From positions 1 through 64,000 of IMG/VR virus record IMGVR_UViG_3300031992_000077: a stretch of 64,000 nucleotides of DNA. The stretch is one strand, 5' to 3'. This DNA is from a virus. Taxonomy: Duplodnaviria; Caudoviricetes. The position numbers and the translations under genes were made by a program. Positions 1-64,000 of the stretch are shown here, piece after piece (the stretch's first letter is position 1; the number at the start of each line of letters is the position of its first letter). The notes beneath the pieces are model-generated. The model was not told the DNA's origin and ran no database searches. It saw nothing but the letters and a program-made list of their open reading frames with translations.

Positions 1-385
1 TAGTATTAAGTAAATCTTTTTCAATTGCACTTCGCTTTGCCGGCATTATCCAAGTATATGCATCTAATATACCTTTTTCAGGTTCTGGGGTGGGAGTCGG
101 AGTTGGAGTCGGGTCTACTTTAGGTTTTATTTCTCCACGAGCCGCCGCTTCAATAGCTTCCCAGCAAGCTTCGTAGATAGTACCTGTTACTTCTAGTGGT
201 CCTTCACAAATAGAGTCATAAGTATTCTAAAATTTCTCTGTAGCCTCTACGCTATCTTTTCGAAACTAGTTACTTCTAATACGTTTTATTTTATTAGAAT
301 ACATTCCTAATTCAAAGAGTTTTTTCTTTATATATAATACATCGGAGCCACTCATTCCTAATTTTATAGTTCTTTTAAATTCCAT
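1..385 (-). CDS. Putative endolysin/cell-wall hydrolase, N-terminal part (peptidoglycan-binding domain plus Pro/Thr linker); runs off the window; 2 in-frame TAG visible
   Basis: ATG at 385 with GGAGG RBS. Translation MEFKRTIKLGMSGSDVLYIKKKLFELG...EATEKF(TAG)N matches the PG_binding_1 pattern (LxxGxxGxDV...KFQ), followed by a PTPTPTPTPEP linker. Catalytic domain not visible. Confidence 0.65.
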
Positions 386-411
386 TTAATATTCCTCCGG
401 TATTTATTATC

Positions 412-431
412 CTATATTATAAGTAAGTTAT
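412..431 (-). promoter_or_regulatory. Candidate phage late promoter ATAACTTACTTA-N3-TATAG
   Basis: 17 of 20 nt identical to 15187-15206. Both copies lie about 30 nt upstream of the first gene of a minus-strand, TAG-containing late-type unit. Confidence 0.55.
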
Positions 432-451
432 TTAATTTAAAAATCTATAAT

Positions 452-480
452 TTGCAATCTAAAGAAAATTATGGTATAAT
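452..480 (+). promoter_or_regulatory. sigmaA/sigma70-type promoter with extended -10
   Basis: TTGCAA, 17-nt spacer, TGG-TATAAT, upstream of ORF 510. Confidence 0.8.
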
Positions 481-509
481 ATTTATAGAAATAAAGGAGA
501 TATAGTAAT

Positions 510-893
510 ATGGGAAATGAAAATAAATTAGCGAAATTTACAGAAATTCTCTACATTAATATGTATGGAGAAGGCTCGCGCGATAATAATATAATTAATA
601 TCGGAGAATTTAATCCAAATTATTTAGATGGTAAGATTTGTATTAGAATTGCAGATTCAGTCGCGGCGCTATTTAATTATAAGATTAAATTAGGGTGTAC
701 TTTCTTTCAATATATAAAATTCCTCGCGCACAATAAAAAATTGTTTAAGAATAATAGATATATCTGGGATAGGAAGAATAGTGGGCGTCCCGCGCATGAA
801 TGGCTTAGTGATATCTCTGATGCAAATAAAGAAAATTTTGAAATTTGGAATAATGTGTGGGAGTATTTAAATAATAATGAAAAATTGGATTGA
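510..893 (+). CDS. Hypothetical protein (127 aa)
   Basis: AAGGAG RBS, first gene after the promoter, overlaps the rnhA start. Confidence 0.7.
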   Translation: MGNENKLAKFTEILYINMYGEGSRDNNIINIGEFNPNYLDGKICIRIADSVAALFNYKIKLGCTFFQYIKFLAHNKKLFKNNRYIWDRKNSGRPAHEWLSDISDANKENFEIWNNVWEYLNNNEKLD

Positions 894-1341
894 TATTTAT
901 ACTGATGGCGCGACCAGCGGGAATGGGACAAAGAATGCCCGAGGGGGTTGGGCATATGTATTTTATTTAGATGGCGGCGAGCAGATAAAAGATTATGGTG
1001 GAGAGTTAAATACTACTAATAATCGTATGGAACTTACTGCGGTAATCAAGGCAATTCAAGCCGCGCGCGCTATCTGCGGAGAAAAAATAGATTTACATAT
1101 AATTAGTGATAGTGCATATATTATTAATTCATATGAGCAACGGTGGTATGAAAACTGGGAACGTAACGGGTGGATTAATAGCGCGCGCAAGCCAGTAGCA
1201 AATAGAGATTTATGGGAGATATTAATCCCTTATTTTCGAGACACACATAATTTATTTATTAAAATTAAGGGGCATTCTGGGCATGAGGAAAATGAGTTAG
1301 TAGACAAGCTTGCTAAGCGCGGTGCGATGGAGGCTAAATGA
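877..1341 (+). CDS. rnhA: Ribonuclease HI
   Basis: Motifs IYTDGA, TNNRMELTAVI, ISDSAY, KGHSGH, NELVDKLA; no TAG. Confidence 0.95.
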   Translation: MKNWIDIYTDGATSGNGTKNARGGWAYVFYLDGGEQIKDYGGELNTTNNRMELTAVIKAIQAARAICGEKIDLHIISDSAYIINSYEQRWYENWERNGWINSARKPVANRDLWEILIPYFRDTHNLFIKIKGHSGHEENELVDKLAKRGAMEAK

Positions 1342-1559
1342 GAATTATAAAACATGGAAGAATAGAAAGAGAGGAAATAACTAGAACTGTTACGTTTGAA
1401 TGTATGAATTGCGGCTGTATTTTTGAAGAAGATACAACGGATTTAAGACCAAAATATGCTTATACTTGTCCATGTCCTGACTGCGGATATGAGGTTTGGA
1501 GCGATAAATATAGAGATATTAAATATATAAAATATTATAAGGTAGGTGATGTAGAATGA
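1338..1559 (+). CDS. Small zinc-ribbon protein
   Basis: CMNC and CPDC pairs; ATGA overlaps with both neighbours. Confidence 0.7.
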   Translation: MRIIKHGRIEREEITRTVTFECMNCGCIFEEDTTDLRPKYAYTCPCPDCGYEVWSDKYRDIKYIKYYKVGDVE

Positions 1560-2080
1560 AGGTTTATGTCATTAATGGCCTTCCAAGAAGTGGAAAAACT
1601 ACTTTCGAGAACTTTTGTTTTGCACTCAATCCTATCTATGTACGTATGTTTTCTTCTATTTAGCCTGTAAAGGAGATAGCATAGAAATGTGGATGGAACG
1701 GTGCAAAAGAACCTAAAGATAGAAAATTTTTAGCAGATTTAAAATAGTTACTTATAGAATATAATAATTTTCCTTTTAATGAAGTCGCGCATTATATAGA
1801 ATTAGAAAAGCGATGGATGGATTAGCGAGATTATGACGGTGATAAATTAATTTTCTTTATAGATGTGCGCGAACCTTCTGAGATTTAGAAGTTAAGAGAT
1901 AAGTATAACGCATAGGCTATTCTCATACAGCGCGCGCTCTCTACGCAATAGGATAATAGCGCCGACTGCGAAGAAAATTTTAATCCAGATTTATATGACA
2001 TGGTAATTGCAAATAACGGAACGCTAGAACAACTCGAAGCTTAGGCGCGAGAATTTATGAAAGATAAAAGATATAAATAA
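1556..2080 (+). CDS. P-loop nucleotide kinase-like protein (dNMP kinase-like), 174 aa, 8 TAG=Gln
   Basis: Missing from the ORF track. Reads MKVYVINGLPRSGKT...WNGAKEPKDRKFLADLK...FIDVREP...IANNGTLEQL and is open to TAA 2078-2080 when TAG is read through. Confidence 0.75.
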
Positions 2081-2084
2081 AAAT

Positions 2085-2116
2085 AAAAGACTACGTATAA
2101 TACGTAGTCTTTTTTT
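2085..2116. terminator. Bidirectional intrinsic terminator
   Basis: 13-bp perfect stem AAAAGACTACGTA/TACGTAGTCTTTT between convergent genes, with A/T tracts on both sides. Confidence 0.85.
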
Positions 2117-2118
2117 AT

Positions 2119-3093
2119 TTACTTTAATTTTTCAATATGACTTAACCAATCATTAATTGTTACTGCTTCCATATACATTCCTTCTTGTACGTTGCGCGTG
2201 CGCACCATATTAGAAATCTGCATTTTATCATTTGTGGCTAAATTATTCCATAAACTCTTATATTTTCGATAATAAGAAGAAAATCGTTTTTCTGTACTAT
2301 CTCTATATTCTTTATTTTCTTGATTAATCCACTCTGGCTTATTCATCGTATAGTAAGAATCAAAAATCATAAAAACCGCATAAAACGCCGCTTTATCTTC
2401 TCTACCGCGCGAAAGAAATTGACCTATAAGCGCGTCATTACTATCTAACATATTTTTATATGTTTTTAGTATATATTTGGGGTCATGTCTACAAACACTC
2501 TCGTCTCTCCATTTCCAAAGGTAAAAAGGAGTCTGGCAATATTTAACATTCTCACTTAAATTTTGGCAAAGGATATTAAAATAACTATCTTCATGTATAG
2601 TAAGCTTCTCATTCCAACGAATTTTTTGTTTAATTAGATACTCTCGACGATGTATCTTCCCATGCACGAATGTACTGTCCATATCATGCGTTATATAGGC
2701 GGGTTTATTAGTGCGCGGGTCGCGCGTTTCTTCAATAAAAGCGGATACAACCGAATCAAAACCTACTTCCATCTCATTAAACATTATCCATAAACCGCAA
2801 GCATTATAGAACATATCGTCTGCATCGCAAAACATTACATAATCCGCGGTTGAATGGTCAAGGCAAGCATTACGTGTGCCAGATACGCCGCGATGCGGTT
2901 CAAGGTAATAATTTATTTTAAATGGATAGGAAGATAGAAAATCAGATGTAAGATGAGTGTTACTTCCATCATTACAAATAATTACACCAATATTATTAAA
3001 GTCTATATTTTGTTGGATAGCTATACTATCGAGAAGGGGTTTTATTATATCATTTGTTTCATTATATTGTGGAATTAGAATATCGAGTTTCAT
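2119..3093 (-). CDS. Family 2 glycosyltransferase (GT-A fold)
   Basis: ILIPQYNE, CNDGS, GVSGTRN, FCDADD (DxD) and HEDSYF motifs; 324 aa with no TAG. Confidence 0.9.
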   Translation of the reverse strand: MKLDILIPQYNETNDIIKPLLDSIAIQQNIDFNNIGVIICNDGSNTHLTSDFLSSYPFKINYYLEPHRGVSGTRNACLDHSTADYVMFCDADDMFYNACGLWIMFNEMEVGFDSVVSAFIEETRDPRTNKPAYITHDMDSTFVHGKIHRREYLIKQKIRWNEKLTIHEDSYFNILCQNLSENVKYCQTPFYLWKWRDESVCRHDPKYILKTYKNMLDSNDALIGQFLSRGREDKAAFYAVFMIFDSYYTMNKPEWINQENKEYRDSTEKRFSSYYRKYKSLWNNLATNDKMQISNMVRTRNVQEGMYMEAVTINDWLSHIEKLK

Positions 3094-3136
3094 TATTTTT
3101 ACTCCTTTTTACGCATAAATAGATAAATATTTTATA

Positions 3137-4861
3137 TTAAATACCAACCATTCGAGCTGAATATTGAGACCAATATTGAGCGGTTTTATAGGAAGCTAAA
3201 AGAGAGGCGGGGACATAAATTGAACCAAAGTAACCTAAATAAGTAGAATGAGATAGCGTTGTATAGGCAAAAGTATAATTTGTAATAGATGGAATAGAAC
3301 TGCCCATAAAATAAAAATTTGATAAATTTATACAATTACGGAATACATATTCATTTAAATATGCGCAATTTGGAAGACTAACTACTGTCAACGCGGAACA
3401 AGAATAAAAAGCATAAGCGCCAATAGAAGTACAATTTGGAAAACTTATATTAGATAAAGAATAACAACTTGAAAAAGCATAGGAGCCAATCGTAGTACAG
3501 CTTGGAAAATTAACTGTTATTAAGCTACGACAATACTAAAAAGCAAAATTACTAATTGTAGTGCAATTTGGAAAACTTATATTAGATAAAGAATAACAAT
3601 TCTAAAAAGCATAAGAACCAATTGTAGTGCAATTTGGAAAATTAGCTGTTGTTAACGCAGAACAAGTATTAAAAGCATAGTAACCAATAGTAGTACATTC
3701 TGGAAAAGATATAGTAGATAAAGAATAACAATTCTAAAAAGCATAAGAACCAATTGTAATGCAATTTGGAAAATTAGCTGTTGTTAACGCAGAACAAGTA
3801 TAAAAAGCATTATTTCCAATAGAAGTACATTCTGGAAAGGATATAGTAGTCAAATTAGAACATTGATAAAAAGTATAACTCCCAATAGTGGTGACAGAAG
3901 GGCAATAGATACTTGTTAATCCTCTATTCATATCAAAAGGTGAATTATCGTAAAATCTTGAGAGTATTGGAAAAGTTAAATTATACGAGGTAGTACCACC
4001 AGTGAAACCACCAGCATAATTCCAGGCAAAAGCATATTGCCCTACAAAACTAACATTACTAAAAATAAAATCACCAGATAAAGATTGCCCTGCAAACTAA
4101 AATGAATAGATACTACTTAAGCTATTACACCATTCACTAACACCCAACGCGGAGCTAGCTATAACGCTTCTGCAAGCTAAAGATTTATATATAGCCTAAA
4201 ATCTAGGATTATCAGATAAATTTAAATTTATAGTATCAAATCCATTGCTAGTTACAGATATTTGATAATAACTTCCGTCGAGTAATACACCAGATTTTGT
4301 AATTACGTTAGCTGTACCAGGACGCATAAAAATTTTATACCCCTTTGCAACTGAAGACTAAAAACTAAGATTTACTTCACTAAAAGTCTAGGTAGAAGTC
4401 TCTATTCCTTCCCAAGAGAAAGACAATCTCGTGTCGAAATTATAGCTGTCCGGCGTAAAATCACTATCTATACTATAAATTTCCTATTCTCCCGTACTCC
4501 ATTCAATTCTTAATTCGCCGGTACAGTGATAAGTTCTATTTAATTCTATTTTTATACCAATACCATTTTTGCCTAAATCTCCGTTCTGTATATTTGCAAA
4601 CCTCGCATTATCTATAACTACTGAAGTTCCAGGATATGTTTCATCGGTCTAAAAAATAATTCCATTATTTATAACCGTATTCTATTTCGCTAAATAATCC
4701 TAATTTATTGTTATATCTTCTAAATTTCCCCCAGTCTATATATCCTAAATCGCACTTACATACCCGTCTGGAAAACTTAAACTACTACTAGTTCCCCCTT
4801 TCGCACGAATAGCATCTGCAACTGCAATTAAATCTGTATCTGTTGTTAAATAATTACTCAT
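3137..4861 (-). CDS. BspA-type leucine-rich-repeat (LRR_5) fibre-like protein, 574 aa, about 13 TAG=Gln
   Basis: Single frame from ATG 4861 to TAA 3137 with only TAG interruptions. C-terminal tandem repeats of type FPxCTTIGxYAFxxCxxL; N-terminal LIAVADAIRAKGG module. Confidence 0.85.
3390..3900 (-). repeat. Tandem approx. 23-aa LRR coding repeats with high nucleotide identity
   Basis: Recurring DNA blocks such as gcaatttggaaaa and agataaagaataacaa; about 7 units. Confidence 0.85.
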
Positions 4862-4863
4862 AA

Positions 4864-5793
4864 TTAAAAACTCACCCCATTTGCGCTTGGTATTCCATTT
4901 ACAGTAACTTTTGAAAGGCCGTCATAATCTGATGAAACAGCAAATGAAATATTCCCGCTAAATTGAATATTTCTGTCTCCCTGAGCATATGCAGTTGGCA
5001 TAGTAAACTTCAATCCGGATGAAGTCCAAGTTAAATGGACACTTAAAGTATTTATGGACAATGGAATATCATCATTTCCGGCGACCCAGTCGTCGTCTAT
5101 AGTATAATTGGTAATTGCTTGGCCGTTATGAGCCATATATTGACCACTACCAGTAACATGATATGTTTTTCCAGTTTCAATCGCGCTTAAATCCATCGGG
5201 AAAGAATAATAACCAGTAGTAGATGGATTATTATAAGTTGGAGTACCACTCTGCGAAAAATCACCGGTATTGGCAATAACTGTTGTGCTGTCAGCTGTAA
5301 CTATCTATTGTTCAGTAGTAGGTGTAACAGTTTTCTCCTATAATTTTGGAGTAGGTTTAGTATATTCTACTACTATATCGCTCTCACAATACTTTCCGCT
5401 AGTGAGAAGTGTCCTAGTTCCACTCTCTTCCATAGATGTAATTTCAGAACCAGAATAAGATATAAAAACTCCTTCTGGCTAATTAGTCCAAGTCGCATTC
5501 GCTTTTAGCCAAGAAATAAGAGTAGAATTAGTTGCATCGGTACCGCCGGTAACAGTAATTGTTTTATATATTGGAAGAACCCAACCATTTTCATATACAT
5601 ATTTATTACTAGTTGTTGACGCAATACGATACCGCATTCTAGTCATCTACTACGACTAAGTGTAGTTGAGTAGTAACTAAGTAAAATCTTCATTATTAGA
5701 CTAAAAATTTAAAGAATATGTAATACTATTTTCTTCGTAGTTTAAAACGTCATTAAAGGTCCAAGTAGTTCCCGTTAAATCTGTAAGCGCCAT
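4864..5793 (-). CDS. Putative fibre/structural protein, 309 aa (code 15)
   Basis: MALTDLTGTTWTFN...ITVTGGTDATNSTLISWLKANAT...KL(TAG)EKTVTPTTE; joins the track fragment 4864..5196. Confidence 0.75.
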
Positions 5794-5794
5794 T

Positions 5795-7705
5795 TTAACT
5801 TACACCTCCATTATATGTGGGTAAGCTAGCTGCCGCCCACGCTCCATTTACTACCATTAAAACTTTATTATTATCACTAGATGTAATCGACGGAAGTGCG
5901 TCTACTGCACCCCATTCCACATCATAATTAGTTGAACTAGTTTTTTTAAGCACTTGACCTGCGGTCCCACCAGTAGGAATTGAATGAATATCAGATGTTA
6001 AAGCTATAGTTCCGGTTGCATCAGGCAATGTATAGGTTCTAGAAGCAGTTATACCATCAACTCGTAATGTTCCTCTATATGAATTAGCCGCCAAAGATAG
6101 TGAATCATATCTAAAAGAACCGTATTTTGTTCTACTAGAATCGTAAATGGATAAAGTTTGTGAGGAATCATTATACTATATTTTATTTGAAGTATACGCG
6201 ATACTTGTAGACTACGTAGAACCCATCGTATTAGAAAAAAGCAGCCCTCTACCTGAGTTAATTCCACTTAAAGGAGTCTATGTAACTTTCGTATCTGTAT
6301 TCGTCTCTGAATAAATATCATAATCTGTTCCATTTACATTTATTGTAGCAGATTTTGTCCCACTTGTCAAATTTTGGGTTATTGAAATAGTAGGAATATC
6401 TGTAGTTAAAGCTATAGTTCCAGTCGCGTTTGGTAATGTATAAGTTCTATTCGCAGTTACGTTAGCAGTTTTTAACAACCCAGAATATAAAGTAGTTGAA
6501 TTTGCTAAAGCTATTGAATCAAACTTATAATAGCCCGATTTAGTTCCACTTGAATTGTAAAAATATAAAGTTGGTGAGGAATCATTATACTATATTTTAT
6601 TTGAAGTATATACAGTATCTGTAGTCTGTGTAGAACCAGTTAAAGCAGAAAAAAGTAATCCCCTAGTTGAATCTGTTCCATTTAATGGAATCTATGTAGC
6701 TTTTGTGTCTGTATTCTTCTCTGAATAAATATCATAATCCGTTCCATCTATATTAATTGTAGCAGATTTTGTTCCACTTGTTAAACTTCGAGTTACTGTA
6801 ACAAGTGACCCAGATGAAACTTCTACATATCCAGTACCGCTATACCTATAAGTCTTATCCGTACTTAAATCTACATAAATCTTACCAGCTTCACCTGTAA
6901 TTTCCGTAGTATGCGCGGCTTCTTTCCAAAACTTTGAATTATAATAGTAACCTTCAATAATATCATCTACATAAGAAGGTAAATATGTACTATCTATCTT
7001 ACTAGAAGCATTTAATGGCGCTACACCACTAGCCGCGCCAACCGCACTTGTTGCAACCGCGCCGACTTCACTGGCAGTATAAGTAGGTTTACTATCTGCT
7101 TTGGCCCAGCTTGGTACAGTAGGGTCTGTTTCTGTATAACCTGTAATATACCCCGCGTCATTTGTAAAGGCGCTAATATTTGTTGGTATTGTAGGAATAT
7201 CTGTAGTTTCCGCGATAGATTTTATTGTTAAAACATTATCAGACATATAGGCTATATATAATTTGCCATATTGAAGATTTGTATAATGTACCGAAGTCTA
7301 ATAGTTTAATAATCGATTAGTATTAATATCATAAAAATGAAAACTACCACTTCCAGGAATAGTAACAGTACTCCCACTCACGCCTCCCTGAAACATTAAT
7401 AAAAATGAACTAGAATAATCAGATGAACCATAAGTACTAAAACTTACATTGCTTACAAAAATATTTCTATCCGAACTACTACAATCTATATATCCTATTC
7501 CAAAATTATTATGTGTTGTAATATCACTTATTTTAGTAGGAATTCCTGTTACGCTTAAAACCCCTGTACTACTATCTATGCTTAAATTAGTTCCAACCTT
7601 TATTCCACCAAGAGTAGAAGAAGAAGCGATAGGAAGTTCACTAGTCGGAATTTCATATGTATTACCTCCTATCTATAAATATCTCATTTCACCAATTAAA
7701 GCCAT
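5795..7705 (-). CDS. Tail-fibre-like protein, 636 aa (code 15)
   Basis: Fibre-type motifs LPIASSSTLGGIKVG, ISAFTNDAGY, ETDPTVPSWAK and YLPSYVDDIIEG; three track fragments are in one frame; AAGGAG RBS. Confidence 0.8.
5980..6785 (-). repeat. Internal tandem duplication of an approx. 135-aa module
   Basis: Two copies of LTSGTKSATIN...DYDIYSE.NTDTK.TQ...YTSNKIQYNDSS...RTYTLP.ATGTIALT. Confidence 0.85.
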
Positions 7706-7711
7706 ATCTCC

Positions 7712-10099
7712 TTACTCCTTTTTTCTATAATTTATTCTTGTATCAAATAGTTCACTCCAAGTAGAAGAATCCTATTCAACCCAAGAACCATTAATTTTTT
7801 TATAAACTTTTGAATATTGAGTCCAACTATTACTTTCTTTTATATAAATTCTTGACTAACTACCGCCAACTGTAACGACTAACGTATGCGCCGCAGTAAT
7901 ATTTGTTAACTTATATATATAATTTACAACAGTATTTCCATACTTATCTGTTCCACTTTCATACTCAAGTGACGAAGTCTTATCAACATTATTATCTTTT
8001 AATGTCACAGTAGCACTCGCGTCATTAGGTACTATTCTTAAAAGATATGAATCTCCCTCAAGTTTTACAACCTACCCATCAGGATATAATTTTGAACTAT
8101 TCCCATTTGAAGTAATAAAATAATAATTAACATTACCAAAAATAAAAACTAAACTATGTTTCTAATTTATATTATTTAAAGTATAAGTATAATCCCCGCC
8201 CGCGCTTGTTGCTTCAATTGAAGTAACTTTCCACTAAAGCGAATCATTATTACTATTAGACGCATCATCTTTACCATATTTAATATCAATAAAATGCTCT
8301 CCTGCGGGAACTGAATAAGTTACAGTCTATGCGCTTGAACTATTATTACATTTAGCAATTTGATAATTATTTGTTGAATCTGATGGTGTTGAACCACCGC
8401 TTCCAGCAGTTAACCCATCTGTAGCAACCTCTGTATCTAATTTACCAAACATTCCATAATCATAGTCTTCTTCCGCATAGTTTATATACGTAATAGTTAC
8501 AAGACAATCGCTTTCAAAATCTAAATTTAATCGCGCGACTGAAGCCGATTTATTAACTCCATTATTAGTAGATACATAATATCCTGTAGAACTATTTAAA
8601 TTAAATCCATAAGATGCGCCACTTACTTGAGTAGTAATTGTATATGTATTTTCTGGCGTGCCGCCAACGAGTTGACTTGTAATATCAACTCCATTATCCA
8701 GTGCGAGCGTTAACTATGGGTCAGTAGGACTAATCGTAATTACTTGGTTCGTTCCTTGTTGTACTCGTGTTGTCCCATTTGCAGGAGAAGTCGTTGCATT
8801 AATAGAAGAAATTGTAATTGGATAATACGTATATTGCGGGTCTTCTTCAGGCGGTATAAACGCGCCGGCCTCATCAATTACAATTATATGGTCAGCACTT
8901 ACATTAGTTAACGTATATGTATAATAATAGTCTCCTCCGGATGAAGGGATACTATAAGTAACTTCCCAAGTAATACCAACAACAAGGCCACCATAATAAC
9001 CAATTGTAAAACCTACTCGCGCATCATCTCTAAGTTGGGCAACCGTCCAAGTACCTGGAGAAATTTCTTTAATCGTATTACTTGTTGAGGTGTACGATAC
9101 TGTAGTTCCTTTAGCGGTTGTCCCATAGTAGGTATTGAGTTCTGCAACTTCACTTGAATTAGAAGTACTTTCTAAGTGGCCGCAAGCGCGCACGCTCATA
9201 GAATCAATAGTCGCATTTTCTGGTATATCATCAAAATTAAAATGATAATAAATTGTAGCTGTATTACCACTACTATTACAATAATCATTACCAGTCTAGC
9301 TTGACGGATTTTCTGCACTATAACCTATTGCAGACTAATAACGAGTACCGCTAACGTTACCGCTAGTTGTATACGAAGCAGGAGTCTAAGAAATTGTGCC
9401 TCCTGTAGGTACAGCATGTTGTTCCAACTAATTAGTAACATCGACATCATTATCAGTAACAGCTATATTATCTATTGCGTCTGTGTAAATAGTAACGGTT
9501 GCATCTTCACCTTCCATAACCTCTTGAGTGGAAGGCTCTACGGTTGTACCACTTACATTACTTGTCGCGCCAATTGTATAAGCTATTCCATTTACAGAAT
9601 AATTTATAGTAAGAGTCGCGCCATAGAAATATAAATATGCCGCGCGAGTAGTTGACGATGTACCTCTTTTACCAGTTAAACGCACTTGTATATTGCTAAT
9701 TTCCGCGCGAGTCCAGGAACCGGTATTACTTATGCTACGCGCGGTTGCTGAAGTAGAGTCCGCAGAAGTAGAAGAACCTTTTGCGGTAGAGCCGCTATAT
9801 AACTAAATAGTAGAAGCAGTTAAATAATTGGTTGAACTAACCCTTGATTTAACTGAACAAGCAACCGAATCAATCGTGGCTTCTTCCGGAATTTCTGAAA
9901 CATTAAAAGTATATGAAATATGTGATTCTGCCTAAGAACCCGTATGGCAAGTAATATACGCATAAGAAGTACTTGATGCGTCAGTGTACCCATTTGAAAT
10001 TGGATAAGAACTACTTACACTTGAATAAGACGAATTTGAACTATCATAACCACTAGGATGAGTGGTTAAAGTATCAGATATATCTATAATTCTTGACAA
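7712..10099 (-). CDS. Ser/Thr-rich beta-sandwich repeat structural protein, 795 aa, TTG start (code 15)
   Basis: In frame with track fragments 8714 and 9428. Three YxYxLxNIxxxHxLV modules. Confidence 0.75.
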
Positions 10100-10111
10100 T
10101 TAAACCACCCC

Positions 10112-11983
10112 TTACTACTAAAGATATAAATCTCCGTCCTAGCCTAAAGAAGCAGTCGGCGCAGAACTACCAGTATAATAATTTTGTAAAACTACACTAC
10201 CAGTTACACTTGCAACACAATCATCATCAGAACTATCTCCAACTTTAATAGTAACACCACTAACTATATTACTCGCACTTAAATTAGAAGTAGTTACTGC
10301 ATTAATTGTCTAAGCTCCTGTTAAATAAGTACCACTAGATATAGATTGCGCGGTTGTGGATGGATGATAAGTAGTAGCTGCTTTTGTAGTAACAGATGCT
10401 GTTAAACTTACTGAGCTATTTCCTGCCGTACCAGAACTTATATAACCCGCACTTACAGTAGGAGTAACACTAATCGTTTTAGAAAGAGTTATTGTATTTG
10501 TTCCGGTGGAAACTGTAGCAGAACTTCCGCTTATGCTCGCCGGCGCGGTTGTGCTACCAGTTGAAACGTCTTTCGTAGTCTATGCTGTATAATATCCTGC
10601 TGGAATTGTAACAGTTTTTCCACTTGCAGTAGGAGTTGGATTAACTGCAACTGATGCCGTTAATGCTACTGTCGCGGTTGAAGAAGTCGCGCTAGATACA
10701 TAGCCTGCACTCACAGTAGGAGTAGTAGAAATTCCAGTTTTTGTAAGAGTTATTGTATTAGTTCCAGTACTTATAGTCGCGCTACTTCCACTAAGACTTG
10801 AAGGTCCAGTAGCGCTACCATTCGCAACCGCACTTATCTTATAATATCCACCCGCAGAGTTGTAGCCCGGCGCAATATTAATATATTGGTCAGAGGTAGA
10901 ACGACTTATCGTGGCTTTTGAAGTATACCCTGAAGTTGCGCTAGCTGCCGCAGAAGTAGGTAACGTCATTGAACTTACACTCTTAGTTGCCTATGAACTA
11001 TAGTATCCCGCTGGAACTGTTACAGTCGCGCCAGATGCGCTTAAATCTGTAGAAGACCTCTAAGTAATTCCACTACCAATATAAGTAGAACTAATAGCTT
11101 CCACCGTTACACTTTCTAACCCAGTATATCCGCTATCATAAGTAACTACCTATTGAGATTCAGTAGGAGCTACACTTTTATCCTAATTATTAATCGTAGC
11201 GCCGCCACCTGAGACATTAACACTAACAGTTGAATACGCGGCCACATCAATATTAGTTCCATTAGCAGTAATAGATTTATTACCACTTGGAATTATATAA
11301 CTAGCTGGTATCGCACCAACTTTAACTATACCAATCGTATATTTATTGGCCGCCACCGCAGTTTGCTCGCTTTTTGTTGGCGTAATTGTCGCCGCGGCCT
11401 ACGTACTTAGTTGTAACGTTTCAGTTGTCGTGCCAGCGCTAACATATCCGGTAGTCTGCGCGTGAGAAGCAGTAACTATTCCTGTACTACTATTAATAGA
11501 TAAAGTTGGTTTTGGATGTGTAGTGGCCGGCACAGTTACTGTACTAGTACCATCATAGTACCCAAGTGGAACGATTACATCGTTATCTAATATTTCAATA
11601 TCATCATATACCCTACGAGGAATTCCACTTCCAATATAAGTAGAGCTAATAGCTCCTACTGTTACTATACCCAATCCAGTATATCCATTATCAAAAGTAA
11701 TACTCTATTCAGTCTCATTGGGTGTTACTATTTTATTCTAATTATTAATAGTAGAACCAGTTGGAACATTAACTACAGCTGTTGCATACTATGTTACATC
11801 ATAGGTATTATTACTTGTAATATTTAAAGTGCCGGTTGGAATAATTCCTCCGCCACCGCTAATCGTTAAAATGGCGGGTGCCATCTGAGAAGGTAAAAAA
11901 GTAGCCGAACTTAATCCAGTTTTTTCTCTAATGGCATCCGCAATATCTTCTAAATATTGTTCTGTAATTGCTACTTTTGCCAT
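10112..11983 (-). CDS. Ser/Thr/Ala-rich fibre-like protein, 623 aa (code 15)
   Basis: MAKVAITEQYLEDIADAIREKTG N-terminal module, repeated VTVxAISSTYIGSGI and VTIPAGYY motifs; ends GDLYL-TAG-TAG-TAA. Confidence 0.8.
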
Positions 11984-11985
11984 AA

Positions 11986-12159
11986 TTAATACTCCGTACT
12001 GTCAGCGTCTCCTAAAGACCCAACAGTTAAAATAACAGTTTTTGTATTACTATTATAAGTAGAAGTTATACCAACATTTTCATCTTGAATGGTATAAATC
12101 GCCCCGCTAGGTAACGAAATTTTCGAAATAGTACCCGCAGGTGTATCATTAACTGGCAT
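11986..12159 (-). CDS. Small structural-module protein (57 aa)
   Basis: MPVNDTPAGTISKISLPSGAIYTI; resembles the N-terminus of the upstream gene (IDRITLPSGNTYYI); GGAGG RBS. Confidence 0.6.
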   Translation of the reverse strand: MPVNDTPAGTISKISLPSGAIYTIQDENVGITSTYNSNTKTVILTVGSLGDADSTEY

Positions 12160-12172
12160 AATCTTCCCTCCT

Positions 12173-12236
12173 TTTTACTTCAGTTTATACGGCGCGAATC
12201 GCACAAAATTATGCAGCTCGCGCCGTATAAGTAAAA
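12173..12236. other. Intergenic extended hairpin
   Basis: 13-bp perfect stem TTATACGGCGCGA/TCGCGCCGTATAA, outer stem TTTTAC/GTAAAA, inner stem GCA/TGC. Confidence 0.7.
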
Positions 12237-12247
12237 TATCTAATTTA

Positions 12248-13435
12248 TTAAGTTCCCTTAGTAACATTAACATCAGTAGTATCTTTAAGAACAGTAACAC
12301 TATCCTTATTCTTCCACTATGTATTTGCACCAGAGGCCGTAGCTTTAATATTTGTTGTAGTGGGTGTAACCGTAATTGTTGGCTAAGTATTAGTAAATGT
12401 GGCTGAAGAACCAATTACATTTGCTGTATTTGGTGTACCTAATCCAGTAAGTACAGTAATCGTATCTCCAACTTCTACATCTGTAACTATATCCGCGCCA
12501 GAACCACTAGTAGTAACACTACCAGTCGCAACTGTTGTCGCACTAGCCGCCGCGGTAGGAATTGTAATACTACTAGGCGCGCCCGCAGAATAAGTAGTCT
12601 GCGTATCCATTGTAGCTGCGCCGATAGATAAAACTCCGTTACTTACACTCACTCCCTTCAACCAATCTGTATTAGTTGAACTAGAAGTGCCAGCTCCAGT
12701 CGCAGTAGTTTGCGAAGAACGAGTTTTAACTACATCTGGAGTTGTACTTCCACTTACTCCAGTAACTGTAGTAGTAGCTAGTTTTTTTGTAGTTGGTGTA
12801 ACAGAACTAGCTGCGCTACCAGTTACCCCAGGATAAGAAGTAATAACTGTTTTCTAATCTTTGCTATTCCAAGCCGCGCCGCCACCAGTTGCATTTGCAC
12901 TTGTAATACCAGTGGCAACACTTATAATACCAGTTCCCGCGGTCGCACCAGTAGAAAGTTCAACGGTGGGCTAAGTAATAGTAAAAGTTGCATCAGTACC
13001 AATTACTGTATCAGTCTACTTAGTAAGACTTACACCAGTTACTACATTTGTTAAATCTAGCTAAGTATCTCCAACTTTTTCCCAAGTTTTACTACCTTCA
13101 GCGCCAACCGGCACATATTCATCATATTTATCCAGCGCACCGCCTGCCTAAGTTGCAGACTTCACAAGATAAAACGCGCCAGCTTGCGCGCTGCTAGTAC
13201 TTAATGTACCAGTATAATTAGTACCCTCATATGTAACAACTACTCCAGCAGGAATATTCGCAACTACTGGAGCGCTTGTTCCATCCCAGGCTATTACAAA
13301 AGATACACCACCTGCAATAGCCTAGCTTAAGGTATCTACAACGTCTCTAATTTCCCTATCTGCGATATAATAAGTATTACCAGAAGGCAAGGTTATTCTA
13401 TCTATAACAGGTACATTTACATCGACATATGGCAT
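12248..13435 (-). CDS. Thr/Gly/Ser-rich structural protein, 395 aa (code 15)
   Basis: ATG 13435 with AAGGAG RBS; open to TAA 12248 with TAG readthrough; contains DKYDEYV...WEKVGDT. Confidence 0.75.
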
Positions 13436-13449
13436 ATTTTTTATCTCCT

Positions 13450-13812
13450 TTAATTTCTATTAAAAATTAATGCTTCATTAACAACTTCGGAGTCGTCATT
13501 CACATTTAATTTATTATTCCAAAATAATTTTTCTGCTATAGTAACATGGATTTCAGGATTATTAATGTGATTTAAAATCTAATCCCTTAAATTGTCATTT
13601 ACAAACGGCAAATCCTATACATACGCGCGCCCATCACCAATTTTTATTGCGGGCACAGCGATAACTTTTTCAACTCCATCTATTATTTTTTTAGTAGTCG
13701 CATAGTCATTATAAACTATAAGTTCACCTTCTAATGGAATAAAACCTCTTGCGCTATTCCAATTAGCAGTTGTATCTCGCTTAAGTTTAATTCTAGCCTC
13801 TTTAACTCCCAT
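13450..13812 (-). CDS. Mtd-N/hyaluronidase-N-like fibre anchor protein, 120 aa (code 15)
   Basis: RIKLKRDTTANW...PLEGELIV...KIGDG motif. Confidence 0.7.
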
Positions 13813-13824
13813 ATAAACACCACC

Positions 13825-14148
13825 TTAATATATTGTAGTGGTACTTGTACCGCAATCTAATATTAAATTCTCAAATTCATCATCAACATATTCTTTTTTT
13901 GCATAATCTGTACCATCTAATAAATCTTCTACTTTTACAGTAGATAAAAGTTCTAACATTTGCTCACTAGTAATACCAAAATATTCTAGTTCCAACCAAT
14001 GCCTAACTCCATCGCCTATTTTCAAACCATATACATCATATGCAAATCCAGGTTCTCCTAAAGCTAAAACTGGATTAACTTCATTCCATTCTGCTTCAGT
14101 AGCGCGGCGCAGTTTAAATACTGTCTTTAAGACTTTTTTCGTAACCAT
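13825..14148 (-). CDS. Second Mtd-N/hyaluronidase-N-like protein
   Basis: FKLRRATEAEW..VNPVLALGEPGF...KIGDG motif; ends LDCGT; start placed at the ATG after a GCGGTGA RBS. Confidence 0.7.
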   Translation of the reverse strand: MVTKKVLKTVFKLRRATEAEWNEVNPVLALGEPGFAYDVYGLKIGDGVRHWLELEYFGITSEQMLELLSTVKVEDLLDGTDYAKKEYVDDEFENLILDCGTSTTTIY

Positions 14149-14302
14149 ATACATCACCGCCATCAAAAATAATTATTAAATCTAAATCAATATCAGCCTC
14201 ACTATTTATCGCATGAAAATCGCCCTTAAAATTTACTTCTTCACTACTAGATTTAAAACTAGTTTTGAAATAACTATCTATAGTTTTCATTCTGCTTTTC
14301 AT
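14114..14302 (-). CDS. Small hypothetical structural-module protein (62 aa)
   Basis: TAATG coupling to the upstream gene; IIFDGGD motif. Confidence 0.5.
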   Translation of the reverse strand: MKSRMKTIDSYFKTSFKSSSEEVNFKGDFHAINSEADIDLDLIIIFDGGDVYGYEKSLKDSI

Positions 14303-14634
14303 TAAATCTCACCATCCAGTAAAACATCACCGAGCCTATCTTTCATTACATCGCTTGCTAAACACTGTCCATTTGTTAATTTAACTCGAATCTAAACTAA
14401 AATAAGAGAATCGCGCTATCTATCAAGCCAGCTATATTTTTCAAAAGACAAAGTATCTTCTTGCGAAAGCTATAAAGTGATTGTTTCTTCATCGGGCTAA
14501 AAAGTTACATCTGATAATTCTTTAGTAAAACAAACTTTTCCTTTCTAAAAATAAGTAATTTTTAAAACGCTTACTTCATTTTGGTCAAAAGGAAAATAAA
14601 ATATATGTTTCGGAGTTGTGCCTCTGTAAGTCAT
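14302..14634 (-). CDS. Small beta-rich (BppU-N/Ig-like) protein, 110 aa, 5 TAG
   Basis: MTYRGTTPKHIF...LSQEDTLSF...IRVKL; absent from the ORF track. Confidence 0.65.
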
Positions 14635-14656
14635 ATTCTTTACTCCTTATATCTTC

Positions 14657-14800
14657 TTAAATAATCTAATACTCACCATCATACACTGGTGGTATTATAT
14701 CTTTTGGAATAGTAATAATTCCTTTAAGTATTTCATCATCCGCGGATAATTTTCCAATTAAACTCTCAACCGCAGATAACTTTCCAATTAATTTTTCCAT
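14657..14800 (-). CDS. Small hypothetical protein (47 aa)
   Basis: LIGKLSA twice, then PVYDGEY; fits the operon packing. Confidence 0.5.
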
Positions 14801-14801
14801 C

Positions 14802-15155
14802 TTATTCTACCTCTGGAGTTATTATAAAGTCAGCATTATTTATAAATGTATCTACTTCATTGTTTGCAAAAGTAATCTATAAATCATATTTATAATTTCC
14901 AAAAGGTAGATTTTTAGTATCTTCGGGGTCTAACTTTAACTACATACTATTATAAGGAATATCTTTTATTATTAACGGCTCTTTATCAACAAATTGCGTT
15001 TTATTCACATTCATTTTTGCACTTTTTAATGCAAATCTTATTTTATCCGCAGCTACTGGAATATACGGATTTTTATCTTTAGTAGTTAATGTTATTAAAA
15101 CTTTTAAAGTGTCCCCTCTGGTTAAAGAAATTGTAGTACCATTTATTTTATACAT
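14802..15155 (-). CDS. BppU-N-like Ig-fold protein, first gene of the accessory fibre operon, 117 aa
   Basis: ISLTRGDT...IRFALK...DTKNLPFGNYKYDL(TAG)ITF; GGAGG RBS. Confidence 0.65.
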
Positions 15156-15186
15156 TCACTACACCTCCAAAGGACTTAATAATACT

Positions 15187-15206
15187 CTATAAATTAAGTA
15201 AGTTAT
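15187..15206 (-). promoter_or_regulatory. Candidate phage late promoter ATAACTTACTTA-N3-TATAG
   Basis: Near-identical to 412-431; heads the 13-kb minus-strand operon. Confidence 0.55.
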
Positions 15207-15245
15207 ATCCGCGTAAGCTCTATTTTTCTCAGACCATTTTAAAAT

Positions 15246-15274
15246 TTGAAAAAGCTCGGAAATTATGATATAAT
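15246..15274 (+). promoter_or_regulatory. sigmaA-type promoter
   Basis: TTGAAA-17 nt-TATAAT preceded by TGA. Confidence 0.8.
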
Positions 15275-15363
15275 AAAAGAGTAGTAAGTAAGATAAATAA
15301 TAAAATAAAATAGGAATAATATATAAATATAATATATATATTAAAGGAGATATATAAAAAAAT

Positions 15364-16491
15364 ATGAAAGGTTATGTTGATGGTTTTGACTGGTATAACG
15401 CAGAAGCCATGAAATACTGGAGTATCCCTTCGTCTTATAGCGCAGAAAAAGGAAAAACTGAAATTAAAAATGCTATCTTTAGCGGACGTTATTATGGGGC
15501 ACTTAAAGTAGACGGATATTATCAACGTCTTATTAAGGATGAAGACGGTAACTGTTTTATGGTTGCGCGCTCAAAAAATGTAAAAGGTGAACCAACTGAT
15601 AAATACGACTGGGTTCCGCAGCTTCATAAATTTATGGATAGTTTACCTAATGGAACCGTTTTACTTAGTGAATGTTATTTACGTGATAATGAAGGTTCAC
15701 AAAAAATAACTAGTCTACTGGGATGTCTTAAAGATAAATGTATAGAGCGGCAAAAGAAAGACCAGTGGCTTAGCTTTTATATTTTTGATATTTGTGCTTA
15801 TAACGGTAAAAATTTAATTAATACTCCTTTTAAAGAAAGAATAGATATTTTAATAGACCTCTCATTTAAATATAAAACCGCGCCACTTAATAGTGTATGT
15901 TCTTGTATTACTTGGGCTGAATATTTTTATGGAGAATCTTTATGGAACGAATTACAGAATTACCTAGCTAGCGGGCGAGAAGGTGTAGTAATTACACGAG
16001 AAGATTGTCCTATTTATTTTAAGCGCACCCCAGCGCACATAACAATTAAAGTCAAAAAAGAATTACGAGAAAGCCTAGACTGCTTCTTTACAGGGCGCGC
16101 GACGCCTCCGACCAGAATATACAGTGGTATTAGCCTGCCCAGTTGGGAATATTGGGAAGACCCGATTACAAAAGAAAAACTTAAGGGTAATTATTATAGA
16201 GAATATATGAACGGCGCGCCGATTGAGCCAGTTACTAAGTCTTATTTTAATGGAATGGCCGGCAGCCTAGAAATAGGAGTTCTTCGAGATGGAAAAGTAT
16301 ATCCTATTGGTTATCTTAGCGGTCTTAGTGACGAAATTAAAAGTAACTATAAAGAATATACTGGAAAGTGTTTAGAAGTTGGGGCAATGCAATTTACAGA
16401 AGGGAATAATGCATTAAGACACGCGAAAATGATTAGACTTCGTCCTGATCTTAATGTAGAAGATTGTACTTGGGAGAAACTTGGATTGTGA
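15364..16491 (+). CDS. ATP-dependent DNA ligase
   Basis: Motif I LKVDG, then FYIFD, EGVV, IKVKK, LRHAK...RPD; no TAG. Confidence 0.85.
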   Translation: MKGYVDGFDWYNAEAMKYWSIPSSYSAEKGKTEIKNAIFSGRYYGALKVDGYYQRLIKDEDGNCFMVARSKNVKGEPTDKYDWVPQLHKFMDSLPNGTVLLSECYLRDNEGSQKITSLLGCLKDKCIERQKKDQWLSFYIFDICAYNGKNLINTPFKERIDILIDLSFKYKTAPLNSVCSCITWAEYFYGESLWNELQNYLASGREGVVITREDCPIYFKRTPAHITIKVKKELRESLDCFFTGRATPPTRIYSGISLPSWEYWEDPITKEKLKGNYYREYMNGAPIEPVTKSYFNGMAGSLEIGVLRDGKVYPIGYLSGLSDEIKSNYKEYTGKCLEVGAMQFTEGNNALRHAKMIRLRPDLNVEDCTWEKLGL

Positions 16492-16862
16492 GTAGTTACG
16501 AAGAACAAGTGGCGCTTATATTAAAAAAAGAACGTATAAAATTTCAAAGAGAAAAAACCTATTCAGATTTAAAACACGGTAGGTTTAGATATGATTTTTA
16601 TTTACCTACTTTAAATTTTTTAATAGAATTAGATGGGTAGTTTCATTGGAATCCCATACGTGGAGAATAGGAGTTAAAAAAATAGCGCGAGCATGATAGA
16701 TAGAAAAATTCCTATGCACTTGCGCATAATATACCTTTATTTAGAATCCCGTATTGGGATTTAGATAGCGGCGTTATAAAAACTTTTAATGACCTTATTC
16801 AAAAAAAATATCATGTAGTTAATAAATGGCATAATGATAGAATAAAAGTCCCAAAAAAATAA
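16488..16862 (+). CDS. DUF559/Vsr-like PD-(D/E)XK endonuclease, 124 aa, 4 TAG
   Basis: GTG start overlapping the ligase stop; RYDFYLP...IELDG(TAG)FH...HDR(TAG)KN...FRIPYW. Confidence 0.75.
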
Positions 16863-16904
16863 AGTAATATCAAACTAAACTCTACTTTATGTAGAGGTGA
16901 TGGT

Positions 16905-17402
16905 ATGAATATTTTTAAAGATATAGTCGATTGGTCGCTCTCAGATTTTGCAAGTTTTTTCGGCGGCTTAATTATATTAATTTATATTTTTTCTGAGGTC
17001 TTTAAAAAAGTCACAGAATAGACTAAATGGGCTTAGGAAAGAAAAAAAGAAAGAGAAAAAGTAAAACGAGAAGCTGCACATGATTAGTATAAAGAATTTA
17101 CAGACGAATTTGTAAAAGAATTTGTGCCTCCACTTGTAGCTCATTTTGAACAATCTGATAAAGAAATAATTAAAAAATTAGATCAACTAAATAATTCCTC
17201 AAATGATATGTTAAGAAAATAGATGACTGATATTTATTATAAGTATCTACCTTATAAAAAAATATTATAGTATGATAAAAAATGTTTTATTAAATTATAT
17301 CATGACTACGGCGCGCAAGGTGGTAATTCATATGTAGATGAATTAAAAAAAGAAATAGATACTTGGGAAGTAGTTTTAACTGAGGAAGATTTACATTGGT
17401 AA
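16905..17402 (+). CDS. Membrane-anchored protein of a type often found near phage lysis genes, 165 aa, 5 TAG
   Basis: N-terminal hydrophobic helix FFGGLIILIYIF; C-terminal DMLRKQMTDIYY...LYHDYGAQGGNSYV. Confidence 0.6.
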
Positions 17403-17409
17403 ATTTTAG

Positions 17410-17455
17410 AAGAGAAAAGTTATAATTTGACTTTTCTCTTTTTTTATGTTATAAT
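17410..17455 (+). terminator. Intrinsic terminator fused with a sigmaA promoter
   Basis: 11-bp stem AAGAGAAAAGT/ACTTTTCTCTT plus T-tract; -35 TTGACT at 17427 overlaps the loop and 3' arm; TGT-TATAAT at 17450. Confidence 0.75.
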
Positions 17456-17487
17456 ATAATTAGAAAAAAATAGGAGTAGTAGAATTT

Positions 17488-18561
17488 ATGGAATATATTA
17501 TTTATTGTATTCTTGGAGTTTTACTATTATTTTTTATTGTTCTCTTTTTTAGACAGCAAAAATAGAATAAATATTTATTAGAAGAAAATAAAAAAATAGA
17601 AGAAAATAAATTAGAAGAATTAAATTAGAAATATAATAAAAGAAAGGAGTTCCTCGAAGAAGATTATAATAAAAAATAGGAGTATCTTCAAGATTAGTAT
17701 AAAAAAAGAGAAAATCAATTATATCAAGATTTCTATCAAGCGCAATAGAATTATAATGAAATAACTGAAAATTTAAATTAGAATTTTAAAAGATATAAAG
17801 AGTCCTAGTATAAATTAATACAAGAAGATTTAGAAGAATATAGTAAAAATGAAAAATTTAAAAAATAGATTGAAATAGAAAAAAATACTTAGGAACTTTA
17901 TGAACAATATATAAAAAAACAAAAGCTACTTGAAGAAGAATTTCAATCTAAAAAAGCAGAAATAGAATTTGAAATAAAAGAAACTTATGATGATGCCGCA
18001 GAAGCTGCGTTAGAATACTGCGATATACTTGAAACTTTAGATGATTTTCGCAGACGGCGCGAGGTCGTAAATTCATAGGTATTGCGTGAAAAACAAATAC
18101 AAGAAGAAAAAGATTTTTATCGTATTTGTCTTAGTTAGAATGATATAGAAGACCTATAGATTATAAAAGATATAGAACATAAATTTAATAATAAAGAAGT
18201 TCTTCATAAAGCGGCTTTTGACTGTTATGTACGACGGCCGCTATCTGAGATGGAAAAACGAGTCTTAGGTAATAAAAAACCAAGTGGAATTTATATTATA
18301 ACCTATATTCCTACTGGAGAAATATATATAGGTCGTTCAACTGATATAGCAAATCGTTGGACAGAGCATGTAAAAAGTGCGTTTAATCTTGGTACTATCG
18401 CGCATAGCTCTCTCCATACAAAGATGGAAGAAAAAGGAATTTGGAATTTTACTTTTTAGATTTTAGAAGAAGTTTCAAAAGAAAAATTAAATGAAAGAGA
18501 GAAATATTGGATTAATTTATATGGCGCGACAACGCTAATGAATTAGAAATAGGGTGGATAA
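17488..18561 (+). CDS. Transmembrane helix + coiled coil + GIY-YIG endonuclease, 357 aa, 15 TAG
   Basis: YIIYCILGVLLLFFIVLFF helix, long E/K/Q-rich heptad region, then SGIYIITYIPTGEIYIGRSTDIANRWTEH...ERE...N. Confidence 0.8.
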
Positions 18562-19614
18562 ATGAATTTAAGTAAAAAATAGAAAGAAATAGTTGAATCA
18601 CCATATCCAAAAATAGTTGTTAATGCTGCAGCAGCTAGCGGAAAAACAGCTCTTATAGTAGAGCGAGTTAAATTTATGCTCTCACGCGGTTATATGCCAG
18701 AACGTATAGTTGTTATTACTTTTACTACAGCCGCGGCAGATGAGATGAGAAAGAGAATTGGTTATGTTGATGGCTTATTTATTGGAACTATTCATGCTTA
18801 TGCACTTTATCTTTTAAGTGTATATGGTTTAAATGAAAAGGCATTATAGTATATAAATGAAGAAAAATTTGATAGTCTTTTTGCTATGGTAAAAAGACAT
18901 AGAAAATGCATTAAACAAGTAGATTATCTTATGGTAGATGAAGCTCAAGACTGTTCAGAGAATGAATGGGAATTTTTTGCGTTAATAGACCCTGCTGGGT
19001 TTTTCTATTGCGGTGACACAAAACAATGCATTTATGAATGGCGAGATGCAAGACCAGCTGATTTTTTAGAAATAGCGTCTTATGAAGAAGTACATACATA
19101 TTCTCTTGATGAAAATTATCGGAATGGATACTCCATTCTTAACTTTGCAAAAGATATTATAACTCGTACTAAATCTCATATGTATGATGACTCAATACCA
19201 ATGCGTCATACCTCTGGAAAGGTCTAGTGGGTTGAATTTAACTTAGGTAATATAGCTAAATTAATTAAAAATAGTAAGGAACCTTATGGTAGCTGGTTCG
19301 TACTAGCGCGCACCAATGATTAGATAGAAAGTATATAGTATATCCTAGATTCATATGGAGTCCCAAATATTACCTTTAAACGTGGCGGGAAAAGCTTTGA
19401 TGAATTAGACGCACTCACTAAAGAAGATAAAGTAAAAGTCTTAACTATTCACACAGCGAAGGGACTTGAAGCGGATAATGTGGTCGTTATTGGGGCTAGA
19501 CTATGGGGTGATGAGGAAATAAGACTAGCTTACGTAGCGGCAACTCGTGCGAGAGAAAATTTATATTGGGTATATAACAAAAAGAAAAAAGCTAATATAG
19601 AAAGTTGGGAATAA
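18562..19614 (+). CDS. Compact UvrD/Rep-type SF1A helicase, 350 aa, 5 TAG
   Basis: LSKK(TAG)KEIV Q-motif, AAAASGKT, DEAQD, GDTKQCIYEWR, ENYR, VLARTND, TIHTAKGLE, EIRLAYVAATRA. Confidence 0.9.
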
Positions 19615-19619
19615 AATAA

Positions 19620-19844
19620 ATGGAAAAGATTAAATTAAGAAAAGAGATAAAATTTCCTGGAATTCCAATACATATAGAAGAAAATTATATTAAAAACGAA
19701 ATAATTATTACTCATGCATATCGTTTTGATGATGATTCTGGAACCCGAATCATGCTTAGAGGTGTATTACGCGCGGAAGATGGAGATGAAATTCCATATA
19801 TTCAACCATATGAACTTAAGAATACAGGTGAAACTAATGTTTAA
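19620..19844 (+). CDS. Hypothetical protein (74 aa)
   Basis: Track ORF; packs between the helicase and the next gene. Confidence 0.6.
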   Translation: MEKIKLRKEIKFPGIPIHIEENYIKNEIIITHAYRFDDDSGTRIMLRGVLRAEDGDEIPYIQPYELKNTGETNV

Positions 19845-20001
19845 AGTTAAATATAAATATACTGGTGATATTTATACTGTTCTAGATGTTAAATATGATG
19901 AATATTATTAGATTACTCGTTTTCTTATGTGGGTTGATGATGAATGGAAATGGGTAAGAGCTGATAATTTTGTACCGCCAAACTATGAAGGAAGTCAATA
20001 A
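19837..20001 (+). CDS. Hypothetical protein (54 aa, 1 TAG)
   Basis: MFKVKYKYTGDIYTVLDV...FLMWVDDEWKWVRADNF; AGGTGA RBS. Confidence 0.6.
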
Positions 20002-20032
20002 ATTTGACTTCTTTTTTAATTTATGGTATAAT
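19991..20032 (+). terminator. Hairpin/T-tract fused with a sigmaA promoter
   Basis: GAAGTCAA/TTGACTTC stem whose 3' arm is the -35 TTGACT (20004); TGG-TATAAT at 20027. Confidence 0.7.
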
Positions 20033-20139
20033 ATTTATAGAAAATGAAAATAGAAAATTTTACCTATTAAAAATATTATAACTGGACTAAAATTATATAC
20101 CTCATTTAATCCAGTTTCACTTATATATGAGGTGATAAT

Positions 20140-20886
20140 ATGAGTAAATTAAAAAATGAAATTGGAAATACATATGGGTATTTAACAGTTATAGGGCGCG
20201 CGCCGAATAATAAAGATGGTCGCGCAATGTGGAAATGTAGATGTAAATGTGGGAATGAAATTATAGTTTCTGGGAAACATTTACGTTCTGGTAATACTAA
20301 ATCTTGCGGCTGTTATTAGAAAGAACGTGCGATTGAATCAAATCTTATTAGGGGCGGAGATTTAACTGGAAAAAGATTTGGTAAATTAGTAGTTTTATGT
20401 GAAGATGGTTTTATAACTGGTTCAAATGGAAAAAGACGTAGATTATGGAAATGTCAATGTGATTGTGGGAATATTTGTTCTATTCAACACCAATATTTAA
20501 ATTATGGCGATACTACTTCTTGTGGTTGTATTAATTCAGTAGGAAATATGACAATTACAAGATTATTAAATAAATCTAATCATAAATATAAAGCAGAATA
20601 TTCTTTTAAAGATTTTATTTGTAATACCAAACCATATCAATTCGATTTTGCTCTTTTAGATAATGACGATAATTTGTTAGGACTAATAGAGTATCAAGGA
20701 GATATTCATTTTGTATATAAAGATATTGGTTGGAATACTAAAGAATCTTTTGAAGAAAGAGTAAAACGAGATAAAGAAAAATTTAATTATTGTAAAGAAC
20801 ATAATATAAAATTATTTTATATTACATATAAAGATGATATAGAAGAAAAATTATAGGAGATATTAAATGAGTTATACAGCAGATGA
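20140..20886 (+). CDS. Free-standing putative homing endonuclease: two Cys-rich DNA-binding repeats plus DUF559/Vsr-like nuclease, 248 aa, 2 TAG
   Basis: Two copies of G..FG.L.V...WKC.C.CGN......L..G.T.SCGC, then QFDFALL...LIEYQGDIH. Confidence 0.75.
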
Positions 20887-22717
20887 TATAAAATCATTAT
20901 CTTTTAGAGAAGGTGTAAGAACTCGTATTCAAATGTATCTTGGTAGCGCTGATAATGAAGGTGCCTATCAAGCTTTTAAAGAAATTATAAATAATAGTAC
21001 TGACGAAGCGCTTTGCGGTTATGGTAATCAAATTGATATTTCAGTAGATGAAGAAAACAATACTATTGAAGTTCAAGACTACGGGCGTGGTGTTCCTTTT
21101 TTAGTAAAAGAAGATGGTACTAATGTTCTAGTAGATGTATACACAAAAGCCCACACCGGCGGTAAATTTGATGACCACGCATATAAAAATGTTGGAGGTC
21201 TTAATGGTGTTGGTGGAAGTTGCGTATGTTTAAGTTCTCTTGACTTTATGGTAGAGAGCTGTCGTGATGGTAAGATGGCGCGCGCTATGTTCTTTAAAGG
21301 AGAGCTAGTTAGTTATAATGAGTTTGATACTAAACATGCTAATGGTACTCTTGTTAAATTTACACCAGACCCCGAAGTTTTTAAAGATGAAAAGATTCAA
21401 TATGATTATGAGAGAATTTGTAATGATATAAAGAATATTTGTTATCTTTATAGCGGAATTACATTTAATGTATATAATCTTAAAACAGGCAAGAAAAATA
21501 CATATTCCGCGCGCAATGGTATTAAAGACTTTATCAAAGATAATTTGAGTACACCGCTTCATAAAACAATTCAATATGCTACTGCCACTGATGGTGAAGA
21601 TAAAATTGAAATTGCTTTTCAATGGGGTGCAAAGCGCGAGACTTCTTATGTATTTGTTAACGGCTTGCTATGTCCTGAAGGAGGCAGTCCCATAACGGGA
21701 GCAAAAACAGCTATTACGCGTACATTCAACTCCCTATCAAAACAAGACTTTGATGGTGATGCAATTCGTGGAAATTTATTCTATGTAATTAATTGTTCTG
21801 TTGCACATCCGTCTTTTGCAAATCAAACAAAATCAAAAATCAATAATGCTAATCTGCGTACACTTGCTTCTAATGCTTTTAGCGATGCGCTGAAGTCAAT
21901 GAAGATTAAACTTCCACAAGAGTTTGATACAATCGTAGAATTATTGAAAAAAATTGCAAAGGCAGAAGCTGCCGCAGAGAAGGCGCGCCAGCAAGTTCTT
22001 AATGCTTCAAAAGAAATTGAAAAGAATCAAAAGAAAAAAGTTTTTGCTTCTGATAAATTGAAAGATGCGGAGTTTCTTGGGCAGAACTCGACCCTTCTTA
22101 TTGTTGAAGGTAATAGTGCTATGGGTGGTATGGCTCAGGCGCGTGATTACAAGAAGTATGGTATCCTGGCAATTAGGGGTAAGATTATTAATTGCTTGTC
22201 AAATCCCGAAGAAAAGATTTTTGAGAACGAAGAAATTAAACTTCTTTTGAGTGCGATGAATATCGTGCCGGGGAAATATAATAGTTCAAAACTTCGTTAC
22301 GGCCGCCTTGCAATCTGTACCGATGCAGATAGCGATGGATACCATATTGGACTTTTAATTATGGCTGCACTTACCTATCTTGCGCCGCAGTTTATTAAAG
22401 AAGGACGCTTGTGCTGGTTGCGCTCACCACTTTATATTGTCAATAATGGTAAGCAAGAAAGCTACTATTTCGATGATACAGAATTTAATGCTGTGCGCGG
22501 CAAGATTAAAGGTGAAGTAACGCGCGCAAAAGGTCTTGGTGAATTGCCGGCTGAAACCGCGCGAGCATCTATGTTTACTGAACAGTATCAACGTATGGAA
22601 GCTATGGAATATAGTGATGAAGCGTTAGGTTTATTGTATGATTTAATGGGCGAAGACGTAAAACTAAGAAAAGAATTTATTTTTAATAATATTGATTTTT
22701 CGGAGATAACGGAGTAA
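20867..22717 (+). CDS. gyrB: Type IIA topoisomerase (gyrase) subunit B
   Basis: EIINNSTDE, DYGRGVP, HTGGKF, GGLNGVG, VEGNSA, IRGKIIN, DADSDG, KGLGE; no TAG. Confidence 0.95.
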   Translation: MSYTADDIKSLSFREGVRTRIQMYLGSADNEGAYQAFKEIINNSTDEALCGYGNQIDISVDEENNTIEVQDYGRGVPFLVKEDGTNVLVDVYTKAHTGGKFDDHAYKNVGGLNGVGGSCVCLSSLDFMVESCRDGKMARAMFFKGELVSYNEFDTKHANGTLVKFTPDPEVFKDEKIQYDYERICNDIKNICYLYSGITFNVYNLKTGKKNTYSARNGIKDFIKDNLSTPLHKTIQYATATDGEDKIEIAFQWGAKRETSYVFVNGLLCPEGGSPITGAKTAITRTFNSLSKQDFDGDAIRGNLFYVINCSVAHPSFANQTKSKINNANLRTLASNAFSDALKSMKIKLPQEFDTIVELLKKIAKAEAAAEKARQQVLNASKEIEKNQKKKVFASDKLKDAEFLGQNSTLLIVEGNSAMGGMAQARDYKKYGILAIRGKIINCLSNPEEKIFENEEIKLLLSAMNIVPGKYNSSKLRYGRLAICTDADSDGYHIGLLIMAALTYLAPQFIKEGRLCWLRSPLYIVNNGKQESYYFDDTEFNAVRGKIKGEVTRAKGLGELPAETARASMFTEQYQRMEAMEYSDEALGLLYDLMGEDVKLRKEFIFNNIDFSEITE

Positions 22718-22718
22718 T

Positions 22719-22964
22719 ATGGAATATCCTAAATGTGGTTCATATAATGATTATAATAGAATAAGCTGTAAAAAATGTGGGTATAAAAGAGAAAAGATAG
22801 TAAAACTTAATAAAGGAGATATTTTTATAATAGATGTCCATACTTTTTTAAGAGAAGAAATGTATAAAAATCCTATATTTAAAGTTTTAACAAGAGAAGA
22901 AATAATAAAAGAAAATATGTATATTCCTAATGAATATGGCTGGTTAGTAATAAAAATGGAGTAA
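22719..22964 (+). CDS. Hypothetical protein with N-terminal zinc ribbon
   Basis: YPKC...CKKC; GGAG RBS. Confidence 0.55.
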   Translation: MEYPKCGSYNDYNRISCKKCGYKREKIVKLNKGDIFIIDVHTFLREEMYKNPIFKVLTREEIIKENMYIPNEYGWLVIKME

Positions 22965-22968
22965 AATT

Positions 22969-23175
22969 ATGTTTAAAGAAGATTATGAAGATTATAATAT
23001 CCATGATATTGAAATGGAGATAGCTCGTGAACCTCTTAAAATAATAGAACCATCATATGAATATTTATTAGGTTTTTATGATGGTATTTTTTGTGAGCAA
23101 GGCCAATTTGAACTAAGTTATGATTATTTAAAAGGATTTTATGAAGGCGTGAAAGTGAGGAAAAGTAATAGATGA
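22969..23175 (+). CDS. Hypothetical protein (68 aa)
   Basis: Track ORF with GGAG RBS; two Y..GFY.G units. Confidence 0.55.
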   Translation: MFKEDYEDYNIHDIEMEIAREPLKIIEPSYEYLLGFYDGIFCEQGQFELSYDYLKGFYEGVKVRKSNR

Positions 23176-23648
23176 ATGAAGATATAGTTTATTTTTCTTT
23201 TAATAATTGGTTTAGCGGTAGAGATTATCCTATTGGAGATAAATACGAAGAATTAATAAATTCTCATAAATTTAGTAACGAAAATTGGGTTAAAGAAAAT
23301 AAACTTGTTGTAGTAACTGGCAATATTGATATGTCTGTTAATTGGTGTATTGCTGCACCAAGGAAATGGGTAGAAGAAAATTTGCCAGAACTTTTAACTA
23401 ATAAGGAATATAATTATGATATTATTACTTATTATAAAGGTAAGGAAACAGTAACCACATATACCAAAAAATATAGTGATTTTGTATACCCTGGAACTCC
23501 TTGGGAATGTAAATATGGTATGCCTTTTAAAGAATATGATGAAGAAGCAGCAGGTGTGTATTATATAGAAGAGGACGAGTGGGAATGGAATGATGATGAA
23601 GAGGACGAAGAAGAATGGAATGATGATGAAGAGGACGAAGAAGAATGA
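23172..23648 (+). CDS. Hypothetical protein with acidic tail
   Basis: 158-aa ORF with ATGA overlaps on both sides. Confidence 0.7.
   Translation: MNEDIVYFSFNNWFSGRDYPIGDKYEELINSHKFSNENWVKENKLVVVTGNIDMSVNWCIAAPRKWVEENLPELLTNKEYNYDIITYYKGKETVTTYTKKYSDFVYPGTPWECKYGMPFKEYDEEAAGVYYIEEDEWEWNDDEEDEEEWNDDEEDEEE
23583..23642 (+). repeat. Perfect 30-bp tandem duplication encoding EWNDDEEDEE twice
   Basis: gaatggaatgatgatgaagaggacgaagaa x2. Confidence 0.95.
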
Positions 23649-23818
23649 TTAAATATATCTGTGATAAATGTGGTAAAGAAATAGATAAATTTTTATTAAG
23701 AGATTGTATGATTATGTCAGTTACTGGACGTTATGCAAGATATGATAAAAGTGAAATCATATTATGCGAAAATTGTAAGGAAAATTTCAATAATTGGATA
23801 GGTGATACAGATGAGTGA
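23645..23818 (+). CDS. Small zinc-finger protein (57 aa)
   Basis: YICDKCGKEI...LCENCK. Confidence 0.65.
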   Translation: MIKYICDKCGKEIDKFLLRDCMIMSVTGRYARYDKSEIILCENCKENFNNWIGDTDE

Positions 23819-26165
23819 ATTAAAACCAGTAATTGAACAATCTTTCGCGCAATATGCTGGCATGGTAATTCAATCCCGTGCGCTTGTTGACGCGCGCGAT
23901 GGGCTCAAACCTTCTGCACGCCAAATCTTCTATTCAATGCTCCTTCATAAACTCACTCATAATAATCCCTATAAGAAAACTGCTAATGCTGTTGGTATGG
24001 CCATGGCAGATTTCTATATTCATGGCGATTCGAGCTGTGAAGGAATTATTATGCGCGCCGGTCAGAACTTTGCTATGCGTTATCCGCTCGTAGATGTAAA
24101 AGGTAACTCTGGCTCTCTTATTGAAAGTGGTAACTGGGCCGCTATGCGTTATACGGAGAGCCGTTTGTCTGCGCTTTCTAATATTCTCTTTACAGATATT
24201 GATAAAGATACCGTAACGGAATGGCGCGACAGCTACGATAATACAAAACAATACCCAGCGGTTCTTCCGTCAAAAGGTTTTTATAATCTTTGTAATGGTA
24301 CAAGTGGTATCGCAGTAGGTCTTGCAAGTTCTATTCCGCAGTTTAATTTAAAGGAACTTAATAATGCGCTTATTAATCTTATTCAAAATCCAGATTGTGA
24401 TTTTGATGATATTTACTGCGCGCCTGACTTTGCTACTGGCGCGGTTCTACTTAATGCAGATGAAGTAAAAGAGAGTTTACGTGCTGGTAACGGGCCGGCT
24501 TGTAAATTGAGAAGTGTTGTTGAATTTGATACGGCTGAAAGATGTTTTGTAGTAAAAGAAATTCCTTATTCTGTTTATACAAATACTATTTGTAAACAGC
24601 TTGAAGAACTCATAGAATCAGAAGAGAACCCTGGAATTGAACGTTTTAATGACTTAACTGGCGCGACGCCTTTGATTAAGATTTACCTTGCAAAAAAAGC
24701 AAATCCAGATAAGGTATTAAAGTATTTGTATAAAAATACTTCACTCCAGTATTACTATGGCATTAATCTTACTATGCTTGATGGTGGTAAATATCCTAAA
24801 GTATTTACATGGCGCGAAGCTCTTCAAGCGCATATTGACCACGAAAAAGTTGTATATCGTCGTGGCTTTGAACATGATTTGAATAAGATGAAGTTTCGTG
24901 TTCATATTATTGAAGGGCTCTTGATTTGTATCGCGCGCATTGAAAAGGTCATTCAGACAATTAAATCTTCGAGTTCTACCGCAGAAGCAAGCGCGCGCCT
25001 TCAAAAAGAATATCTTCTTGATGCCGACCAAGCAAAGGCAGTCCTAGACTTAAAACTTAGCCGATTAGCGCACCTTGAAGTAACTAAGCTGAACGGCGAA
25101 AAAAATGACCTACTCGAAAAAATTGGTGCAATCGAACAAATTTTAAATGATGAAATCCTATTTAATAATGAGCTTATTAAGGGTTGGAAGGAAGTTGCCG
25201 CAAAATATGGCGACGCGCGCCGTACACACATATTAAATATCTCGAAAGAAGATGAAGAGGAACCGACTGAGGTTCGTAATCTAATTCTTAACTTTACAAA
25301 TAAGGGCGGAATTTATGTAACTGAAAGCTCTTCTCTCTATACACAGCGTCGAGGCGGAGTTGGAAGTAAGTTTAAAATGGAGAAAGGAGAATATATTGTT
25401 GGTACTGAAACCGGTGATAATACCGATATAGTTCTATTATTCTCCGATAAAGGAAATTTCTTCCAAATTAAAATGAGTGAATTTCCAGTAAATGAAAAAA
25501 CTTACATAACTCAATTTATTACTATGACGGCGACAGAATCTATTTGTAACGCCGCAGTTTATGCGAAGAATGAAAATAAGAATATTTATTTTATTACAAA
25601 GAATGGTTTACTTAAAAAATCTCTCTTATCTGAATACTACCTTAAACGTGGTAATAGCGCCCGCGCCATAAATCTTGACAGTGATGATGAAATAGTAAGT
25701 GTATTCTTTGGAAATGATAACCTTGATTGTGGTATTCTTAGTAGCGATGGAAACTTTATCATGTTTAAAACTGATGATGTAAAGCCTATTGGTCGTATAG
25801 CACGCGGTGTAAAAGCTATTAAACTTAATGACGGAGCTTTCGTACAAGATGCTCGAATGATACCAAAGGATACTAAAACTATTATCTCTGTAACAAAGAA
25901 AGGTCTAACGAAACAAACAAATATAGATGAATTTTCTTATACAAATAAAAATACAAAAGGTTCTAAAATCCAAGGTTTAACAACAGATGATATGGTAGTT
26001 TCTTTTGATGCACTTAGCGCGGAGACTGAAATTATTGTTACATCTACTACATCACAGATACGAGTCGCAGCGGCGGAAATCCCAATGCTTTCTCGTTCAG
26101 CGCAAGGAGTTCATGTAATAAAACTTAAACCGTTGGAACAAGTAATTCAGATAGAAAAAATTTAA
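23811..26165 (+). CDS. gyrA: DNA gyrase subunit A
   Basis: RDGLKPSARQI, HGDSS, AAMRYTE (catalytic Tyr), GyrA-box-like QRRGGVG and beta-pinwheel repeats; no TAG. Confidence 0.95.
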   Translation: MSELKPVIEQSFAQYAGMVIQSRALVDARDGLKPSARQIFYSMLLHKLTHNNPYKKTANAVGMAMADFYIHGDSSCEGIIMRAGQNFAMRYPLVDVKGNSGSLIESGNWAAMRYTESRLSALSNILFTDIDKDTVTEWRDSYDNTKQYPAVLPSKGFYNLCNGTSGIAVGLASSIPQFNLKELNNALINLIQNPDCDFDDIYCAPDFATGAVLLNADEVKESLRAGNGPACKLRSVVEFDTAERCFVVKEIPYSVYTNTICKQLEELIESEENPGIERFNDLTGATPLIKIYLAKKANPDKVLKYLYKNTSLQYYYGINLTMLDGGKYPKVFTWREALQAHIDHEKVVYRRGFEHDLNKMKFRVHIIEGLLICIARIEKVIQTIKSSSSTAEASARLQKEYLLDADQAKAVLDLKLSRLAHLEVTKLNGEKNDLLEKIGAIEQILNDEILFNNELIKGWKEVAAKYGDARRTHILNISKEDEEEPTEVRNLILNFTNKGGIYVTESSSLYTQRRGGVGSKFKMEKGEYIVGTETGDNTDIVLLFSDKGNFFQIKMSEFPVNEKTYITQFITMTATESICNAAVYAKNENKNIYFITKNGLLKKSLLSEYYLKRGNSARAINLDSDDEIVSVFFGNDNLDCGILSSDGNFIMFKTDDVKPIGRIARGVKAIKLNDGAFVQDARMIPKDTKTIISVTKKGLTKQTNIDEFSYTNKNTKGSKIQGLTTDDMVVSFDALSAETEIIVTSTTSQIRVAAAEIPMLSRSAQGVHVIKLKPLEQVIQIEKI

Positions 26166-26182
26166 TGTATAATAATTAAAAT

Positions 26183-26211
26183 TTGAATTTTTATAAAAAT
26201 TCTGATATAAT
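26183..26211 (+). promoter_or_regulatory. sigmaA-type promoter
   Basis: TTGAAT-17 nt-TATAAT preceded by TGA. Confidence 0.75.
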
Positions 26212-26280
26212 ATATATAGAAAGTTGAGAGAGGAAATCTCAATTTGATAGAAAAATAAAAATATAAGGAGAAAAAAAGTT

Positions 26281-26547
26281 ATGAAGTTGACAGAAAAGCA
26301 GGCAATGGTATTCAATTATGTTAAGGAGAACGGTGGTCGTGTTGCGATGGAGGAGCTTTGTGCTGCTCTGGGTAGTGATGCTAAGCACTTGAATCCCGTT
26401 GTTACTGGTCTCGGTGTTAAGGGCGAGCGCGCTAAGGGTCTGTTGGATTATGAGAAGATTCCTGTGGAAGGTTCTGATAAGCCGGCAAAGTACGTGTTCC
26501 TGACCGAAGCTGGTAAGACTTTCGTTCCTAGTGATGACGAAGAGTAA
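26281..26547 (+). CDS. Small winged-helix-like DNA-binding protein
   Basis: LTEKQAMVFNYVKE...LNPVVTGL...YVFLTEAG pattern; strong RBS; more GC-rich codons than neighbours. Confidence 0.6.
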   Translation: MKLTEKQAMVFNYVKENGGRVAMEELCAALGSDAKHLNPVVTGLGVKGERAKGLLDYEKIPVEGSDKPAKYVFLTEAGKTFVPSDDEE

Positions 26548-26659
26548 GTAATTAATTCCATAGATATATAATATGGAATAGGAGCTAATCCTATTCTATA
26601 TTCATATATAAGGACCAGTAGAATAAAAATAAAATAAGATAAAAAATGGAGAGAATTAA

Positions 26660-27595
26660 ATGAGACAAGCAGAAAATAATGTACATATTGAAGGTATTTT
26701 ATCGCAGATTGAATTGGAGAATGGTTCTTATATAAAAGACGGCAGAACTATTGAAACAGTTCGTGGCCGTATTTATGTTCGAGTTGATCAGACTATTAAT
26801 GGTAAGCCCGTAACTAGTGAGATTCCTATTGAGCTGTTTTCACCTAAGCTTACAAAAGGCGGTTCACCTAATCCTTCTTATGAATCTATTATGAAGATTA
26901 AGAATGATATGAAATCTATCGCTTCCGCTGGTAGTATCGATGGCGCGGATTGTGTAAGAATTAATGGGGCACGTATTCAGATGAATGAATATTTCGACCA
27001 AGCACAGCGGTTCGTTTCATTCCCTCGTATCTCTGCGTCTTTTGTTAGTAAAATCGGTAAAGAAGCTATGGAGCCAAAGGCTACTTTTAATGTAGAAATG
27101 GTAATTGGCAGCCAGGGTTATGTTGAAAATGCGGAAGGCGAACAGGTAGTAGATGCAGACGGTAATCCTCAGTATGAGATTATTGGCCTTGTTCCTATGT
27201 ATGGGGATAAGATTGATAAAATTCGTTTTGTTTGCGCTAATGAAAACGTAATTAATTCTGTTAAGGATTATTGGGAAGATGGCGCGACTGTGAAAGCTAG
27301 TGGTCGTCTTAACTTTACTTCTATTACTGAAACAGTTACTACTGAACAGGGATTTGGAGAAAATATTGAATCTCATAGAACAAAGAGCATTAGAGACATT
27401 GTTATTACTGGTGGTCTTCCTACTCCTCTTGAAGGAGAAATGGCTTATACGGCAGGAGAAATTCAAAATGCACTGGCCGAGCGTCAGGCTCGTCTTGAAC
27501 AATTAAAAGCTAAAAGCGCGACTGCTACTCCGAAGACTCGTCCAGCTCCAGCACCTATTAGCGGTGGAAGAAAGGCACTTGATCTCGGATTTTAA
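26660..27595 (+). CDS. Putative single-stranded DNA-binding protein (tandem OB-fold-like)
   Basis: NNVHIEGIL...VKASGRLNF strands, flexible tail ending DLGF; located beside the annealing protein and helicase; no TAG. Confidence 0.6.
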   Translation: MRQAENNVHIEGILSQIELENGSYIKDGRTIETVRGRIYVRVDQTINGKPVTSEIPIELFSPKLTKGGSPNPSYESIMKIKNDMKSIASAGSIDGADCVRINGARIQMNEYFDQAQRFVSFPRISASFVSKIGKEAMEPKATFNVEMVIGSQGYVENAEGEQVVDADGNPQYEIIGLVPMYGDKIDKIRFVCANENVINSVKDYWEDGATVKASGRLNFTSITETVTTEQGFGENIESHRTKSIRDIVITGGLPTPLEGEMAYTAGEIQNALAERQARLEQLKAKSATATPKTRPAPAPISGGRKALDLGF

Positions 27596-27608
27596 GAGGT
27601 AATGCAGT

Positions 27609-28577
27609 ATGGCCATTGATATTTTAAATATTGAGCCAACTGTAATTAGTAGAGATTTAAAAGGGAAGTATGTGTTACTTTATGGTAAGCCAAAGAGTGG
27701 GAAGACTACAGCTGCCTGCTCTTTCCCTAATTCTCTTTTAATTGCTTTTGAGAAAGGCTATAATGCCATTGGTGGTATTAGGGCGGCAGATGTAACCCGT
27801 TGGAGTGATTTTAAGACAATTTTGCGCCAGCTTGAAAAACCCGAAGCGCGCCAAATGTATGAAACTATTATTATTGATACTATCTCTATTGCTTGGGATT
27901 ATTGTGAATAGTTTATTTGCGCGCAAAATGGCGTATAGAAAATTGCTGATATCGCCTGGGGTGGCGGATATAGCGCTTGTAAGAAAGAGTTTGAATCTAG
28001 TTTGCGTAAGATTACATTACTAGGTTATGGACTTGTTCTGATTTGCCATAGTGGTTCACGCATTGAGAAAACTGCGGAAGGTAATGAGATGGAGATTATA
28101 TTCCCCGATATGCCAAAGCGCGCGGCCGAAATTTGTAATGGTCTTGTTGACGTTATTGGTTATATTGGCGGAGAGTATAATACTGAAGGGGATTTTGAGA
28201 GGTATTTATATACTAGAGAAACCCCTAGTCTATTCGCCGGCAGTCGATTTAAATATCTCGCGCCAAAGATTAAGTTTGGATATACCGAGTTAGTTAATGC
28301 TATTGCAGATGCTATTGAAATGGCAGAAAAGATTGACGGTGTAAAAGTAGTAGATAAAGCAGAAGTTAAAGTCGAAGAGAAACTTGATTTTACAACAGTA
28401 AGAGCTGAAGCCGCAGATTTGTGGGCGAAATTAGTAGAACAAAATGAGGAAAATGCTAATATTATCTTAAAGAAAATTGAGATAATTATGGGTCATAAGA
28501 TGAGACTTTCAGAATTTACAGAAGATTAGGTAGATCTGTTGAACCTTGCCGTGAACGAAATGCGAGATATGCTTTAA
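27609..28577 (+). CDS. AAA_24/Sak4-like recombination ATPase, 322 aa, 3 TAG
   Basis: LLYGKPKSGKTT, IIIDTIS, WGGGY, LVLICH, VDVIGY, AGSRF; two track fragments in one frame. Confidence 0.8.
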
Positions 28578-28596
28578 AATTTAATATAAATATAGT

Positions 28597-28660
28597 ATAG
28601 AGCAGGCTAGAAATGGTCTGCTCTATTAAATTTGACTTTTTTTTAATTCTATGGTATAAT
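28597..28660 (+). promoter_or_regulatory. Terminator-like hairpin followed directly by a sigmaA promoter
   Basis: ATAGAGCAG/CTGCTCTAT stem (28597-28626); TTGACT 28632, 17 nt, TGG-TATAAT 28655. Confidence 0.75.
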
Positions 28661-28689
28661 ATATATAGGAAGAGAATAGGAGAAAAATT

Positions 28690-29226
28690 ATGCCAATTTG
28701 TAGAGTCTGTAAGCAAGAAATAGATAAAGAATTAGATGATTGGGTAATGCCGTCGCGCAATTGGTATTATCATAAAATATGTTATGAAAATTTTAAAAAA
28801 GAAAAAGAAGTTAAATCTGATGAAGATTATATTGATTTAATATTTGATTACATCGCGCGCGACCTAAAAGTTTCTTATGATTACCATAAAATAAAAGCAT
28901 AGATAAAAAATTTTGTAAAAAATGGAATGACGTGTAAAGGAATATTGTTTACTTTAAAATATTATTATGATAAGTACAGTAAAGAAAATTGGGATAAAGG
29001 ATATGGCGGAATTGGTATAGTACCATATTTTTATAAAGAAGCAACAGAATACTGGACAAATATCGAGCTTAGAAAACGCGGTAGTTGTGAACTTATAGTA
29101 CAACAAATTAAAAGTTTAAAAGAAATAGAAGAAAAAGAAATTAAATATAATCCTATTCAAAAGAAAAAGAAAAAAGAAGAAATAGATTTTTCTGAAATAT
29201 TAAAGGAGGACGAACTTGATAGTTGA
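28690..29226 (+). CDS. Zn-binding replication-associated protein upstream of the helicase, 178 aa, 1 TAG
   Basis: CRVC...HKIC; track fragments 28690 and 28927 join through TAG 28900. Confidence 0.65.
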
Positions 29227-30778
29227 TAAAAACTGTATCCAACAAGTGTTGGGTGGAATAATTAAAAAACCAAGTATTTTAGTCGAAACAGAAAAATATA
29301 GCTTATCAATTCAAGATTTTAGTTCTACTTTTGAAAAAGTCATCTTTCAAGCAATTAAAGGATTATACGAGAACGGCGCGAAATCAATAAATATAATAGA
29401 TATAGAAAATGCTCTTGACAATAACGCCGGTGCGAAAAAAATATATGAAACTAATAATGGAATTGAATATCTTCAGGATATAGATAGCTTTGTAGATATA
29501 GATAACTTTGATTATTATTATAATAAATTAAAAAAGATTAATTTACTTCGAGATTTTCAAAGGCAAGGAATTAATATTTCTCAATTCTATATTGAAGATT
29601 TAACAAATGAAAAAGCGTATGAAGTAAATAGTAAATTTGAAAGTTTATCTATTCAAGATATCATAGATGGTATTAAAAAGAAAATACTGGGTCTTGAAAA
29701 TAGTTATATTAAAAATGATGTAACAGAAACAAGGAATGTTTTTGAAGGACTAGAAGATTTACTTAGTAATATAAAAGAAGGTAACTCTGGTATTGGTATG
29801 CCGCTACAAGGCGCGATATATAATACGGTTGTAAGCGGCGCACGTCGTGGCGCGCTGTATATTCGAAGCGGCGGAAGTGGTGTATCTAAAACTCGACAGG
29901 CAGTAGGTGATGCATGTTATCTTGCTTTTCCATTTAGATATAACTTTACAGAATGTGAGTGGGAACAAGCAGGTAATAGTGAGAAAGTATTATTTATTGC
30001 AACTGAGCAAGATTTTAGTGAAATTCAGAAAATGATTTTAGCCTATGTTAGTGGAATTAATGAAGATAGATTTAAATATGGAAATTTTACAACCTTAGAA
30101 AAGCAAGTAATAGAAAAAGCAGTAACAATCATTGAGAAATATAAAGATAATTTTCATATTGTACGAATGCCGAATCCAACGATTGGACTAGTTAAAAATA
30201 TTATAAGAGAAAATTGTTTAATTTATGATATTGGATATGTATTTTATGATTATATTTTTATTGGTCCTTCATTACTTGGAGAATTTAAAGGTTTTAATTT
30301 AAGAAATGATGAAGTATTGTTGATGTTTGCAACGGCGCTGAAAGATTTGGCGGTTGAGCAGAACGTATGCGTAATGACATCAACGCAGTTAAATGCAAAA
30401 GGTGACGATAATCAAAATATAAGAAATGAAGGTAGTTTGGCCGGCGGTCGTGCGACAATAAATAAAGCAGATATTGGCGCGATTATGGCGCGGCCAACAA
30501 AAGAAGAATTAGAAGTATTAGCGGATGTAATTAGTAATTTTAGTAATAGTCCAAATATAGTAACTGATATTTATAAAGTTAGAAGTGGTGTGTATACTCA
30601 AACTCGAATTTGGTCTTATGTAGATTTGGGTACGTTACGCAAACAGGATTTATTTATAACTAATAATCGTCTAGAACCTATTGAATTTAATTTTACTGGA
30701 ATAGAGAGAATGAAAAATTGGGAAGACGATGATTGGGAAGAAATAAGAAAGTTAAATAGGGAATTAAATGGATTATAA
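29216..30778 (+). CDS. dnaB: DnaB-like replicative helicase
   Basis: GGSGVSKT Walker A, LFIATEQ, VFYDYI, TSTQLN, YKVRSG; no TAG. Confidence 0.85.
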   Translation: MIVDKNCIQQVLGGIIKKPSILVETEKYSLSIQDFSSTFEKVIFQAIKGLYENGAKSINIIDIENALDNNAGAKKIYETNNGIEYLQDIDSFVDIDNFDYYYNKLKKINLLRDFQRQGINISQFYIEDLTNEKAYEVNSKFESLSIQDIIDGIKKKILGLENSYIKNDVTETRNVFEGLEDLLSNIKEGNSGIGMPLQGAIYNTVVSGARRGALYIRSGGSGVSKTRQAVGDACYLAFPFRYNFTECEWEQAGNSEKVLFIATEQDFSEIQKMILAYVSGINEDRFKYGNFTTLEKQVIEKAVTIIEKYKDNFHIVRMPNPTIGLVKNIIRENCLIYDIGYVFYDYIFIGPSLLGEFKGFNLRNDEVLLMFATALKDLAVEQNVCVMTSTQLNAKGDDNQNIRNEGSLAGGRATINKADIGAIMARPTKEELEVLADVISNFSNSPNIVTDIYKVRSGVYTQTRIWSYVDLGTLRKQDLFITNNRLEPIEFNFTGIERMKNWEDDDWEEIRKLNRELNGL

Positions 30779-31820
30779 AGAAATAATTAATAATTTAAAA
30801 CCTGAAGCTATAATAAGTTTAATGGAAAAACTTGGGGTAAATAGGTATTTAGATAGAGGAGATTATATTATTTTTCCAACTATATGCCATAATATAGATG
30901 TAGAAGAAGCTTCTATGAAATTATATTATTATAAAAATACTCATCTTTTTGTTTGTTATACTAATTGCGAAAGTATGAGTATTTTTAAATTTTTAAAAGA
31001 ATATTATGACACTAGAAATATTACATATAATTGGTATGATGATATTTATAAAGTTGTATTAAATTGCTCTTCTTTTAAACCAATAGAAGGTTTTGAAACA
31101 GCTAAATATAATAAATTAAGTGATAAATATAGGAAACGCAAACAAGAACAAGTATTAGAAGTATATCCAAATGGGTTAATAGATATTTTCGTAAAGAAAT
31201 ATCCTATAGAATGGATAGAAGATGGAATTAGCAAAGAAGCGATGGATAAATATAATATTCGTTTCTCTATTCCACAAAACAAAATAATAATTCCACATTA
31301 TAATATTTATAATGAATTAATTGGAATTAGAGGGCGCGCGCTCGATCCAGAAGAAGTAGAAACTGTAGGTAAATACATGCCAGTACAAATAGAAGGCAAA
31401 TGGTATGCGCATCCTTTAAGTATGAATTTATATGGATTAAATCATAATAAAAATAACATAAAAAAATATGGAATTTGCTATATTGGAGAAGCAGAGAAAT
31501 TTGTATTACAAATGGAAAGCTTTAATTTTCCTAATTGTAGTGTGGCAGTATGCGGAAGCCAATTTAATAAATATCAATTAAGTTTATTATTAAAAACTTG
31601 CACTCCAAGAGAAATTGTAATCTGCTTTGATAAAGAAGAAAAGCCAGGAGAAGACAAATATTTTAATAAATTATATAATATGTGTAGCAAATATAAAAAT
31701 TATTGTAATATGAGCTTTATATATGATACAAGAAATTTATTAAAATTAAAAGAAAGTCCAACTGATTGTGGGCAAAAAGTATTTGAAGAATTATTGAGAA
31801 GGAGAGTTTTTGTGAAGTGA
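30768..31820 (+). CDS. dnaG: DNA primase (Zn finger + TOPRIM)
   Basis: ICHN...CYTNC, IIIPH, GIRGR, LYGL, EAEK, CFDKE; no TAG. Confidence 0.8.
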   Translation: MDYKEIINNLKPEAIISLMEKLGVNRYLDRGDYIIFPTICHNIDVEEASMKLYYYKNTHLFVCYTNCESMSIFKFLKEYYDTRNITYNWYDDIYKVVLNCSSFKPIEGFETAKYNKLSDKYRKRKQEQVLEVYPNGLIDIFVKKYPIEWIEDGISKEAMDKYNIRFSIPQNKIIIPHYNIYNELIGIRGRALDPEEVETVGKYMPVQIEGKWYAHPLSMNLYGLNHNKNNIKKYGICYIGEAEKFVLQMESFNFPNCSVAVCGSQFNKYQLSLLLKTCTPREIVICFDKEEKPGEDKYFNKLYNMCSKYKNYCNMSFIYDTRNLLKLKESPTDCGQKVFEELLRRRVFVK

Positions 31821-33559
31821 AGTATAGAGTAAAAGAGACAACAAATATTAAAAATAATTATGGAATAGGAGTACTTAGCGCGCGAGGCGTAGAAGATATA
31901 CAACACTTTTTAAATCCAACGGCAGAGCATTCATTACAAGATTTTAAAGATTTAGATGATATGTTCGATGCCGTAGAAATATTCGTAGCTGCATTAGATT
32001 GTGATACTCCTAAATTTGCGTTGGTAGTAGACTGTGATGTTGATGGGTTCACATCTGCTGCGATTCTATATCAATATATAAAAGATATAAAGCCAGAAGC
32101 TGAAATAGACTACTACTTACATAGCGGCAAACAGCATGGATTATCAGATTTGTGTGATATTATTATTGACAAAGATGACCATTATACGCTCTGTCTTGTA
32201 CCCGATGCCGGCAGTAATGATTATGAATTTATTGAAAGATTAGGAGAACTATCTTCTCCTACGCTCATTCTCGACCATCATATTATAGAAGATACTACAA
32301 AAATTAGTGATTGGTGCGTAATTGTAAATAATCAAAACTCTCCGAAATATAAAAATAAAGATTTATCAGGCGCGGGAGTTACATATCAATTTTGTCGCGC
32401 GCTTGATTGGAGGCTTGGAAAGAATTTTGCAGATAAATATATCGACCTCGCTGCACTTGGTATTTGCGCGGATATGATGAGCGCGCTATCTGAAGAAAAC
32501 CAATATTTTTGGAAAGAAGGATTTTCTCATATTAATAATTTCTTTTTCCAAACTCTCTGCACAAAGCAAGAGTATTCAATGGGCGGGGTTATTAATCCTA
32601 CTACAGTAGCTTTCTATATTGTACCTATGATTAATGCTATGATTCGCGTCGGTTCAATGGATGAAAAAGATAGGTTGTTTCGTGCATTTATAAACGGGAA
32701 AGAGAAAGTACCTAGTAATAAGCGTGGCGCGAAAGGTACAATGGAATATGTTGCTGTAGAAAGCGCGCGAGAATGCACTAATGCGAAAGCACATCAAGAT
32801 AAAGAAAAACAAGCTATTGTAGATAGATTAAAAATTAAGATTAGTAATAATGATTTGTTAGATAATAAGGTTTTATTTATTCGGCTTGAAGACGATGATG
32901 ATTTTCCTGCGGAACTTAATGGGCTGGTTGCGATGCAACTTTCTACCCTTTATAATCGTCCTACTATTGTAGCCAGATTAAATAGCGAAGGATTTGTACG
33001 TGGTAGTGCGCGCGGTCTTAACCAAAGCGAACTTACATCATTTAAAGATTTCTTAAATAACACTAAACTTTTTGAATATACAATGGGCCATGATAATGCG
33101 TTCGGTATTTCAATTAAGAATTCTGATTTAGCTAAATTTCATAAGATAGCTAATGAAGAACTCGCGCAGTATGATTTTGGAGAGAACGTATATGATGTAG
33201 ATTTTGAGCGTGAAGCTTATGCGACAGATATAAAAACTATTATTTTTGATTTAGCGCAATATACAGATGTATGGGGTTAGATGTGTCCCGAACCAGTCAT
33301 CGCAGTAAAAGATTTGGTAGTGCGCGCGAGCGATGTACAGATTATAGGTAAAAATAAAGATACATTAAAAATTAGTAAGAACGGAATTACTTATATTAAA
33401 TTTTTTGCGAAAGATTTAATTAGTGAAATTTCTAAATATAACGAAATGCAGCTTGTTATTGTTGGTACTGCGAATGTAAATGAGTGGATGGGCAATGTAA
33501 CGCCGCAGATTCTTATTAAAGATATAGATATAAAGGAAATTACAAATTTAAGCTTTTGA
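31817..33559 (+). CDS. recJ: RecJ-like ssDNA exonuclease, 580 aa, 1 TAG
   Basis: DCDVDG, PDAG, LDHH, DLSGAGV, RGSARG, GHDNAFG; WG(TAG)MCPEP corresponds to the RecJ FGQGNPEP motif. Confidence 0.9.
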
Positions 33560-33561
33560 AC

Positions 33562-33590
33562 TTGAAAAAGTTTTAAAATTATGATATAAT
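33562..33590 (+). promoter_or_regulatory. sigmaA-type promoter for dnaE
   Basis: TTGAAA-17 nt-TATAAT preceded by TGA. Confidence 0.8.
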
Positions 33591-33621
33591 ATAATTAGAA
33601 ATAAAATGAAAGGAGAGATAG

Positions 33622-36600
33622 ATGGAATATACAGGCAGTATTCATACGCATACGGATTATAGCAATATTCGTCTTAGGGACTGTATCATCAAGCTAGAAG
33701 ACGGAATTGCGTATGCAGAAAAGCTTGGACATAAAGTAATTGGTATAACTGACCATGAGTTTACTGGTTCTTGGGTCAAAGCAAAAAGAATAGCAAAAAA
33801 ACATCCAGATATTAAAGTTATACTTGGTAATGAAATCTATCTTTGTCGTAATGGTTTAAACGCGCAAAATTATAATAGAGAGTATGATAGATATTATCAT
33901 TTTATACTTTTGGCAAAAGATCGAATCGGCGCGCGGCAAATAATGGAAATATCTACACGAGCTTGGAAGCGTTCTTATATGGCGCGAGGTATGCGTAGAG
34001 TTACGACATATTACCAAGATTTGTTTGATATAATTGGTACTAATCCTGGTCACGTGATTGGTAGTACTGCTTGTTTAGGCGGCGCGCTGCCAACACAATT
34101 ACTACGTTATAGGGATAGTAATAACGAAATATTGAAGGAAAAGATCGCTATTTGGATAGAACAAATGAACGGTCTTTTTGGTGATGGTAATTTTTATTTA
34201 GAACTTCAACCAAGTAAAAATAAAGACCAAATTTATGTAAATCAAAGATTATTAGATATATCTAACGCAACAGGCATACCGTATATCATTACGACTGACT
34301 CTCATTATCTTAAAAAAGAAGACCGTATTATTCATAAATCTTATCTTAATGCGCAAAATGGTGATAGAGAAGTTGATGAGTTCTATGCAACAACTTATAT
34401 GATGGGAACAGAAGAATTAGAAAGTTTTTTTAAATATTTATCGCGCGAACAGCTCGATAAAGCATATCAAAACATCCAAGATATAGCTGATAAATGTGAA
34501 GAATATTCTCTTGAGAAGCCGTTGCGTATTCCTAACTTAAAGTGGAAATCAATTGAAAAAGAACCAGATGCTTGGGGATATGAAGAAATGTGTATGAAAA
34601 TCCCAATGCTTTGGACTTTTGCAGAATCTCCATATGAATCTGATAGATATTTGGTAAAAGCAGTAGTGCATGGTATTGATATACATCCAGACCTTCAAAG
34701 CCAAGAAGCATATGATGAAATTAATGCATGTCTTGAAGATACGTGGGTTTCATCAAATGTCAATAATGCAAGATGGAGCGCATATTATCTTAATCTTCAG
34801 CGTATTATTGATGTATGTTGGGAAGCTGATAGTATCGTAGGTCCAGGGCGTGGGTCCGGCGTAGGATTCATATTATTGTATGTATTGGGTATAACACAGA
34901 TTAATCCTATGCGTGAAAAGACTAAAACGTATAGATGGAGATTTTTGAATCCCGCGCGAGTATCAGTACTTGATGTCGATTTTGATATTGAAGGTTCAAA
35001 ACGCGCGCAAGTATTATCTAAATTTAGAGAAGTCTATGGCGAAGATTATGTAGCAAATGTAGCAACTTTTAGAACTGAGAAGTCTAAATCTGCTATATTA
35101 ACTGCGGCACGTGGTTTAGGTATTGATGTAGACATCGCGCAGTATATTGCAAGTCTTATCCCCGCAGACAGAGGATTATTGCGGAGTCTTGACCAGTGTA
35201 TGTATGGCGATGTGGAAAATAATTTTAGTCCAATAAAACAATTCGTTTATGAAATGACTGAGAATTATCCAGAACTTTGGCAAGTTGCGCATGGAATTGA
35301 AGGTTTAATTTGCGGTAGTGGCATTCATGCAGGTGGAGTTATTTTTGTAGATGAGCCATTCACGGAATCTACTGCATTGATGCGCGCGCCCGATGGTACG
35401 ATTTGCACACAATTTGAATTGCATGATAGCGAAGCAGTTTCTCTGATTAAATATGACGCTTTATCGGTTGAAGCGATGGATAAAATTCATAATTGTATTA
35501 ATCTTTTGTGCGATTATGGATATGCAGAACGAAAAAATAGTTTAAAAGAAACTTACGAAAATATAATAGGTATATATAATATAGAGCGGGACGCGCCAGA
35601 TATGTGGAAAATGGTTTGGAATCATGAGATTCAATCTCTATTTCAAATGGAAAAACAATCTGGTATAGCAGGTATCGCGCTCTTAAAGCCCACATCTGTA
35701 GACGACTTGGCGACTTTGAACTCTGTTATTCGTTTGATGGCGCAAGAAAAAGGTGGCGAAATGCCAACGAATAAACTCGCGCGATTTAAAGCGAATCCAG
35801 AACTGTGGGATAAAGAGATGGAGAATTGGGGTTTAAATAGTGATGAACGCGCGATCCTTCATAAAGAACTTGATACATCTTATGGTATTTGTGAATCACA
35901 AGAAGGATTTATGCAGCTAGTACAAACTCCGGAATGCGGTGGATTCGATTTGACATGGGCAGACAGATTACGTAAAAGTATTGCTAAAAAGAATCCAAAA
36001 GAGTTTGACCAACTTACGGAAGAATACTATCAAAATATAAAAGATAAGAATTTAAGTCGAAATCTTTGTGATTATGTATGGAAAGTTCTTGTTGCATATA
36101 GTCGCGGCTATGGATTCAATAAATCTCATACTCTCGCATATAGCCTTATTGCTTTACAAGAAATGAATCTTGCATATAAATATCCTATTATTTTTTGGAA
36201 CTGTGCGTGTCTAATTAACGACGCGGGCGGAGACGAAACAACAGATGATGAAGAAAGTAACTTTGAGGAACCGGTGGAAGTTTCTTGGAACAATGAAATA
36301 GAAGATTTTATATTAGATTCAGAAGACGAAGATGATGATGATGACGACGAAGAAGAAGTAAAGGATAAAAAGAAAAAGAAAGCTAAGAAAATTAACTATG
36401 GTAAGATAAGTAGCGCGATTGGAAAGATGAAAATGGAAGGGATTAATATTTCTCCTCCCGATATTAATAAATCTATCTTTACTTTCTCACCCGACCCAGA
36501 AAGGAATATTATTCGTTATGGCCTTAGCGGAATTACTGGTTTAGGTGATGACGCAATTAAAGAAATAATTAGTAATCGCCCATATACTTCTTTGCAAGAT

Positions 36601-37593
36601 TTGCTTGCTAAAGTAAAACTTAAAAAACCGCAAGTAATTAATCTTATTAAAGCTGGCGCGTTTGATGAGTTTGGTGACAGATATAATTTAATGGAATCTT
36701 ATATTGAAACTATTTGTGATGCAAAGAAACGAATAACTTTACAAAATATGCAAATGATGATTAATTTTAATATGATTCCAGACGCGTATGCTTTTCAAGT
36801 TAAAGTATTTAATTTTAATAAATATCTAAAGAAGTGCAAGTTTGATAATAAATTTTATTTCTTAGATGAATTTAGTTTCCCTTTTTATGAAGAAAATTTT
36901 GATATAGATTTATTAGAAAATAGAGATAATATATTCTTTCTTCCGATATTAAAATGGGATAATATTTATCAAAAGCAAATGGATATTATTCGTCCATGGA
37001 TAAAGAAAAATGCAGACGAATTATTAAAAACTTTAAATGGATATTTAATGGGCGAAACTTGGAATAAATATTGTTTAGGTTCTATCTCTAAATGGGAAAT
37101 GGATAGTACATCTTGTTACTTCCACGCGCATGAACTTAGTAAAATAGATTATGATTGGTATGGATTTAGCGACTTTTTTGAATTGCCACTTACTCCAGAA
37201 ATAGAAAGTCAAATAAGAATTAAGAATAAACTTATTCCTATTTTTAGATTAAGTAGAATCTGCGGAACTGTATTAGATAGAGATAAAAATAAAAAAACTG
37301 TAACAGTTCTCACACCTAGTGGTGTAGTTACAGTAAAAATTTATGGTGATGCATTCACACACTATGATAGACAGATAAGTGAACGAGGGGCTGATGGCAA
37401 GAAGCATGTAATTGAAAAGTCTTGGTTTAGTAGAGGCCGAAAAATAATTGTAACTGGTATTCGTCAAGAAGATGGATTCTTAGCTAAAAAATATAGCCGA
37501 ACCCCATTTCATTTGGTTGAACTTATAACTAATATTAATGAAGATGGAACTATTGATTCTTGCGGTGAACGTATGGAGGTTACAGAACATTGA
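33622..37593 (+). CDS. dnaE: DNA polymerase III alpha subunit (family C)
   Basis: PHP motifs HTHTDYS, TDH and TDSHY; GPGRGSG, FLNPAR, LDVDFD, HAGG, KYDALS, YGFNKSH; 1323 aa with no TAG. Confidence 0.97.
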   Translation: MEYTGSIHTHTDYSNIRLRDCIIKLEDGIAYAEKLGHKVIGITDHEFTGSWVKAKRIAKKHPDIKVILGNEIYLCRNGLNAQNYNREYDRYYHFILLAKDRIGARQIMEISTRAWKRSYMARGMRRVTTYYQDLFDIIGTNPGHVIGSTACLGGALPTQLLRYRDSNNEILKEKIAIWIEQMNGLFGDGNFYLELQPSKNKDQIYVNQRLLDISNATGIPYIITTDSHYLKKEDRIIHKSYLNAQNGDREVDEFYATTYMMGTEELESFFKYLSREQLDKAYQNIQDIADKCEEYSLEKPLRIPNLKWKSIEKEPDAWGYEEMCMKIPMLWTFAESPYESDRYLVKAVVHGIDIHPDLQSQEAYDEINACLEDTWVSSNVNNARWSAYYLNLQRIIDVCWEADSIVGPGRGSGVGFILLYVLGITQINPMREKTKTYRWRFLNPARVSVLDVDFDIEGSKRAQVLSKFREVYGEDYVANVATFRTEKSKSAILTAARGLGIDVDIAQYIASLIPADRGLLRSLDQCMYGDVENNFSPIKQFVYEMTENYPELWQVAHGIEGLICGSGIHAGGVIFVDEPFTESTALMRAPDGTICTQFELHDSEAVSLIKYDALSVEAMDKIHNCINLLCDYGYAERKNSLKETYENIIGIYNIERDAPDMWKMVWNHEIQSLFQMEKQSGIAGIALLKPTSVDDLATLNSVIRLMAQEKGGEMPTNKLARFKANPELWDKEMENWGLNSDERAILHKELDTSYGICESQEGFMQLVQTPECGGFDLTWADRLRKSIAKKNPKEFDQLTEEYYQNIKDKNLSRNLCDYVWKVLVAYSRGYGFNKSHTLAYSLIALQEMNLAYKYPIIFWNCACLINDAGGDETTDDEESNFEEPVEVSWNNEIEDFILDSEDEDDDDDDEEEVKDKKKKKAKKINYGKISSAIGKMKMEGINISPPDINKSIFTFSPDPERNIIRYGLSGITGLGDDAIKEIISNRPYTSLQDLLAKVKLKKPQVINLIKAGAFDEFGDRYNLMESYIETICDAKKRITLQNMQMMINFNMIPDAYAFQVKVFNFNKYLKKCKFDNKFYFLDEFSFPFYEENFDIDLLENRDNIFFLPILKWDNIYQKQMDIIRPWIKKNADELLKTLNGYLMGETWNKYCLGSISKWEMDSTSCYFHAHELSKIDYDWYGFSDFFELPLTPEIESQIRIKNKLIPIFRLSRICGTVLDRDKNKKTVTVLTPSGVVTVKIYGDAFTHYDRQISERGADGKKHVIEKSWFSRGRKIIVTGIRQEDGFLAKKYSRTPFHLVELITNINEDGTIDSCGERMEVTEH

Positions 37594-38663
37594 TAATTGG
37601 TTTATGGGATGCAGATTTTATGAAATATAAGTAGCCAGTTTTCAATTTAGAGCTTATGAAACTGGCTACTTATTATAAATAGAAAAAAGATATAGTTAAA
37701 TTAGCCCCAGTATTAGACCCATATAAATATACAAAATTTATTTATCGTAAAGATTGGGATGATGGAGATTATCCTAAAGAAATTTTTTTAGATAATGTGA
37801 CCTACGGCGGGCGCGCCTTTGGAGAAAAATATAAATCATTAGGTATAAATATAGAATCTGTAACACCAGATACATATTTATATTAGAGTTTTATTAATGA
37901 ATTTCATGGTGCGCAATTAAATCATTTTAAAATGATGTAGAATTCAGCCCATATTAGACTTTCATTAGATGGGGAAACTATTTGGAAAGATTATAATAAA
38001 AGTTTTAATTTTACTAATACAACACGTAGTTTTTTCTTTCATGATTATGATTTGAATAAAATATAGAATAGTGCAGAAGAAATAAAAAAAATAATTGAAA
38101 GTGACGGCAGTAAAGTTAGTCGAGTTGTTGGTATGAAATTTCCAGTATAGGTTAATAATGAGATAGATTTGGCTCGGTGGCTAGCATTACCAGGCGCGCA
38201 AGTATACTATTCAATTTAGTATAATGGGATTATGAATGATAAAGCTTTTTAGGTCTTTTTGTCAGGAAGTAAATTATAGAGCCGTAACTTAGACTATATT
38301 GTAACTTCTTCACTATCGGGAGAGGATGATTTTGTCAAGAACGGACTACCAATAATTTATAAATAGCTCTTAATTTCATAGATGCATAAAAAAAGAATTT
38401 TACTTAAATATGAAGATGATTTTTTCTAGGATAAAAGATGGGAAGATTTAATTACTTATTTCAATGAATATAATTCAGCAGATGTTACGCGTAAATTTTC
38501 AAAAACATTATTTTACTATACTAGCCATATTTTAGATAAATAGTCTATATATAAACCTAAATTTTCACGAGACTACATAGCTGAACTCTTTGAGATGGTA
38601 AGAGAGAAAAATTATGATGTTTTTAAAATGTTTTATGAAAATATAGGAGGAGATTTTATATGA
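37590..38663 (+). CDS. Hypothetical protein with radical-SAM-associated N-terminus but no Cys cluster motif, 357 aa, 13 TAG
   Basis: TTG start with GGAGG RBS; IGLWDAD...NLELMKLATYYK(TAG)KKDIV; frame traced to TGA 38661. Confidence 0.7.
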
Positions 38664-38863
38664 CAAATTTAGAAATCAAACAAAGGATTGATAGCAATAA
38701 TAAAATAATACAAGATGCTTTTAGTCCTAATCAATTTGTTCTTAATAATGTAATAAAAAATTTATTGAAGGAGAATGAAGACCTTCAAAAACAATGCACG
38801 CATAGCTTTGTTGATGGCTATTGTGAATATTGTTATATGGAGGAACCAAAAGAAGATGATTAA
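38660..38863 (+). CDS. Hypothetical protein with C-terminal Cys/His motif
   Basis: CTH...CEYC; GGAGG RBS. Confidence 0.65.
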   Translation: MTNLEIKQRIDSNNKIIQDAFSPNQFVLNNVIKNLLKENEDLQKQCTHSFVDGYCEYCYMEEPKEDD

Positions 38864-39053
38864 AATGTATAGCACTCATTGTCCGAAATGTAAAGTTCTT
38901 TCAATGAAACTTGCACAAAAAGGAATTGATTTTACTGAAATTGATGATATGGAAGAAATGCAAAATCTTGGTTTGAAAAGCGCCCCAGCACTTAATATAG
39001 ATGGCAAGATTTTAGATTTTAACGCGGCGATTGCGTGGGTAAGGGAGCAGTAA
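38856..39053 (+). CDS. Glutaredoxin/NrdH-like redoxin
   Basis: MYSTHCPKC, SAPAL, IDGK; directly upstream of nrdD. Confidence 0.8.
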   Translation: MIKMYSTHCPKCKVLSMKLAQKGIDFTEIDDMEEMQNLGLKSAPALNIDGKILDFNAAIAWVREQ

Positions 39054-39054
39054 T

Positions 39055-40977
39055 ATGAATATTAATATTAGACTTGATAAAAATTTTACTACACAATTTA
39101 ATAAACTTCAAGAAAAATACGGAGAAGAATTCGCTAAACTTAATGGCTTAAGTGATGAATAGCTTTCCTATACAGACTTTATTTCTAATTTTATTGAATC
39201 TGAGACTGTAGCCGATGCATCTGTGGATAGTAATGCTAATGTAGGTCATAAAGATATTGTGACACTACTTAATGAAATGCCTAAACCGCATAGAAAACTT
39301 TTGGCTCTTCGTAAGATTTATTATGAAATGAATAAGACTTATGGTTTTAAAGTGGCCAATGATTGGCTTGAAAAAGAATGGTCGCGCGCGCTTTATATGC
39401 ATGATGCTGATACTTCTACTTTTAAACCATATTGTTATGCTTACGACCTTAAAGATTTGGCAGAACGTGGTTTATTCTTTCTTGAAGGTTTTAATGCAGA
39501 ACCTCCAAAGCATTTGGGTACTTTTATTGACTTTGTAAAAGAATTCATTAGCTATAATGCCAATAGAACATCTGGTGCTTGTGGTTTACCTAATCTTATT
39601 CCTTATATGTACTATTTTTGGAGCCGTGATGTAAAAAATAATTATTATACTCGCGACCCAGAAAGCTATGCAAGACAACATATTCAGCGCTTTATCTATG
39701 CAGTAAATCAGCCATGCGTGCGTGATGGTATGCAGAGCGCGTTTACTAATACCTCTATTTTTGACCATGAATATTTAATGGCGCTTTTCGGCGGTTCAAT
39801 TTTCCCTGACGGTTCATTTATGGTTGATGAAATTGAAGGAATTATGGATTTCCAAAAACTTTTTATGGAAGTTATGAGCGAGATTCGTGAACATAATATG
39901 TTTACTTTCCCAGTGAATACTATTTCACTTCTTAAAGTAAATGGTGAGTTTAAAGATGAAGAATTCGCACGTTGGGCCTGTAAACATAATATGAAATGGA
40001 GTGATAGCAATATTTTTGCAGACAGTAGTGTTAATTCTCTTTCTAATTGTTGTCGTTTAAAGAGCAATATTGAAGATTTGGGTTATTTTAATTCGATTGG
40101 CTCTACTGCGCTTCGTGTTGGTAGCGTAAAGGTATCTACTATTAATCTCGCGCGCCTTGCTTATGAAAATAAGACAGAAAAAGAATATCTTAAAGCTCTT
40201 CAAGAAATTACGGAACTTAATCTTAAAGCGCTCGATTGCGTCCGCCATATTATTCAGCGCAATATTGAGAAAGGACTTCTTCCTAATTACTGCGATGGCT
40301 TAATTGATATTAATACACAATATAATACTATTGGTGTACTTGGCATTTATGAAACTATGCGCGCGTTTGGATATACAAAACAAGACGAATTTGGCAACAC
40401 TTATTATACCGAAGATGCTTATAAATTTGGAGAAAAAATCTTTAAAGTCATTCATAATACTAAAGACCTTTTTAATATTGATAAAGATTATAGGATTAAT
40501 CTAGAGGCGGTTCCCGCGGAGCAGGCTGCGGTAAAAATGCAAAAAGCAGATGAAATGTTATATCCTGAAGTAGTAATAAAAGATTTGCCTTTATATGGTA
40601 ATCAATTCCTCCCACTTGGTATTAAAGCAACTCTTCAAGAACGAGTCCGTATTGCTAGCACTTTTGATAATTATTGTAATGGCGGTTCTATTTTACACGT
40701 AAATATTGAAGCACCATTTACTAATTTCAATCAAGCCTGGAAGATGTTAAATTATATCACAGATGCAGGCGTTACTTATTTTGCTTTCACAACAAAAATA
40801 CAAGCTTGTAAAAATAACCATGCTTTCTTTGGAAAAGTTTGCCCAGTATGCGGTGAACCAGTAGCTACAGAATATAGTCGTATAGTAGGATTTTATACTC
40901 CAGTTCGTACCTATTCAAAAGAGCGCAAAGCTGAATGGCAGATGCGTGAGTGGGAGAATGTAAATAATGAAAATTAA
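39055..40977 (+). CDS. nrdD: Anaerobic (class III) ribonucleoside-triphosphate reductase, 1 TAG at 39160
   Basis: TFPVNT, NCCRL, STINLARLA, EAVPAE, GGSI, CPVCG, SRIVGFY (glycyl radical site). Confidence 0.92.
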
Positions 40978-41473
40978 ATATTTAGTTGAAGAAGATTTTG
41001 TCAATTATAAAAAACCTTCACTATTTATTGGTTTTCCTGCTTGTACATTTAAATGCGGCGAAATGAATTGTTAGAATAGTTCATTGGCACATGCCGAAGA
41101 TATTGAGATTTCTAAAGAGGACATTTGTGAAAGATATATTAAAAATGAGATTACTGAAGCTTTTGTATTTGGTGGGCTAGAACCTTTTGATAGTTTTATG
41201 GATTTAATAAGTCTTATAGATTGTATTAGGAATAAATATAATATAGAAGATGATATTGTAATTTATACTGGATATACAAAAGAAGAATTAAAAAAAGGTC
41301 AGTTCGGAAAAGATAATGAAATATCAAGAATTAATTATAAATATTTAACAGATACATATAAAAATATTATAATTAAATTTGGTCGCTATTATCCAAATCA
41401 AAGCGCGCATTTTGACAAAGTTCTTGGTGTAAATCTTATAAGTGATAATCAATATGCGGAGAAAGTATCATAA
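40967..41473 (+). CDS. nrdG: Anaerobic RNR activase (radical SAM), 1 TAG
   Basis: [10 protein letters not shown](TAG)N, GGLEPF, VIYTGY, SDNQ. Confidence 0.88.
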
Positions 41474-42705
41474 TGGAAAATATTAGAGAATTAGATAATT
41501 TTATTAATTCAACTCTTGAATTTGAACATGGATATCTTGCGAAGATATTAGAATTAGAAGAAGAGCGCCAAAATAGAAACATTGAGTTAATTGCAAGTGA
41601 AAATTATACTTCAGATGCCGTTCGTGCGGCAATGGCTTCTTGCCTTACTAATAAATACGCAGAAGGATATAGCGGCAATAGATTTTATGGCGGTTGTGAA
41701 TATATTGATAAAATAGAAGATTGCTGTAAATAGACTTGGTAGAAAGTATTTAATACAAACTATAGTGTAAATGTATAGCCACATAGCGGAACACAAGCCA
41801 ATCTCGCGGTTTACAATGCATTACTAAATCCAGGGGATACAATATTGTCTCTAAATTTAAACAGCGGCGGGCATCTGTCTCATGGCTCTTTGGCCAATTT
41901 AAGCGGAAAAATTTATGATGTATATTATTATAATTTAGATAAAAATGGCTATATTGATACTGTAAATATGGTAGAATGCCTTAAAAAATATCATCCAAAA
42001 TTGGTTATTGCTGGCGCATCAGCATACCCGAGACAAATTTATTTTTCTAATATTAAAAAAATATTAGAAATTTTTGCTGATAATGAATCAATAGAATAGC
42101 CATATTTTATGGTTGATATGGCGCATATCGCTGGTTTAGTCGCAACTGGCTTTCACCCTTCTCCCTTTGGGTACGCAGATGTAATTACAACCACAACGCA
42201 TAAAACCTTGCGCGGACCACGTGGAGGATTAATTTTTTGTAAACCAGAATTAGAAAAGAAAATTAATAGCGCAGTATTCCCAGGTATGCAAGGTGGACCG
42301 CTAGAACATGTTATTCTTGCTAAAGCAGTCTGCGCGGAAGAGTGTTTATAGCCAAATTATAAGGAATATATAAATTAGGTTATATTAAACGCGGCGGCTA
42401 TGGCAAACGAATTTAAAAATAATGGATATGATTTAGTTAGTAATGGCACAGATACGCATTTATTTTTAATTGATTTTTCTAAAACACACCCGAATCTTAC
42501 AGGGCGCGCCGTGTAGGAAGAATTAGATAAATATAATATTACATTAAATAAAAATTGTGTACCTAATGAAAAGCGAAGTCCTTATTTAACTAGTGGTATT
42601 CGTATTGGAACACCGGCTATGACGACACGCGGCTGGAAAGAAGAAGACTTTATTAAATGCGCCAATTATATAGATAACATAATAAAAAATTTGACTAATA
42701 AATAA
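41473..42705 (+). CDS. glyA: Serine hydroxymethyltransferase, 410 aa, 7 TAG
   Basis: LIASEN, NKYAEGY, YGG, NV(TAG)[45 protein letters not shown]. Confidence 0.95.
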
Positions 42706-42719
42706 AAATATGATATAAT
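42691..42719 (+). promoter_or_regulatory. sigmaA-type promoter
   Basis: TTGACT-17 nt-TATAAT preceded by TGA; overlaps the end of glyA. Confidence 0.75.
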
Positions 42720-42741
42720 ATAAATAGTGAGGAGGAATACT

Positions 42742-43575
42742 ATGAAAGAATTTAAAATTGGAGTCGTCCCCGCTAAATTTGATTTTCGAGATTATAAAAT
42801 AAAATATAAAGGTATAGCAACCGCAGCAAACTTTCCAAAATAGTTTGAACTATCTATGCCAAAAGTAAAGTATTAGGACCAAGTAGGCAGTTGCGTAGCT
42901 TTCTCCTTATCCTTACTTTTTGAATATTTTAATAAACGAGAAACAAAAACAGATGTCACCATGAGTACATCTTATATTTATGGAAACCGTAGAAATAGTA
43001 CTTGGAAAAAGCCTGGTATGCGAGTTAGGGATGCTTTAAAAAACGGGTGTGAATATGGAGACGTTAGTAAAGACCTAATGCCTAAAAATATTGAAGTCCC
43101 GGAAGCTATTACTTATTTTGAAAAAGAAGGTCTAAAATTAAAAGAAATAGGCCAAATAAATCGTATTAAGAAATTTTTCAAAATTACCTCTGCCAACGCG
43201 ATGAAAGAGTGTTTAATGAATTACGGCCCTATTCTTGTTATAATAAAATGGTATAGTAATAACGTAGTAGATGGACAAGCTATATTAAAATCTGGCAATA
43301 ATAAAAAATACTATGATGGATAGCATTGTATGGTATGCTACGGTTGGAATGAAAAAGGTTGGAAAATTTAGAACTCTTGGGGTATCGGCTGGGGAAAAAT
43401 GGGTAAAGCTATTTTACCTTTTGACACTAATTTTGTAGAAGTTTGGGGAGTAATTGATTAGGAAAATTTAAATAATAGTAATTTAGAAATTATTACTCCA
43501 TGTAAAAACAATACTTCTGCATTAATAGCGAAAGGAATGAATAATATTGTAAATTTAATACTAGGAAGAAGATAA
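42742..43575 (+). CDS. Papain-like (C1A) cysteine peptidase, 277 aa, 5 TAG
   Basis: Y(TAG)DQVGSCVAFS catalytic Cys region, G(TAG)HCMVCYGW His region, I(TAG)NSWGIGWG Asn region. Confidence 0.85.
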
Positions 43576-44264
43576 TGATTAAAGTAGAAAATATAGAAAT
43601 TTTTAATTTCATTGGAGCTATGAGAGGATTACGAAATCCAATGAATAGTTGGGCAAAAAATGATACAATAGAAATTATGGGACATTTAGAGCAACCTTTG
43701 TATAGCTCTAATACTAATGAGCCTATAATTGGCCCCAATGATTTACAACTCGCGCAACGTATGTTAGGTGGCGGCGCCGAAGAGTCTAAGTTTATGCGGC
43801 AGATAATGATATGTATGGATATAGACGCTCCGTTATTCTGGTGGAAGGAAATGGATACTTATAAAGTTGGTACAGTTGCTAATTCTTGTAGTACGATGCA
43901 TAAGCTTACGAGTAACGAAATTGGCGCGCAGAACTTTTCTTTTGATATGGAAATTACAGATTTTCCTGAAGAATATCAAGAATTAATAAGCATGATAAGA
44001 GTAAATTCAATTCATTACTGTGAACAACTTCGTGAAGCATATAATAAAACAAAAGATAAACGCATATGGCGCGCGCTCATAGAAATCTTGCCTGAAGGAT
44101 GGAATCAGCGCCGTACTTGGACCGCCAATTACCAAGTATTAAGAAATATCTATTTCTAGCGCAGAAATCATAAATTAGATGAATGGAGAGAGTTCTGTAA
44201 GATAATTGAAGAATTGCCTTACGGAAAAGAACTAATTTGTTACGAAAAAGAGAAAAAGGAGTAA
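43575..44264 (+). CDS. ThyX-like (flavin-dependent thymidylate synthase-like) protein, 229 aa, 1 TAG
   Basis: MRGLRNPMNSW, KFMRQI, APLFWWKEMDTYK, LPEGW, NYQVLRNIYF(TAG)RRNHKL.EW; the canonical RHRx7S motif is not conserved. Confidence 0.6.
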
Positions 44265-44270
44265 ATTATT

Positions 44271-44639
44271 ATGACAATTAATTACAAAGATAAATTTTAT
44301 ATTTATCATCCAGACGGGAAATTTACAGAAGAACAACTAAAAAAGATACTCGATGCAGCGTATGAAATGGGAAAAAAAGAAGGATATAATGATGGATATG
44401 AGCAAGGAAAAAAGAATCATTTTACTATAACTTACCCATCTTATCCATGGAGTACCCCATGCTATACTAATCCTAGTATTACATGTACAGACCCTACTAA
44501 AATTCCTTCTTCTATCACAACTGCCACTTCAATCATTAAAACTAATAAAGATTATTCAATAACTACGAAAAATGATGTCCCATTTACGTTAACTAATAAT
44601 ACTTGTAGGGAGTTTAAATATAATGGAACAGAAGAATAA
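44271..44639 (+). CDS. Hypothetical protein
   Basis: 122-aa ORF, AAGGAG RBS, AYEMGKKEGYNDGYEQG segment. Confidence 0.65.
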   Translation: MTINYKDKFYIYHPDGKFTEEQLKKILDAAYEMGKKEGYNDGYEQGKKNHFTITYPSYPWSTPCYTNPSITCTDPTKIPSSITTATSIIKTNKDYSITTKNDVPFTLTNNTCREFKYNGTEE

Positions 44640-45555
44640 TACTATTGAAGAAACCAAAGAAGTAAATCCAATAATCGATAGTTTCGAAGCAATTTCTAAA
44701 ATTATGGTAGGGGAAGAAGGAACAGAAGATATAACTACTATGTTCGGCGCACTTCTTTCTATGCCAGATGAAGAATTTAAAGAAGTGTCGTCTATTCTTC
44801 TCGATGAAATCATTCGTTCTTTAAATACTCCCGCAGATAGAATTGCTCTTGTTGCGGCAATGACTTCTAATGGCTATACTGGTGATGATTTAACCGATAC
44901 ATTTCAAGAGCTTTGTAAAGAAATTGATACACAACTCACAGAACTTTCACAAATTAAACGTGATTGGCTAAAACAGTTAATGGGTGCGGTTACTAATGCA
45001 ATTAATGAAACAGAAGGAATTTCTAAGAAATATGTAAGAGTTGCGTATGAAAAATGCCATGAAGACGCGAAAACCCCTGCATATGCACACGAAACTGACT
45101 CTGGAATGGATGTGTACGCTCTTGAAGAGATTACTCTCGCGCCCGGTGAACAGAAAACTATTCCTATTGGTATAAAAGTCGCATTGCCCGCTGGATACGA
45201 GCTATAGGTGCGTCCAAAAAGTGGCCTTAGTGCGGGAACTAAGTTGCGCGTAGCTAACGCTCCAGGAACAGTTGATGCTGGTTATAGAGATGAAATTAAA
45301 GTTATAATAGAAAACGTAGAACCCCCTATTAAAGATATAACTTACGAACCAGTAATGAATACAGAAAATGGACAAATAGACCATTTGCAGATAACTTCTA
45401 TTCTTTATGGAAGTTCTTATACTATCGGTAAAGGTCAAAAGTTCGCACAGTTAGTATTATCCGAAGTTCCTAAAGCAGTATTATACGAAGTAGAGAAAGT
45501 AGGTGAAATTGGCGAAGACCGCGGAGGCGGATTCGGCAGCACCGGGAAGTTCTAA
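44623..45555 (+). CDS. dut: Trimeric dUTPase with approx. 140-aa acidic N-terminal extension, 1 TAG
   Basis: GMDVYA, GYEL(TAG)VRPKSGL, GTVDAGYRDE, KFAQLV, RGGGFGSTG. Confidence 0.92.
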
Positions 45556-45556
45556 T

Positions 45557-46282
45557 ATGGCTTCCATAAATCTTACTACTATCTAGGAGTAGCTTCCAGA
45601 AGGTTGGAAGGTAATATCTACACAATATAAAAACCTAGATACTGAAATGGAATTTGAGTGTGCAGCCGGCCATAAAGTTTTTTCTACTTGGAAGAAGATG
45701 CGAACACGTGCCGAATGCCCTATATGTAAAGAGAAAGCGCCGCTCGTAGATACTACTATAATTCCTAAAAAGAAAGGAATTTATCGTACCATTGGAATAG
45801 ACCAGGCAACTCATATAAGCGGTTATTCAGTATATGATGGGAAAGAGCTCATTAAATTTGGAACTTTTACAGTAAATGAAACCAATGAAATAGAGCGCGA
45901 TAATATAATAAAAATGTGGTTATGCTCTATTATAAATAACTGGCAACCAGATGTAATCGGTCTCGAAGGAATTCAACTTCAGCAAAACGCCGCTCGTGGT
46001 ATTGGGGTCACTACCTTTGAAACTTTAGCGCGATTACAAGGTATACTTATGGAAGCTTGTTATGAACAAAAAACATAGTTTGTGATATGCCCAACGAATA
46101 CATGGCGCGCGCATTGTAAAGTTAAAGGTTAGACCCGTGAAGCTAAAAAGAATTCAATGAGATAGTTAGCGCGAGAATGGCATAATATTAATGTAAGCGA
46201 AGATGAAGCAGATGCCATCGGAATTGGAAAGTACGTTGCAGAAACATATGCTCTTACACATCAAGTCCAAAATTGGGAATAA
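45557..46282 (+). CDS. Zinc-ribbon-fused RuvC-like nuclease/resolvase, 241 aa, 5 TAG
   Basis: CAAGH...CPIC, then IGIDQAT..SGY, VIGLEG, LARLQG, EDEADAIGIG. Confidence 0.75.
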
Positions 46283-46315
46283 AAAAGAAGAGGCGTTTAA
46301 CCTCTTCTTTTTTTT
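46281..46315. terminator. Bidirectional intrinsic terminator
   Basis: AAAAAAGAAGAGG/CCTCTTCTTTTTT stem between convergent genes. Confidence 0.9.
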
Positions 46316-46318
46316 CGA

Positions 46319-46594
46319 TTAAAAACTTTTAATCTTTTCTTTCATTTCCATACACCAACCATCTATATGCTCTTTAACCAATTCTTTCAACATACTTTTA
46401 TCATCTTTTATACTATCCATAAACATTTTTTTAGATTCTACATAAGTCTTCTCTAATCTTTCATTAGCTGAAGCCATTAGAAATTTCGCGGCCTCTGGGT
46501 CACTATCCCTCAGTTCATAAGCCCATTCAATCCACATACCGCTATCTTTTAAATCATCCATCATCTTGTTGTATAAAGCTTTTAATTTTAACAT
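46319..46594 (-). CDS. Small helical protein (possible ferritin-like/four-helix fold)
   Basis: 91-aa all-helical ORF, DDLKDS..W...A...ERL pattern. Confidence 0.6.
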   Translation of the reverse strand: MLKLKALYNKMMDDLKDSGMWIEWAYELRDSDPEAAKFLMASANERLEKTYVESKKMFMDSIKDDKSMLKELVKEHIDGWCMEMKEKIKSF

Positions 46595-46596
46595 AA

Positions 46597-47016
46597 TTAG
46601 TCAATATAAAATACTACAACATTAGGTGTAGTAAAGGTAGCATCCGCACCAGTGGTTCTAAAAGTTAAAATTCCAGTATTATCAATTGCACAACAAGATG
46701 GACGAACTCTCACAATAGTAGAAAAAGATAAATTAACATCATCAGTATTTGCAGTAGATAATTCGCTAGCAACCGCGCCAGGAATCTCTATATCTTCATT
46801 AAATAGCTAAACTGTTATTGGTGCAGTTTCTGTTGCAGCGCTCGCGGCCGCAATACTATTAAAAGAAACAAAGTAGTAGCCGGGTCTATTCAATACTATA
46901 GAGGGCGAACCAGCCATATGCTATGAACTACAGCTGGTTGCCACTCTATTAGTATCAAAAGTTATGTTAGACCCGGAAGTTAACGTCTAAGACGCCAAAC
47001 TAACAATATCTAACAT
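46597..47016 (-). CDS. BclA-C/C1q-like beta-sandwich protein, 139 aa, 5 TAG
   Basis: ITFDTN...IVLNRPGYYFVSFN...IPGAVAS...LSFSTIVRV; GGAGG RBS. Confidence 0.6.
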
Positions 47017-47048
47017 ATTTTAGTTCCTCCTCTAATTAGTGAAATTGA

Positions 47049-47753
47049 TTATGCACCAAAGCCACCGCAATTACATCCCATACCATACCCACCACAATAT
47101 GGGTTGATAGAGGCATAAGGAGAAGTAGTAAGATAAGCAGGGCGAGAGACGGGACGTAAAACATCAATAAGCCCAGCGGTCTATTGCTGCTGACTAATTT
47201 CGAAATTAGCCGCTTGAAGCGCGCGGTCGCGTTCCTCTAACCTATCACGTAAATCCTGGATAGTATTCTGAGTAATAAGTGCGCGAGTAGCTTCACCTTC
47301 GCTATGAATAGCAGTAGTAATCTCGCAAGTATTCTTATAAGCCTCAGCCTTCACACTATCAATATTGCGCTCAATGCCGCAATTAGCAAGCTGCTGCGCA
47401 AAGCGATTTTCAGCAATTTGCTGACCTACGCCGCAGAAACCATCAAGCATGTCGTAGCGAACATTGCCCCAAGCAGAAGTGGCTTCACGTTCAAACTGGC
47501 TAATTTCTTGCTGAAGTTCGCCAAAATTCCGGAAAGTATCCTGCGCATTGTTTGCCTCATAGAGAGCGGAACGGGTTAAAGAACCCTCAACAGAAGGGCT
47601 GTTGCCGCCATAGGCGTTACCACCCCAACCAAACATGCCGCCACCGCCGAGCAGAGCCAACCAGACTAAGTAAATAAAGGGGTTATTTGTCCAAGTGTCA
47701 TTATCTTTCGTAAGAGCCATTACATCGGCCGCAGAAAGTCCATTAGTATCCAT
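47049..47753 (-). CDS. Gly-rich membrane + coiled-coil protein, 234 aa, 1 TAG
   Basis: FIYLVWLALLGGGGMFGWGG hydrophobic segment, Q/N-rich helical middle, RPAYLTTSPY and GCNCGG tail. Confidence 0.8.
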
Positions 47754-47816
47754 ATTAATTTTTGTCCTCCCAGTTTTTTATATATAAAACTTCGGCGCCA
47801 GAAGTTTTATTTTACA

Positions 47817-48017
47817 TTATAATGAATGAATTATTTCCATTCCTTTCTATATATCTTCTTCAGAAATTCCTTGGAGTCGCGCCCTCTACGCTAACTAACT
47901 AAGTAAATTATCATTTAAATTATGCGCGAGCGCCTTAAATTTTTGTGGGTCTAATTTAGGTTGCTACTACTACATAATAGGAGAGCGCATCATTGGTTTA
48001 TTATTGTAATAATTCAT
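47817..48017 (-). CDS. Small Gln-rich protein (66 aa, 5 TAG)
   Basis: GGAGG RBS; ...LAQRARLQGISEEDIQKG. Confidence 0.6.
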
Positions 48018-48363
48018 TTATTTTCCCTCCAAGTTCTTCAATTTTCTTTTCCATCGCTCCAATTTTAGATAACAAAAAGTCCTCAGAAGACTTTTCATCA
48101 ACTGAGGACTGAATATTGTTATCTTTCTTTTCATATGGAGCGATGCTATAAACCATAAAATTCGGTGTGCCGTTCTACATAGATTTAACATACATTAAAC
48201 CTTCATTTAGACATAAAGCTACCGAAAGTCCACTATTCATTGGAACATTAGCGACTTCCAATGAACTACCAATCAAATACACATTCCCGTGGGGTTGAAG
48301 GAAAAAAGCATTTGGTTGGTACGACGCGGGAATTCCCGTGTTATAGCCATAATTGCTTGCCAT
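48001..48363 (-). CDS. Hypothetical protein, first gene of the five-gene cassette (120 aa, 1 TAG)
   Basis: GGAGG RBS; YLIGSSLEVANVP...LMYVKSM(TAG)NG; C-terminal coiled coil. Confidence 0.7.
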
Positions 48364-48452
48364 ATTTAATTGTCCTCCCATTTGTCTTACACTTATAAGT
48401 AGGATTAGTAAGTCGTTAGTACAAAAATTTCGGACAATTTTTAAATTTTAAT

Positions 48453-48725
48453 TTAATTTACAGTTTCCTATTCCTATGGATGGTCAAATACCGCGTGGCA
48501 TTCTTCCCAAACATTGCCATATTTATCAAGAACCTAGACAGTTTGTACGTCACAGGCTGAAATAGCAGCAAGACTACATTGAGTATGAAAACGAGCTTTT
48601 AATGCCATTCTATCCGCTGTTTCGTCTTTACCATCACGAACAGTCATCGAAATTATTGGAGTCACAACTGCAATATTATTGTTTTTATTCCAATACTAAA
48701 TTTCATTAATTACATAACTTTCCAT
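48453..48725 (-). CDS. Hypothetical protein (90 aa, 4 TAG)
   Basis: AAGGAGG RBS; open to TAA 48453. Confidence 0.6.
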
Positions 48726-48735
48726 AAAATCCTCC

Positions 48736-49593
48736 TTAAGTATAAGTATCCAATCCAGTGCCAGCGCTATTTACTACCATCGCGCGATAAGCATCCAAAC
48801 CAGTACCAGCACTATTTACTACATAAACTCTATAAGTATCTAACCCACTAGAACTATTTACAATTCTTACTGTTGCTAAAAGTTTCCATACGGCATATAA
48901 AGTAGTAGTACCGCTCTAAGTAACTGTAATAGACCCTCCGGAAGAATAAGAAGCTGTCGTCGCACTGGAAGAAGTACTCCATCCTAAAAACTCATAACCC
49001 GAACGAGTTGGTTTAGTAGACGAAATAGTAAAAGTATAGGAAGGAGATACCGCTACATTACTCCCTGTTTGGTCACCCGGTGCTCCAGTACCATTATTTG
49101 CATTATATTTCAAAGTATAACTATAATCATTTGCATTGGTATTAATAGTTAAAACCGCAGAGGTAATAATCATTCTATTACCAGAATAAGTATTATAATC
49201 AGATTGCCATAAAAAATATCCGTATGGACAAATTCCCTTAGAAGTTAGATTAACCGTAAAAGTTGTATCATTTCGAACTACTTCTGGACTATCTATAGAT
49301 AAATCAGTATAAGTATAACTACTAGTACCGCTGGCGTTCTTTTTGCCAATACGAACTTTTTTCTTGGTTGCATCTAGAGCATTAAAATTAACTTTTAACG
49401 AAATAGAAGAAGCCGTACCAACAACTGAAACACTACCAGATAACCCCACTCCGTACATAACATACTGTGAGCCACTAATATCAAAACCAATTTGTTTAGC
49501 GCTGTTCGCCGTGTCGAAAGCGGGAGTAGCAGAAAGAGTACCAGTTTTTTTCGCACCATAGGGGGTTAAATTAAAAGTATAAGTTTTTGCCAT
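48736..49593 (-). CDS. Structural protein with Listeria-Bacteroides (InlB B-type) repeat, 285 aa
   Basis: YTLKYNANNGTGAP...PTRSGYEFLGWST...TLYAVW; three C-terminal VNS.G.GLD.Y repeats. Confidence 0.75.
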
Positions 49594-49605
49594 TTAATTA
49601 TCTCC

Positions 49606-50838
49606 TTATACCTTTACTAAAACTATATCTCCAGCTTTTGCGCCAGATGGAACTGAAGCTGATGTAGTAAGAAAAATAGAGCGTGATGTTGTATCGCTAC
49701 TAGTTACTAAAGCTCTCCAAGCTCCCCATCCATTAGAAGTTCTTCCAACACGTATATATAAATTCTAAGTACGCTAATCAGAATTATGACTCGGTCCAGC
49801 TAATTCCCAAGCATTATAATCTCCTGTCCAACCAGCTACATGTAATCCTGACCACCAATTAGAATTAGGCATTCCTTTATTGGAAAAGAAAAAATTAGCA
49901 GAATAAGCTAAAGAAGTAACACCAATTGTGTCATAACGAGTATCACTTACTGTAATGCCAGCGCCCCATAAAGCATGACTAGAAGCAGAAGTTGCGTGAG
50001 CGTTCCCTACTTTCAGATTACCATAAGGAACTGTCAAACCGCCACTCCCTGCAGCAGATACAGTTCCTGTACTATCTTGTAAATATAATACAGAAGGTGT
50101 AGTATCATTTGATTTAGCTAAAATTTCATTATTATCTATTTCAATATGCGCAGCAGTTGCTGCACCGCCAATAATTAAAGCAGGAGAATTATTAGCTGTA
50201 CCAGAAGCATCTGTAGTCTTTGATAAAACTAAAGTACCTGTTACTGTACCGCCGCCCAACGGTAAATAATATCCTAAATCTGCTGGATTTTTTGTAGTAA
50301 TAATATTATAAGTTGGACTGCTTGTTCTACCGGCGTCACAAGCAGGCAATCGATATTGTTCATAATAATTTGTTCTTCCTGAAGAGGAGCCAGACCATTC
50401 TCTCCAATAAAAACGACCACTTGTATTCTCATAACTAATCCAATTTTGTCCATACATCCCATTAGCTGTAGCGGCATTAGAAAATTTAAAATTAAATGCC
50501 GCACCATTGCCAGTTGTATTAATAGTTTCTGGATTAGTAAATGTTTTAATGCCAGCAAAGGTCTAAGCGCCAGTAGTTACGACACCACTTGCAGTTGCAC
50601 TCGCTATAGGAATTGCGACTGCAGTACCAGATACTCCATTAACAGTAGTTTTAATAGTAGGCCCGGAGGTAGTACCAGCAGCCCAAGTATTTGAAACACT
50701 ATTTATTATATTTGTTATACTATTATTATTATTTATATATAAAATTTTATTAGTATAATCCCACCCCAATTCATACGGCAACAGCTAACTGGTGCTTGGA
50801 GTCCCGCTTCCATGTCTTATTTTTATCCTATTAGCCAT
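49606..50838 (-). CDS. Tail fibre / receptor-binding protein, 410 aa (code 15)
   Basis: IKIRHGSGTP...YELG N-terminus, (TAG)TFAGIKTF motif, LYIRV...WGAWR C-terminal motif. Confidence 0.75.
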
Positions 50839-50850
50839 AAGCTAACCTCC

Positions 50851-50952
50851 AAAATAAAAAAAGTGCGTGGGATATTGGTGAGGAGAGTGTCGGTTAACTA
50901 CTTATTTATATCCCACGCGATTTATTAAGCCAAAGCCTCCCTGCTTAATAAA
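50851..50952 (-). terminator. Two tandem hairpins, the second followed by a U-tract
   Basis: TTTATTAAGC/GCTTAATAAA stem, then GCGTGGGATAT/ATATCCCACGC stem with a 32-nt loop, then T7 on the minus strand. Confidence 0.65.
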
Positions 50953-50953
50953 T

Positions 50954-51337
50954 TTAATTTTCTTTAATATAGGGCATTAAAAATTGAATATATTTCATTT
51001 CTAAATTTAATGGTTCTAACTCATCTAATGTAAACTCTGGAATATAAGTTAATTGAATTTCTATATTATTTAATTCATCAATCTTTTCCATACATTCATT
51101 AAACTTATCTTCTTTAATTTTTACACCCTATTTATCGTCTGTTAAAATAAATTCTCCATTTTCATCTCGTTGACCATATTCTTCTACTACTTTTTGAAGA
51201 GTTTCATTAAAAAACTTTGCTTCTTTTTCAAGCTATTCAAAAAAGCGAGTAAATTTATAACTAGTCTTTATCGGAAGTTTTTGTTCTATAATTTGGTTAC
51301 GAATTTCAAGTATTTGAAAAGTTTCAGAAAGTTTCAT
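50954..51337 (-). CDS. Small tail-region protein (DUF1617-like), 127 aa, 1 TAG
   Basis: LPIKTSYKF...EEYGQRDENGEFI...; AGGAG RBS; own promoter. Confidence 0.6.
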
Positions 51338-51380
51338 TTATCTTTAAATTCTCCTATAATATATTTTCTATCCTATAAAT

Positions 51381-51409
51381 ATTATATCATAAAATAATTA
51401 TAAAAGCAA
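51381..51409 (-). promoter_or_regulatory. sigmaA-type promoter inside the tail module
   Basis: Minus strand TTGCTT-17 nt-TATAAT preceded by TGA. Confidence 0.7.
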
Positions 51410-51432
51410 ATTTTCTTATTTCTTTTTAAATT

Positions 51433-54400
51433 TTACCAAGTACCGCAGTCTATCTCTAACCCATTGGCTGTTATTTCAAAAGTTCCTTCTTCACCATCTG
51501 TACCAATATAAATTACTTTTCTATTCACAGTTGGCCGAATTACTAATAACTAATTAGCAACTTCACTATTTCCGCTCATTTTTGGCGCATTAGCATTCAT
51601 AACAAAGAAATTTTTTCCATATAATAAATTAGGGGTTACTCGATATAAAGTAAATAAATTATTATAAGTAAAAGAATATGTAGAAGTCCCATAAGGAGTT
51701 TTACTATTTATCTACTAGAAACCTAAAGTAACTGTCATTACAGCGCCAAAATAAATAATATCGTTTATTATAGAACTTAAACTTCTAGAAAATATATCTC
51801 CTCCACTAGACATCTAAGTAGACGTTAATGTTTCCTATGCGCCAAGATTTGCGTACCCATCACTCGGTCGAATAGAATATTTAGGTTGTATTTTCACAGA
51901 AGAATAACCAGTGCTATATTTTGTAGTAGAGTCTAAAGCTCCAAAATCAGAACAAGACCAATTCATCTAAGTTTCTGTAACATTAGTAAAATCAAAATTA
52001 ATACTAGCTGAATCAAATCTAAAATGAAAACAAGATTTTAAATTACCACCATCAGTTTCAGAAGAATTACCATTATTCAATACTACTTTTACTTTAAAAT
52101 CTCGCGCATTACCAGTAGTATTTTTAGGAACAGAATAATTTATTTTTTTCTCTGTTTTTAAAGTATAAATTCTTCCATCTGGACCATTCCAATCAGAATC
52201 TGCAACATCTACAGTACCTAATACAGTAGTTCCTAACATCAAAGAAATAGTAGCATTTTGATTAGCATAACATTTAAGTTCTTTTAATCCTACTTGCAAA
52301 GTTTGACCTTCAAATATATGATAACGAGAGGTTGTATCTTTATTATTATAGCTACTTGGTATATCTTCAAAACTCCCATCTGTCATTTTAATTCGTAAAG
52401 TTGGAGTTCCTATACTAGAAATCCCTTCAACAAAATTAACCGTGAAAGTTTTAGTACCAGCAAAATTAGTCCCAAAACCATTTTTTGCTACTACTTTCAA
52501 TGTAACAGTATAACTACTATTAGGAGCATTTGTAGTTCCTATTAATGTTTTCCACTACGCAGTTGTAATATTAGGAAAATTTAATGATACATTAACTGTA
52601 CCAGAACTATTAGTGGGTGTGCCAGTAGGAGAAATTGCCTAAGCTCGACCGCCGTATTCTAAAGTAGTAGTATAAATATCATTATAACTTGTAGAAACAT
52701 CCTACCCACTAGCCCAACTAGTAGGCTAATTAGTAAAAGTTATATTTACAGCATTTGTGGTATATGGTTTAATAGTAGATATAGTAGATATATTTGGAGT
52801 TATATCATTCGCGCGCATATAACCAGTAGTAACACTTGTAGTAGTAGTCTTTGTATTACAAGTATATTTAATACGAAAATAATAAGTGGTTCCTCTTGTT
52901 AAACTAGTTAAAGTTGCATCACTATATTCTGTACCACTAAGAGAAATAGTTGAAAAAGAACTAAAATTACTTGTAGTTGAATACTATAATTCTCTAGTAA
53001 GACCGGTATTATTTTCATTATAATAAAATCTCATTCCGCCATCAAAATGCGCGGCAGCGGTATTAGAAGCATTACTCGCAGCTTTCTAATTTTTTATTGA
53101 ATATATTGATGGCGCGGCGGGAATTGCAAAAACTGTAGTAGTATCCTTTTCCACCCACTCTCCTAAATCATCTGTAACCCTTAATCGTAATTTATAAGCA
53201 GTATTAAAGGTAGCACCGTAAGATGTTACATCAATATTAGATAATGAAGTCGCGTTAGAAATATTAGTCGATGTCCCAAAAGAAGTAGTATCTACCCCGC
53301 TTCCAACTAATAATTTCCACTAATAAGTTAAACTAGTTCCCGTTACACCACTTGCACTACCGTTAATATTTTTTACGTATCCATCTCTTTTACTAGGGCT
53401 ATATGATGCCACAGCACTCATTGTAATGGAAGATATAGTAGGAGGTGTGTTTTTTGTTATACTTGCAGAAGTATAAGAACTACTATATTCTAAACCATCA
53501 TATGTCCAAAAATAATAAGTTGCAGCATCACTTAAAGATGACTATAAGGGAGAAGTAAACTTCTATTTAGTTCCAGCCGCAGAAGTTGCATACCATAATG
53601 TTCTTGTTTGACTAGTATTACTATCTGCACCTGCTGTTACTGTAAAAGTTACAGTTGTACTACCAGTGGATTTTATACGAACTGGTGTTGCACTGACAGA
53701 AGGCGCTGCTGGTAAACTATTTACTGCGCCACCACTTCCGCTCTTCCAACCAGAATAATATGAAGAACCTGCTGCACCTTTTGTGCGAACAATTGCATAA
53801 AAAGCAGAGCCTCTAGTCGCTGAAGAAGATATTGTGAAATTTTTAGAACCAGAAGTTTGAGTAGAAGACACACTCGCAACTCCATCATAAGAAGAAGTAG
53901 TTGGCGCGCTGCCTATTTTATAATAAACATCATATCCAGTTACGCTTCCTTCAAGATTATCTGGATTATCTCCTTTTGCTCCACTCCAAGAAACAGTTAA
54001 AGTCCCACCTGGTTTTATAATGCCAGAATCAATAGTTACAGAAGTTGGCGCGGTACAAGCGACATAACTTAATGTGTAATTTAATGTTACACCAGTTATC
54101 TCCGCAAGTCCTCCCTCTCTATTCTTATTGGGAGGAGTAATAACAAGCCACCCCTATCCAGCGGTTACACACTACTTTAATTGATTAGTGATATTAATCG
54201 CATTCGCTGCATTGGCTCCAGTAAAAGTTGCTTTTGTGCTATGGAATTTATCACTAGAATGACTAGTAAACTCAGTTACGCTAGAACTACTACTTGCAGG
54301 CGCGCATACATAATATGTACTTCCAGATAAAGAAGAATTTTTCAAAGTAAGAGTCAGAGTTGCGCTCCCAATCGCCGCACTTGTTACTCCGCTCGGTAAT

Positions 54401-54714
54401 GAAAAATTAATTTTAAATTGATAATTCTCAAAAGCTTGCGTCGCAGACCAACTACAATAATAGGTAGTAATTCCAGTCCCAGAACCTAGATATGGAGTTC
54501 CGACTGTTTTTTGTCTGACACCTCTAATAGCTCCTAAATAAATTGTAGAGGCTGTGCCATTCGTCCAGTTTCCCTCAGTTAAAGCCCCTGATGCCGCGGC
54601 GCTTGTAGCGGCATCTTTAGCACCAGCAGAAGTACCACCAGAAGCAGTCCCGCTCCCACTATAAGTTACAGTCTAGTAATATTTATTATAGCTAGAAATA
54701 CTAATTGTTGCCAT
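51433..54714 (-). CDS. Large tail protein with fibronectin-III-like repeats, 1093 aa (code 15)
   Basis: APTSVT...LTVSWSGA...VTGYDVYY FN3 pattern; track fragments 51967 and 53563 in the same frame; ends IDCGTW-TAA. Confidence 0.75.
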
Positions 54715-54726
54715 AATTTATCTCCT

Positions 54727-57700
54727 TTAACTCACATAAAGACAATAATAACCATTTTTAATCTTATAGTCTAACTAGGTATTATTGCTATAAAATATTA
54801 TTTCTCCATCATTCTATACTTTTCCGCCGAAGTTCCAAACTCCAGTATTTGAAACCTAAATACCATTAGTTCCATATTTTAATTCTATTTCACCATTAGT
54901 ATTATTGTCATAACCAGATATTGTTATTTCAGCCGCAGTACTACTTCCATTCTAATCTTTTATAGATCGACTAGAAAAAATAGTGGTACCTGTAGTTAAA
55001 CTAGTTCCATTAAAATAAATATTATTATTATTCTCATTAAACTAAATAAAATTAGTTCCTGTAGAATTAGCATAATGAGTAAAACCTAAATTATTAATAT
55101 TTAAAGTTAATATATCATCATTTTCTTCACCATTTGTTTCTAAATCTATATTTCCTGCTAATTTATAAAATCCAATTCCGACTTTATTATTATCAGTATC
55201 ATAAATTCTTAAACTTGGATTATTACCACTTCCATAAATAACTGGTGTTTTAATTATAGCATCTGTAATAATAGAATCTGCAATAACTGTGCCTTTAAAT
55301 TCCCCACGGCTCGCAAAAATAGAACCTTTATCAGTCACTATAAATGGAGATTTCTAGATATCATTATCAGCGAGACTATTGGCGCCACCCCAAAAAATAA
55401 TCTTTTCATTATTATAATTATTTATTCTAGTGCCGCCCCAGCTTTCATAACTGAATTCTAAATCTTTAGAAGTGTGAATACCTGCATAACTTCCAGCATT
55501 ATCTTTTGTCATTAAACTACCATGAAGAAATACATTATCTGCATAAAGTCCATAGCCATCTAAATAATTAAATTCATTATTTATTTTCTATTTTAAAATA
55601 TCTAAATCACCAAGTAAAAGATTTAAACTATAATCTATATCTCCAGTCCCATTAACATCTTTTAAACTTGTAAAAGTTTCCATTGATAATGCGCGGGGTG
55701 GAAGTATATCTCCCGCGGAAATATCATCAGAATTAATACCTATTAAAGTGTCATAATATGAAGAGCCAAATAAAGTTAAGGTTTTATAATTTTCCAAAGC
55801 ATTTTCAGCTTTTAAAATATTATAATCTGTATTTTTTAATTCTACCTAAATTTTATTTTCATTAACTTCTATAATTTTCCCGAATCTAGTATCAAATCCA
55901 GAAATTGCAACTATCTTATCACTAATACGTTTTAATACAAAATTAGTTAAATTTGAAGGTGAAACTGTTCCTCCTTCTTCATCATTAGCAATCACAATTT
56001 TCACATAACTTACCCCATCTGGAACAGTTATATTAATAGCCTAATTGCTATAAACTAAACGAGAAACATAAGTTTTATTCTAGTTGAAAAATAAAAAACA
56101 AACCCAACTAATAGAAGTTTCAGCAGAAGGATAATCTCCATTAAAAATTTCTTTTGAATTTACTTTAATAAAATCTTTAGTTCTAATTCTTGCATCACTA
56201 TCAAAAGGTTCTCCTTCATGACCAGTAGATAATGATATACCGCCCTATTCAAAAACTTCCGGAGTTAAATTAATAATATCCTCTACACTAAAATAACCAT
56301 TACTATTTTCTGATAAAGTAAATTCTATATTATTATTACCTTTATCCTATATATCTTGAATTTGGAAAGTAGGTTTAAATACAAAACTCCCGCCCATTGA
56401 ACGAGTTTTTTCTGTAACAAAATTTGCAGTATTAATAGTTGATGCAGTAATTATACTTGATAATACTTCTCCAGTAAAAACACCATCACGCGCGCGGATA
56501 ATTCCATTAAATTCACCATCTTCGGCTATTAATTTTCCAAATCGCGCGGTCACATAATCATTACCAGATTCTTTCTTAATACTCCAATTGTTACCATTTA
56601 TGTAGCCTTCATTCGTAATCTAGAAATAAAGACCATCTTCATAATAAACTGTACCACTTTCAAAACTATCACCAGTAAATAATACATACTAATCTTCTAA
56701 TAAAGTATAATAATTTTTACCTGCAATAGGACTAGAATCATTTGTAATTTTTTCATGCGGCTATATTAATTTCAAAACGCTATTATCATAATTAATATAG
56801 TCTTTATTACTCTAAGGATTTAATAAACTTAAATTTCCAATTTTTAAATATTTTTCTATTAATGCTCCAATACCTAAAGTTATATTTTTTACATAGATTG
56901 AAGACTCTTCACTTCCATTCGCAGATTTTAAAATTAAATCATCAGAATAAATAGTATTACTTTCAATATTGAAACCGCCTATTGTACCAGAATTTGAGTT
57001 AATTTCACCAGTAAAAATACCGCTAGTTGCATGAATTTCACCAGTAAAAGTGCCACTAGTTGCATGAACTTCACCAGTAATAGATAAATTGCCGCTTTCT
57101 TTATCAAATCTTAAAACAGAATCTTTATTACTATTAGTAATACTAAAATTACCATTTTTAATAGCCAATCCATCAGAAGTAAACTCTAATCCAGCATTCT
57201 ACATAGAGGCAAAAATACCACGCGCGGCATCTATAGAAAATTTAGCGATATCTAAATTAGTACCTATCTATAAAGGTATAAATTTATAAAGTGGCGCGCC
57301 GTAAATTACAATAAAATTAATACTAACAGGATTTATAGTTTCAAAAAAATCAAAAAGATAATTTAAAATTTCTTCTTTAGTTAAACCTATAGTTGTTTCT
57401 GTATCTAATTTTATTTCACCCTCTAAAGTTCCAGAATATAAAGCATTATAAAATTCTTGAATATGAAAATAATAATTATAAATATCTGAAGATGAATCAT
57501 TATCTTCGGGATGTTTATTTATATATTTTAAAAGAGCAACGGGCTTAAGAACTTCTTCTAAACTAATTTCTTTTAAAGAAACTAGACAAGTAAAATTTTC
57601 ATTAGTTATAGAACCACTAGCCCCACCATTCGTATCAATAATTCCTATTGATAGAATACTAGGAGATAAAGTATATGAAATTATTCCGTCTTCCTGCCCT

Positions 57701-57825
57701 TCAACCTATGTATACTTCTAAGCAAACTTATAAGTTGTCTCTACATTAGTACTTATACGAGCAGAATTGGCGTCTACGCCATCCCGCACTTTTGTTATAT
57801 TAATAATATTACTTTGTAATGCCAT
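54727..57825 (-). CDS. Large tail/baseplate protein with beta-helix-like repeats, 1032 aa (code 15)
   Basis: Four track fragments in one frame; GEVHATSGTFTGEIHATSG repeats; GGAGG RBS; TAATG coupling to the upstream gene. Confidence 0.75.
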
Positions 57826-60800
57826 TACGTAGACGCCTCCTCAACAGTAAAATAAATCTAAATTGAATTAAGATTTAAATAATCTAAATTAACTATATAA
57901 TCTATTCCAGAAGTAACTCTAGTAAAAATTGAATCCTAAGCATCTAAAGACACTTTAACAAAGTTCTACATAGAATCAGTTTTATAATACCAAGTTATAT
58001 TTCTTAAATTCTCCCAAGAAATATATTCTCCATTTTTATACACACTAGCTGTTAACTAAGTTACATGACCAGTAGTAGTATTGGTATTAATTATATATCC
58101 CGCAGAACTTTCAATATCATAACTATATGCTTCTGCACTTTTCCCGTCTTTCATTAATTTTAATGTTATCTACGAAGAATAGGCGCCATTAACTGTACAT
58201 TTAAGATACATTAATCCGCCAGTAAAAACCTATGCGACATCTGCATATAATATTGTAACTTTCCCATTTTCATCTATCCAACTCGCTGGAACAGTACGCA
58301 TACTTTCTGTCGTGGCCCCATATGTCCAAACTGCAACAGTCGTACCTTCTAAAGAACTTTCGTAATTAAAACTTAACCTATCTGGAGTAACAGTCCCCTC
58401 TTCATCTAATCTAAAGGTATCTCCTTCATTTTGTTTAATTCTAATCCCTAAAGTCTTCGGTATTTCACTAATACTTAATGGCCCAATAGTACCACTAGAA
58501 GCATTAATCGCGCCCTCAATCTCAACTCCGCGTGCCTTTAATGTGCCATCTTCATAAACTATAAATCTATCGGTATTCTCTTCTCCCTCTTCTCCTGGAG
58601 TAATAGTTCGATTTCCATAGACTTTAAAAACTTTATAGCCGTGTTCAGTCTGTTCAGTACCGACACCTAAATAAATCTAATTGCCATCATTAGTACCTAT
58701 ATCCATCTAAGATTTAAGCCATAAAGTACCTGTAGATTTTGTTTCTACAGTTGGACTACCGTTTCCGTCATAAAGCGCGAGGCCGTAGATTTCATTCTCT
58801 GTCCCTTCTCCGCTAATAACTCCAAACTTTCCTCGAAGTATATCCGCGCCAGAACCTTCGCTATTATACTATTTTAAGACTATATCTTCAGAAGGACTAA
58901 TTCTTACATAACCATTTCTATGCGTTGAACGCATAAATAAGCCGTTCCAAGTAAGCGCAAAGACAGAATTATTTTCAACATCTGCTAAATTAGTAAAATT
59001 AGGCTCTGTTAATCCATTAATTCCATAAATACCAAATCTATCGTAAACTACAAATCTACTTGGGTCATAAGAAGTAACCGCACCAGTTCCTTCGTCTACT
59101 ACAAAACCATAGGCTCGTAAGCCTTTACTATCCCACCTAAAAGTAGGAAAAGCTCCAGACATAATATTAATATTATCCGCATCAATAATACCCGCAGATA
59201 AATAATTAGTATTAATTCCATACCCGCTAATTGCAACGCCCCAAGTCTAACCGCCATCGGCAGAAACTAAAAGACCAGAACTTGCTAGACGGGTTACTTG
59301 TAATGGGTCACCTAAATTTGTAGCCTAGATACCGGTTTCATCCCATACAACAGACTAATCATGTGAATTCTGAATAATATAATTAGAAGTAGCTAAAGAC
59401 CTCTAAAATACGCTTTGAGAAACAGTTCCTTCGGGCGTTATTGCACTGGCCGCACGAGCGTATTCACCACTATGATATTCTAAACTTTGCGTCGCCGCGG
59501 TAATGCGTTGGAATAAATCTTCAAAATGAGATTTGTAATTTTGAACTTTTAGCTAATTTTTATCTGACTCATCTAAATATATATTAGCCTCTGTAACTAC
59601 AACAGCCTCGCGCGCGGGAGTGCGTAAACCATTAATTATTTTATAACCAAAAAATTCAGTATCTTCTACATAAGTTTTATGACCAATATCAAATTTATAA
59701 GGTTCATACCCCTCTAATTGACTTAACTCTAGAACAGAAAAATTATAACTTACTTTTGGATAAGCAGACTAATATAATACAGATAAAGCATCAAGATAGT
59801 ATAAATCATCATCTAAATAATTGTCATCTGTCCAAGAACCCTCTTGTACATAACGCGCATATTTAGTATTAAATTCTTTTTCAATTTCTTCTGTTGCCTT
59901 TGCTATTTCTTCTAACTATGATTTAATACTATCATACCGTTCCTAAGTAGCATCAAGATCATCTTTATATTTTTTCATGTCTGCTTCTGCTTTATCTTTA
60001 TTTACCATCTAAGTGGTTATTTTTTCTAAAGTAGAAACAGTAAAATTATCATCTATATAAACCTCAGCACCTAATTCAGTTCTACGGCGCGCGGCATTGT
60101 ATATATAAACTTCAGGATTATTAGAACCTACGAATTTTAAAGCAGTAACATTCGCGCCAGTCTAAAAATATGTATCAGCCTAATCCGCCGCACCACTCCT
60201 AACGTAATATACACAACCTTCTCTAAATTTAGTGGTATATAATTGCGTAAAAACTCCACCTGAAATATAATAATAAGGCTTATGAGCATCCACATATTCT
60301 GTATCACTTGTTACTTTATAATAGGTAATGCTCCCTCCAGTAGGAGTTATTGAAGTTAATCCCGCGGTCTTTATATAATAAATTTCGTTCCCATAAGCAT
60401 CAATATTAATATTATTTACAAACTAATTAAAAAAGTCTGAATATTTATAATGAGTATAAAGAACAATTGTCCCGCTTTTTGGGTCCATCATTCTTTCCAA
60501 ATCTTTCTTTGCCTCATTATAAGCTAAACTAGCGACCTAATATTTAGAACTTAAATCATTCAAAGAATTAGCAATCGGCGCCTATTCATCAATTAAATTA
60601 TTTCTTTCTTTATTTAATCGAGAAAGACGAGGATATAAACCAATACTTCCGGAAGGTAGCTCTAAATATAAATCATTGTTTAATGTAGACTAATTAATAA
60701 TTCCCTAAGAAGTATAATAATCAAAATTATATGCAAAATTCTCTTTTATGGGATTATCTTGCGCGCGAGCAATAGAACAAAAACCATTTTCTGCATATTC

Positions 60801-62996
60801 ACAATTATTATCTTTAACAATTATTTTTGTAACTATTTGCTCACTATCTAGAGTTCGATTATTATCTTTTAAGTTAATACCATATTTAAATCCTGCGTAA
60901 TTATCCTATAAGATTTCTTTATAGAATATGACTTTCTTAATTTGACGTATACGTTTTGTAGATTCATAATATTTTTTATTCTTTTCAACTTTTCCAGTAG
61001 CCTCTATGTATTTTTTCTAAGTCCAATCATATAAATAATAACCAGAAGCGGAAGCCCCAATAGTTAATTCTACTGGATTATAATAAGTATATTCTTCCGT
61101 ACTAATTCGTCCATTTAATTCATGCGTGACCTCGAATTTAACCCAACATTCAAAGGTTTCGCTTAATTGCTATAGAAGATTAAACCGATTAGTTTCTTTT
61201 GCTGTAATACTACGTATCTTCTCAAACTCTTTATCTCCTTCTCTATAAAGCGCAACATACTTATTTGGGTCAGAATCAGAAAAAACGTAATCTTCTGCAT
61301 ATATCTTCCCAAGGTTATCTGCTGGCGCGTAAAAATGATACCGTGTTTCTATGCGTACTTCTGGTATGTCTCCAGGCTCTAAAACACTACCATCTTTTTC
61401 AATATAACGATAAAACTATACGTCTTTAATATAATAATCCTAATTACTAGAAGTTTTTAATAAAAAGAAAATCCCAGTATTTGTCTTTAACTAATTCCAA
61501 GTAGCAGAATTAAGACAAACCATATCAACATATATATATCCACCAGACGCAGATTTAATAGTAGTATTATCCTCAGAATTAAAATAAATAACGTCTTCTG
61601 CATCATCCTAGTCTATCTTTAAATATTTTTTAATAATGCACCTAAAAGGTAAATCTGACAGCGTGTTAAAATTGTTGCCCGAAACTCTTCCAACGCAAAT
61701 TTTTAACCTATATTTGTCACCTTTATCAAATTTATTTATCCGAGAATAATTCTGTATTATTCCTTCATTAACCAATCTACTAGTAATAGTATTGCCAAAA
61801 TTAACAACCAGATAGCCTGCCCGCTCTAGACTAGTATTAGTAACCTATACACTTGGGAATACTTTCGCCTAAATAAATTTATTTGTATTTAAATCATTAT
61901 TATCCTGAATACTCCAATAAGATGTACCGGAAAAATTAGTAGAATTATAAATATAATTCTGTATAGAAGTAGAATCTAAATATTCTGTAGTAGTATAGCC
62001 ATAATACTCTTTATTATCACCTACTTCCGTACTTTTATATTTTAAGACCGTTTGCTCTAATACTGGGTCATAAGCACTTAGCTATTTTTTTACATAACGT
62101 TGCCCGCGATACTGTGAAATACTCACTTCTGAATTTATAAAAGTTGGCCGTTCATTAGCCCACTATACATTCTAAATATAAAGATCGTATGTACGAGTGT
62201 TATTACAATTAATTGTAATTCCATCATCTAATAAGTCTGGAATTAAAGTGCCAGTATCATTCTATACGTAAATAAATTGAAAATAATTTTGTTCCTATAT
62301 TGCAAAAGGAGTATAATAAATATAAATTCTTTTTCCACTTTCTATTACTTTATTAGTTGAAGTCCCACGAATCTTTGCTGTGATATTCTAATTTAAAACA
62401 GCAGAATATAATGCTTCCTCATTTGTCTATTCAATTATTTCCTAATCTTCTCGCGCGAGCTGCCAATCAGAGCCCTCTAATACTATACTGCCTAATTCCT
62501 ATACAGTACCCATATTATTTTCTAGTTCTGTATCTAATTCAATATTAAAGCCTGTTTTTCCTAACTCATTCGCCGCAAGACCAGTACAAGTATAAGAATA
62601 TTTATATTCTCTTCCTTTTTCGTCATCTTTTTTTACGATAAAATCATACCATTTATCTTCATATTTGAGTTTAACTTTTCTTTCATCAATTACTAAATTA
62701 ATAAGAGGATTACGTATTATTTCACCGTTTTCCTCATACTAATAATACATATCAAAAGTAAGAGTTTCAGTACCATTAATATTCTTTTTAAATATCGGAT
62801 TTATGGCTCGCGCTGGAGATGTCATGACATCAGAACCGATTGTCGCGAGTCGTTCTTCATCATAATATTGATAATCTACACTAGATAAATCATCTAAATT
62901 GGAAGTAGGCGAATTCTTTCCAGATTTCGGAGTACCTACATACATTAATAAGTCTTTCCAAATACTTATTTCATATGGTTTTTTAATTATATTCAT
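57825..62996 (-). CDS. Tal-like tail spike/central fibre protein, about 1723 aa (code 15)
   Basis: Follows Dit; KKNINGTETLTF, NRFNLL(TAG)QLSETFECW, coiled coil, AISGYGINT...AGIIDA. Frame checked over about 1.9 kb and consistent with the fragment at 58869 and the stop at 57825. Confidence 0.75.
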
Positions 62997-63012
62997 AACT
63001 ATTTACCTCGTA

Positions 63013-63969
63013 TTAGAAGTAAAGATAATCATATTCTAAAACAGGCTCTGCACCAGAATAATTAATAGGAATAAAATACCAATCTTTTCCTTGCTCATTT
63101 ACCGGTATTTTAAACCAATGTCCGGCACTAATATATTCATTATATAAATTTGTGGTGCGCGCGCCCTATGCATTTAATCCTTCAATTAAATTTGTGCGAG
63201 AATTAAAGAGTAAAAACTAGTCATTCCCTTTCTACGTAATGGTTCCATTTAATTGTAAAGTATGACTAGCTAAATCATTGGTACCATCAGAAATTTTTAT
63301 TCCGCTAATAGCCGCATTAATTGGTATCTTAAATTTAAAATCCGCCTCTACATCTCCTGGATTATAAAGTTTAAACCCAGTAGCAGAAACATAAGTATCA
63401 TAATTCCCTTTTTCATTTAATAAATTAGCACTATATTTCCACTCATCTTTATTATCATATTTATACCAAGGGGTGTTAAAACCCTCTATTACATACTAAT
63501 TTAAATATTTACATTCATTTGGTGTATGAGCGAATGGGTCATAACAAGTAAATGTAAAAGTCCCTTCACCCTTATAAATGCGCGGTCTTATATTTTTATC
63601 CTCTTCCTAATTATTAAATGGAATATAATTATATTGCGGCGTACCTGTCACTTTTGCGTAATAAACCTTATAAGGCTCTTCATCAAAAACTAAAGGATGA
63701 GACTATCTATCTCCAAATACTTTTCGCGCGAGTCTTATCTAATCTTCACTTACATTATCGAAAGCCACATTTAATATAAATTGTCTTTGAGTATAATAGC
63801 TTCCAAAAAAATAAGTGCCATCACTACCAGAAACCTAAACGGTTTTATCTTGGATTACAGGAAGTAACGCATCTGCATATCTATCAGATGAAGTTACATG
63901 TACAATCCCCAACTCGGTAGAATGGACACCATTATATGAAAAAGATATAAAATCACCTTTAATAGGCAT
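63013..63969 (-). CDS. Distal tail protein (Dit), 318 aa (code 15)
   Basis: FSYNGVHSTELGI...DKTV(TAG)VSGSDG...FDEEPYKVYYAKV...YDYLYF; AAAGGAGG RBS. Confidence 0.8.
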
Positions 63970-64000
63970 ATGTCATTCCTCCTTTAAACGCTTATATCTA

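Follow-up and report, generated by a model that had tools for sequence, protein, structure and literature searches.

We analysed a 64,000-nt window comprising bases 1-64000 of a 77,328-bp phage contig (G0), which carries replisome genes and siphovirus-type tail genes (Table 1). The contig is ~60% complete (CheckV) and its source is an uncultured tailed phage, known only from metagenomes and probably of rumen origin. Complete relatives measure 95-145 kb. G0 is collinear with its nearest relative, G001 (85% identical), and with the 95% complete G002, and all three are recoded. GenBank phages hold no close match to the window, DNA-level matches being confined to patches of <320 nt; the best GenBank match to the replicase is an SPbeta YorL-type polymerase at ~37% identity (tblastn). 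This replicase and the siphovirus-type tail genes, among them Dit, led us to reject a crAss-like identity. ENA assembly ERZ27257202 includes a 24.5-kb contig whose RNase H is identical to that of G0 and which extends 6.6 kb further; a stretch of 1 kb free of genes lies 4.8-5.8 kb past the left end of G0. Scans for a leftward extension of G0 returned G001 as the sole match in IMG/VR (exact-pattern scan) and no match in JGI metagenomes.

Table 1. Gene features of the contig in window coordinates, with in-frame TAG codons.
Feature	Position	Strand	Match
RNase H, TAG-free	877..1341	+	Pfam PF00075, E 1e-33
dNMP kinase-like gene, 8 TAG	1556..2080	+	phrog_139
Late or structural protein, 574 aa, 13 TAG	3137..4861	-	phrog_18805
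Tail-fibre- or peptidase-like protein, 7 TAG	5795..7705	-	PHROG matches
ATP-dependent DNA ligase, TAG-free	15364..16491	+	PF01068
GIY-YIG domain protein, 15 TAG	17488..18561	+	PF01541
Short UvrD-type helicase, 5 TAG	18562..19614	+	PF00580/PF13361
GyrB-like topoisomerase subunit, TAG-free	20867..22717	+	PF00204, PF01751
GyrA-like subunit, 1 TAG (codon 23)	23733..26165	+	PF00521, E 1e-105
AAA_24 (Sak4-like) protein, 3 TAG	27609..28577	+	PF13479
DnaB-type helicase, TAG-free	29216..30778	+	PF03796, PF00772
RecJ-like exonuclease, 1 TAG at 33278-33280 (residue 488)	31817..33559	+	PF01368 (DHH), PF17768 (RecJ_OB)
DNA polymerase III alpha-type replicase, 1,323 aa, no TAG, 42 CAA/CAG	33622..37593	+	
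357-aa protein, function not assigned, 13 TAG vs only 2 CAA/CAG	37590..38663	+	
Anaerobic ribonucleotide reductase NrdD, 1 TAG (residue 36)	39055..40977	+	PF13597, E 5e-92
NrdG-like radical-SAM activase (Fer4_12), 1 TAG at 41072-41074 (residue 36)	40967..41473	+	PF13353
Serine hydroxymethyltransferase GlyA, 7 TAG	41473..42705	+	PF00464, E 2e-143
Papain-family cysteine peptidase (Peptidase_C1), 5 TAG	42727..43575	+	PF00112
dUTPase, N-terminal extension ~140 aa, 1 TAG at 45205-45207 (residue 195)	44623..45555	+	PF00692
RuvC-like ORF, 8 TAG	45407..46282	+	PF02075, weak, E 6e-4
Tail-region protein, 1,093 aa, 18 TAG	51433..54714	-	
Tail or host-specificity protein, 1,032 aa, 20 TAG	54727..57825	-	phrog_9413
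Minor tail protein, 1,723 aa, 44 TAG	57825..62996	-	phrog_6211
Distal tail protein Dit, 8 TAG	63013..63969	-	phrog_33
2,636-aa ORF, 90 TAG; next after Dit, beyond the window	contig 64071-71981		

A few of these gene models need qualification. The TAG of the GyrA-like gene possibly lies upstream of the true start, and the RuvC-like ORF probably starts after 45555. A minus-strand ORF at 45573-45809, proposed by the greedy caller, is probably spurious. The ORF that follows Dit is a putative tape measure on account of its size and position.

TAG is a sense codon in this phage. Measured over the whole 77-kb contig as greedy non-overlapping ORF coverage, coding density is 53.6% under code 11 (90 ORFs, mean 154 aa) and 95.6% when TAG is read as sense (69 ORFs, mean 357 aa), an increase of 42 points. 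Reading TGA as sense gives no gain (55.6%), and TGA terminates 13 genes of G0, contrary to code 4 (TGA = Trp). Standard-code relatives gain no coverage from a sense TAG. The terminators of the contig's 69 genes are TAA (55) and TGA (13), with no others. The whole contig contains 387 in-frame TAGs in 49 of 69 genes; the window has 268, spread across 41 of its 60 genes, and the TAG-containing genes hold 75% of the residues encoded there. A preliminary description had stated that standard annotation destroys more than half of the genes, and these counts show that it was right. Public gene calls for G0 already use a TAG=Q translation.

The interrupting codons and the gene starts agree with this reading. 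As the preliminary description had noted, interruptions are by TAG only: no Pfam-recognised gene is broken by TAA or TGA, and domain matches run full length across TAGs. Off-frame TAA plus TGA inside genes amount to about 5% and 11% of codons, and the frame of the minor tail protein has zero TAA/TGA along its entire length; such an absence of in-frame TAA and TGA is far beyond chance. TAGs are placed evenly along genes (KS p = 0.31) with no excess near gene ends (10 observed, ~13 expected). The ribosome-binding sites and tight overlaps claimed earlier are also borne out, with a Shine-Dalgarno-like motif at 49 of 69 code-15 starts (71%; background 7.7%), a median same-strand gap of 8 nt and 20 overlaps. 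Among the internal fragments called under code 11, such a motif precedes only 3 of 44 starts (7%).

Individual TAGs fall at glutamine positions of known protein families. Six sites had been singled out as conserved glutamines, and all six coordinates prove to be in-frame TAGs in genes of named families (Pfam). In the UvrD-type helicase, TAG 18580-18582 (residue 7) is the Q-motif glutamine and aligns to Q in the structures of UvrD (3lfu) and Rep (1uaa). In GlyA, TAG 41776-41778 is the Q of NVQPHSG, which is Q in PDB 4j5u and 7v3d and in all of 59 homologues that are 66% identical. These homologues need not be bacterial and the database calls some genes with TAG=Q; we set them aside as 'bacterial' evidence and based the assignment on solved structures and on our own table-11 translations of relatives. 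The TAG of the papain-like peptidase (42874-42876), six residues before the catalytic Cys, is the oxyanion glutamine and aligns to glutamines in cathepsin K (Q19) and 3ois. Residue 195 of the dUTPase, in ELQVRP, is Q in three of the four best PDB dUTPases and in 17 of 20 standard-code relatives. Of 18 standard-code relatives, 17 have Q at the NrdG-like 'CQN' residue, though this region has no PDB match. For RecJ the claim stands in part: residue 488 is Q in 18 of 23 standard-code relatives, a conservation within the phage clade, but aligns to T in 8y30, the sole full-length solved RecJ matched. Beyond the six sites, NrdD residue 36 is Q in 13 of 19 standard-code relatives, and residues 110 and 307 of the AAA_24 (Sak4-like) protein are Q in 22 of 22.

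Codon exchange among relatives identifies TAG as an ordinary glutamine codon. Opposite the TAGs of G0, G001 has TAG 137 times, CAA 42, CAG 21, AAA 8, GAA 8 and ACT 6, and G002 has TAG 50, CAA 39 and CAG 9; glutamine codons thus make up 63 of 110 and 48 of 95 changed partners, respectively. Single-step neighbours of TAG are nearly absent as partners in G001 (TAC, TTG, TGG, TCG and AAG 0; TAT 1, GAG 1). Across 25 standard-code relatives translated with table 11, residues opposite G0 TAGs are Q in 163 of 308 cases, K in 29, E in 6, A in 6, W in 3 and Y in 0, and, of the 22 sites covered by three or more loci, Q holds the majority at 12. Family-invariant TAG columns are Q. Alignment of homologues returns glutamine where columns are conserved, and close relatives mostly swap TAG for CAA or CAG. 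In G0, TAG is glutamine and only UAA and UGA terminate; the preliminary claim that the whole segment uses code 15 is confirmed as an observation and supported in its interpretation.

Two other explanations of the in-frame TAGs were weighed against the same data. TAG might be sense yet specify another amino acid, be it Glu, Lys, Tyr, Ala or pyrrolysine, and the AAA, GAA and ACT partners in G001, the lysines among the standard-code relatives and the default ARAGORN label for CUA tRNAs ('Pyl') lean that way. The K, E and T partners, however, fit the substitution spectrum of CAA itself, glutamine codons dominate the changed partners in both G001 and G002, Q far exceeds E, A, W and Y in standard-code relatives, and the family-invariant columns are Q. 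Pyrrolysine decoding uses a pylT/pylS system and places UAG at few specific sites, whereas hundreds of TAG sites here swap with CAA/CAG; no Gln/Glu-type synthetase was found in G0 or four relatives. A different amino acid is thus very improbable. That the TAGs are real stops, in a decaying phage with nonsense mutations or through an assembly or sequencing artefact, would account for the fragmentation of most genes under table 11 and has next to no probability; it is refuted by the coverage gain, the codon exchange and the ribosome-binding sites. Of the three stop codons, TAG alone interrupts genes, the 137 shared TAG positions persist in a relative 85% identical, the sequence past TAGs is conserved with Pfam models matched end to end, and the internal code-11 fragments are without ribosome-binding sites. 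Moreover, ~30 related loci from independent metagenomes have an elevated in-frame TAG density.

TAG is distributed unevenly between gene blocks. Its share of glutamine codons spans 5% to 57%, from 5% in replisome genes to 55-57% in tail genes, and TAG, CAA and CAG together make up 3.0-4.3% of codons in every block. Judged by gene function, the heavily recoded genes are late or structural ones, and those of presumed early expression suit the standard code. Code-15 phages of gut and rumen likewise have heavily recoded structural genes and variably recoded replication genes (10.1101/2021.08.26.457843; PMC9523058).

A candidate reader of UAG is encoded by relatives of G0. The preliminary description had named tRNA-CUA, GlnRS and RF2 as genes to look for elsewhere in the genome, and of these the tRNA was found, in relatives: tRNA arrays were read in 25 related records and 7 of them include a tRNA(CUA), but a tRNA search of the 77-kb, ~60% complete G0 returned none at all, and no release-factor or Gln/GluRS gene was found in G0 or four relatives. 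The tRNA(CUA) of G002, the closest near-complete relative, lies at 7136-7212, adjoins tRNA-Leu(UAA), stands behind a promoter-like site, TGATATAAT, and is ~4 kb beyond the left end of G0. At this same site beside tRNA-Leu(UAA), G001 has no tRNA(CUA); its array is cut by the contig end. We therefore infer the reader in the G0 phage. G001 also has a tRNA-like gene whose anticodon-arm region is 28 nt long; we rejected this gene as a hidden suppressor since no CUA can be read from it. No tRNA(CUA) was seen in the complete relatives G004 and G005, which look recoded as judged from a 24-kb region surrounding the polymerase. Thus not every phage of this group brings a suppressor of its own.

The suppressor tRNAs resemble the phages' own tRNA-Gln at the acceptor end. 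A non-G:C 1-72 pair with G73 occurs in 5 of 7 CUA tRNAs, in 16 of 17 phage tRNA-Gln and in 23 of 326 other tRNAs. It is also common in tRNA-Trp (7 of 9), so tRNA features alone do not fix glutamine. Overall similarity was uninformative on tRNA identity (nearest Leu(UAA) 0.61, Gln(UUG) 0.51). Suppressors in two relatives have an extra arm. Searches of seven tRNA regions found no theta or HDV-like ribozymes beside the suppressor tRNAs, only tRNA and ROOL passing the Rfam threshold.

These observations very probably belong to a single account: a rumen tailed phage in which UAG is glutamine, with a suppressor tRNA(CUA) just beyond the left end of the contig and a code switch for late genes. The glutamine assignment is the demonstrated part and the mechanism the inferred one. 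The phage would infect a standard-code Bacillota host. The candidate host link comes from metagenomic binning: a contig that shares 81.5% identity with G0 across 7.2 kb around its GlyA falls in a rumen Erysipelotrichaceae MAG carrying prfA as well as prfB. During infection, host machinery would charge with glutamine an amber-suppressor tRNA(CUA) whose acceptor features resemble those of tRNA-Gln, and this tRNA would out-compete release factor 1; its gene would head the phage tRNA array just past the incomplete left end of G0. Replisome genes, being almost TAG-free, could be translated by the host as it is. Tail and other late genes, with more than half of their glutamines at TAG, would be completed only after the suppressor has become active. 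The scheme follows the 'code switch' model published for late genes. In supE-type laboratory amber suppression, a tRNA-Gln body bearing the anticodon CUA competes with RF1 for UAG. The CUA tRNAs found in relatives resemble the phages' tRNA-Gln in their weak 1-72 pair and G73. Unlike supE-type suppression, 387 sites in 49 of 69 G0 genes depend on decoding, which must therefore be efficient.

The reader could instead come from elsewhere. TAG would still be glutamine, but with no suppressor of the phage's own, UAG being read in trans (by a host suppressor or that of a co-infecting recoded phage) or by an unconventional tRNA-like gene. The absence of any tRNA from G0, the lack of a suppressor at the syntenic site of G001 and the recoded appearance of G004 and G005 speak for this, and recoded phages without suppressor genes have been noted (PMC10607447). 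Against it, G0 and G001 are fragments with incomplete tRNA regions, a tRNA(CUA) is encoded by G002 and six more relatives, the candidate host MAG has RF1, and the recoding of G004 and G005 was judged from the polymerase region only. We consider a reader of this kind unlikely. The stricter proposal that the lineage of G0 and G001 has no conventional amber suppressor of its own, drawn from the empty G001 site, the odd tRNA-like gene there and the missing CUA tRNAs of G004 and G005, is more doubtful still; if true, it would make the group useful for studying a recoded genome that lacks its decoder. We retain the phage-encoded suppressor as the preferred reading.

Recoding of this kind was correctly described beforehand as known in gut phages (10.1101/2021.08.26.457843; PMC9523058; PMC10607447). 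Code 15 (TAG to Gln) occurs in uncultivated gut and rumen phages of the crAss-like, Lak, Jade, Sapphire, Garnet, Amethyst and Topaz clades (10.1101/2021.08.26.457843), with proteomic proof by Peters et al. (PMC9523058). G0 shares with them in-frame TAG only, glutamine at conserved columns, heavily recoded structural genes, suppressor tRNA(CUA) in relatives, recoded and standard-code members interleaved in one clade, and a host presumed to use the standard code. It appears to differ from the named clades in gene content, with a PolIII-alpha replicase, gyrase, siphovirus-type tail and the genome size of its complete relatives, and in that no release-factor or aminoacyl-tRNA-synthetase gene was found in G0 and four relatives. 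Also comparable is phAss-1, of the proposed 'Phassvirus' group: siphovirus-type phages of the human gut, 136 kb in size, that recode TAG to Gln and have tRNA-SUP-CTA genes (PMC10607447). By that paper's description, the likeness extends to the long tape measure, the DNA polymerase III alpha subunit, the NrdG-type activase and the dUTPase. TAG likewise occurs in the virion genes and part of the DNA-processing genes, the suppressor tRNAs come without a dedicated synthetase, and recoding differs between close relatives (PMC10607447). As far as a comparison by description can tell, G0 is an analogue of this group and not a member, because GenBank holds no close phage match to the window.

TAG-to-Gln recoding in G0 is real and already well published, and it leaves knowledge of the mechanism unchanged. 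Its practical consequence is large: annotation with table 11 would break two-thirds of the genes, including tail proteins, GlyA, the UvrD-type helicase and the papain-like peptidase, and table 15 is required for any functional reading of the phage. The contig adds one more TAG-to-Gln lineage, a Bacillota-type, rumen-associated phage with a PolIII-alpha replicase. In the group defined by its polymerase, recoded and standard-code genomes are interleaved and at least 6-7 switches are needed on the polymerase tree; the group is therefore a natural series for the gain and loss of recoding.

Reading TAG as glutamine (code 15) restores the gene set of the window, which comprises bases 1–64000 of a 77,328-bp virus record, here the contig. 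We compared greedy non-overlapping ORF sets over the contig. Table 11 covered 53.6% with 90 ORFs (mean 154 aa) versus 95.6% with 69 ORFs (mean 357 aa) when TAG was sense, bearing out the gain in coding density anticipated in the preliminary description; TGA-sense reading covered 55.6%. TAG occurs in 41 of the window's 60 genes, 268 codons altogether, and these genes hold 75% of the encoded residues. TAA plus TGA, counted together off-frame within genes, make up about 5% and 11% of codons; yet TAA and TGA are both absent from a 1,723-codon tail gene that contains 44 TAG. TAG placement is even along gene length (KS p = 0.31) and lacks a C-terminal excess, with 10 genes carrying TAG within 12 codons of their end against ~13 expected. 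Shine-Dalgarno-like motifs accompany 49 of 69 code-15 starts versus 3 of 44 table-11 fragment starts (background 7.7%), independent support for the code-15 genes. With a median same-strand spacing of 8 nt and 20 overlaps, the ribosome-binding sites and tight packing first ascribed to the readthrough genes are confirmed. TAG directly precedes the stop in one convincing gene, where it could double as stop, and in one other ORF (table).

Standard-code and recoded relatives both identify the amino acid at TAG as glutamine. Two recoded genomes collinear with the contig, G001 (84 kb) and G002 (121 kb, 95% complete), were compared whole, counting partners only at well-aligned orthologous codons. Contig TAG faced TAG 137, CAA 42, CAG 21, AAA 8, GAA 8 and ACT 6 times in G001, and TAG 50, CAA 39, CAG 9, GAA 7 and AAA 6 times in G002. 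This spectrum mirrors that of CAA. TAG's single-step neighbour codons are nearly missing: TAC, TTG, TGG, TCG and AAG never occur as partners, and TAT and GAG occur once each against G001. In 25 related loci with almost no in-frame TAG, translated strictly by table 11, the 308 residues facing contig TAGs include Q 163, K 29, T 18, L 16, E 6, W 3 and Y 0. Individual positions are Q in most of these relatives: RecJ residue 488 (18/23), NrdG 36 (17/18), NrdD 36 (13/19), dUTPase 195 (17/20) and AAA_24 110 and 307 (both 22/22).

Six TAGs had been assigned to glutamines conserved across protein families; each is an in-frame codon in a gene of the named family, and solved structures uphold most of the conservation. 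Glutamine occupies NVQPHSG and residue 302 in SHMT, the Q-motif in UvrD/Rep, the oxyanion position six residues before the catalytic Cys in papain-family enzymes, and the dUTPase position in 3 of 4 best structure matches. RecJ departs from this: the sole full-length solved RecJ that matched has Thr, so its "family-conserved" Gln is limited to the phage clade.

TAG use differs among gene blocks. TAG, CAA and CAG together form 3.0–4.3% of codons in every block, and the TAG share of these runs from 5% to 57%. The replisome block (20.1–37.6 kb) has 8 TAG among 171 Gln-type codons, with zero in polymerase, DnaB, GyrB and ligase; the share is intermediate (35%) in the nucleotide-metabolism block and 55–57% in two tail/late blocks. 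Early or late timing of the blocks is inferred from gene function. Recoded phages show the same published pattern (10.1101/2021.08.26.457843).

Related phages encode a suppressor tRNA that could read UAG. We found no tRNA genes in the contig, which is 60% complete by CheckV estimate and whose base 1 corresponds to ~7.3 kb in G001 and ~11.3 kb in G002. G002 and six more related records carry tRNA(CUA). Ahead of the G002 gene lie a promoter-like extended -10 site (TGATATAAT) and, immediately before the tRNA, an 8-bp hairpin, which suggests that the tRNA array is transcribed under its own control. A non-G:C 1–72 pair with G73 marks 5 of 7 tRNA(CUA). It also occurs in 16 of the 17 tRNA-Gln that these phages encode and in 23 of 326 other tRNAs, mostly Trp; overall similarity to other tRNAs was uninformative for identity. 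G001, the nearest relative, lacks a suppressor at the syntenic site, although its contig ends inside the tRNA array. G004 (L032, L110) and G005 (L058, L111, L112), complete genomes with direct terminal repeats, look recoded from the raised in-frame TAG density around their polymerases; their ARAGORN and Rfam tRNA matches include no tRNA(CUA). The search for a decoding apparatus proposed in the preliminary description thus yielded the tRNA in relatives; release-factor and Gln/GluRS genes were absent from the contig and from four relatives.

The relatives' tRNA regions contain further unusual RNAs (table). Two of the seven suppressors are long, each with an extra hairpin at the variable-arm position whose loop resembles a Gln anticodon loop. 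The anticodon-arm region of a tRNA-like gene in G001 spans 28 nt versus the usual 13; ARAGORN recognises it only by assuming an "intron", and neither a standard anticodon loop nor CUA is readable. Among insertion-bearing tRNAs, an apparent tRNA-Trp has 71 nt inserted into its anticodon loop, and another gene gives a 159-nt tRNA match; the inserts in G005 and G002 fall short of the length of a group I intron. ROOL RNA genes lie within or beside two arrays.

Coordinates of features in the window and in related genomes (L-numbers are sequence stretches of the genomes in brackets)
Feature	Source	Position	Strand	Observation
Gene ending TAG TAA	window	10112-11983	minus	TAG immediately before stop
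ORF, TAG before stop	window	45573-45809		probably spurious
dUTPase	window	44623-45555		N-terminal extension of ~140 aa without Pfam match
ORF	window	45407-46282		weakly RuvC-like, 8 TAG; as called, overlaps dUTPase
tRNA(CUA), class I	G002	7136-7212		first gene of array, directly upstream of tRNA-Leu(UAA)
Region ahead of tRNA(CUA)	L102 (G002)	7213-7300	minus	extended -10 site, hairpin
Suppressor tRNA	L121 (G014)	8241-8328		88 nt; loop CUCUGAA
Suppressor tRNA	L123 (G017)	5349-5442		94 nt; loop UUUGAC
tRNA-like gene	L097 (G001)	1422-1510	minus	35 bits vs Rfam tRNA
tRNA, long insertion	L112 (G005)	854-998		
tRNA, long insertion	L102 (G002)	1190-1348		
ROOL RNA	L113 (G006)	4160-4772		334 bits; ~270 nt upstream of tRNA(CUA)
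ROOL RNA	L109 (G003)	13152-13759		268 bits

Recoding appears to have changed repeatedly among these phages. Among related loci in IMG/VR spanning 12 kb or more, in-frame TAG density is elevated (at least 2.2 per 1,000 aa) in roughly 30 versus 25 not elevated (below 1.0). Recoded and standard-code states interleave on a quick-method, midpoint-rooted polymerase tree of 41 sequences; well-supported branches require at least 6–7 changes of code state, a count that polymerase-gene exchange between phages could inflate. The contig groups with L002, L003 and L004 in a subclade whose members are all recoded. In several relatives (L042, L046, L050, L053–L055, L061) the PolIII-alpha match spans 4.8–5.2 kb versus 4.0 kb, which suggests that ~1-kb inserts (intein, intron or homing endonuclease) interrupt the gene; in records of Enterocloster phages, a "DNA endonuclease" is annotated inside the polymerase gene of those phages.

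The contig (33% GC) has the gene set of a large, Bacillota-type tailed phage. It encodes replication proteins (ATP-dependent ligase, GyrB, GyrA, Sak4-like AAA_24, DnaB, RecJ, RNase H and a 1,323-aa PolIII-alpha replicase), dNTP-supply enzymes (NrdD, NrdG, GlyA, dUTPase) and, on the minus strand, tail proteins including Dit and a minor tail protein; a 2,636-aa ORF among the tail genes just outside the window is taken to be the tape measure by size and position. We rejected a crAss-like identity, the closest GenBank phage polymerases being SPbeta-type at ~37% identity. DNA-level matches to GenBank phages are short patches at most. The hosts of its distant relatives in culture are Bacillus, Enterococcus, Enterocloster and Staphylococcus. 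A 47-kb contig (CACZGA010000005.1, L131), 81.5% identical to the window over 7.2 kb fetched around GlyA, belongs to the bin of the rumen MAG "uncultured Erysipelotrichaceae RUG12586". This placement either points to the host or is a binning artefact, binning being weak host evidence. That MAG encodes RF1 and RF2, so UAG is a stop there.

Genomic and proteomic work has established TAG-to-Gln recoding in phages (10.1101/2021.08.26.457843; PMC9523058; PMC10607447; PMC11210395). The contig's GlyA is already in a public protein collection, full length and 100% identical, and a 95% identical GlyA gene from a related contig carries the flag that it translates only "with_TAG=Q". The code-15 reading of the window is thus correct and useful for annotation, and it adds this phage to a type of recoding already known.

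Follow-up and report, generated by a model that had tools for sequence, protein, structure and literature searches.

The genome of an uncultured rumen phage carries a large, genome-wide excess of the alternating words GCGCG and CGCGC. We give a probability of about 0.5 to the reading that this excess is a dispersed, strand-symmetric DNA motif of the same kind as HIP1, Chi sites or uptake sequences, maintained by selection and read by a candidate sequence-specific protein. The excess itself is real, specific, independent of coding, conserved in position, inherited within a phage family and nearly absent from candidate-host DNA. Its minimal unit is GCGCG/CGCGC, and longer runs are better.

Abundance and specificity of the alternating runs

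We analyzed a 64-kb stretch of this phage (the window; GC 33.4%) from a record of 77 kb. On its plus strand GCGCG occurs 158 times and CGCGC 147 times, against a zero-order expectation of about 8 each, which is an excess of about 16- to 18-fold. An excess of these words in an AT-rich genome had been noticed in a first-pass annotation and is confirmed by these counts; its hand counts of 16 runs in 1-3000, 13 in 9001-12000 and 13 in 24001-27000 were exact, and its example run, CCGCGCGCGCT, is present at 1061. After merging, the window contains 173 maximal alternating C/G runs of at least 5 nt, or one per ~370-400 bp, of which 95 are 5 nt long, 42 are 6 nt, 20 are 7 nt, 14 are 8 nt and 2 are 9 nt. 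The runs lie on both strands, in every codon phase and in intergenic DNA (Table 1).

Table 1. Positions of the runs, motif-poor blocks and genes discussed in the text.
Feature	Position	Strand	Basis
Field of 173 alternating C/G runs, 5-9 nt	1..64000		counts, lengths, spacing, shuffles
9-nt run CGCGCGCGC, longest class, within the RNase H gene	1062..1070		run listing
Motif-poor block, 1.24 runs/kb; zero in the BspA-LRR gene 3137-4861	2694..7533	-	run counts, alignment
GCGCG and CGCGC, 27 nt apart; sole runs in intergenic DNA of the window	12192..12223		run listing
132-aa PD-(D/E)XK nuclease, Vsr / I-Bth0305I-like fold; free-standing homing-endonuclease type	16464..16862	+	PHROG homing endonuclease, predicted fold
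GIY-YIG nuclease (group I intron endonuclease type), then short UvrD-like SF1 helicase	17488..19614	+	homology
248-aa homing/HNH-type endonuclease ORF, directly upstream of topoisomerase II large subunit; second of the nucleases named in the first-pass annotation	20140..20886	+	PHROG 374/559/9084
8-nt run GCGCGCGC, example	20196..20203		run listing; 8-nt class 17x over synonymous null
SPbeta-like replisome block: DnaB helicase, primase (30768-31820), RecJ-like exonuclease, YorL/PolC-like polymerase	29216..37593	+	homology
Second motif-poor block, 0.40 runs/kb at 37% GC	48460..50951	-	unaligned to close relatives

The spacing of the runs was near-exponential, that is, random, with a small excess at 20-30 nt. 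This spacing and the absence of general pairing rule out regular spacing or hairpin pairs as the organizing principle, and the intergenic GCGCG/CGCGC pair could pair as a hairpin. No longer consensus was found in the flanks of the window's runs, and no strand or orientation bias was found beyond G/C skew, the ratio of G-type to C-type runs tracking the background skew in all three gene blocks. Per-gene TAG usage was not significantly related to the motif (rho -0.23, p 0.16).

The Markov and codon-shuffled models that the first-pass annotation had proposed both leave an excess. It amounted to 8.3-fold under an order-1 Markov model, 1.66-fold under order 2 and 1.18-fold under the maximal order, growing stepwise from GCG/CGC as is expected of a self-overlapping word. 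Using the gene set translated with TAG as glutamine, synonymous permutation within genes gave 68±9 occurrences against 303 observed (4.4-fold, z 26), and synonymous swaps that preserve every dinucleotide count gave 149±12 (z 12.6). A shuffle that preserves exact dicodon counts retains the motif by construction and is thus unusable as a null.

No other GC-only pentamer comes near this enrichment; equal enrichment is what the annotation had said would speak against its view. Counted on both strands, CGCGC reaches 305, compared with 131 for GCGCC, 103 for GCCGC, 10 for GGGCC and 5 for CCCCC. Against the synonymous shuffle GCGCG/CGCGC is by far the top pentamer, and the next-ranked words overlap it. 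The threshold lies at length 5, as isolated 4-nt alternating runs were not enriched (1.12-fold) and the enrichment rose from 2.6-fold at 5 nt to 4.7-fold at 6 nt, 5.9-fold at 7 nt and 17-fold at 8 nt. The 5-nt unit is non-palindromic, and the palindromic even-length runs (GCGCGC, CGCGCG and the 8-mers) are more enriched; being palindromic, these present the 5-mer on both strands. GC-only runs of the window that lack GCGC and CGCG stayed at ~1-fold, and general clustering into GC islands is therefore rejected for the present genome. Two AT-rich control phages, SPbeta and T4, showed no excess (3 and 8 per 50 kb, respectively, vs. ~14 expected).

Codon usage or translation is rejected as the cause because the word is enriched in all three codon phases (2.8- to 9.4-fold) and also in non-coding DNA, which in six trait-bearing genomes showed a 10.4-fold excess vs. 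12.7-fold in coding DNA. Together with the shuffles, these data support the earlier statement that coding function does not explain the excess. The accompanying statement that the sites arise mostly through synonymous choices needs one correction: the Ala-Arg and Arg-Ala dipeptides are themselves over-represented, by 1.3- to 1.7-fold. The motif spells 58% of Ala-Arg, 62% of Arg-Ala and 34% of Gly-Ala dipeptides, and the Ala-Arg and Arg-Ala dipeptides stand at 1.2- to 1.8-fold in four trait-bearing genomes vs. 0.8- to 1.1-fold in two relatives without the trait. Motif pressure thus biases the amino-acid sequence, beyond codon choice.

Conservation, inheritance and the candidate host

In three comparisons with relatives, third-position G/C identity was 0.78, 0.67 and 0.51 inside the motif vs. 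0.59, 0.51 and 0.39 outside it, and whole pentamers were conserved at 0.66, 0.54 and 0.44 for the motif vs. 0.40, 0.33 and 0.19 for other GC-only pentamers (p down to 1e-11). In the polymerase gene, 11 of the 17 runs are found at the identical place in a relative with 94% amino-acid identity. Sites also turn over: the same 22 kb carries 125, 136 and 129 sites in three genomes, only 56 of them common to all three, and gains in this comparison approximately equal losses. Run density is 2.72/kb in DNA shared with close relatives vs. 1.75/kb in unshared DNA of equal GC. The larger motif-poor block (Table 1) has no DNA match in close relatives and was therefore probably acquired recently.

On the polymerase tree the trait is ancestral within a large, uncultured phage family of the ruminant gut, with genomes of 120-145 kb; most of the family carries it, and it was lost at least four times. 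Megablast against cultured phages gave zero matches, and at the protein level the polymerase comes closest to SPbeta-like sequences, with 37% identity. The sequencing runs that hold the phage come from sheep and bovine gut. The genomes compared were the present record (G000, ~60% complete), the trait-bearing G002 (95% complete), G003 and G009, and G004 and G005 (100% complete), which are without the trait. In G004 and G005 the top word against the shuffle is GCSGC, CGGCCGC occurs 42 times vs. 1.1 expected and GCGGCCGC 16 times vs. 0.2, and G004 is without any GCGC in 62.6 kb. No gene whose presence or absence tracks the trait was found between G002 and G009 on one side and G004 and G005 on the other; the differences were variable fibre-like genes, an RNA-ligase repair module and SHMT, and SHMT has no match in the trait-bearing G003. 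As the record is only ~60% complete, a relevant gene may lie beyond it.

The closest relative is held in a metagenome-assembled genome (MAG) that provides a candidate host. Six 20-kb bacterial contigs of this MAG contained 0, 0, 0, 0, 3 and 2 occurrences, or 5 in 119 kb vs. ~19 expected and ~100-fold below the phage, the host being assigned by metagenomic binning only. The motif is depleted in this DNA, whose CpG observed/expected ratio is 0.59, and host mimicry therefore fails for this binning-based candidate. No CRISPR-spacer-like matches of window positions 1-20000 were found in the MAG. The MAG encodes a C5 methyltransferase; among solved structures, its closest relative is 4dkj/8c56, the CpG-specific M.MpeI.

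A proposed protein-read motif and its alternatives

A self-mark or binding site for a protein, one of the suggestions in the first-pass annotation, fits all of these results, although no reader protein was found. We infer that the reader of the duplex site is a sequence-specific protein. Among mechanisms we most favour, though at a low probability of its own, that the motif restrains a processive helicase-nuclease as a mark of self. The enzyme would come either from the host, as a nuclease like AddAB/RexAB, or from the phage, as its UvrD-like helicase acting with the GIY-YIG nuclease (Table 1); this pair is, we infer, the candidate reader on the phage side. Such an enzyme would spare phage DNA, where it would meet a site every ~400 bp whichever way it travelled, and would degrade motif-poor DNA.

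Chi sites of Firmicutes are likewise short and GC-rich, for example AGCGG, GAAGCGG and GCGCGTG (Table 3 in PMC5959072), and the family's two motif flavours, GCGCG and GCGGC, resemble the Chi cores GCGCG(TG) and GCGG, which argues for nuclease control. Against a host Chi stand the under-representation of the motif in the binning-based candidate host, the absence of orientation bias and the rarity of the lactococcal/streptococcal heptamer GCGCGTG, which accounts for 6 of 336 GCGCG and is ruled out as the enriched form. A further proposal, rather doubtful in our estimate, is a self code borne by the phage: a Chi-like word ~100-fold denser than in the host, read by a helicase-nuclease and switched with the host or the reader, so that a lineage changing either would move to GCSGC or GCGGCCGC.

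The main alternative is a biased repair or mutation process, in which sequence-specific mismatch repair creates and restores a motif that itself has no function. We consider it unlikely. It could be Vsr-like, as the first-pass annotation had proposed for T:G repair, or methylation-dependent, like the repair that Elhai put forward for HIP1, and part of its attraction is that the phage encodes nucleases with a predicted Vsr-like fold. The model of the 132-aa nuclease has a pLDDT of 93.1, and Foldseek ranks I-Bth0305I (3r3p) and E. coli Vsr (1cw0, 1vsr) highest, at probability 1.00, TM 0.5-0.6 and E ~6e-3. The best of these is a homing endonuclease, however, and both nucleases resemble free-standing homing endonucleases. 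Homologues of the 132-aa protein match DUF2726/RAP/DUF559; neither nuclease ORF matched the DUF559/Vsr Pfam families even at E<=10, and the 248-aa ORF had no Pfam match and no BLASTP similarity to the 132-aa protein. The Vsr domain PF03852 gave no match at E<=1 in G000, G002, G003, G009 or G005. A homologue of the 132-aa nuclease is present in G005, which is without the trait, and none was found in the trait-bearing G003. The 132-aa nuclease is unconnected to the motif.

The substitution pattern also argues against this pathway. Depletion of single-transition neighbours, which the annotation had put forward as a check, was absent despite the 4.4-fold enrichment of the motif: the ratios were 1.09 for ACGCG, 1.17 for GTGCG, 0.91 for GCGTG, 1.67 for GCGCA and 0.63 for GCACG, only the last being below 0.9. 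Nor were gains limited to T>C or A>G, as a Vsr-type footprint would have them. Among polarised gains, 13 of 33 (39%) were transversions, compared with 15% of background W>S changes (p 0.0008; transitions to transversions 20:13 vs. 969:173), and a T:G-specific pathway cannot make these. Thus the predicted fold is the part of the Vsr proposal that stands, whereas the neighbours, the transversions, the distribution of the nuclease and the missing Pfam domain speak against it.

Other observations are in line with biased repair. The candidate-host MAG has the C5 methyltransferase described above; TG/CA is slightly low in trait-bearing genomes (0.89-0.97 vs. 1.05 in relatives without the trait); and one-off variants of the motif cluster at its end positions, as they do for HIP1 (PMC4390886). 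A persistent sequence-specific repair or mutation bias would also be expected to yield a stable density and raised conservation, which lessens the weight of these two features as evidence of selection. On the other side, a search for the C5 methyltransferase PF00145, also suggested earlier, found no match in G000-G005, including the 95% complete G002 and the 100% complete G005, and PF01555, searched for N4/N6 methyltransferases, had no match in the 77-kb record or in near-complete relatives. Among base-modification genes, TGT/DpdA and a ThyA-type hydroxymethylase were not found, and one weak ThyX-like match fell below the cut-off.

We regard it as improbable that the phage primase recognises the runs or starts at them. 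The idea would be that an all-GC pentamer is too rare at 33% GC and that selection lifts its density to the scale of Okazaki fragments. The T7 primase uses pentanucleotide sites, the phage primase lies within a conserved helicase-primase-RecJ-polymerase block, the density suits the need, with a site available about every 400 bp for either strand, and the alternate motifs of some lineages could mean an altered primase specificity. However, strand bias is absent relative to any replication direction, SPbeta has the same module without the excess, the primase stays conserved, at 56-71% identity, whether or not a lineage carries the trait, and nothing connects it to the GCGCG word.

A structural element acting without a sequence-reading protein, through Z-DNA potential or as stable GC clamps in AT-rich DNA or RNA, is very improbable. 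Alternating CG is the classic Z-forming sequence, enrichment climbs steadily with run length and the phage encodes its own type II topoisomerase; but most runs reach only 5-6 bp, a short stretch for Z-DNA, a search of five genomes for the Z-alpha domain PF02295 gave no match at E<=1, GC-only runs of equal length but other sequence show no enrichment in this genome even though GGCC and CCGG are not avoided, and the runs are randomly spaced and not in hairpin pairs.

Finally, a methyltransferase target, another of the earlier suggestions, or mimicry of host oligonucleotide usage can be largely set aside: many methyltransferases and restriction enzymes act at GCGC or CGCG, and the complete removal of GCGC in G004 suggests that some host systems see the word, but methylation alone predicts depletion via deamination, no phage methyltransferase was found in the record or the near-complete relatives, GCGCG is nearly absent from the CpG-poor contigs of the binning-based candidate host, and the trait is retained among relatives that avoid different palindromes, which implies that their hosts differ.

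Significance and comparison with known systems

Up to ~60% of eligible dipeptides have their codon choice fixed by the motif pressure, which also shifts protein composition, and the trait is inherited across a large family, lost repeatedly and opposite to the usage of the likely host. With genomes of modest size and natural lineages of gain and loss, the family is a compact system in which to study how such motifs arise, including the question of selection or biased repair that has stood for 30 years for HIP1. In practical terms the motif is a signature by which the family can be recognised in metagenomes of the rumen, and it calls for caution when binning or host prediction relies on composition.

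In many respects the motif is like HIP1 (GCGATCGC) and the alternate HIPs of cyanobacteria (Xu, Lawrence & Durand 2018, PMC5861425; Elhai 2015, PMC4390886). Both are short GC-rich words, more than 10-fold over-represented within and between genes, with site positions conserved above control words; lineages without the main word carry another GC-rich word, one-off variants gather at the word ends, and selection and biased repair are debated for both. Unlike HIP1, which is a fixed 8-bp palindrome of a cellular phylum, the motif belongs to a phage family, its unit, an alternating word of 5 nt, is non-palindromic and can lengthen to 9 nt, and a cognate methyltransferase was not found in the phage genomes searched. 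HIP1 shows periodicity at 10-90 kb, for which a phage record of only 77 kb is too short to compare.

The Chi sites read by AddAB/RexAB in Firmicutes are also short GC-rich words dispersed through the genes of AT-rich DNA (PMC5959072). GCGCG forms the core of the Chi of lactococci and streptococci, words of the GCGG type make up the alternate flavour of the phage family, and the motif would likewise act as a self signal to a processive helicase-nuclease. It differs from Chi in that orientation bias is absent, the word is depleted in the candidate host and the exact GCGCGTG is not the enriched form. To our knowledge, the density of one per 400 bp and the fold excess in the phage exceed what is reported for Chi in phages.

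E. coli Dcm/Vsr offers a mechanism proposed to enrich one word genome-wide, and a Vsr-like fold is predicted for the nuclease at 16464-16862; the phage is, however, without a Dcm-like methyltransferase, its T-containing neighbours are undepleted and many of its gains are transversions. The excess of CCWGG in E. coli is far smaller than that of GCGCG in the phage. The nick sites of phage T5 (consensus R/GCGCRGG, cited in PMC3517423) also contain GCGC and are read by a phage-specific DNA enzyme; they are a handful of strand-specific sites, whereas hundreds are found here, on both strands, with no nickase identified. Our literature search found no report of a hyper-abundant motif defining a phage family and nothing relevant on over-representation of GCGCGC or CGCG in phages. 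Hyper-abundant short motifs, namely HIP1, Chi, uptake sequences and KOPS, are known from cellular genomes, and each of them points to a DNA-reading machine.

Extent and unit of the excess

At 33.4% GC, the window contains 158 GCGCG and 147 CGCGC, with about 8 of each expected, which bears out the strong excess that the first-pass annotation had described; its hand counts and its example at 1061 were exact on recount. With overlapping words combined, the window holds 173 distinct alternating runs, 5–9 nt long, and the whole record 193, or one per 400 bp. Enrichment fell with Markov order (zero-order 18x, order 1 8.3x, order 2 1.66x, maximal order 1.18x), the pattern that a self-overlapping word should give when its excess begins at GCG/CGC. 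In two AT-rich controls of equal GC, the counts per 50 kb were 3 (SPbeta) and 8 (T4), where 14 were expected.

Shuffles were run on gene calls with TAG read as Gln. The 303 motif pentamers observed compare with 68±9 after synonymous permutation inside each gene and 149±12 after synonymous swaps preserving all dinucleotide counts. GCGCG/CGCGC was the top pentamer against the synonymous null (z 26), the runners-up (z about 10) overlap it, and CCCCC and GATC-containing words were depleted. Thus, neither loss under amino-acid-preserving shuffles nor equal enrichment of other GC-only pentamers, the two outcomes named beforehand as speaking against the excess, was found. A shuffle keeping exact dicodon counts was uninformative because it retains the motif by construction.

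Lone maximal runs of 4 nt (GCGC or CGCG) were not enriched (1.12x), and the 4-bp palindrome was rejected as the unit; GC-only runs without GCGC/CGCG stood at about 1x, and general GC clustering was rejected likewise. Alternating runs of 5, 6, 7 and 8 nt were enriched 2.6x, 4.7x, 5.9x and 17x, respectively. The unit is therefore an alternating stretch of at least 5 nt. Spacing between runs was close to exponential; the run flanks yielded no further consensus, and no systematic hairpin pairing of runs was found. The runs have no orientation bias, since odd-length G-type and C-type runs track local G/C skew. Because the motif was enriched in each of three codon phases (2.8–9.4x) and, in six trait-bearing genomes pooled, in non-coding (10.4x) as well as coding DNA (12.7x), it is a feature of the nucleic acid and not of decoding.

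The pressure behind the motif is strong. The share of dipeptides encoded through the motif is 58% for Ala-Arg, 62% for Arg-Ala and 34% for Gly-Ala, where about 5% would follow from codon usage alone. Among Ala codons GCG has a share of 29%, the remaining NNG codons being at 2–20%, and Ala-Arg plus Arg-Ala dipeptides occur at 1.2–1.8x in four trait-bearing genomes vs. 0.8–1.1x in two relatives lacking the trait.

The phage, its genetic code and its genes

The window spans the first 83% of a viral record of 77,328 bp, which CheckV rates as about 60% complete. With the standard code, 57% of the window is covered by ORFs of 100 aa or longer; with TAG read through, coverage is 95%. TAG is a sense codon here, most likely for Gln, and on that assignment it occurs in frame 264 times and accounts for 39% of all Gln codons. 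In-frame TAG is missing from several genes of the replisome (polymerase, DnaB, topoisomerase II large subunit), and large minus-strand genes are TAG-dense. An SPbeta-like replisome block (DnaB helicase, primase, RecJ-like exonuclease, YorL/PolC-type polymerase) is accompanied by T4-like topoisomerase II, ligase and RNase H, by NrdD/NrdG, by several homing-endonuclease-type ORFs, and by fibre-like genes with GT2 and a BspA-LRR protein. Cultured phages gave no DNA-level match, and the polymerase shares 37% identity with its counterparts in SPbeta-like phages. Public sequencing runs containing the phage were sheep and bovine gut metagenomes.

GATC is nearly missing from the window (12 sites vs. 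about 198 expected, O/E 0.07), and ACGT, CATG and TCGA have O/E of 0.36–0.45. The avoided palindromes differ among relatives (GGCC 0.08 and ACGT 0.15 in G003; GCGC 0 in G004), which implies different host restriction systems.

Features with coordinates (window positions unless a genome or locus is named)
Position	Feature	Remarks
1556-2080	dNMP kinase, T4 gp1-type	outside the 41473-46282 cluster
2694-7533	almost run-free block	
16464-20886	three free-standing endonuclease-type ORFs among replication genes	Vsr/I-Bth0305I-fold protein; GIY-YIG (group I intron endonuclease type) fused to long N-terminal part; HNH/homing type
16464-16862	suspected nuclease, 132 aa	grouped with homing endonucleases by PHROGs
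20140-20886	second suspected nuclease	grouped with homing endonucleases by PHROGs
41473-46282	nucleotide-metabolism cluster	SHMT, papain-like peptidase, phrog_6721 protein (weak ThyX-like stretch, E 7e-4, below cut-off), 310-aa dUTPase-domain protein
44623-45555	dUTPase-domain ORF	149-nt overlap with next ORF, different frames
45407-46282	ORF	HNH-like stretch + RuvC-like resolvase; putative start, or a possible frameshift
48460-50951	almost run-free block	
57825-62996	large minus-strand genes	44 in-frame TAGs
G002:109586-118846 (L071)	tRNA/RNA-repair-like module of a relative: RNA ligase, AAA_33 kinase + HD domain, metallophosphoesterase	also xanthine/uracil permease and F420-0:gamma-glutamyl-ligase-like gene; in genome part missing from the window's record
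L128:6000-7979 (G006:C3:36000-37979)	C5 methyltransferase, 659 aa	candidate-host MAG

Distribution and upkeep among relatives

Polymerase searches retrieved 65 loci in IMG/VR and 7 in GTDB genomes, most with a 5–31x motif excess regardless of TAG recoding. On the polymerase tree the trait is ancestral, and it is absent in at least four separate places (L019/L020/L026/L051; L032/L058/L100; L101; L023). Whole contigs of relatives were enriched 18x (G002, 121 kb, 95% complete), 16x (G003) and 13x (G001); the complete 145-kb G005 reached only 1.6x. G004 has zero GCGC in 62.6 kb, which is a signature of restriction avoidance. In these two trait-lacking relatives, G004 (L091-L094) and G005 (L073-L080), GCCGC/GCGGC tops the synonymous null and extends to CGGCCGC (42 vs. 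1.1 expected); the NotI palindrome GCGGCCGC occurs 16 times in G005 vs. 0.2 expected.

Conservation was measured against L097, G001 and G002, at 86%, 82% and 75% DNA identity. Third-position G/C was identical at 0.78/0.67/0.51 inside the motif vs. 0.59/0.51/0.39 outside, and conservation of whole pentamers was 0.66/0.54/0.44 for GCGCG, the remaining GC-only pentamers reaching 0.40/0.33/0.19 (p down to 1e-11). In a 22-kb trio, site totals were stable (125/136/129, 56 common to all three) and gains balanced losses. Run density was 2.72/kb in DNA common to close relatives and 1.75/kb in unshared blocks of equal GC. A genome-wide force therefore keeps the density steady over time, and newly acquired DNA begins without the motif.

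Possible origins of the motif

The results fit a dispersed, strand-symmetric DNA site that selection maintains and a putative protein recognises, a reading to which we give a probability of roughly 0.5. Tentatively, and with clearly less confidence, we favour a self-mark that would control a processive helicase-nuclease: Firmicutes Chi sites, the words read by AddAB/RexAB, are short and GC-rich, e.g. GCGCGTG and AGCGG (PMC5959072), the cores of which the two motif flavours of the phage family resemble; longer palindromic runs could serve both directions; and motif density differs about 100-fold between phage and candidate-host DNA.

A persistent biased-repair process generating the motif seems unlikely, if slightly less so than its minor competitors, primase sites and structural roles. 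As first proposed, with Vsr-type T:G repair by the two suspected nucleases, it fails its own predictions. The fold call was right, since the structures closest to the model of the 132-aa protein (pLDDT 93) are those of I-Bth0305I, a homing endonuclease, and of E. coli Vsr; its family is very large (9,987 representatives at E<=0.001), with members matching DUF2726, RAP and DUF559. The Vsr domain itself was searched for and is absent, words one transition away from the motif show no depletion, transversions form 13 of 33 polarised motif gains vs. 15% of background changes (p 0.0008), and G005, which lacks the trait, carries a homologue of the nuclease, none being found in G003, which has the trait. 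The three endonuclease-type ORFs at 16464-20886, this one included, form a pattern typical of homing-endonuclease colonisation. In comparisons of G002 and G009 with G004/G005, no gene tracks the trait by presence or absence, and searches for Z-alpha, TGT/DpdA and a ThyA-type enzyme found none.

For the proposal of a methyltransferase target no phage enzyme was found: neither a C5 (PF00145) nor an N4/N6 (PF01555) enzyme is encoded in the record or in 95–100% complete relatives. A host-methylation route is a formal possibility. The closest relative (96% polymerase identity) sits in a MAG labelled uncultured Erysipelotrichaceae, whose C5 methyltransferase has Pfam motifs in unusual order; among solved structures this enzyme is closest to 4dkj and 8c56, the CpG-specific M.MpeI. 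The region is probably a mobile element, because an N4/N6 methyltransferase, a SAM-synthetase-like ORF and a Prim-Pol adjoin. Host mimicry was rejected for this candidate host, as six 20-kb bacterial contigs of the MAG hold 0, 0, 0, 0, 3 and 2 occurrences and have a CpG O/E of 0.59. Other MAGs, labelled Methanobrevibacter and Bacteroidales, also contain contigs of the phage family (L098, L103; GTDB), probably binning artefacts of low GC that call for caution in host assignment.

Three differences from Chi speak against the favoured self-mark: the motif has no orientation bias, is rare in the candidate host and shows no enrichment of the exact heptamer GCGCGTG. As a putative protein-read site maintained by selection, it falls into one class with HIP1, the hyper-abundant GC-rich motif of cyanobacteria, whose conservation above control motifs is taken as evidence of selection (PMC5861425), and the alternate GC-only words of G004 and G005 parallel the alternate HIPs of cyanobacteria (PMC4390886).

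Follow-up and report, generated by a model that had tools for sequence, protein, structure and literature searches.

Uneven use of a recoded amber codon among the replication genes of a gut or rumen tailed phage

Genes and promoter motifs of the replication region

The window (the whole stretch that was analysed, 64 kb) is part of a 77-kb contig that is about 60% complete and stems from a gut or rumen tailed phage. The genes and promoters described here all lie on the plus strand unless stated otherwise. For each gene we give the coordinates followed by the number of TAG codons over all glutamine codons, where TAG is counted as glutamine. First comes a host-type promoter (15246-15274, TTGAAA-17-TGATATAAT) ahead of the gene for an ATP-dependent DNA ligase (15364-16491; 0/7), the end of which is overlapped by a gene for an HNH homing endonuclease (16464-16862; 4/7). 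The next promoter (17427-17455) has its -35 element within a terminator hairpin (17408-17442) and is followed by the genes for a GIY-YIG nuclease protein (17488-18561; 15/28) and a short UvrD-like SF1 helicase (18562-19614; 5/8). A further promoter (20004-20032) stands ahead of the genes for an HNH endonuclease (20140-20886; 2/7) and GyrB (20867-22717; 0/19). For GyrA (23811-26165) we revised the start to the ATG at 23811: the longer open reading frame contains a sole TAG at 23799, upstream of the true start, and there is no TAG in frame.

The replication genes proper follow in an order known from phage SPbeta. Behind a promoter at 26183-26211 lies the gene for a YorF-family protein (26660-27595; 0/13), which had previously been taken to be SSB-like, and in the position of YorG there is an AAA_24 or Sak4-like protein (27609-28577; 3/7, compared to 3% TAG in relatives). 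One promoter (28632-28660) precedes the genes for the YorH-position protein (phrog_4680; 28690-29226; 1/5), the DnaB-type helicase (29216-30778; 0/20), the primase (phrog_47; 30768-31820; 0/8) and a RecJ-like exonuclease (31817-33559; 1/19). The DnaE-type, YorL-like Pol III alpha (33622-37593; 0/42) has its own promoter at 33562-33590, and its TGA stop codon is overlapped by the gene for a conserved protein, unk357 (37590-38663; 13/15). Downstream we find the genes for NrdD (39055-40977; 1/19), an NrdG-like activase (40967-41473; 1/4) and serine hydroxymethyltransferase (SHMT, 41473-42705; 7/11), then a promoter (42691-42719) ahead of the gene for a papain-family (C1) peptidase (42727-43575; 5/8), a phrog_6721 protein (43575-44264; 1/10), a dUTPase-domain protein (44623-45555; 1/11) and a RuvC-like resolvase (45557-46282). 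Starting the last of these at 45557 and not at 45407 leaves 5 TAG codons, not 8.

Two of the proteins are difficult to name. The phrog_6721 protein is at best weakly ThyX-like, as this label is based on Thy1 matches in orthologues only; all Pfam Thy1 scores were below the cut-off and a PDB profile search gave no match. For the family of unk357, Pfam and PDB profile searches returned no matches. Its AF2 model is confident (pLDDT 88.8), and a Foldseek search with this model found no match at E ≤ 0.001. With VIA-align the nearest structures were B12-binding plus radical-SAM-type enzymes (Z 10.8, rmsd 4.6, 257 aligned), although the family has no conserved Cys. We initially suspected a beta sliding clamp, but there was no clamp among the structure matches. 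An Rfam scan of the window detected no group I intron, ribozyme or other family.

The promoters share the extended -10 motif TTGnnn-17-TGnTATAAT, for which we counted 10 matches in comparison to 0.65 expected, and 9 of these are intergenic and point toward genes. The sites at 15246, 17427, 33562 and 42691 are where the earlier note had placed them; others are found at 452, 20004, 26183 and 28632 and, on the minus strand, at 51409. Judging by the motif they are sigma-70/SigA-type promoters with an extended -10 element that would be used by the RNA polymerase of the host. The same motif stands ahead of TAG-free as well as TAG-rich genes, which agrees with the proposal in the earlier note that TAG use is independent of promoters and supports a TAG partition that crosses operons with host-type promoters. 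Neighbouring TAG-free and TAG-rich genes are probably co-transcribed, as suggested by their overlaps and the lack of promoter or terminator motifs between them.

Reading of TAG and its distribution among genes

The phage reads TAG as glutamine. All called genes stop with TAA or TGA and none with TAG. In homologues of the six genes that carry a single TAG, this codon aligns to Gln in all six cases, and TAG codon 102 of SHMT is the conserved Gln of the motif NVQPHSG. For many TAG columns the other sequences show Q in 34/34 to 49/50 of the cases, e.g. in 36/36 for NrdD column 221, 49/50 for RecJ column 181 and 35/35 for NrdG column 174. Annotation needs code 15; otherwise most late genes fragment.

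TAG accounts for 42% of Gln codons across the genome, and its use differs strongly between genes. Seven genes (ligase, GyrB, GyrA, YorF-like, DnaB, primase and Pol III alpha) contain no in-frame TAG at all. The earlier note had put them at more than 4200 codons, and our recount gives 4,279-4,282, depending on the GyrA start chosen. At the genome rate of 0.42 the probability of observing 0 TAG among their 135 Gln is 6e-33, whereas tail and structural genes show 52-80% TAG. The sharpest step occurs at the overlap described above: Pol III alpha, said to have about 40 Gln without TAG, has 42 (35 CAA, 7 CAG), and its downstream neighbour has 13 TAG, 2 CAA and 0 CAG, as had been reported (Fisher p = 4e-11). 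Across the genes of the plus strand block the heterogeneity is significant as well (chi2 p = 2e-19). A middle tier with exactly one TAG per gene had also been described. In the window there are indeed six such genes, with the TAG at codon 488 in RecJ (in a Gln column), 36 in NrdD, 36 in NrdG, 195 in the gene at 43575-44264, 195 in the dUTPase gene and 71 in the gene at 28690-29226. We detected no position bias and no shared context for these single TAGs, and we saw no difference in the +4 base between TAG and CAA/CAG (chi2 p = 0.18). Three TAG classes in the window alone are rejected by both BIC and AIC: with two classes (p = 0.03 and 0.55) the mixture model describes the data better than with three (BIC 107.4 vs 111.5).

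Neither base composition nor protein conservation explains these differences. Out of frame, TAG occurs at 7.5-7.7 per kb in the TAG-free genes vs 8.1-10.1 per kb in the TAG-rich genes, i.e. at a similar density. GC3 is negatively correlated with TAG share (Spearman -0.40, p = 0.004) and accounts for about 26% of the deviance, thus TAG use and codon-usage class are partly confounded. However, the heterogeneity that persists after this control is still highly significant (p = 5e-26), and at the GC3-predicted rates the probability of the observed counts is 4e-7 for Pol III alpha and 7e-7 for DnaB. TAG share does not correlate with protein conservation (amino-acid identity; rho = -0.31, p = 0.27): TAG is found even in NrdD, which ranks first in conservation, and SHMT is highly conserved yet carries 7 TAG among its 11 Gln.

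Recoded relatives and the suppressor tRNA

The TAG partition is kept among recoded relatives, as supported by a dereplicated set of 26. In this set the TAG share is 0.4% for the core replisome, 5.6% for the group of RecJ, Nrd and dUTPase and 39% for unk357 and RuvC. The counts for single genes (TAG over Gln) are 1/1,103 for Pol III alpha, 2/570 for DnaB, 32/500 for RecJ, 26/414 for NrdD, 82/283 for unk357 and 103/189 for RuvC, and all but one of the 21 informative lineages had less TAG in the core than in the middle group. In the Pol III tree, members with the standard code and recoded ones interleave, thus the pattern recurs in several backgrounds.

Whilst the ranking of the genes is conserved, the exact counts are not. 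TAG numbers in the relatives range from 0 to 9 for NrdD and from 0 to 6 for RecJ. Even a 96%-identical relative differs in five genes, with 3 TAG in NrdD, 3 in dUTPase and 0 in Sak4 compared to 1, 1 and 3 here. The TAG columns also differ across lineages (22 for RecJ, 53 for unk357, 1 for Pol III alpha). Thus, of the three proposed tiers, an intermediate class is supported family-wide, whereas a TAG count of exactly one is not conserved, and TAG tolerance looks like a continuum or gradient rather than three set tiers.

We found no tRNA genes, including an amber suppressor, in the 77-kb, ~60%-complete contig. When placed on a 92% relative, the left end of the contig stops about 5 kb before the tRNA array is reached. 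A tRNA with anticodon CUA is present in two other relatives, one of them 95% complete (G002) and one complete (G003). In G002 it follows TTGATT-17-TGATATAAT at a distance of about 40 nt; a tRNA directly behind a host-type promoter fits suppression that would rise from the start of infection. Release-factor genes (PF00472) were found neither in the contig nor in four relatives, and a switch between the codes would therefore depend on the tRNA alone. A weak hint at the host comes from Bacillota MAGs of rumen and gut, into which related contigs have been binned.

Possible explanations and comparison with known systems

We consider it likely that early genes are kept in the host code, that later genes await a suppressor tRNA supplied by the phage and that selection has purged TAG from the replisome. 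At an early stage of infection, UAG would halt translation through release factor 1 of the host, which presumably uses the standard code. Genes needed at that stage could not bear TAG, and purifying selection would clear the core replisome (Pol III alpha, GyrA/B, DnaB, primase, ligase and YorF). The amber-suppressor tRNA of the phage would then build up and TAG would become readable. Genes that are dispensable early would drift until TAG reaches its neutral share, about 55% of Gln; this set would comprise the structural and tail genes, homing endonucleases, RuvC-like resolvase, SHMT and the gene after Pol III. For genes of intermediate early importance (RecJ, NrdD/G, dUTPase) we would expect a few TAGs in mutation-selection balance. 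Since the same host-type promoters stand ahead of TAG-free and TAG-rich genes, which in places even overlap, the delay would act at translation, on top of transcription.

A stronger version, in line with the earlier note, regards the number of TAGs per gene as an adaptive setting of a graded timer. The suppressor would be expressed from a host-type promoter at the start of infection, readthrough r would climb and output would follow approximately r to the power n for n TAG codons, so that genes with one TAG would be switched on at low suppressor levels and genes with many only late, with three tiers even in shared transcripts. If the TAG count were such an evolved analogue delay, the replisome would come first, followed by nucleotide supply and repair and then by resolvase, homing endonucleases and virion proteins, and this ordering would be purely translational, even within one mRNA. 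Such a timer would be plausible: the intermediate class was reproduced out of sample, the suppressor tRNA of the relative would rise gradually behind its host-type promoter and TAG-rich and TAG-free genes have promoters in common. However, we think it unlikely that the counts are set by design, since they vary between relatives, the window is better described by two classes and the single TAGs have neither a position bias nor a +4 context bias. Moreover, TAG-rich genes within the early block only reach the share of the structural genes and unk357, with 13/15 here, drops to about 29% in relatives, which indicates selection against TAG in the replisome but gives no sign of selection for TAG elsewhere. 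An analogue delay of this kind is accordingly doubtful.

We regard it as very improbable that the pattern reflects gene flow, i.e. that the replisome is exchanged between standard-code and recoded relatives, where only TAG-free alleles work in both, and timing is not involved. Module exchange is one route to the interleaving on the Pol III alpha tree, but the adjacent or overlapping syntenic genes for unk357, NrdD and RuvC carry TAG in recoded members and Pol III alpha does not, hence the exchange would need to break off at a gene border in every single case. An artefact in which TAG share merely tracks local base composition, codon bias or protein conservation is hardly credible and already largely refuted by the comparisons above, the GC3 correlation notwithstanding.

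The phage can be set against three known systems. In the phage GenBank collection there is no close relative; the best Pol III alpha identity is 37%, which is what we observed for the Bacillus phage SPbeta over 99% of the length. The genes yorF-yorL of SPbeta (NC_001884) have the same order and similar sizes (YorF, Sak4-like YorG, YorH, helicase YorI, YorJ, RecJ-like YorK, polymerase YorL). SPbeta uses the standard code, whereas this phage is recoded and adds GyrA/B, NrdD/G, SHMT and homing endonucleases. The gene after yorL is yorM, and its annotated product (a 3D-domain protein) differs from the protein at 37590-38663. A codon-based delay of late genes via tRNAs supplied by the phage is discussed in the preprint of Borges et al. 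(bioRxiv 10.1101/2021.08.26.457843). Here too the translation of a gene class would depend on a tRNA that the phage must first provide, but the codon is a stop of the host, and the block before supply would be termination and not slow decoding.

The same preprint proposed recoding as a post-transcriptional timer with early genes in the host code, and a review of the Crassvirales (PMC10136315) describes recoded gut phages with standard-code early genes. Among the clades named by Borges et al. is Agate, of about 127 kb and from cattle and pig. The phage studied here shares many features with these gut phages: TAG stands for Gln, recoding is heavy in structural genes and replication genes lack the recoded codon, a recoded homing endonuclease lies within the early region, standard-code and recoded members are interleaved and complete genomes of relatives contain a suppressor tRNA. 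It differs in its SPbeta-like replication module with a DnaE-type polymerase, in a partition that is resolved down to single genes within operons that have host-type promoters and in a reproducible intermediate class (RecJ, NrdD/G, dUTPase). The pattern fits the published model and adds no new principle to it. What it offers is a clean gene-resolved case of the code switch, with two overlapping genes, probably on one transcript, at 0/42 and 13/15 amber Gln, and a ranking that repeats across dozens of relatives mixing both codes. The lineage is therefore a good test bed for whether recoding times protein synthesis and whether the number of codons sets the delay.

Gene layout and the reading of TAG

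The window spans the first 64 kb of one viral contig (77,328 bp) with a completeness of ~60% (CheckV), across which we looked for a terminal repeat and a tRNA gene and found neither. When TAG is taken as a sense codon the entire contig consists of long, tightly packed genes. A structural-type block (2119-15155, minus strand) precedes the plus-strand block for replication, recombination and nucleotide metabolism (15364-46282), where most genes have Pfam and PHROG matches. Two minus-strand blocks follow (46597-51337 and 51433-77047), the second with tail genes including Dit (63013-63969, minus strand), a 1,723-aa minor tail protein and a 2,636-aa protein. For replication and topology the plus-strand block encodes ligase, GyrB, GyrA, a Sak4-like AAA_24 ATPase, DnaB, primase, RecJ and a DnaE-type Pol III alpha, and for nucleotide metabolism NrdD, an NrdG-like activase, serine hydroxymethyltransferase (SHMT) and a dUTPase-domain protein. 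Further genes are a papain-family peptidase, a RuvC-like resolvase, a short UvrD-like helicase, two HNH homing endonucleases and a GIY-YIG nuclease protein. In its gene order the segment 26660-37593 matches yorF-yorL of Bacillus phage SPbeta and thus the gene that the earlier note had labelled SSB-like is a YorF-family protein, to which no function is assigned.

TAG is read as glutamine. The SHMT TAG codon 102 aligns to the conserved Gln in NVQPHSG and codon 302 to Gln in both of the 2 PDB alignments listed. In family alignments of up to 51 relatives the TAG columns coincide with Gln: 36/36 at NrdD column 221, 49/50 at RecJ column 181, 35/35 at NrdG column 174, 41/41 at Sak4 column 321 and 34/34 at column 277 of unk357, the gene that overlaps the Pol III alpha stop (37590-38663, plus strand). 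None of the called genes was terminated by TAG. TGA stops cluster in the plus-strand block (9 of the 25 ORFs called there vs almost none in structural genes) and several fall where a stop overlaps the next start, suggestive of translational coupling. We also noticed a 57-codon ORF with CxxC...CxxC spacing (23645-23818, plus strand), absent from our ORF list, which used a size of 100 aa; it overlaps the upstream gene's stop (ATGA) and the GyrA start (ATGAGTGA).

The gene unk357 directly follows Pol III alpha in 47 relatives. Its AF2 model is confident (pLDDT 88.8) and the predicted fold is closest to B12-binding and radical-SAM-type enzymes (RimO, Z 10.8); the protein is not a sliding clamp. 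D7, D9, H121, R123, H151 and D152 are invariant in the family and none of its Cys residues is conserved.

Distribution of TAG among genes

Across the contig TAG accounts for 42% of all Gln codons (368/870). The seven genes described in the earlier note as free of TAG (ligase, GyrB, GyrA, the YorF-like gene, DnaB, primase and Pol III alpha) indeed contain none among 135 Gln (P = 6e-33 vs 42%). Together they comprise 4,279-4,282 codons depending on the choice of GyrA start; the true start is the ATG at 23811 and an apparent GyrA TAG (23799) lies upstream of it. We likewise recovered 13 TAG among the 15 Gln of unk357 (Fisher p = 4e-11 vs Pol III) and exactly one TAG in each of six further genes, aligned in every case to a Gln column in the family. 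Within the TAG-rich structural block a glycosyltransferase gene (2119-3093, minus strand) has 0 TAG among 10 Gln. The gene 47049-47753 (minus strand) is CAG-rich with 1 TAG among 15 Gln and a GC content of 47% vs 33% for the genome; it looks like a recent acquisition whose codon use is still unadapted to the phage.

The replication module is shared by 65 IMG/VR loci and 33 genome-bin contigs with Pol III identities of 27-96%. We computed TAG shares over 26 dereplicated recoded relatives, leaving out the window. The core genes had a pooled share of 0.4% (TAG/Gln: Pol III alpha 1/1,103, GyrA 0/153, DnaB 2/570, YorF 1/208, primase 4/252, YorH 2/137), the middle genes 5.6% (Sak4 7/231, dUTPase 7/168, NrdG 5/97, the weakly ThyX-like phrog_6721 4/45, NrdD 26/414, RecJ 32/500) and the high genes 39% (unk357 82/283, RuvC 103/189), and the ranking of these groups holds in the relatives. 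In 20 lineages the core share was lower than the middle share and in 1 it was higher; middle was below high in 22 of 22. The pattern recurs in a 159-kb relative (56% Pol III identity) with 0/53 in Pol III, 4/22 in RecJ, and 5/8 and 7/13 in HNH genes. The columns holding TAG vary by lineage (22 in RecJ, 53 in unk357, 1 in Pol III) and therefore the pattern has been re-created repeatedly, beyond mere inheritance. On the Pol III alpha tree (L001-L065, relatives' loci) standard-code and TAG-recoded relatives interleave, with roughly ten separate recoded groups, which implies that the code has changed repeatedly or that the replication module is often exchanged. In the 92% relative L002 (IMGVR_UViG_3300028833_000121) the Pol III alpha alignment within one ORF ends at residue 1208, a sign of a frameshift, insertion or assembly error.

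The earlier note had read three tiers as a translational timer. An intermediate level is real family-wide; the per-gene shares, however, run smoothly from 0.001 to 0.55 and the window alone fits two classes (3% and 55%) better than three (BIC 107.4 vs 111.5). The idea that the number of TAG codons per gene is a tuned, graded timer is weakened by the instability of these counts between relatives: they range over 0-9 in NrdD and 0-6 in RecJ, and the counts of the 96% relative depart from those of the window in Sak4 (0 vs 3), NrdD (3 vs 1), dUTPase (3 vs 1), phrog_6721 (43575-44264; 0 vs 1) and SHMT (2 vs 7). TAG-rich genes of the early block have about the same TAG share as structural genes. The data show a purging of TAG from some genes but no selection for it in others.

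We checked whether composition or conservation alone accounts for the TAG fraction, and neither explains the pattern. TAG share correlates negatively with GC3, which accounts for about a quarter of the deviance. Base composition nevertheless falls short as an explanation, as the heterogeneity left after GC3 is large (p = 5e-26) and out-of-frame TAG is equally common (7.5-7.7 per kb in TAG-free vs 8.1-10.1 in TAG-rich genes), whereas in-frame TAG occurs at 0 vs 7.6 per kb; Pol III and DnaB are far under the rates predicted from GC3. Protein conservation falls short likewise: TAG share is uncorrelated with it across gene families (rho = -0.31, p = 0.27), and NrdD, the most conserved family, carries TAG, whereas the fast-evolving YorF almost never does.

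Promoters and the suppressor tRNA

The strict motif TTGnnn-17-TGnTATAAT occurs 10 times vs 0.65 expected. Nine of the 10 matches are intergenic and gene-directed (452, 15246, 17427, 20004, 26183, 28632, 33562 and 42691 on the plus strand, 51409 on the minus strand) and the two large structural blocks contain none of them. As previously noted, the tiers are not tied to promoters: the motifs precede TAG-free (ligase, Pol III) as well as TAG-rich genes (GIY-YIG with UvrD-like, peptidase). Moreover, several TAG-free and TAG-rich neighbours overlap or lie 13 nt apart (ligase/HNH, YorF/Sak4, Pol III/unk357, NrdG/SHMT) and are thus likely co-transcribed. TAG-free genes also occur outside the replication block at 510-1341 (plus strand), where RNase H (877-1341) lies behind the host-type promoter at 452. 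Two terminator-like hairpins (17408-17455 and 19987-20032, plus strand), each with the -35 (TTGACT) of the promoter that follows in its 3' arm, flank the GIY-YIG and UvrD-like unit, which resembles a self-contained inserted cassette.

Relatives carry 10-28 tRNA genes each. A tRNA with anticodon CUA is present in the relatives' genomes G002 (95% complete) and G003 (complete). In G002 (L080:2831-2978, minus strand) it is the first gene, ~40 nt downstream of TTGATT-17-TGATATAAT, an extended -10 promoter of the same type as those of the window's replication block. The sequence of this amber suppressor tRNA suggests an unpaired 1:72 position and G73, features anticipated for a tRNA with glutamine identity. 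The left end of the contig aligns to ~7,335 of the 92% relative G001, whose tRNA array occupies 150-2010, and the contig's own suppressor is probably located just beyond its end. Release-factor genes (PF00472) were looked for in the contig and four relatives and none was found. The closest relative (96%) was binned in rumen Erysipelotrichaceae and several others in bins of Bacilli or Clostridia, which hints weakly at a Bacillota host.

Proposed mechanism and earlier work

Genes required before the suppressor accumulates could not contain TAG, and in the remaining genes the tolerance of TAG would scale inversely with the importance of early translation. The outcome would be a translational delay on top of host-type promoters. 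This model was already proposed by Borges et al. (bioRxiv 10.1101/2021.08.26.457843), who described replication genes in standard code, codes interleaved inside clades and a recoded intron endonuclease within an early gene; the timing idea is repeated in a Crassvirales review (PMC10136315). New relative to this work are the gene-level resolution inside operons, an intermediate class that holds out of sample and, in a relative, the placement of the suppressor tRNA downstream of a host-type promoter.
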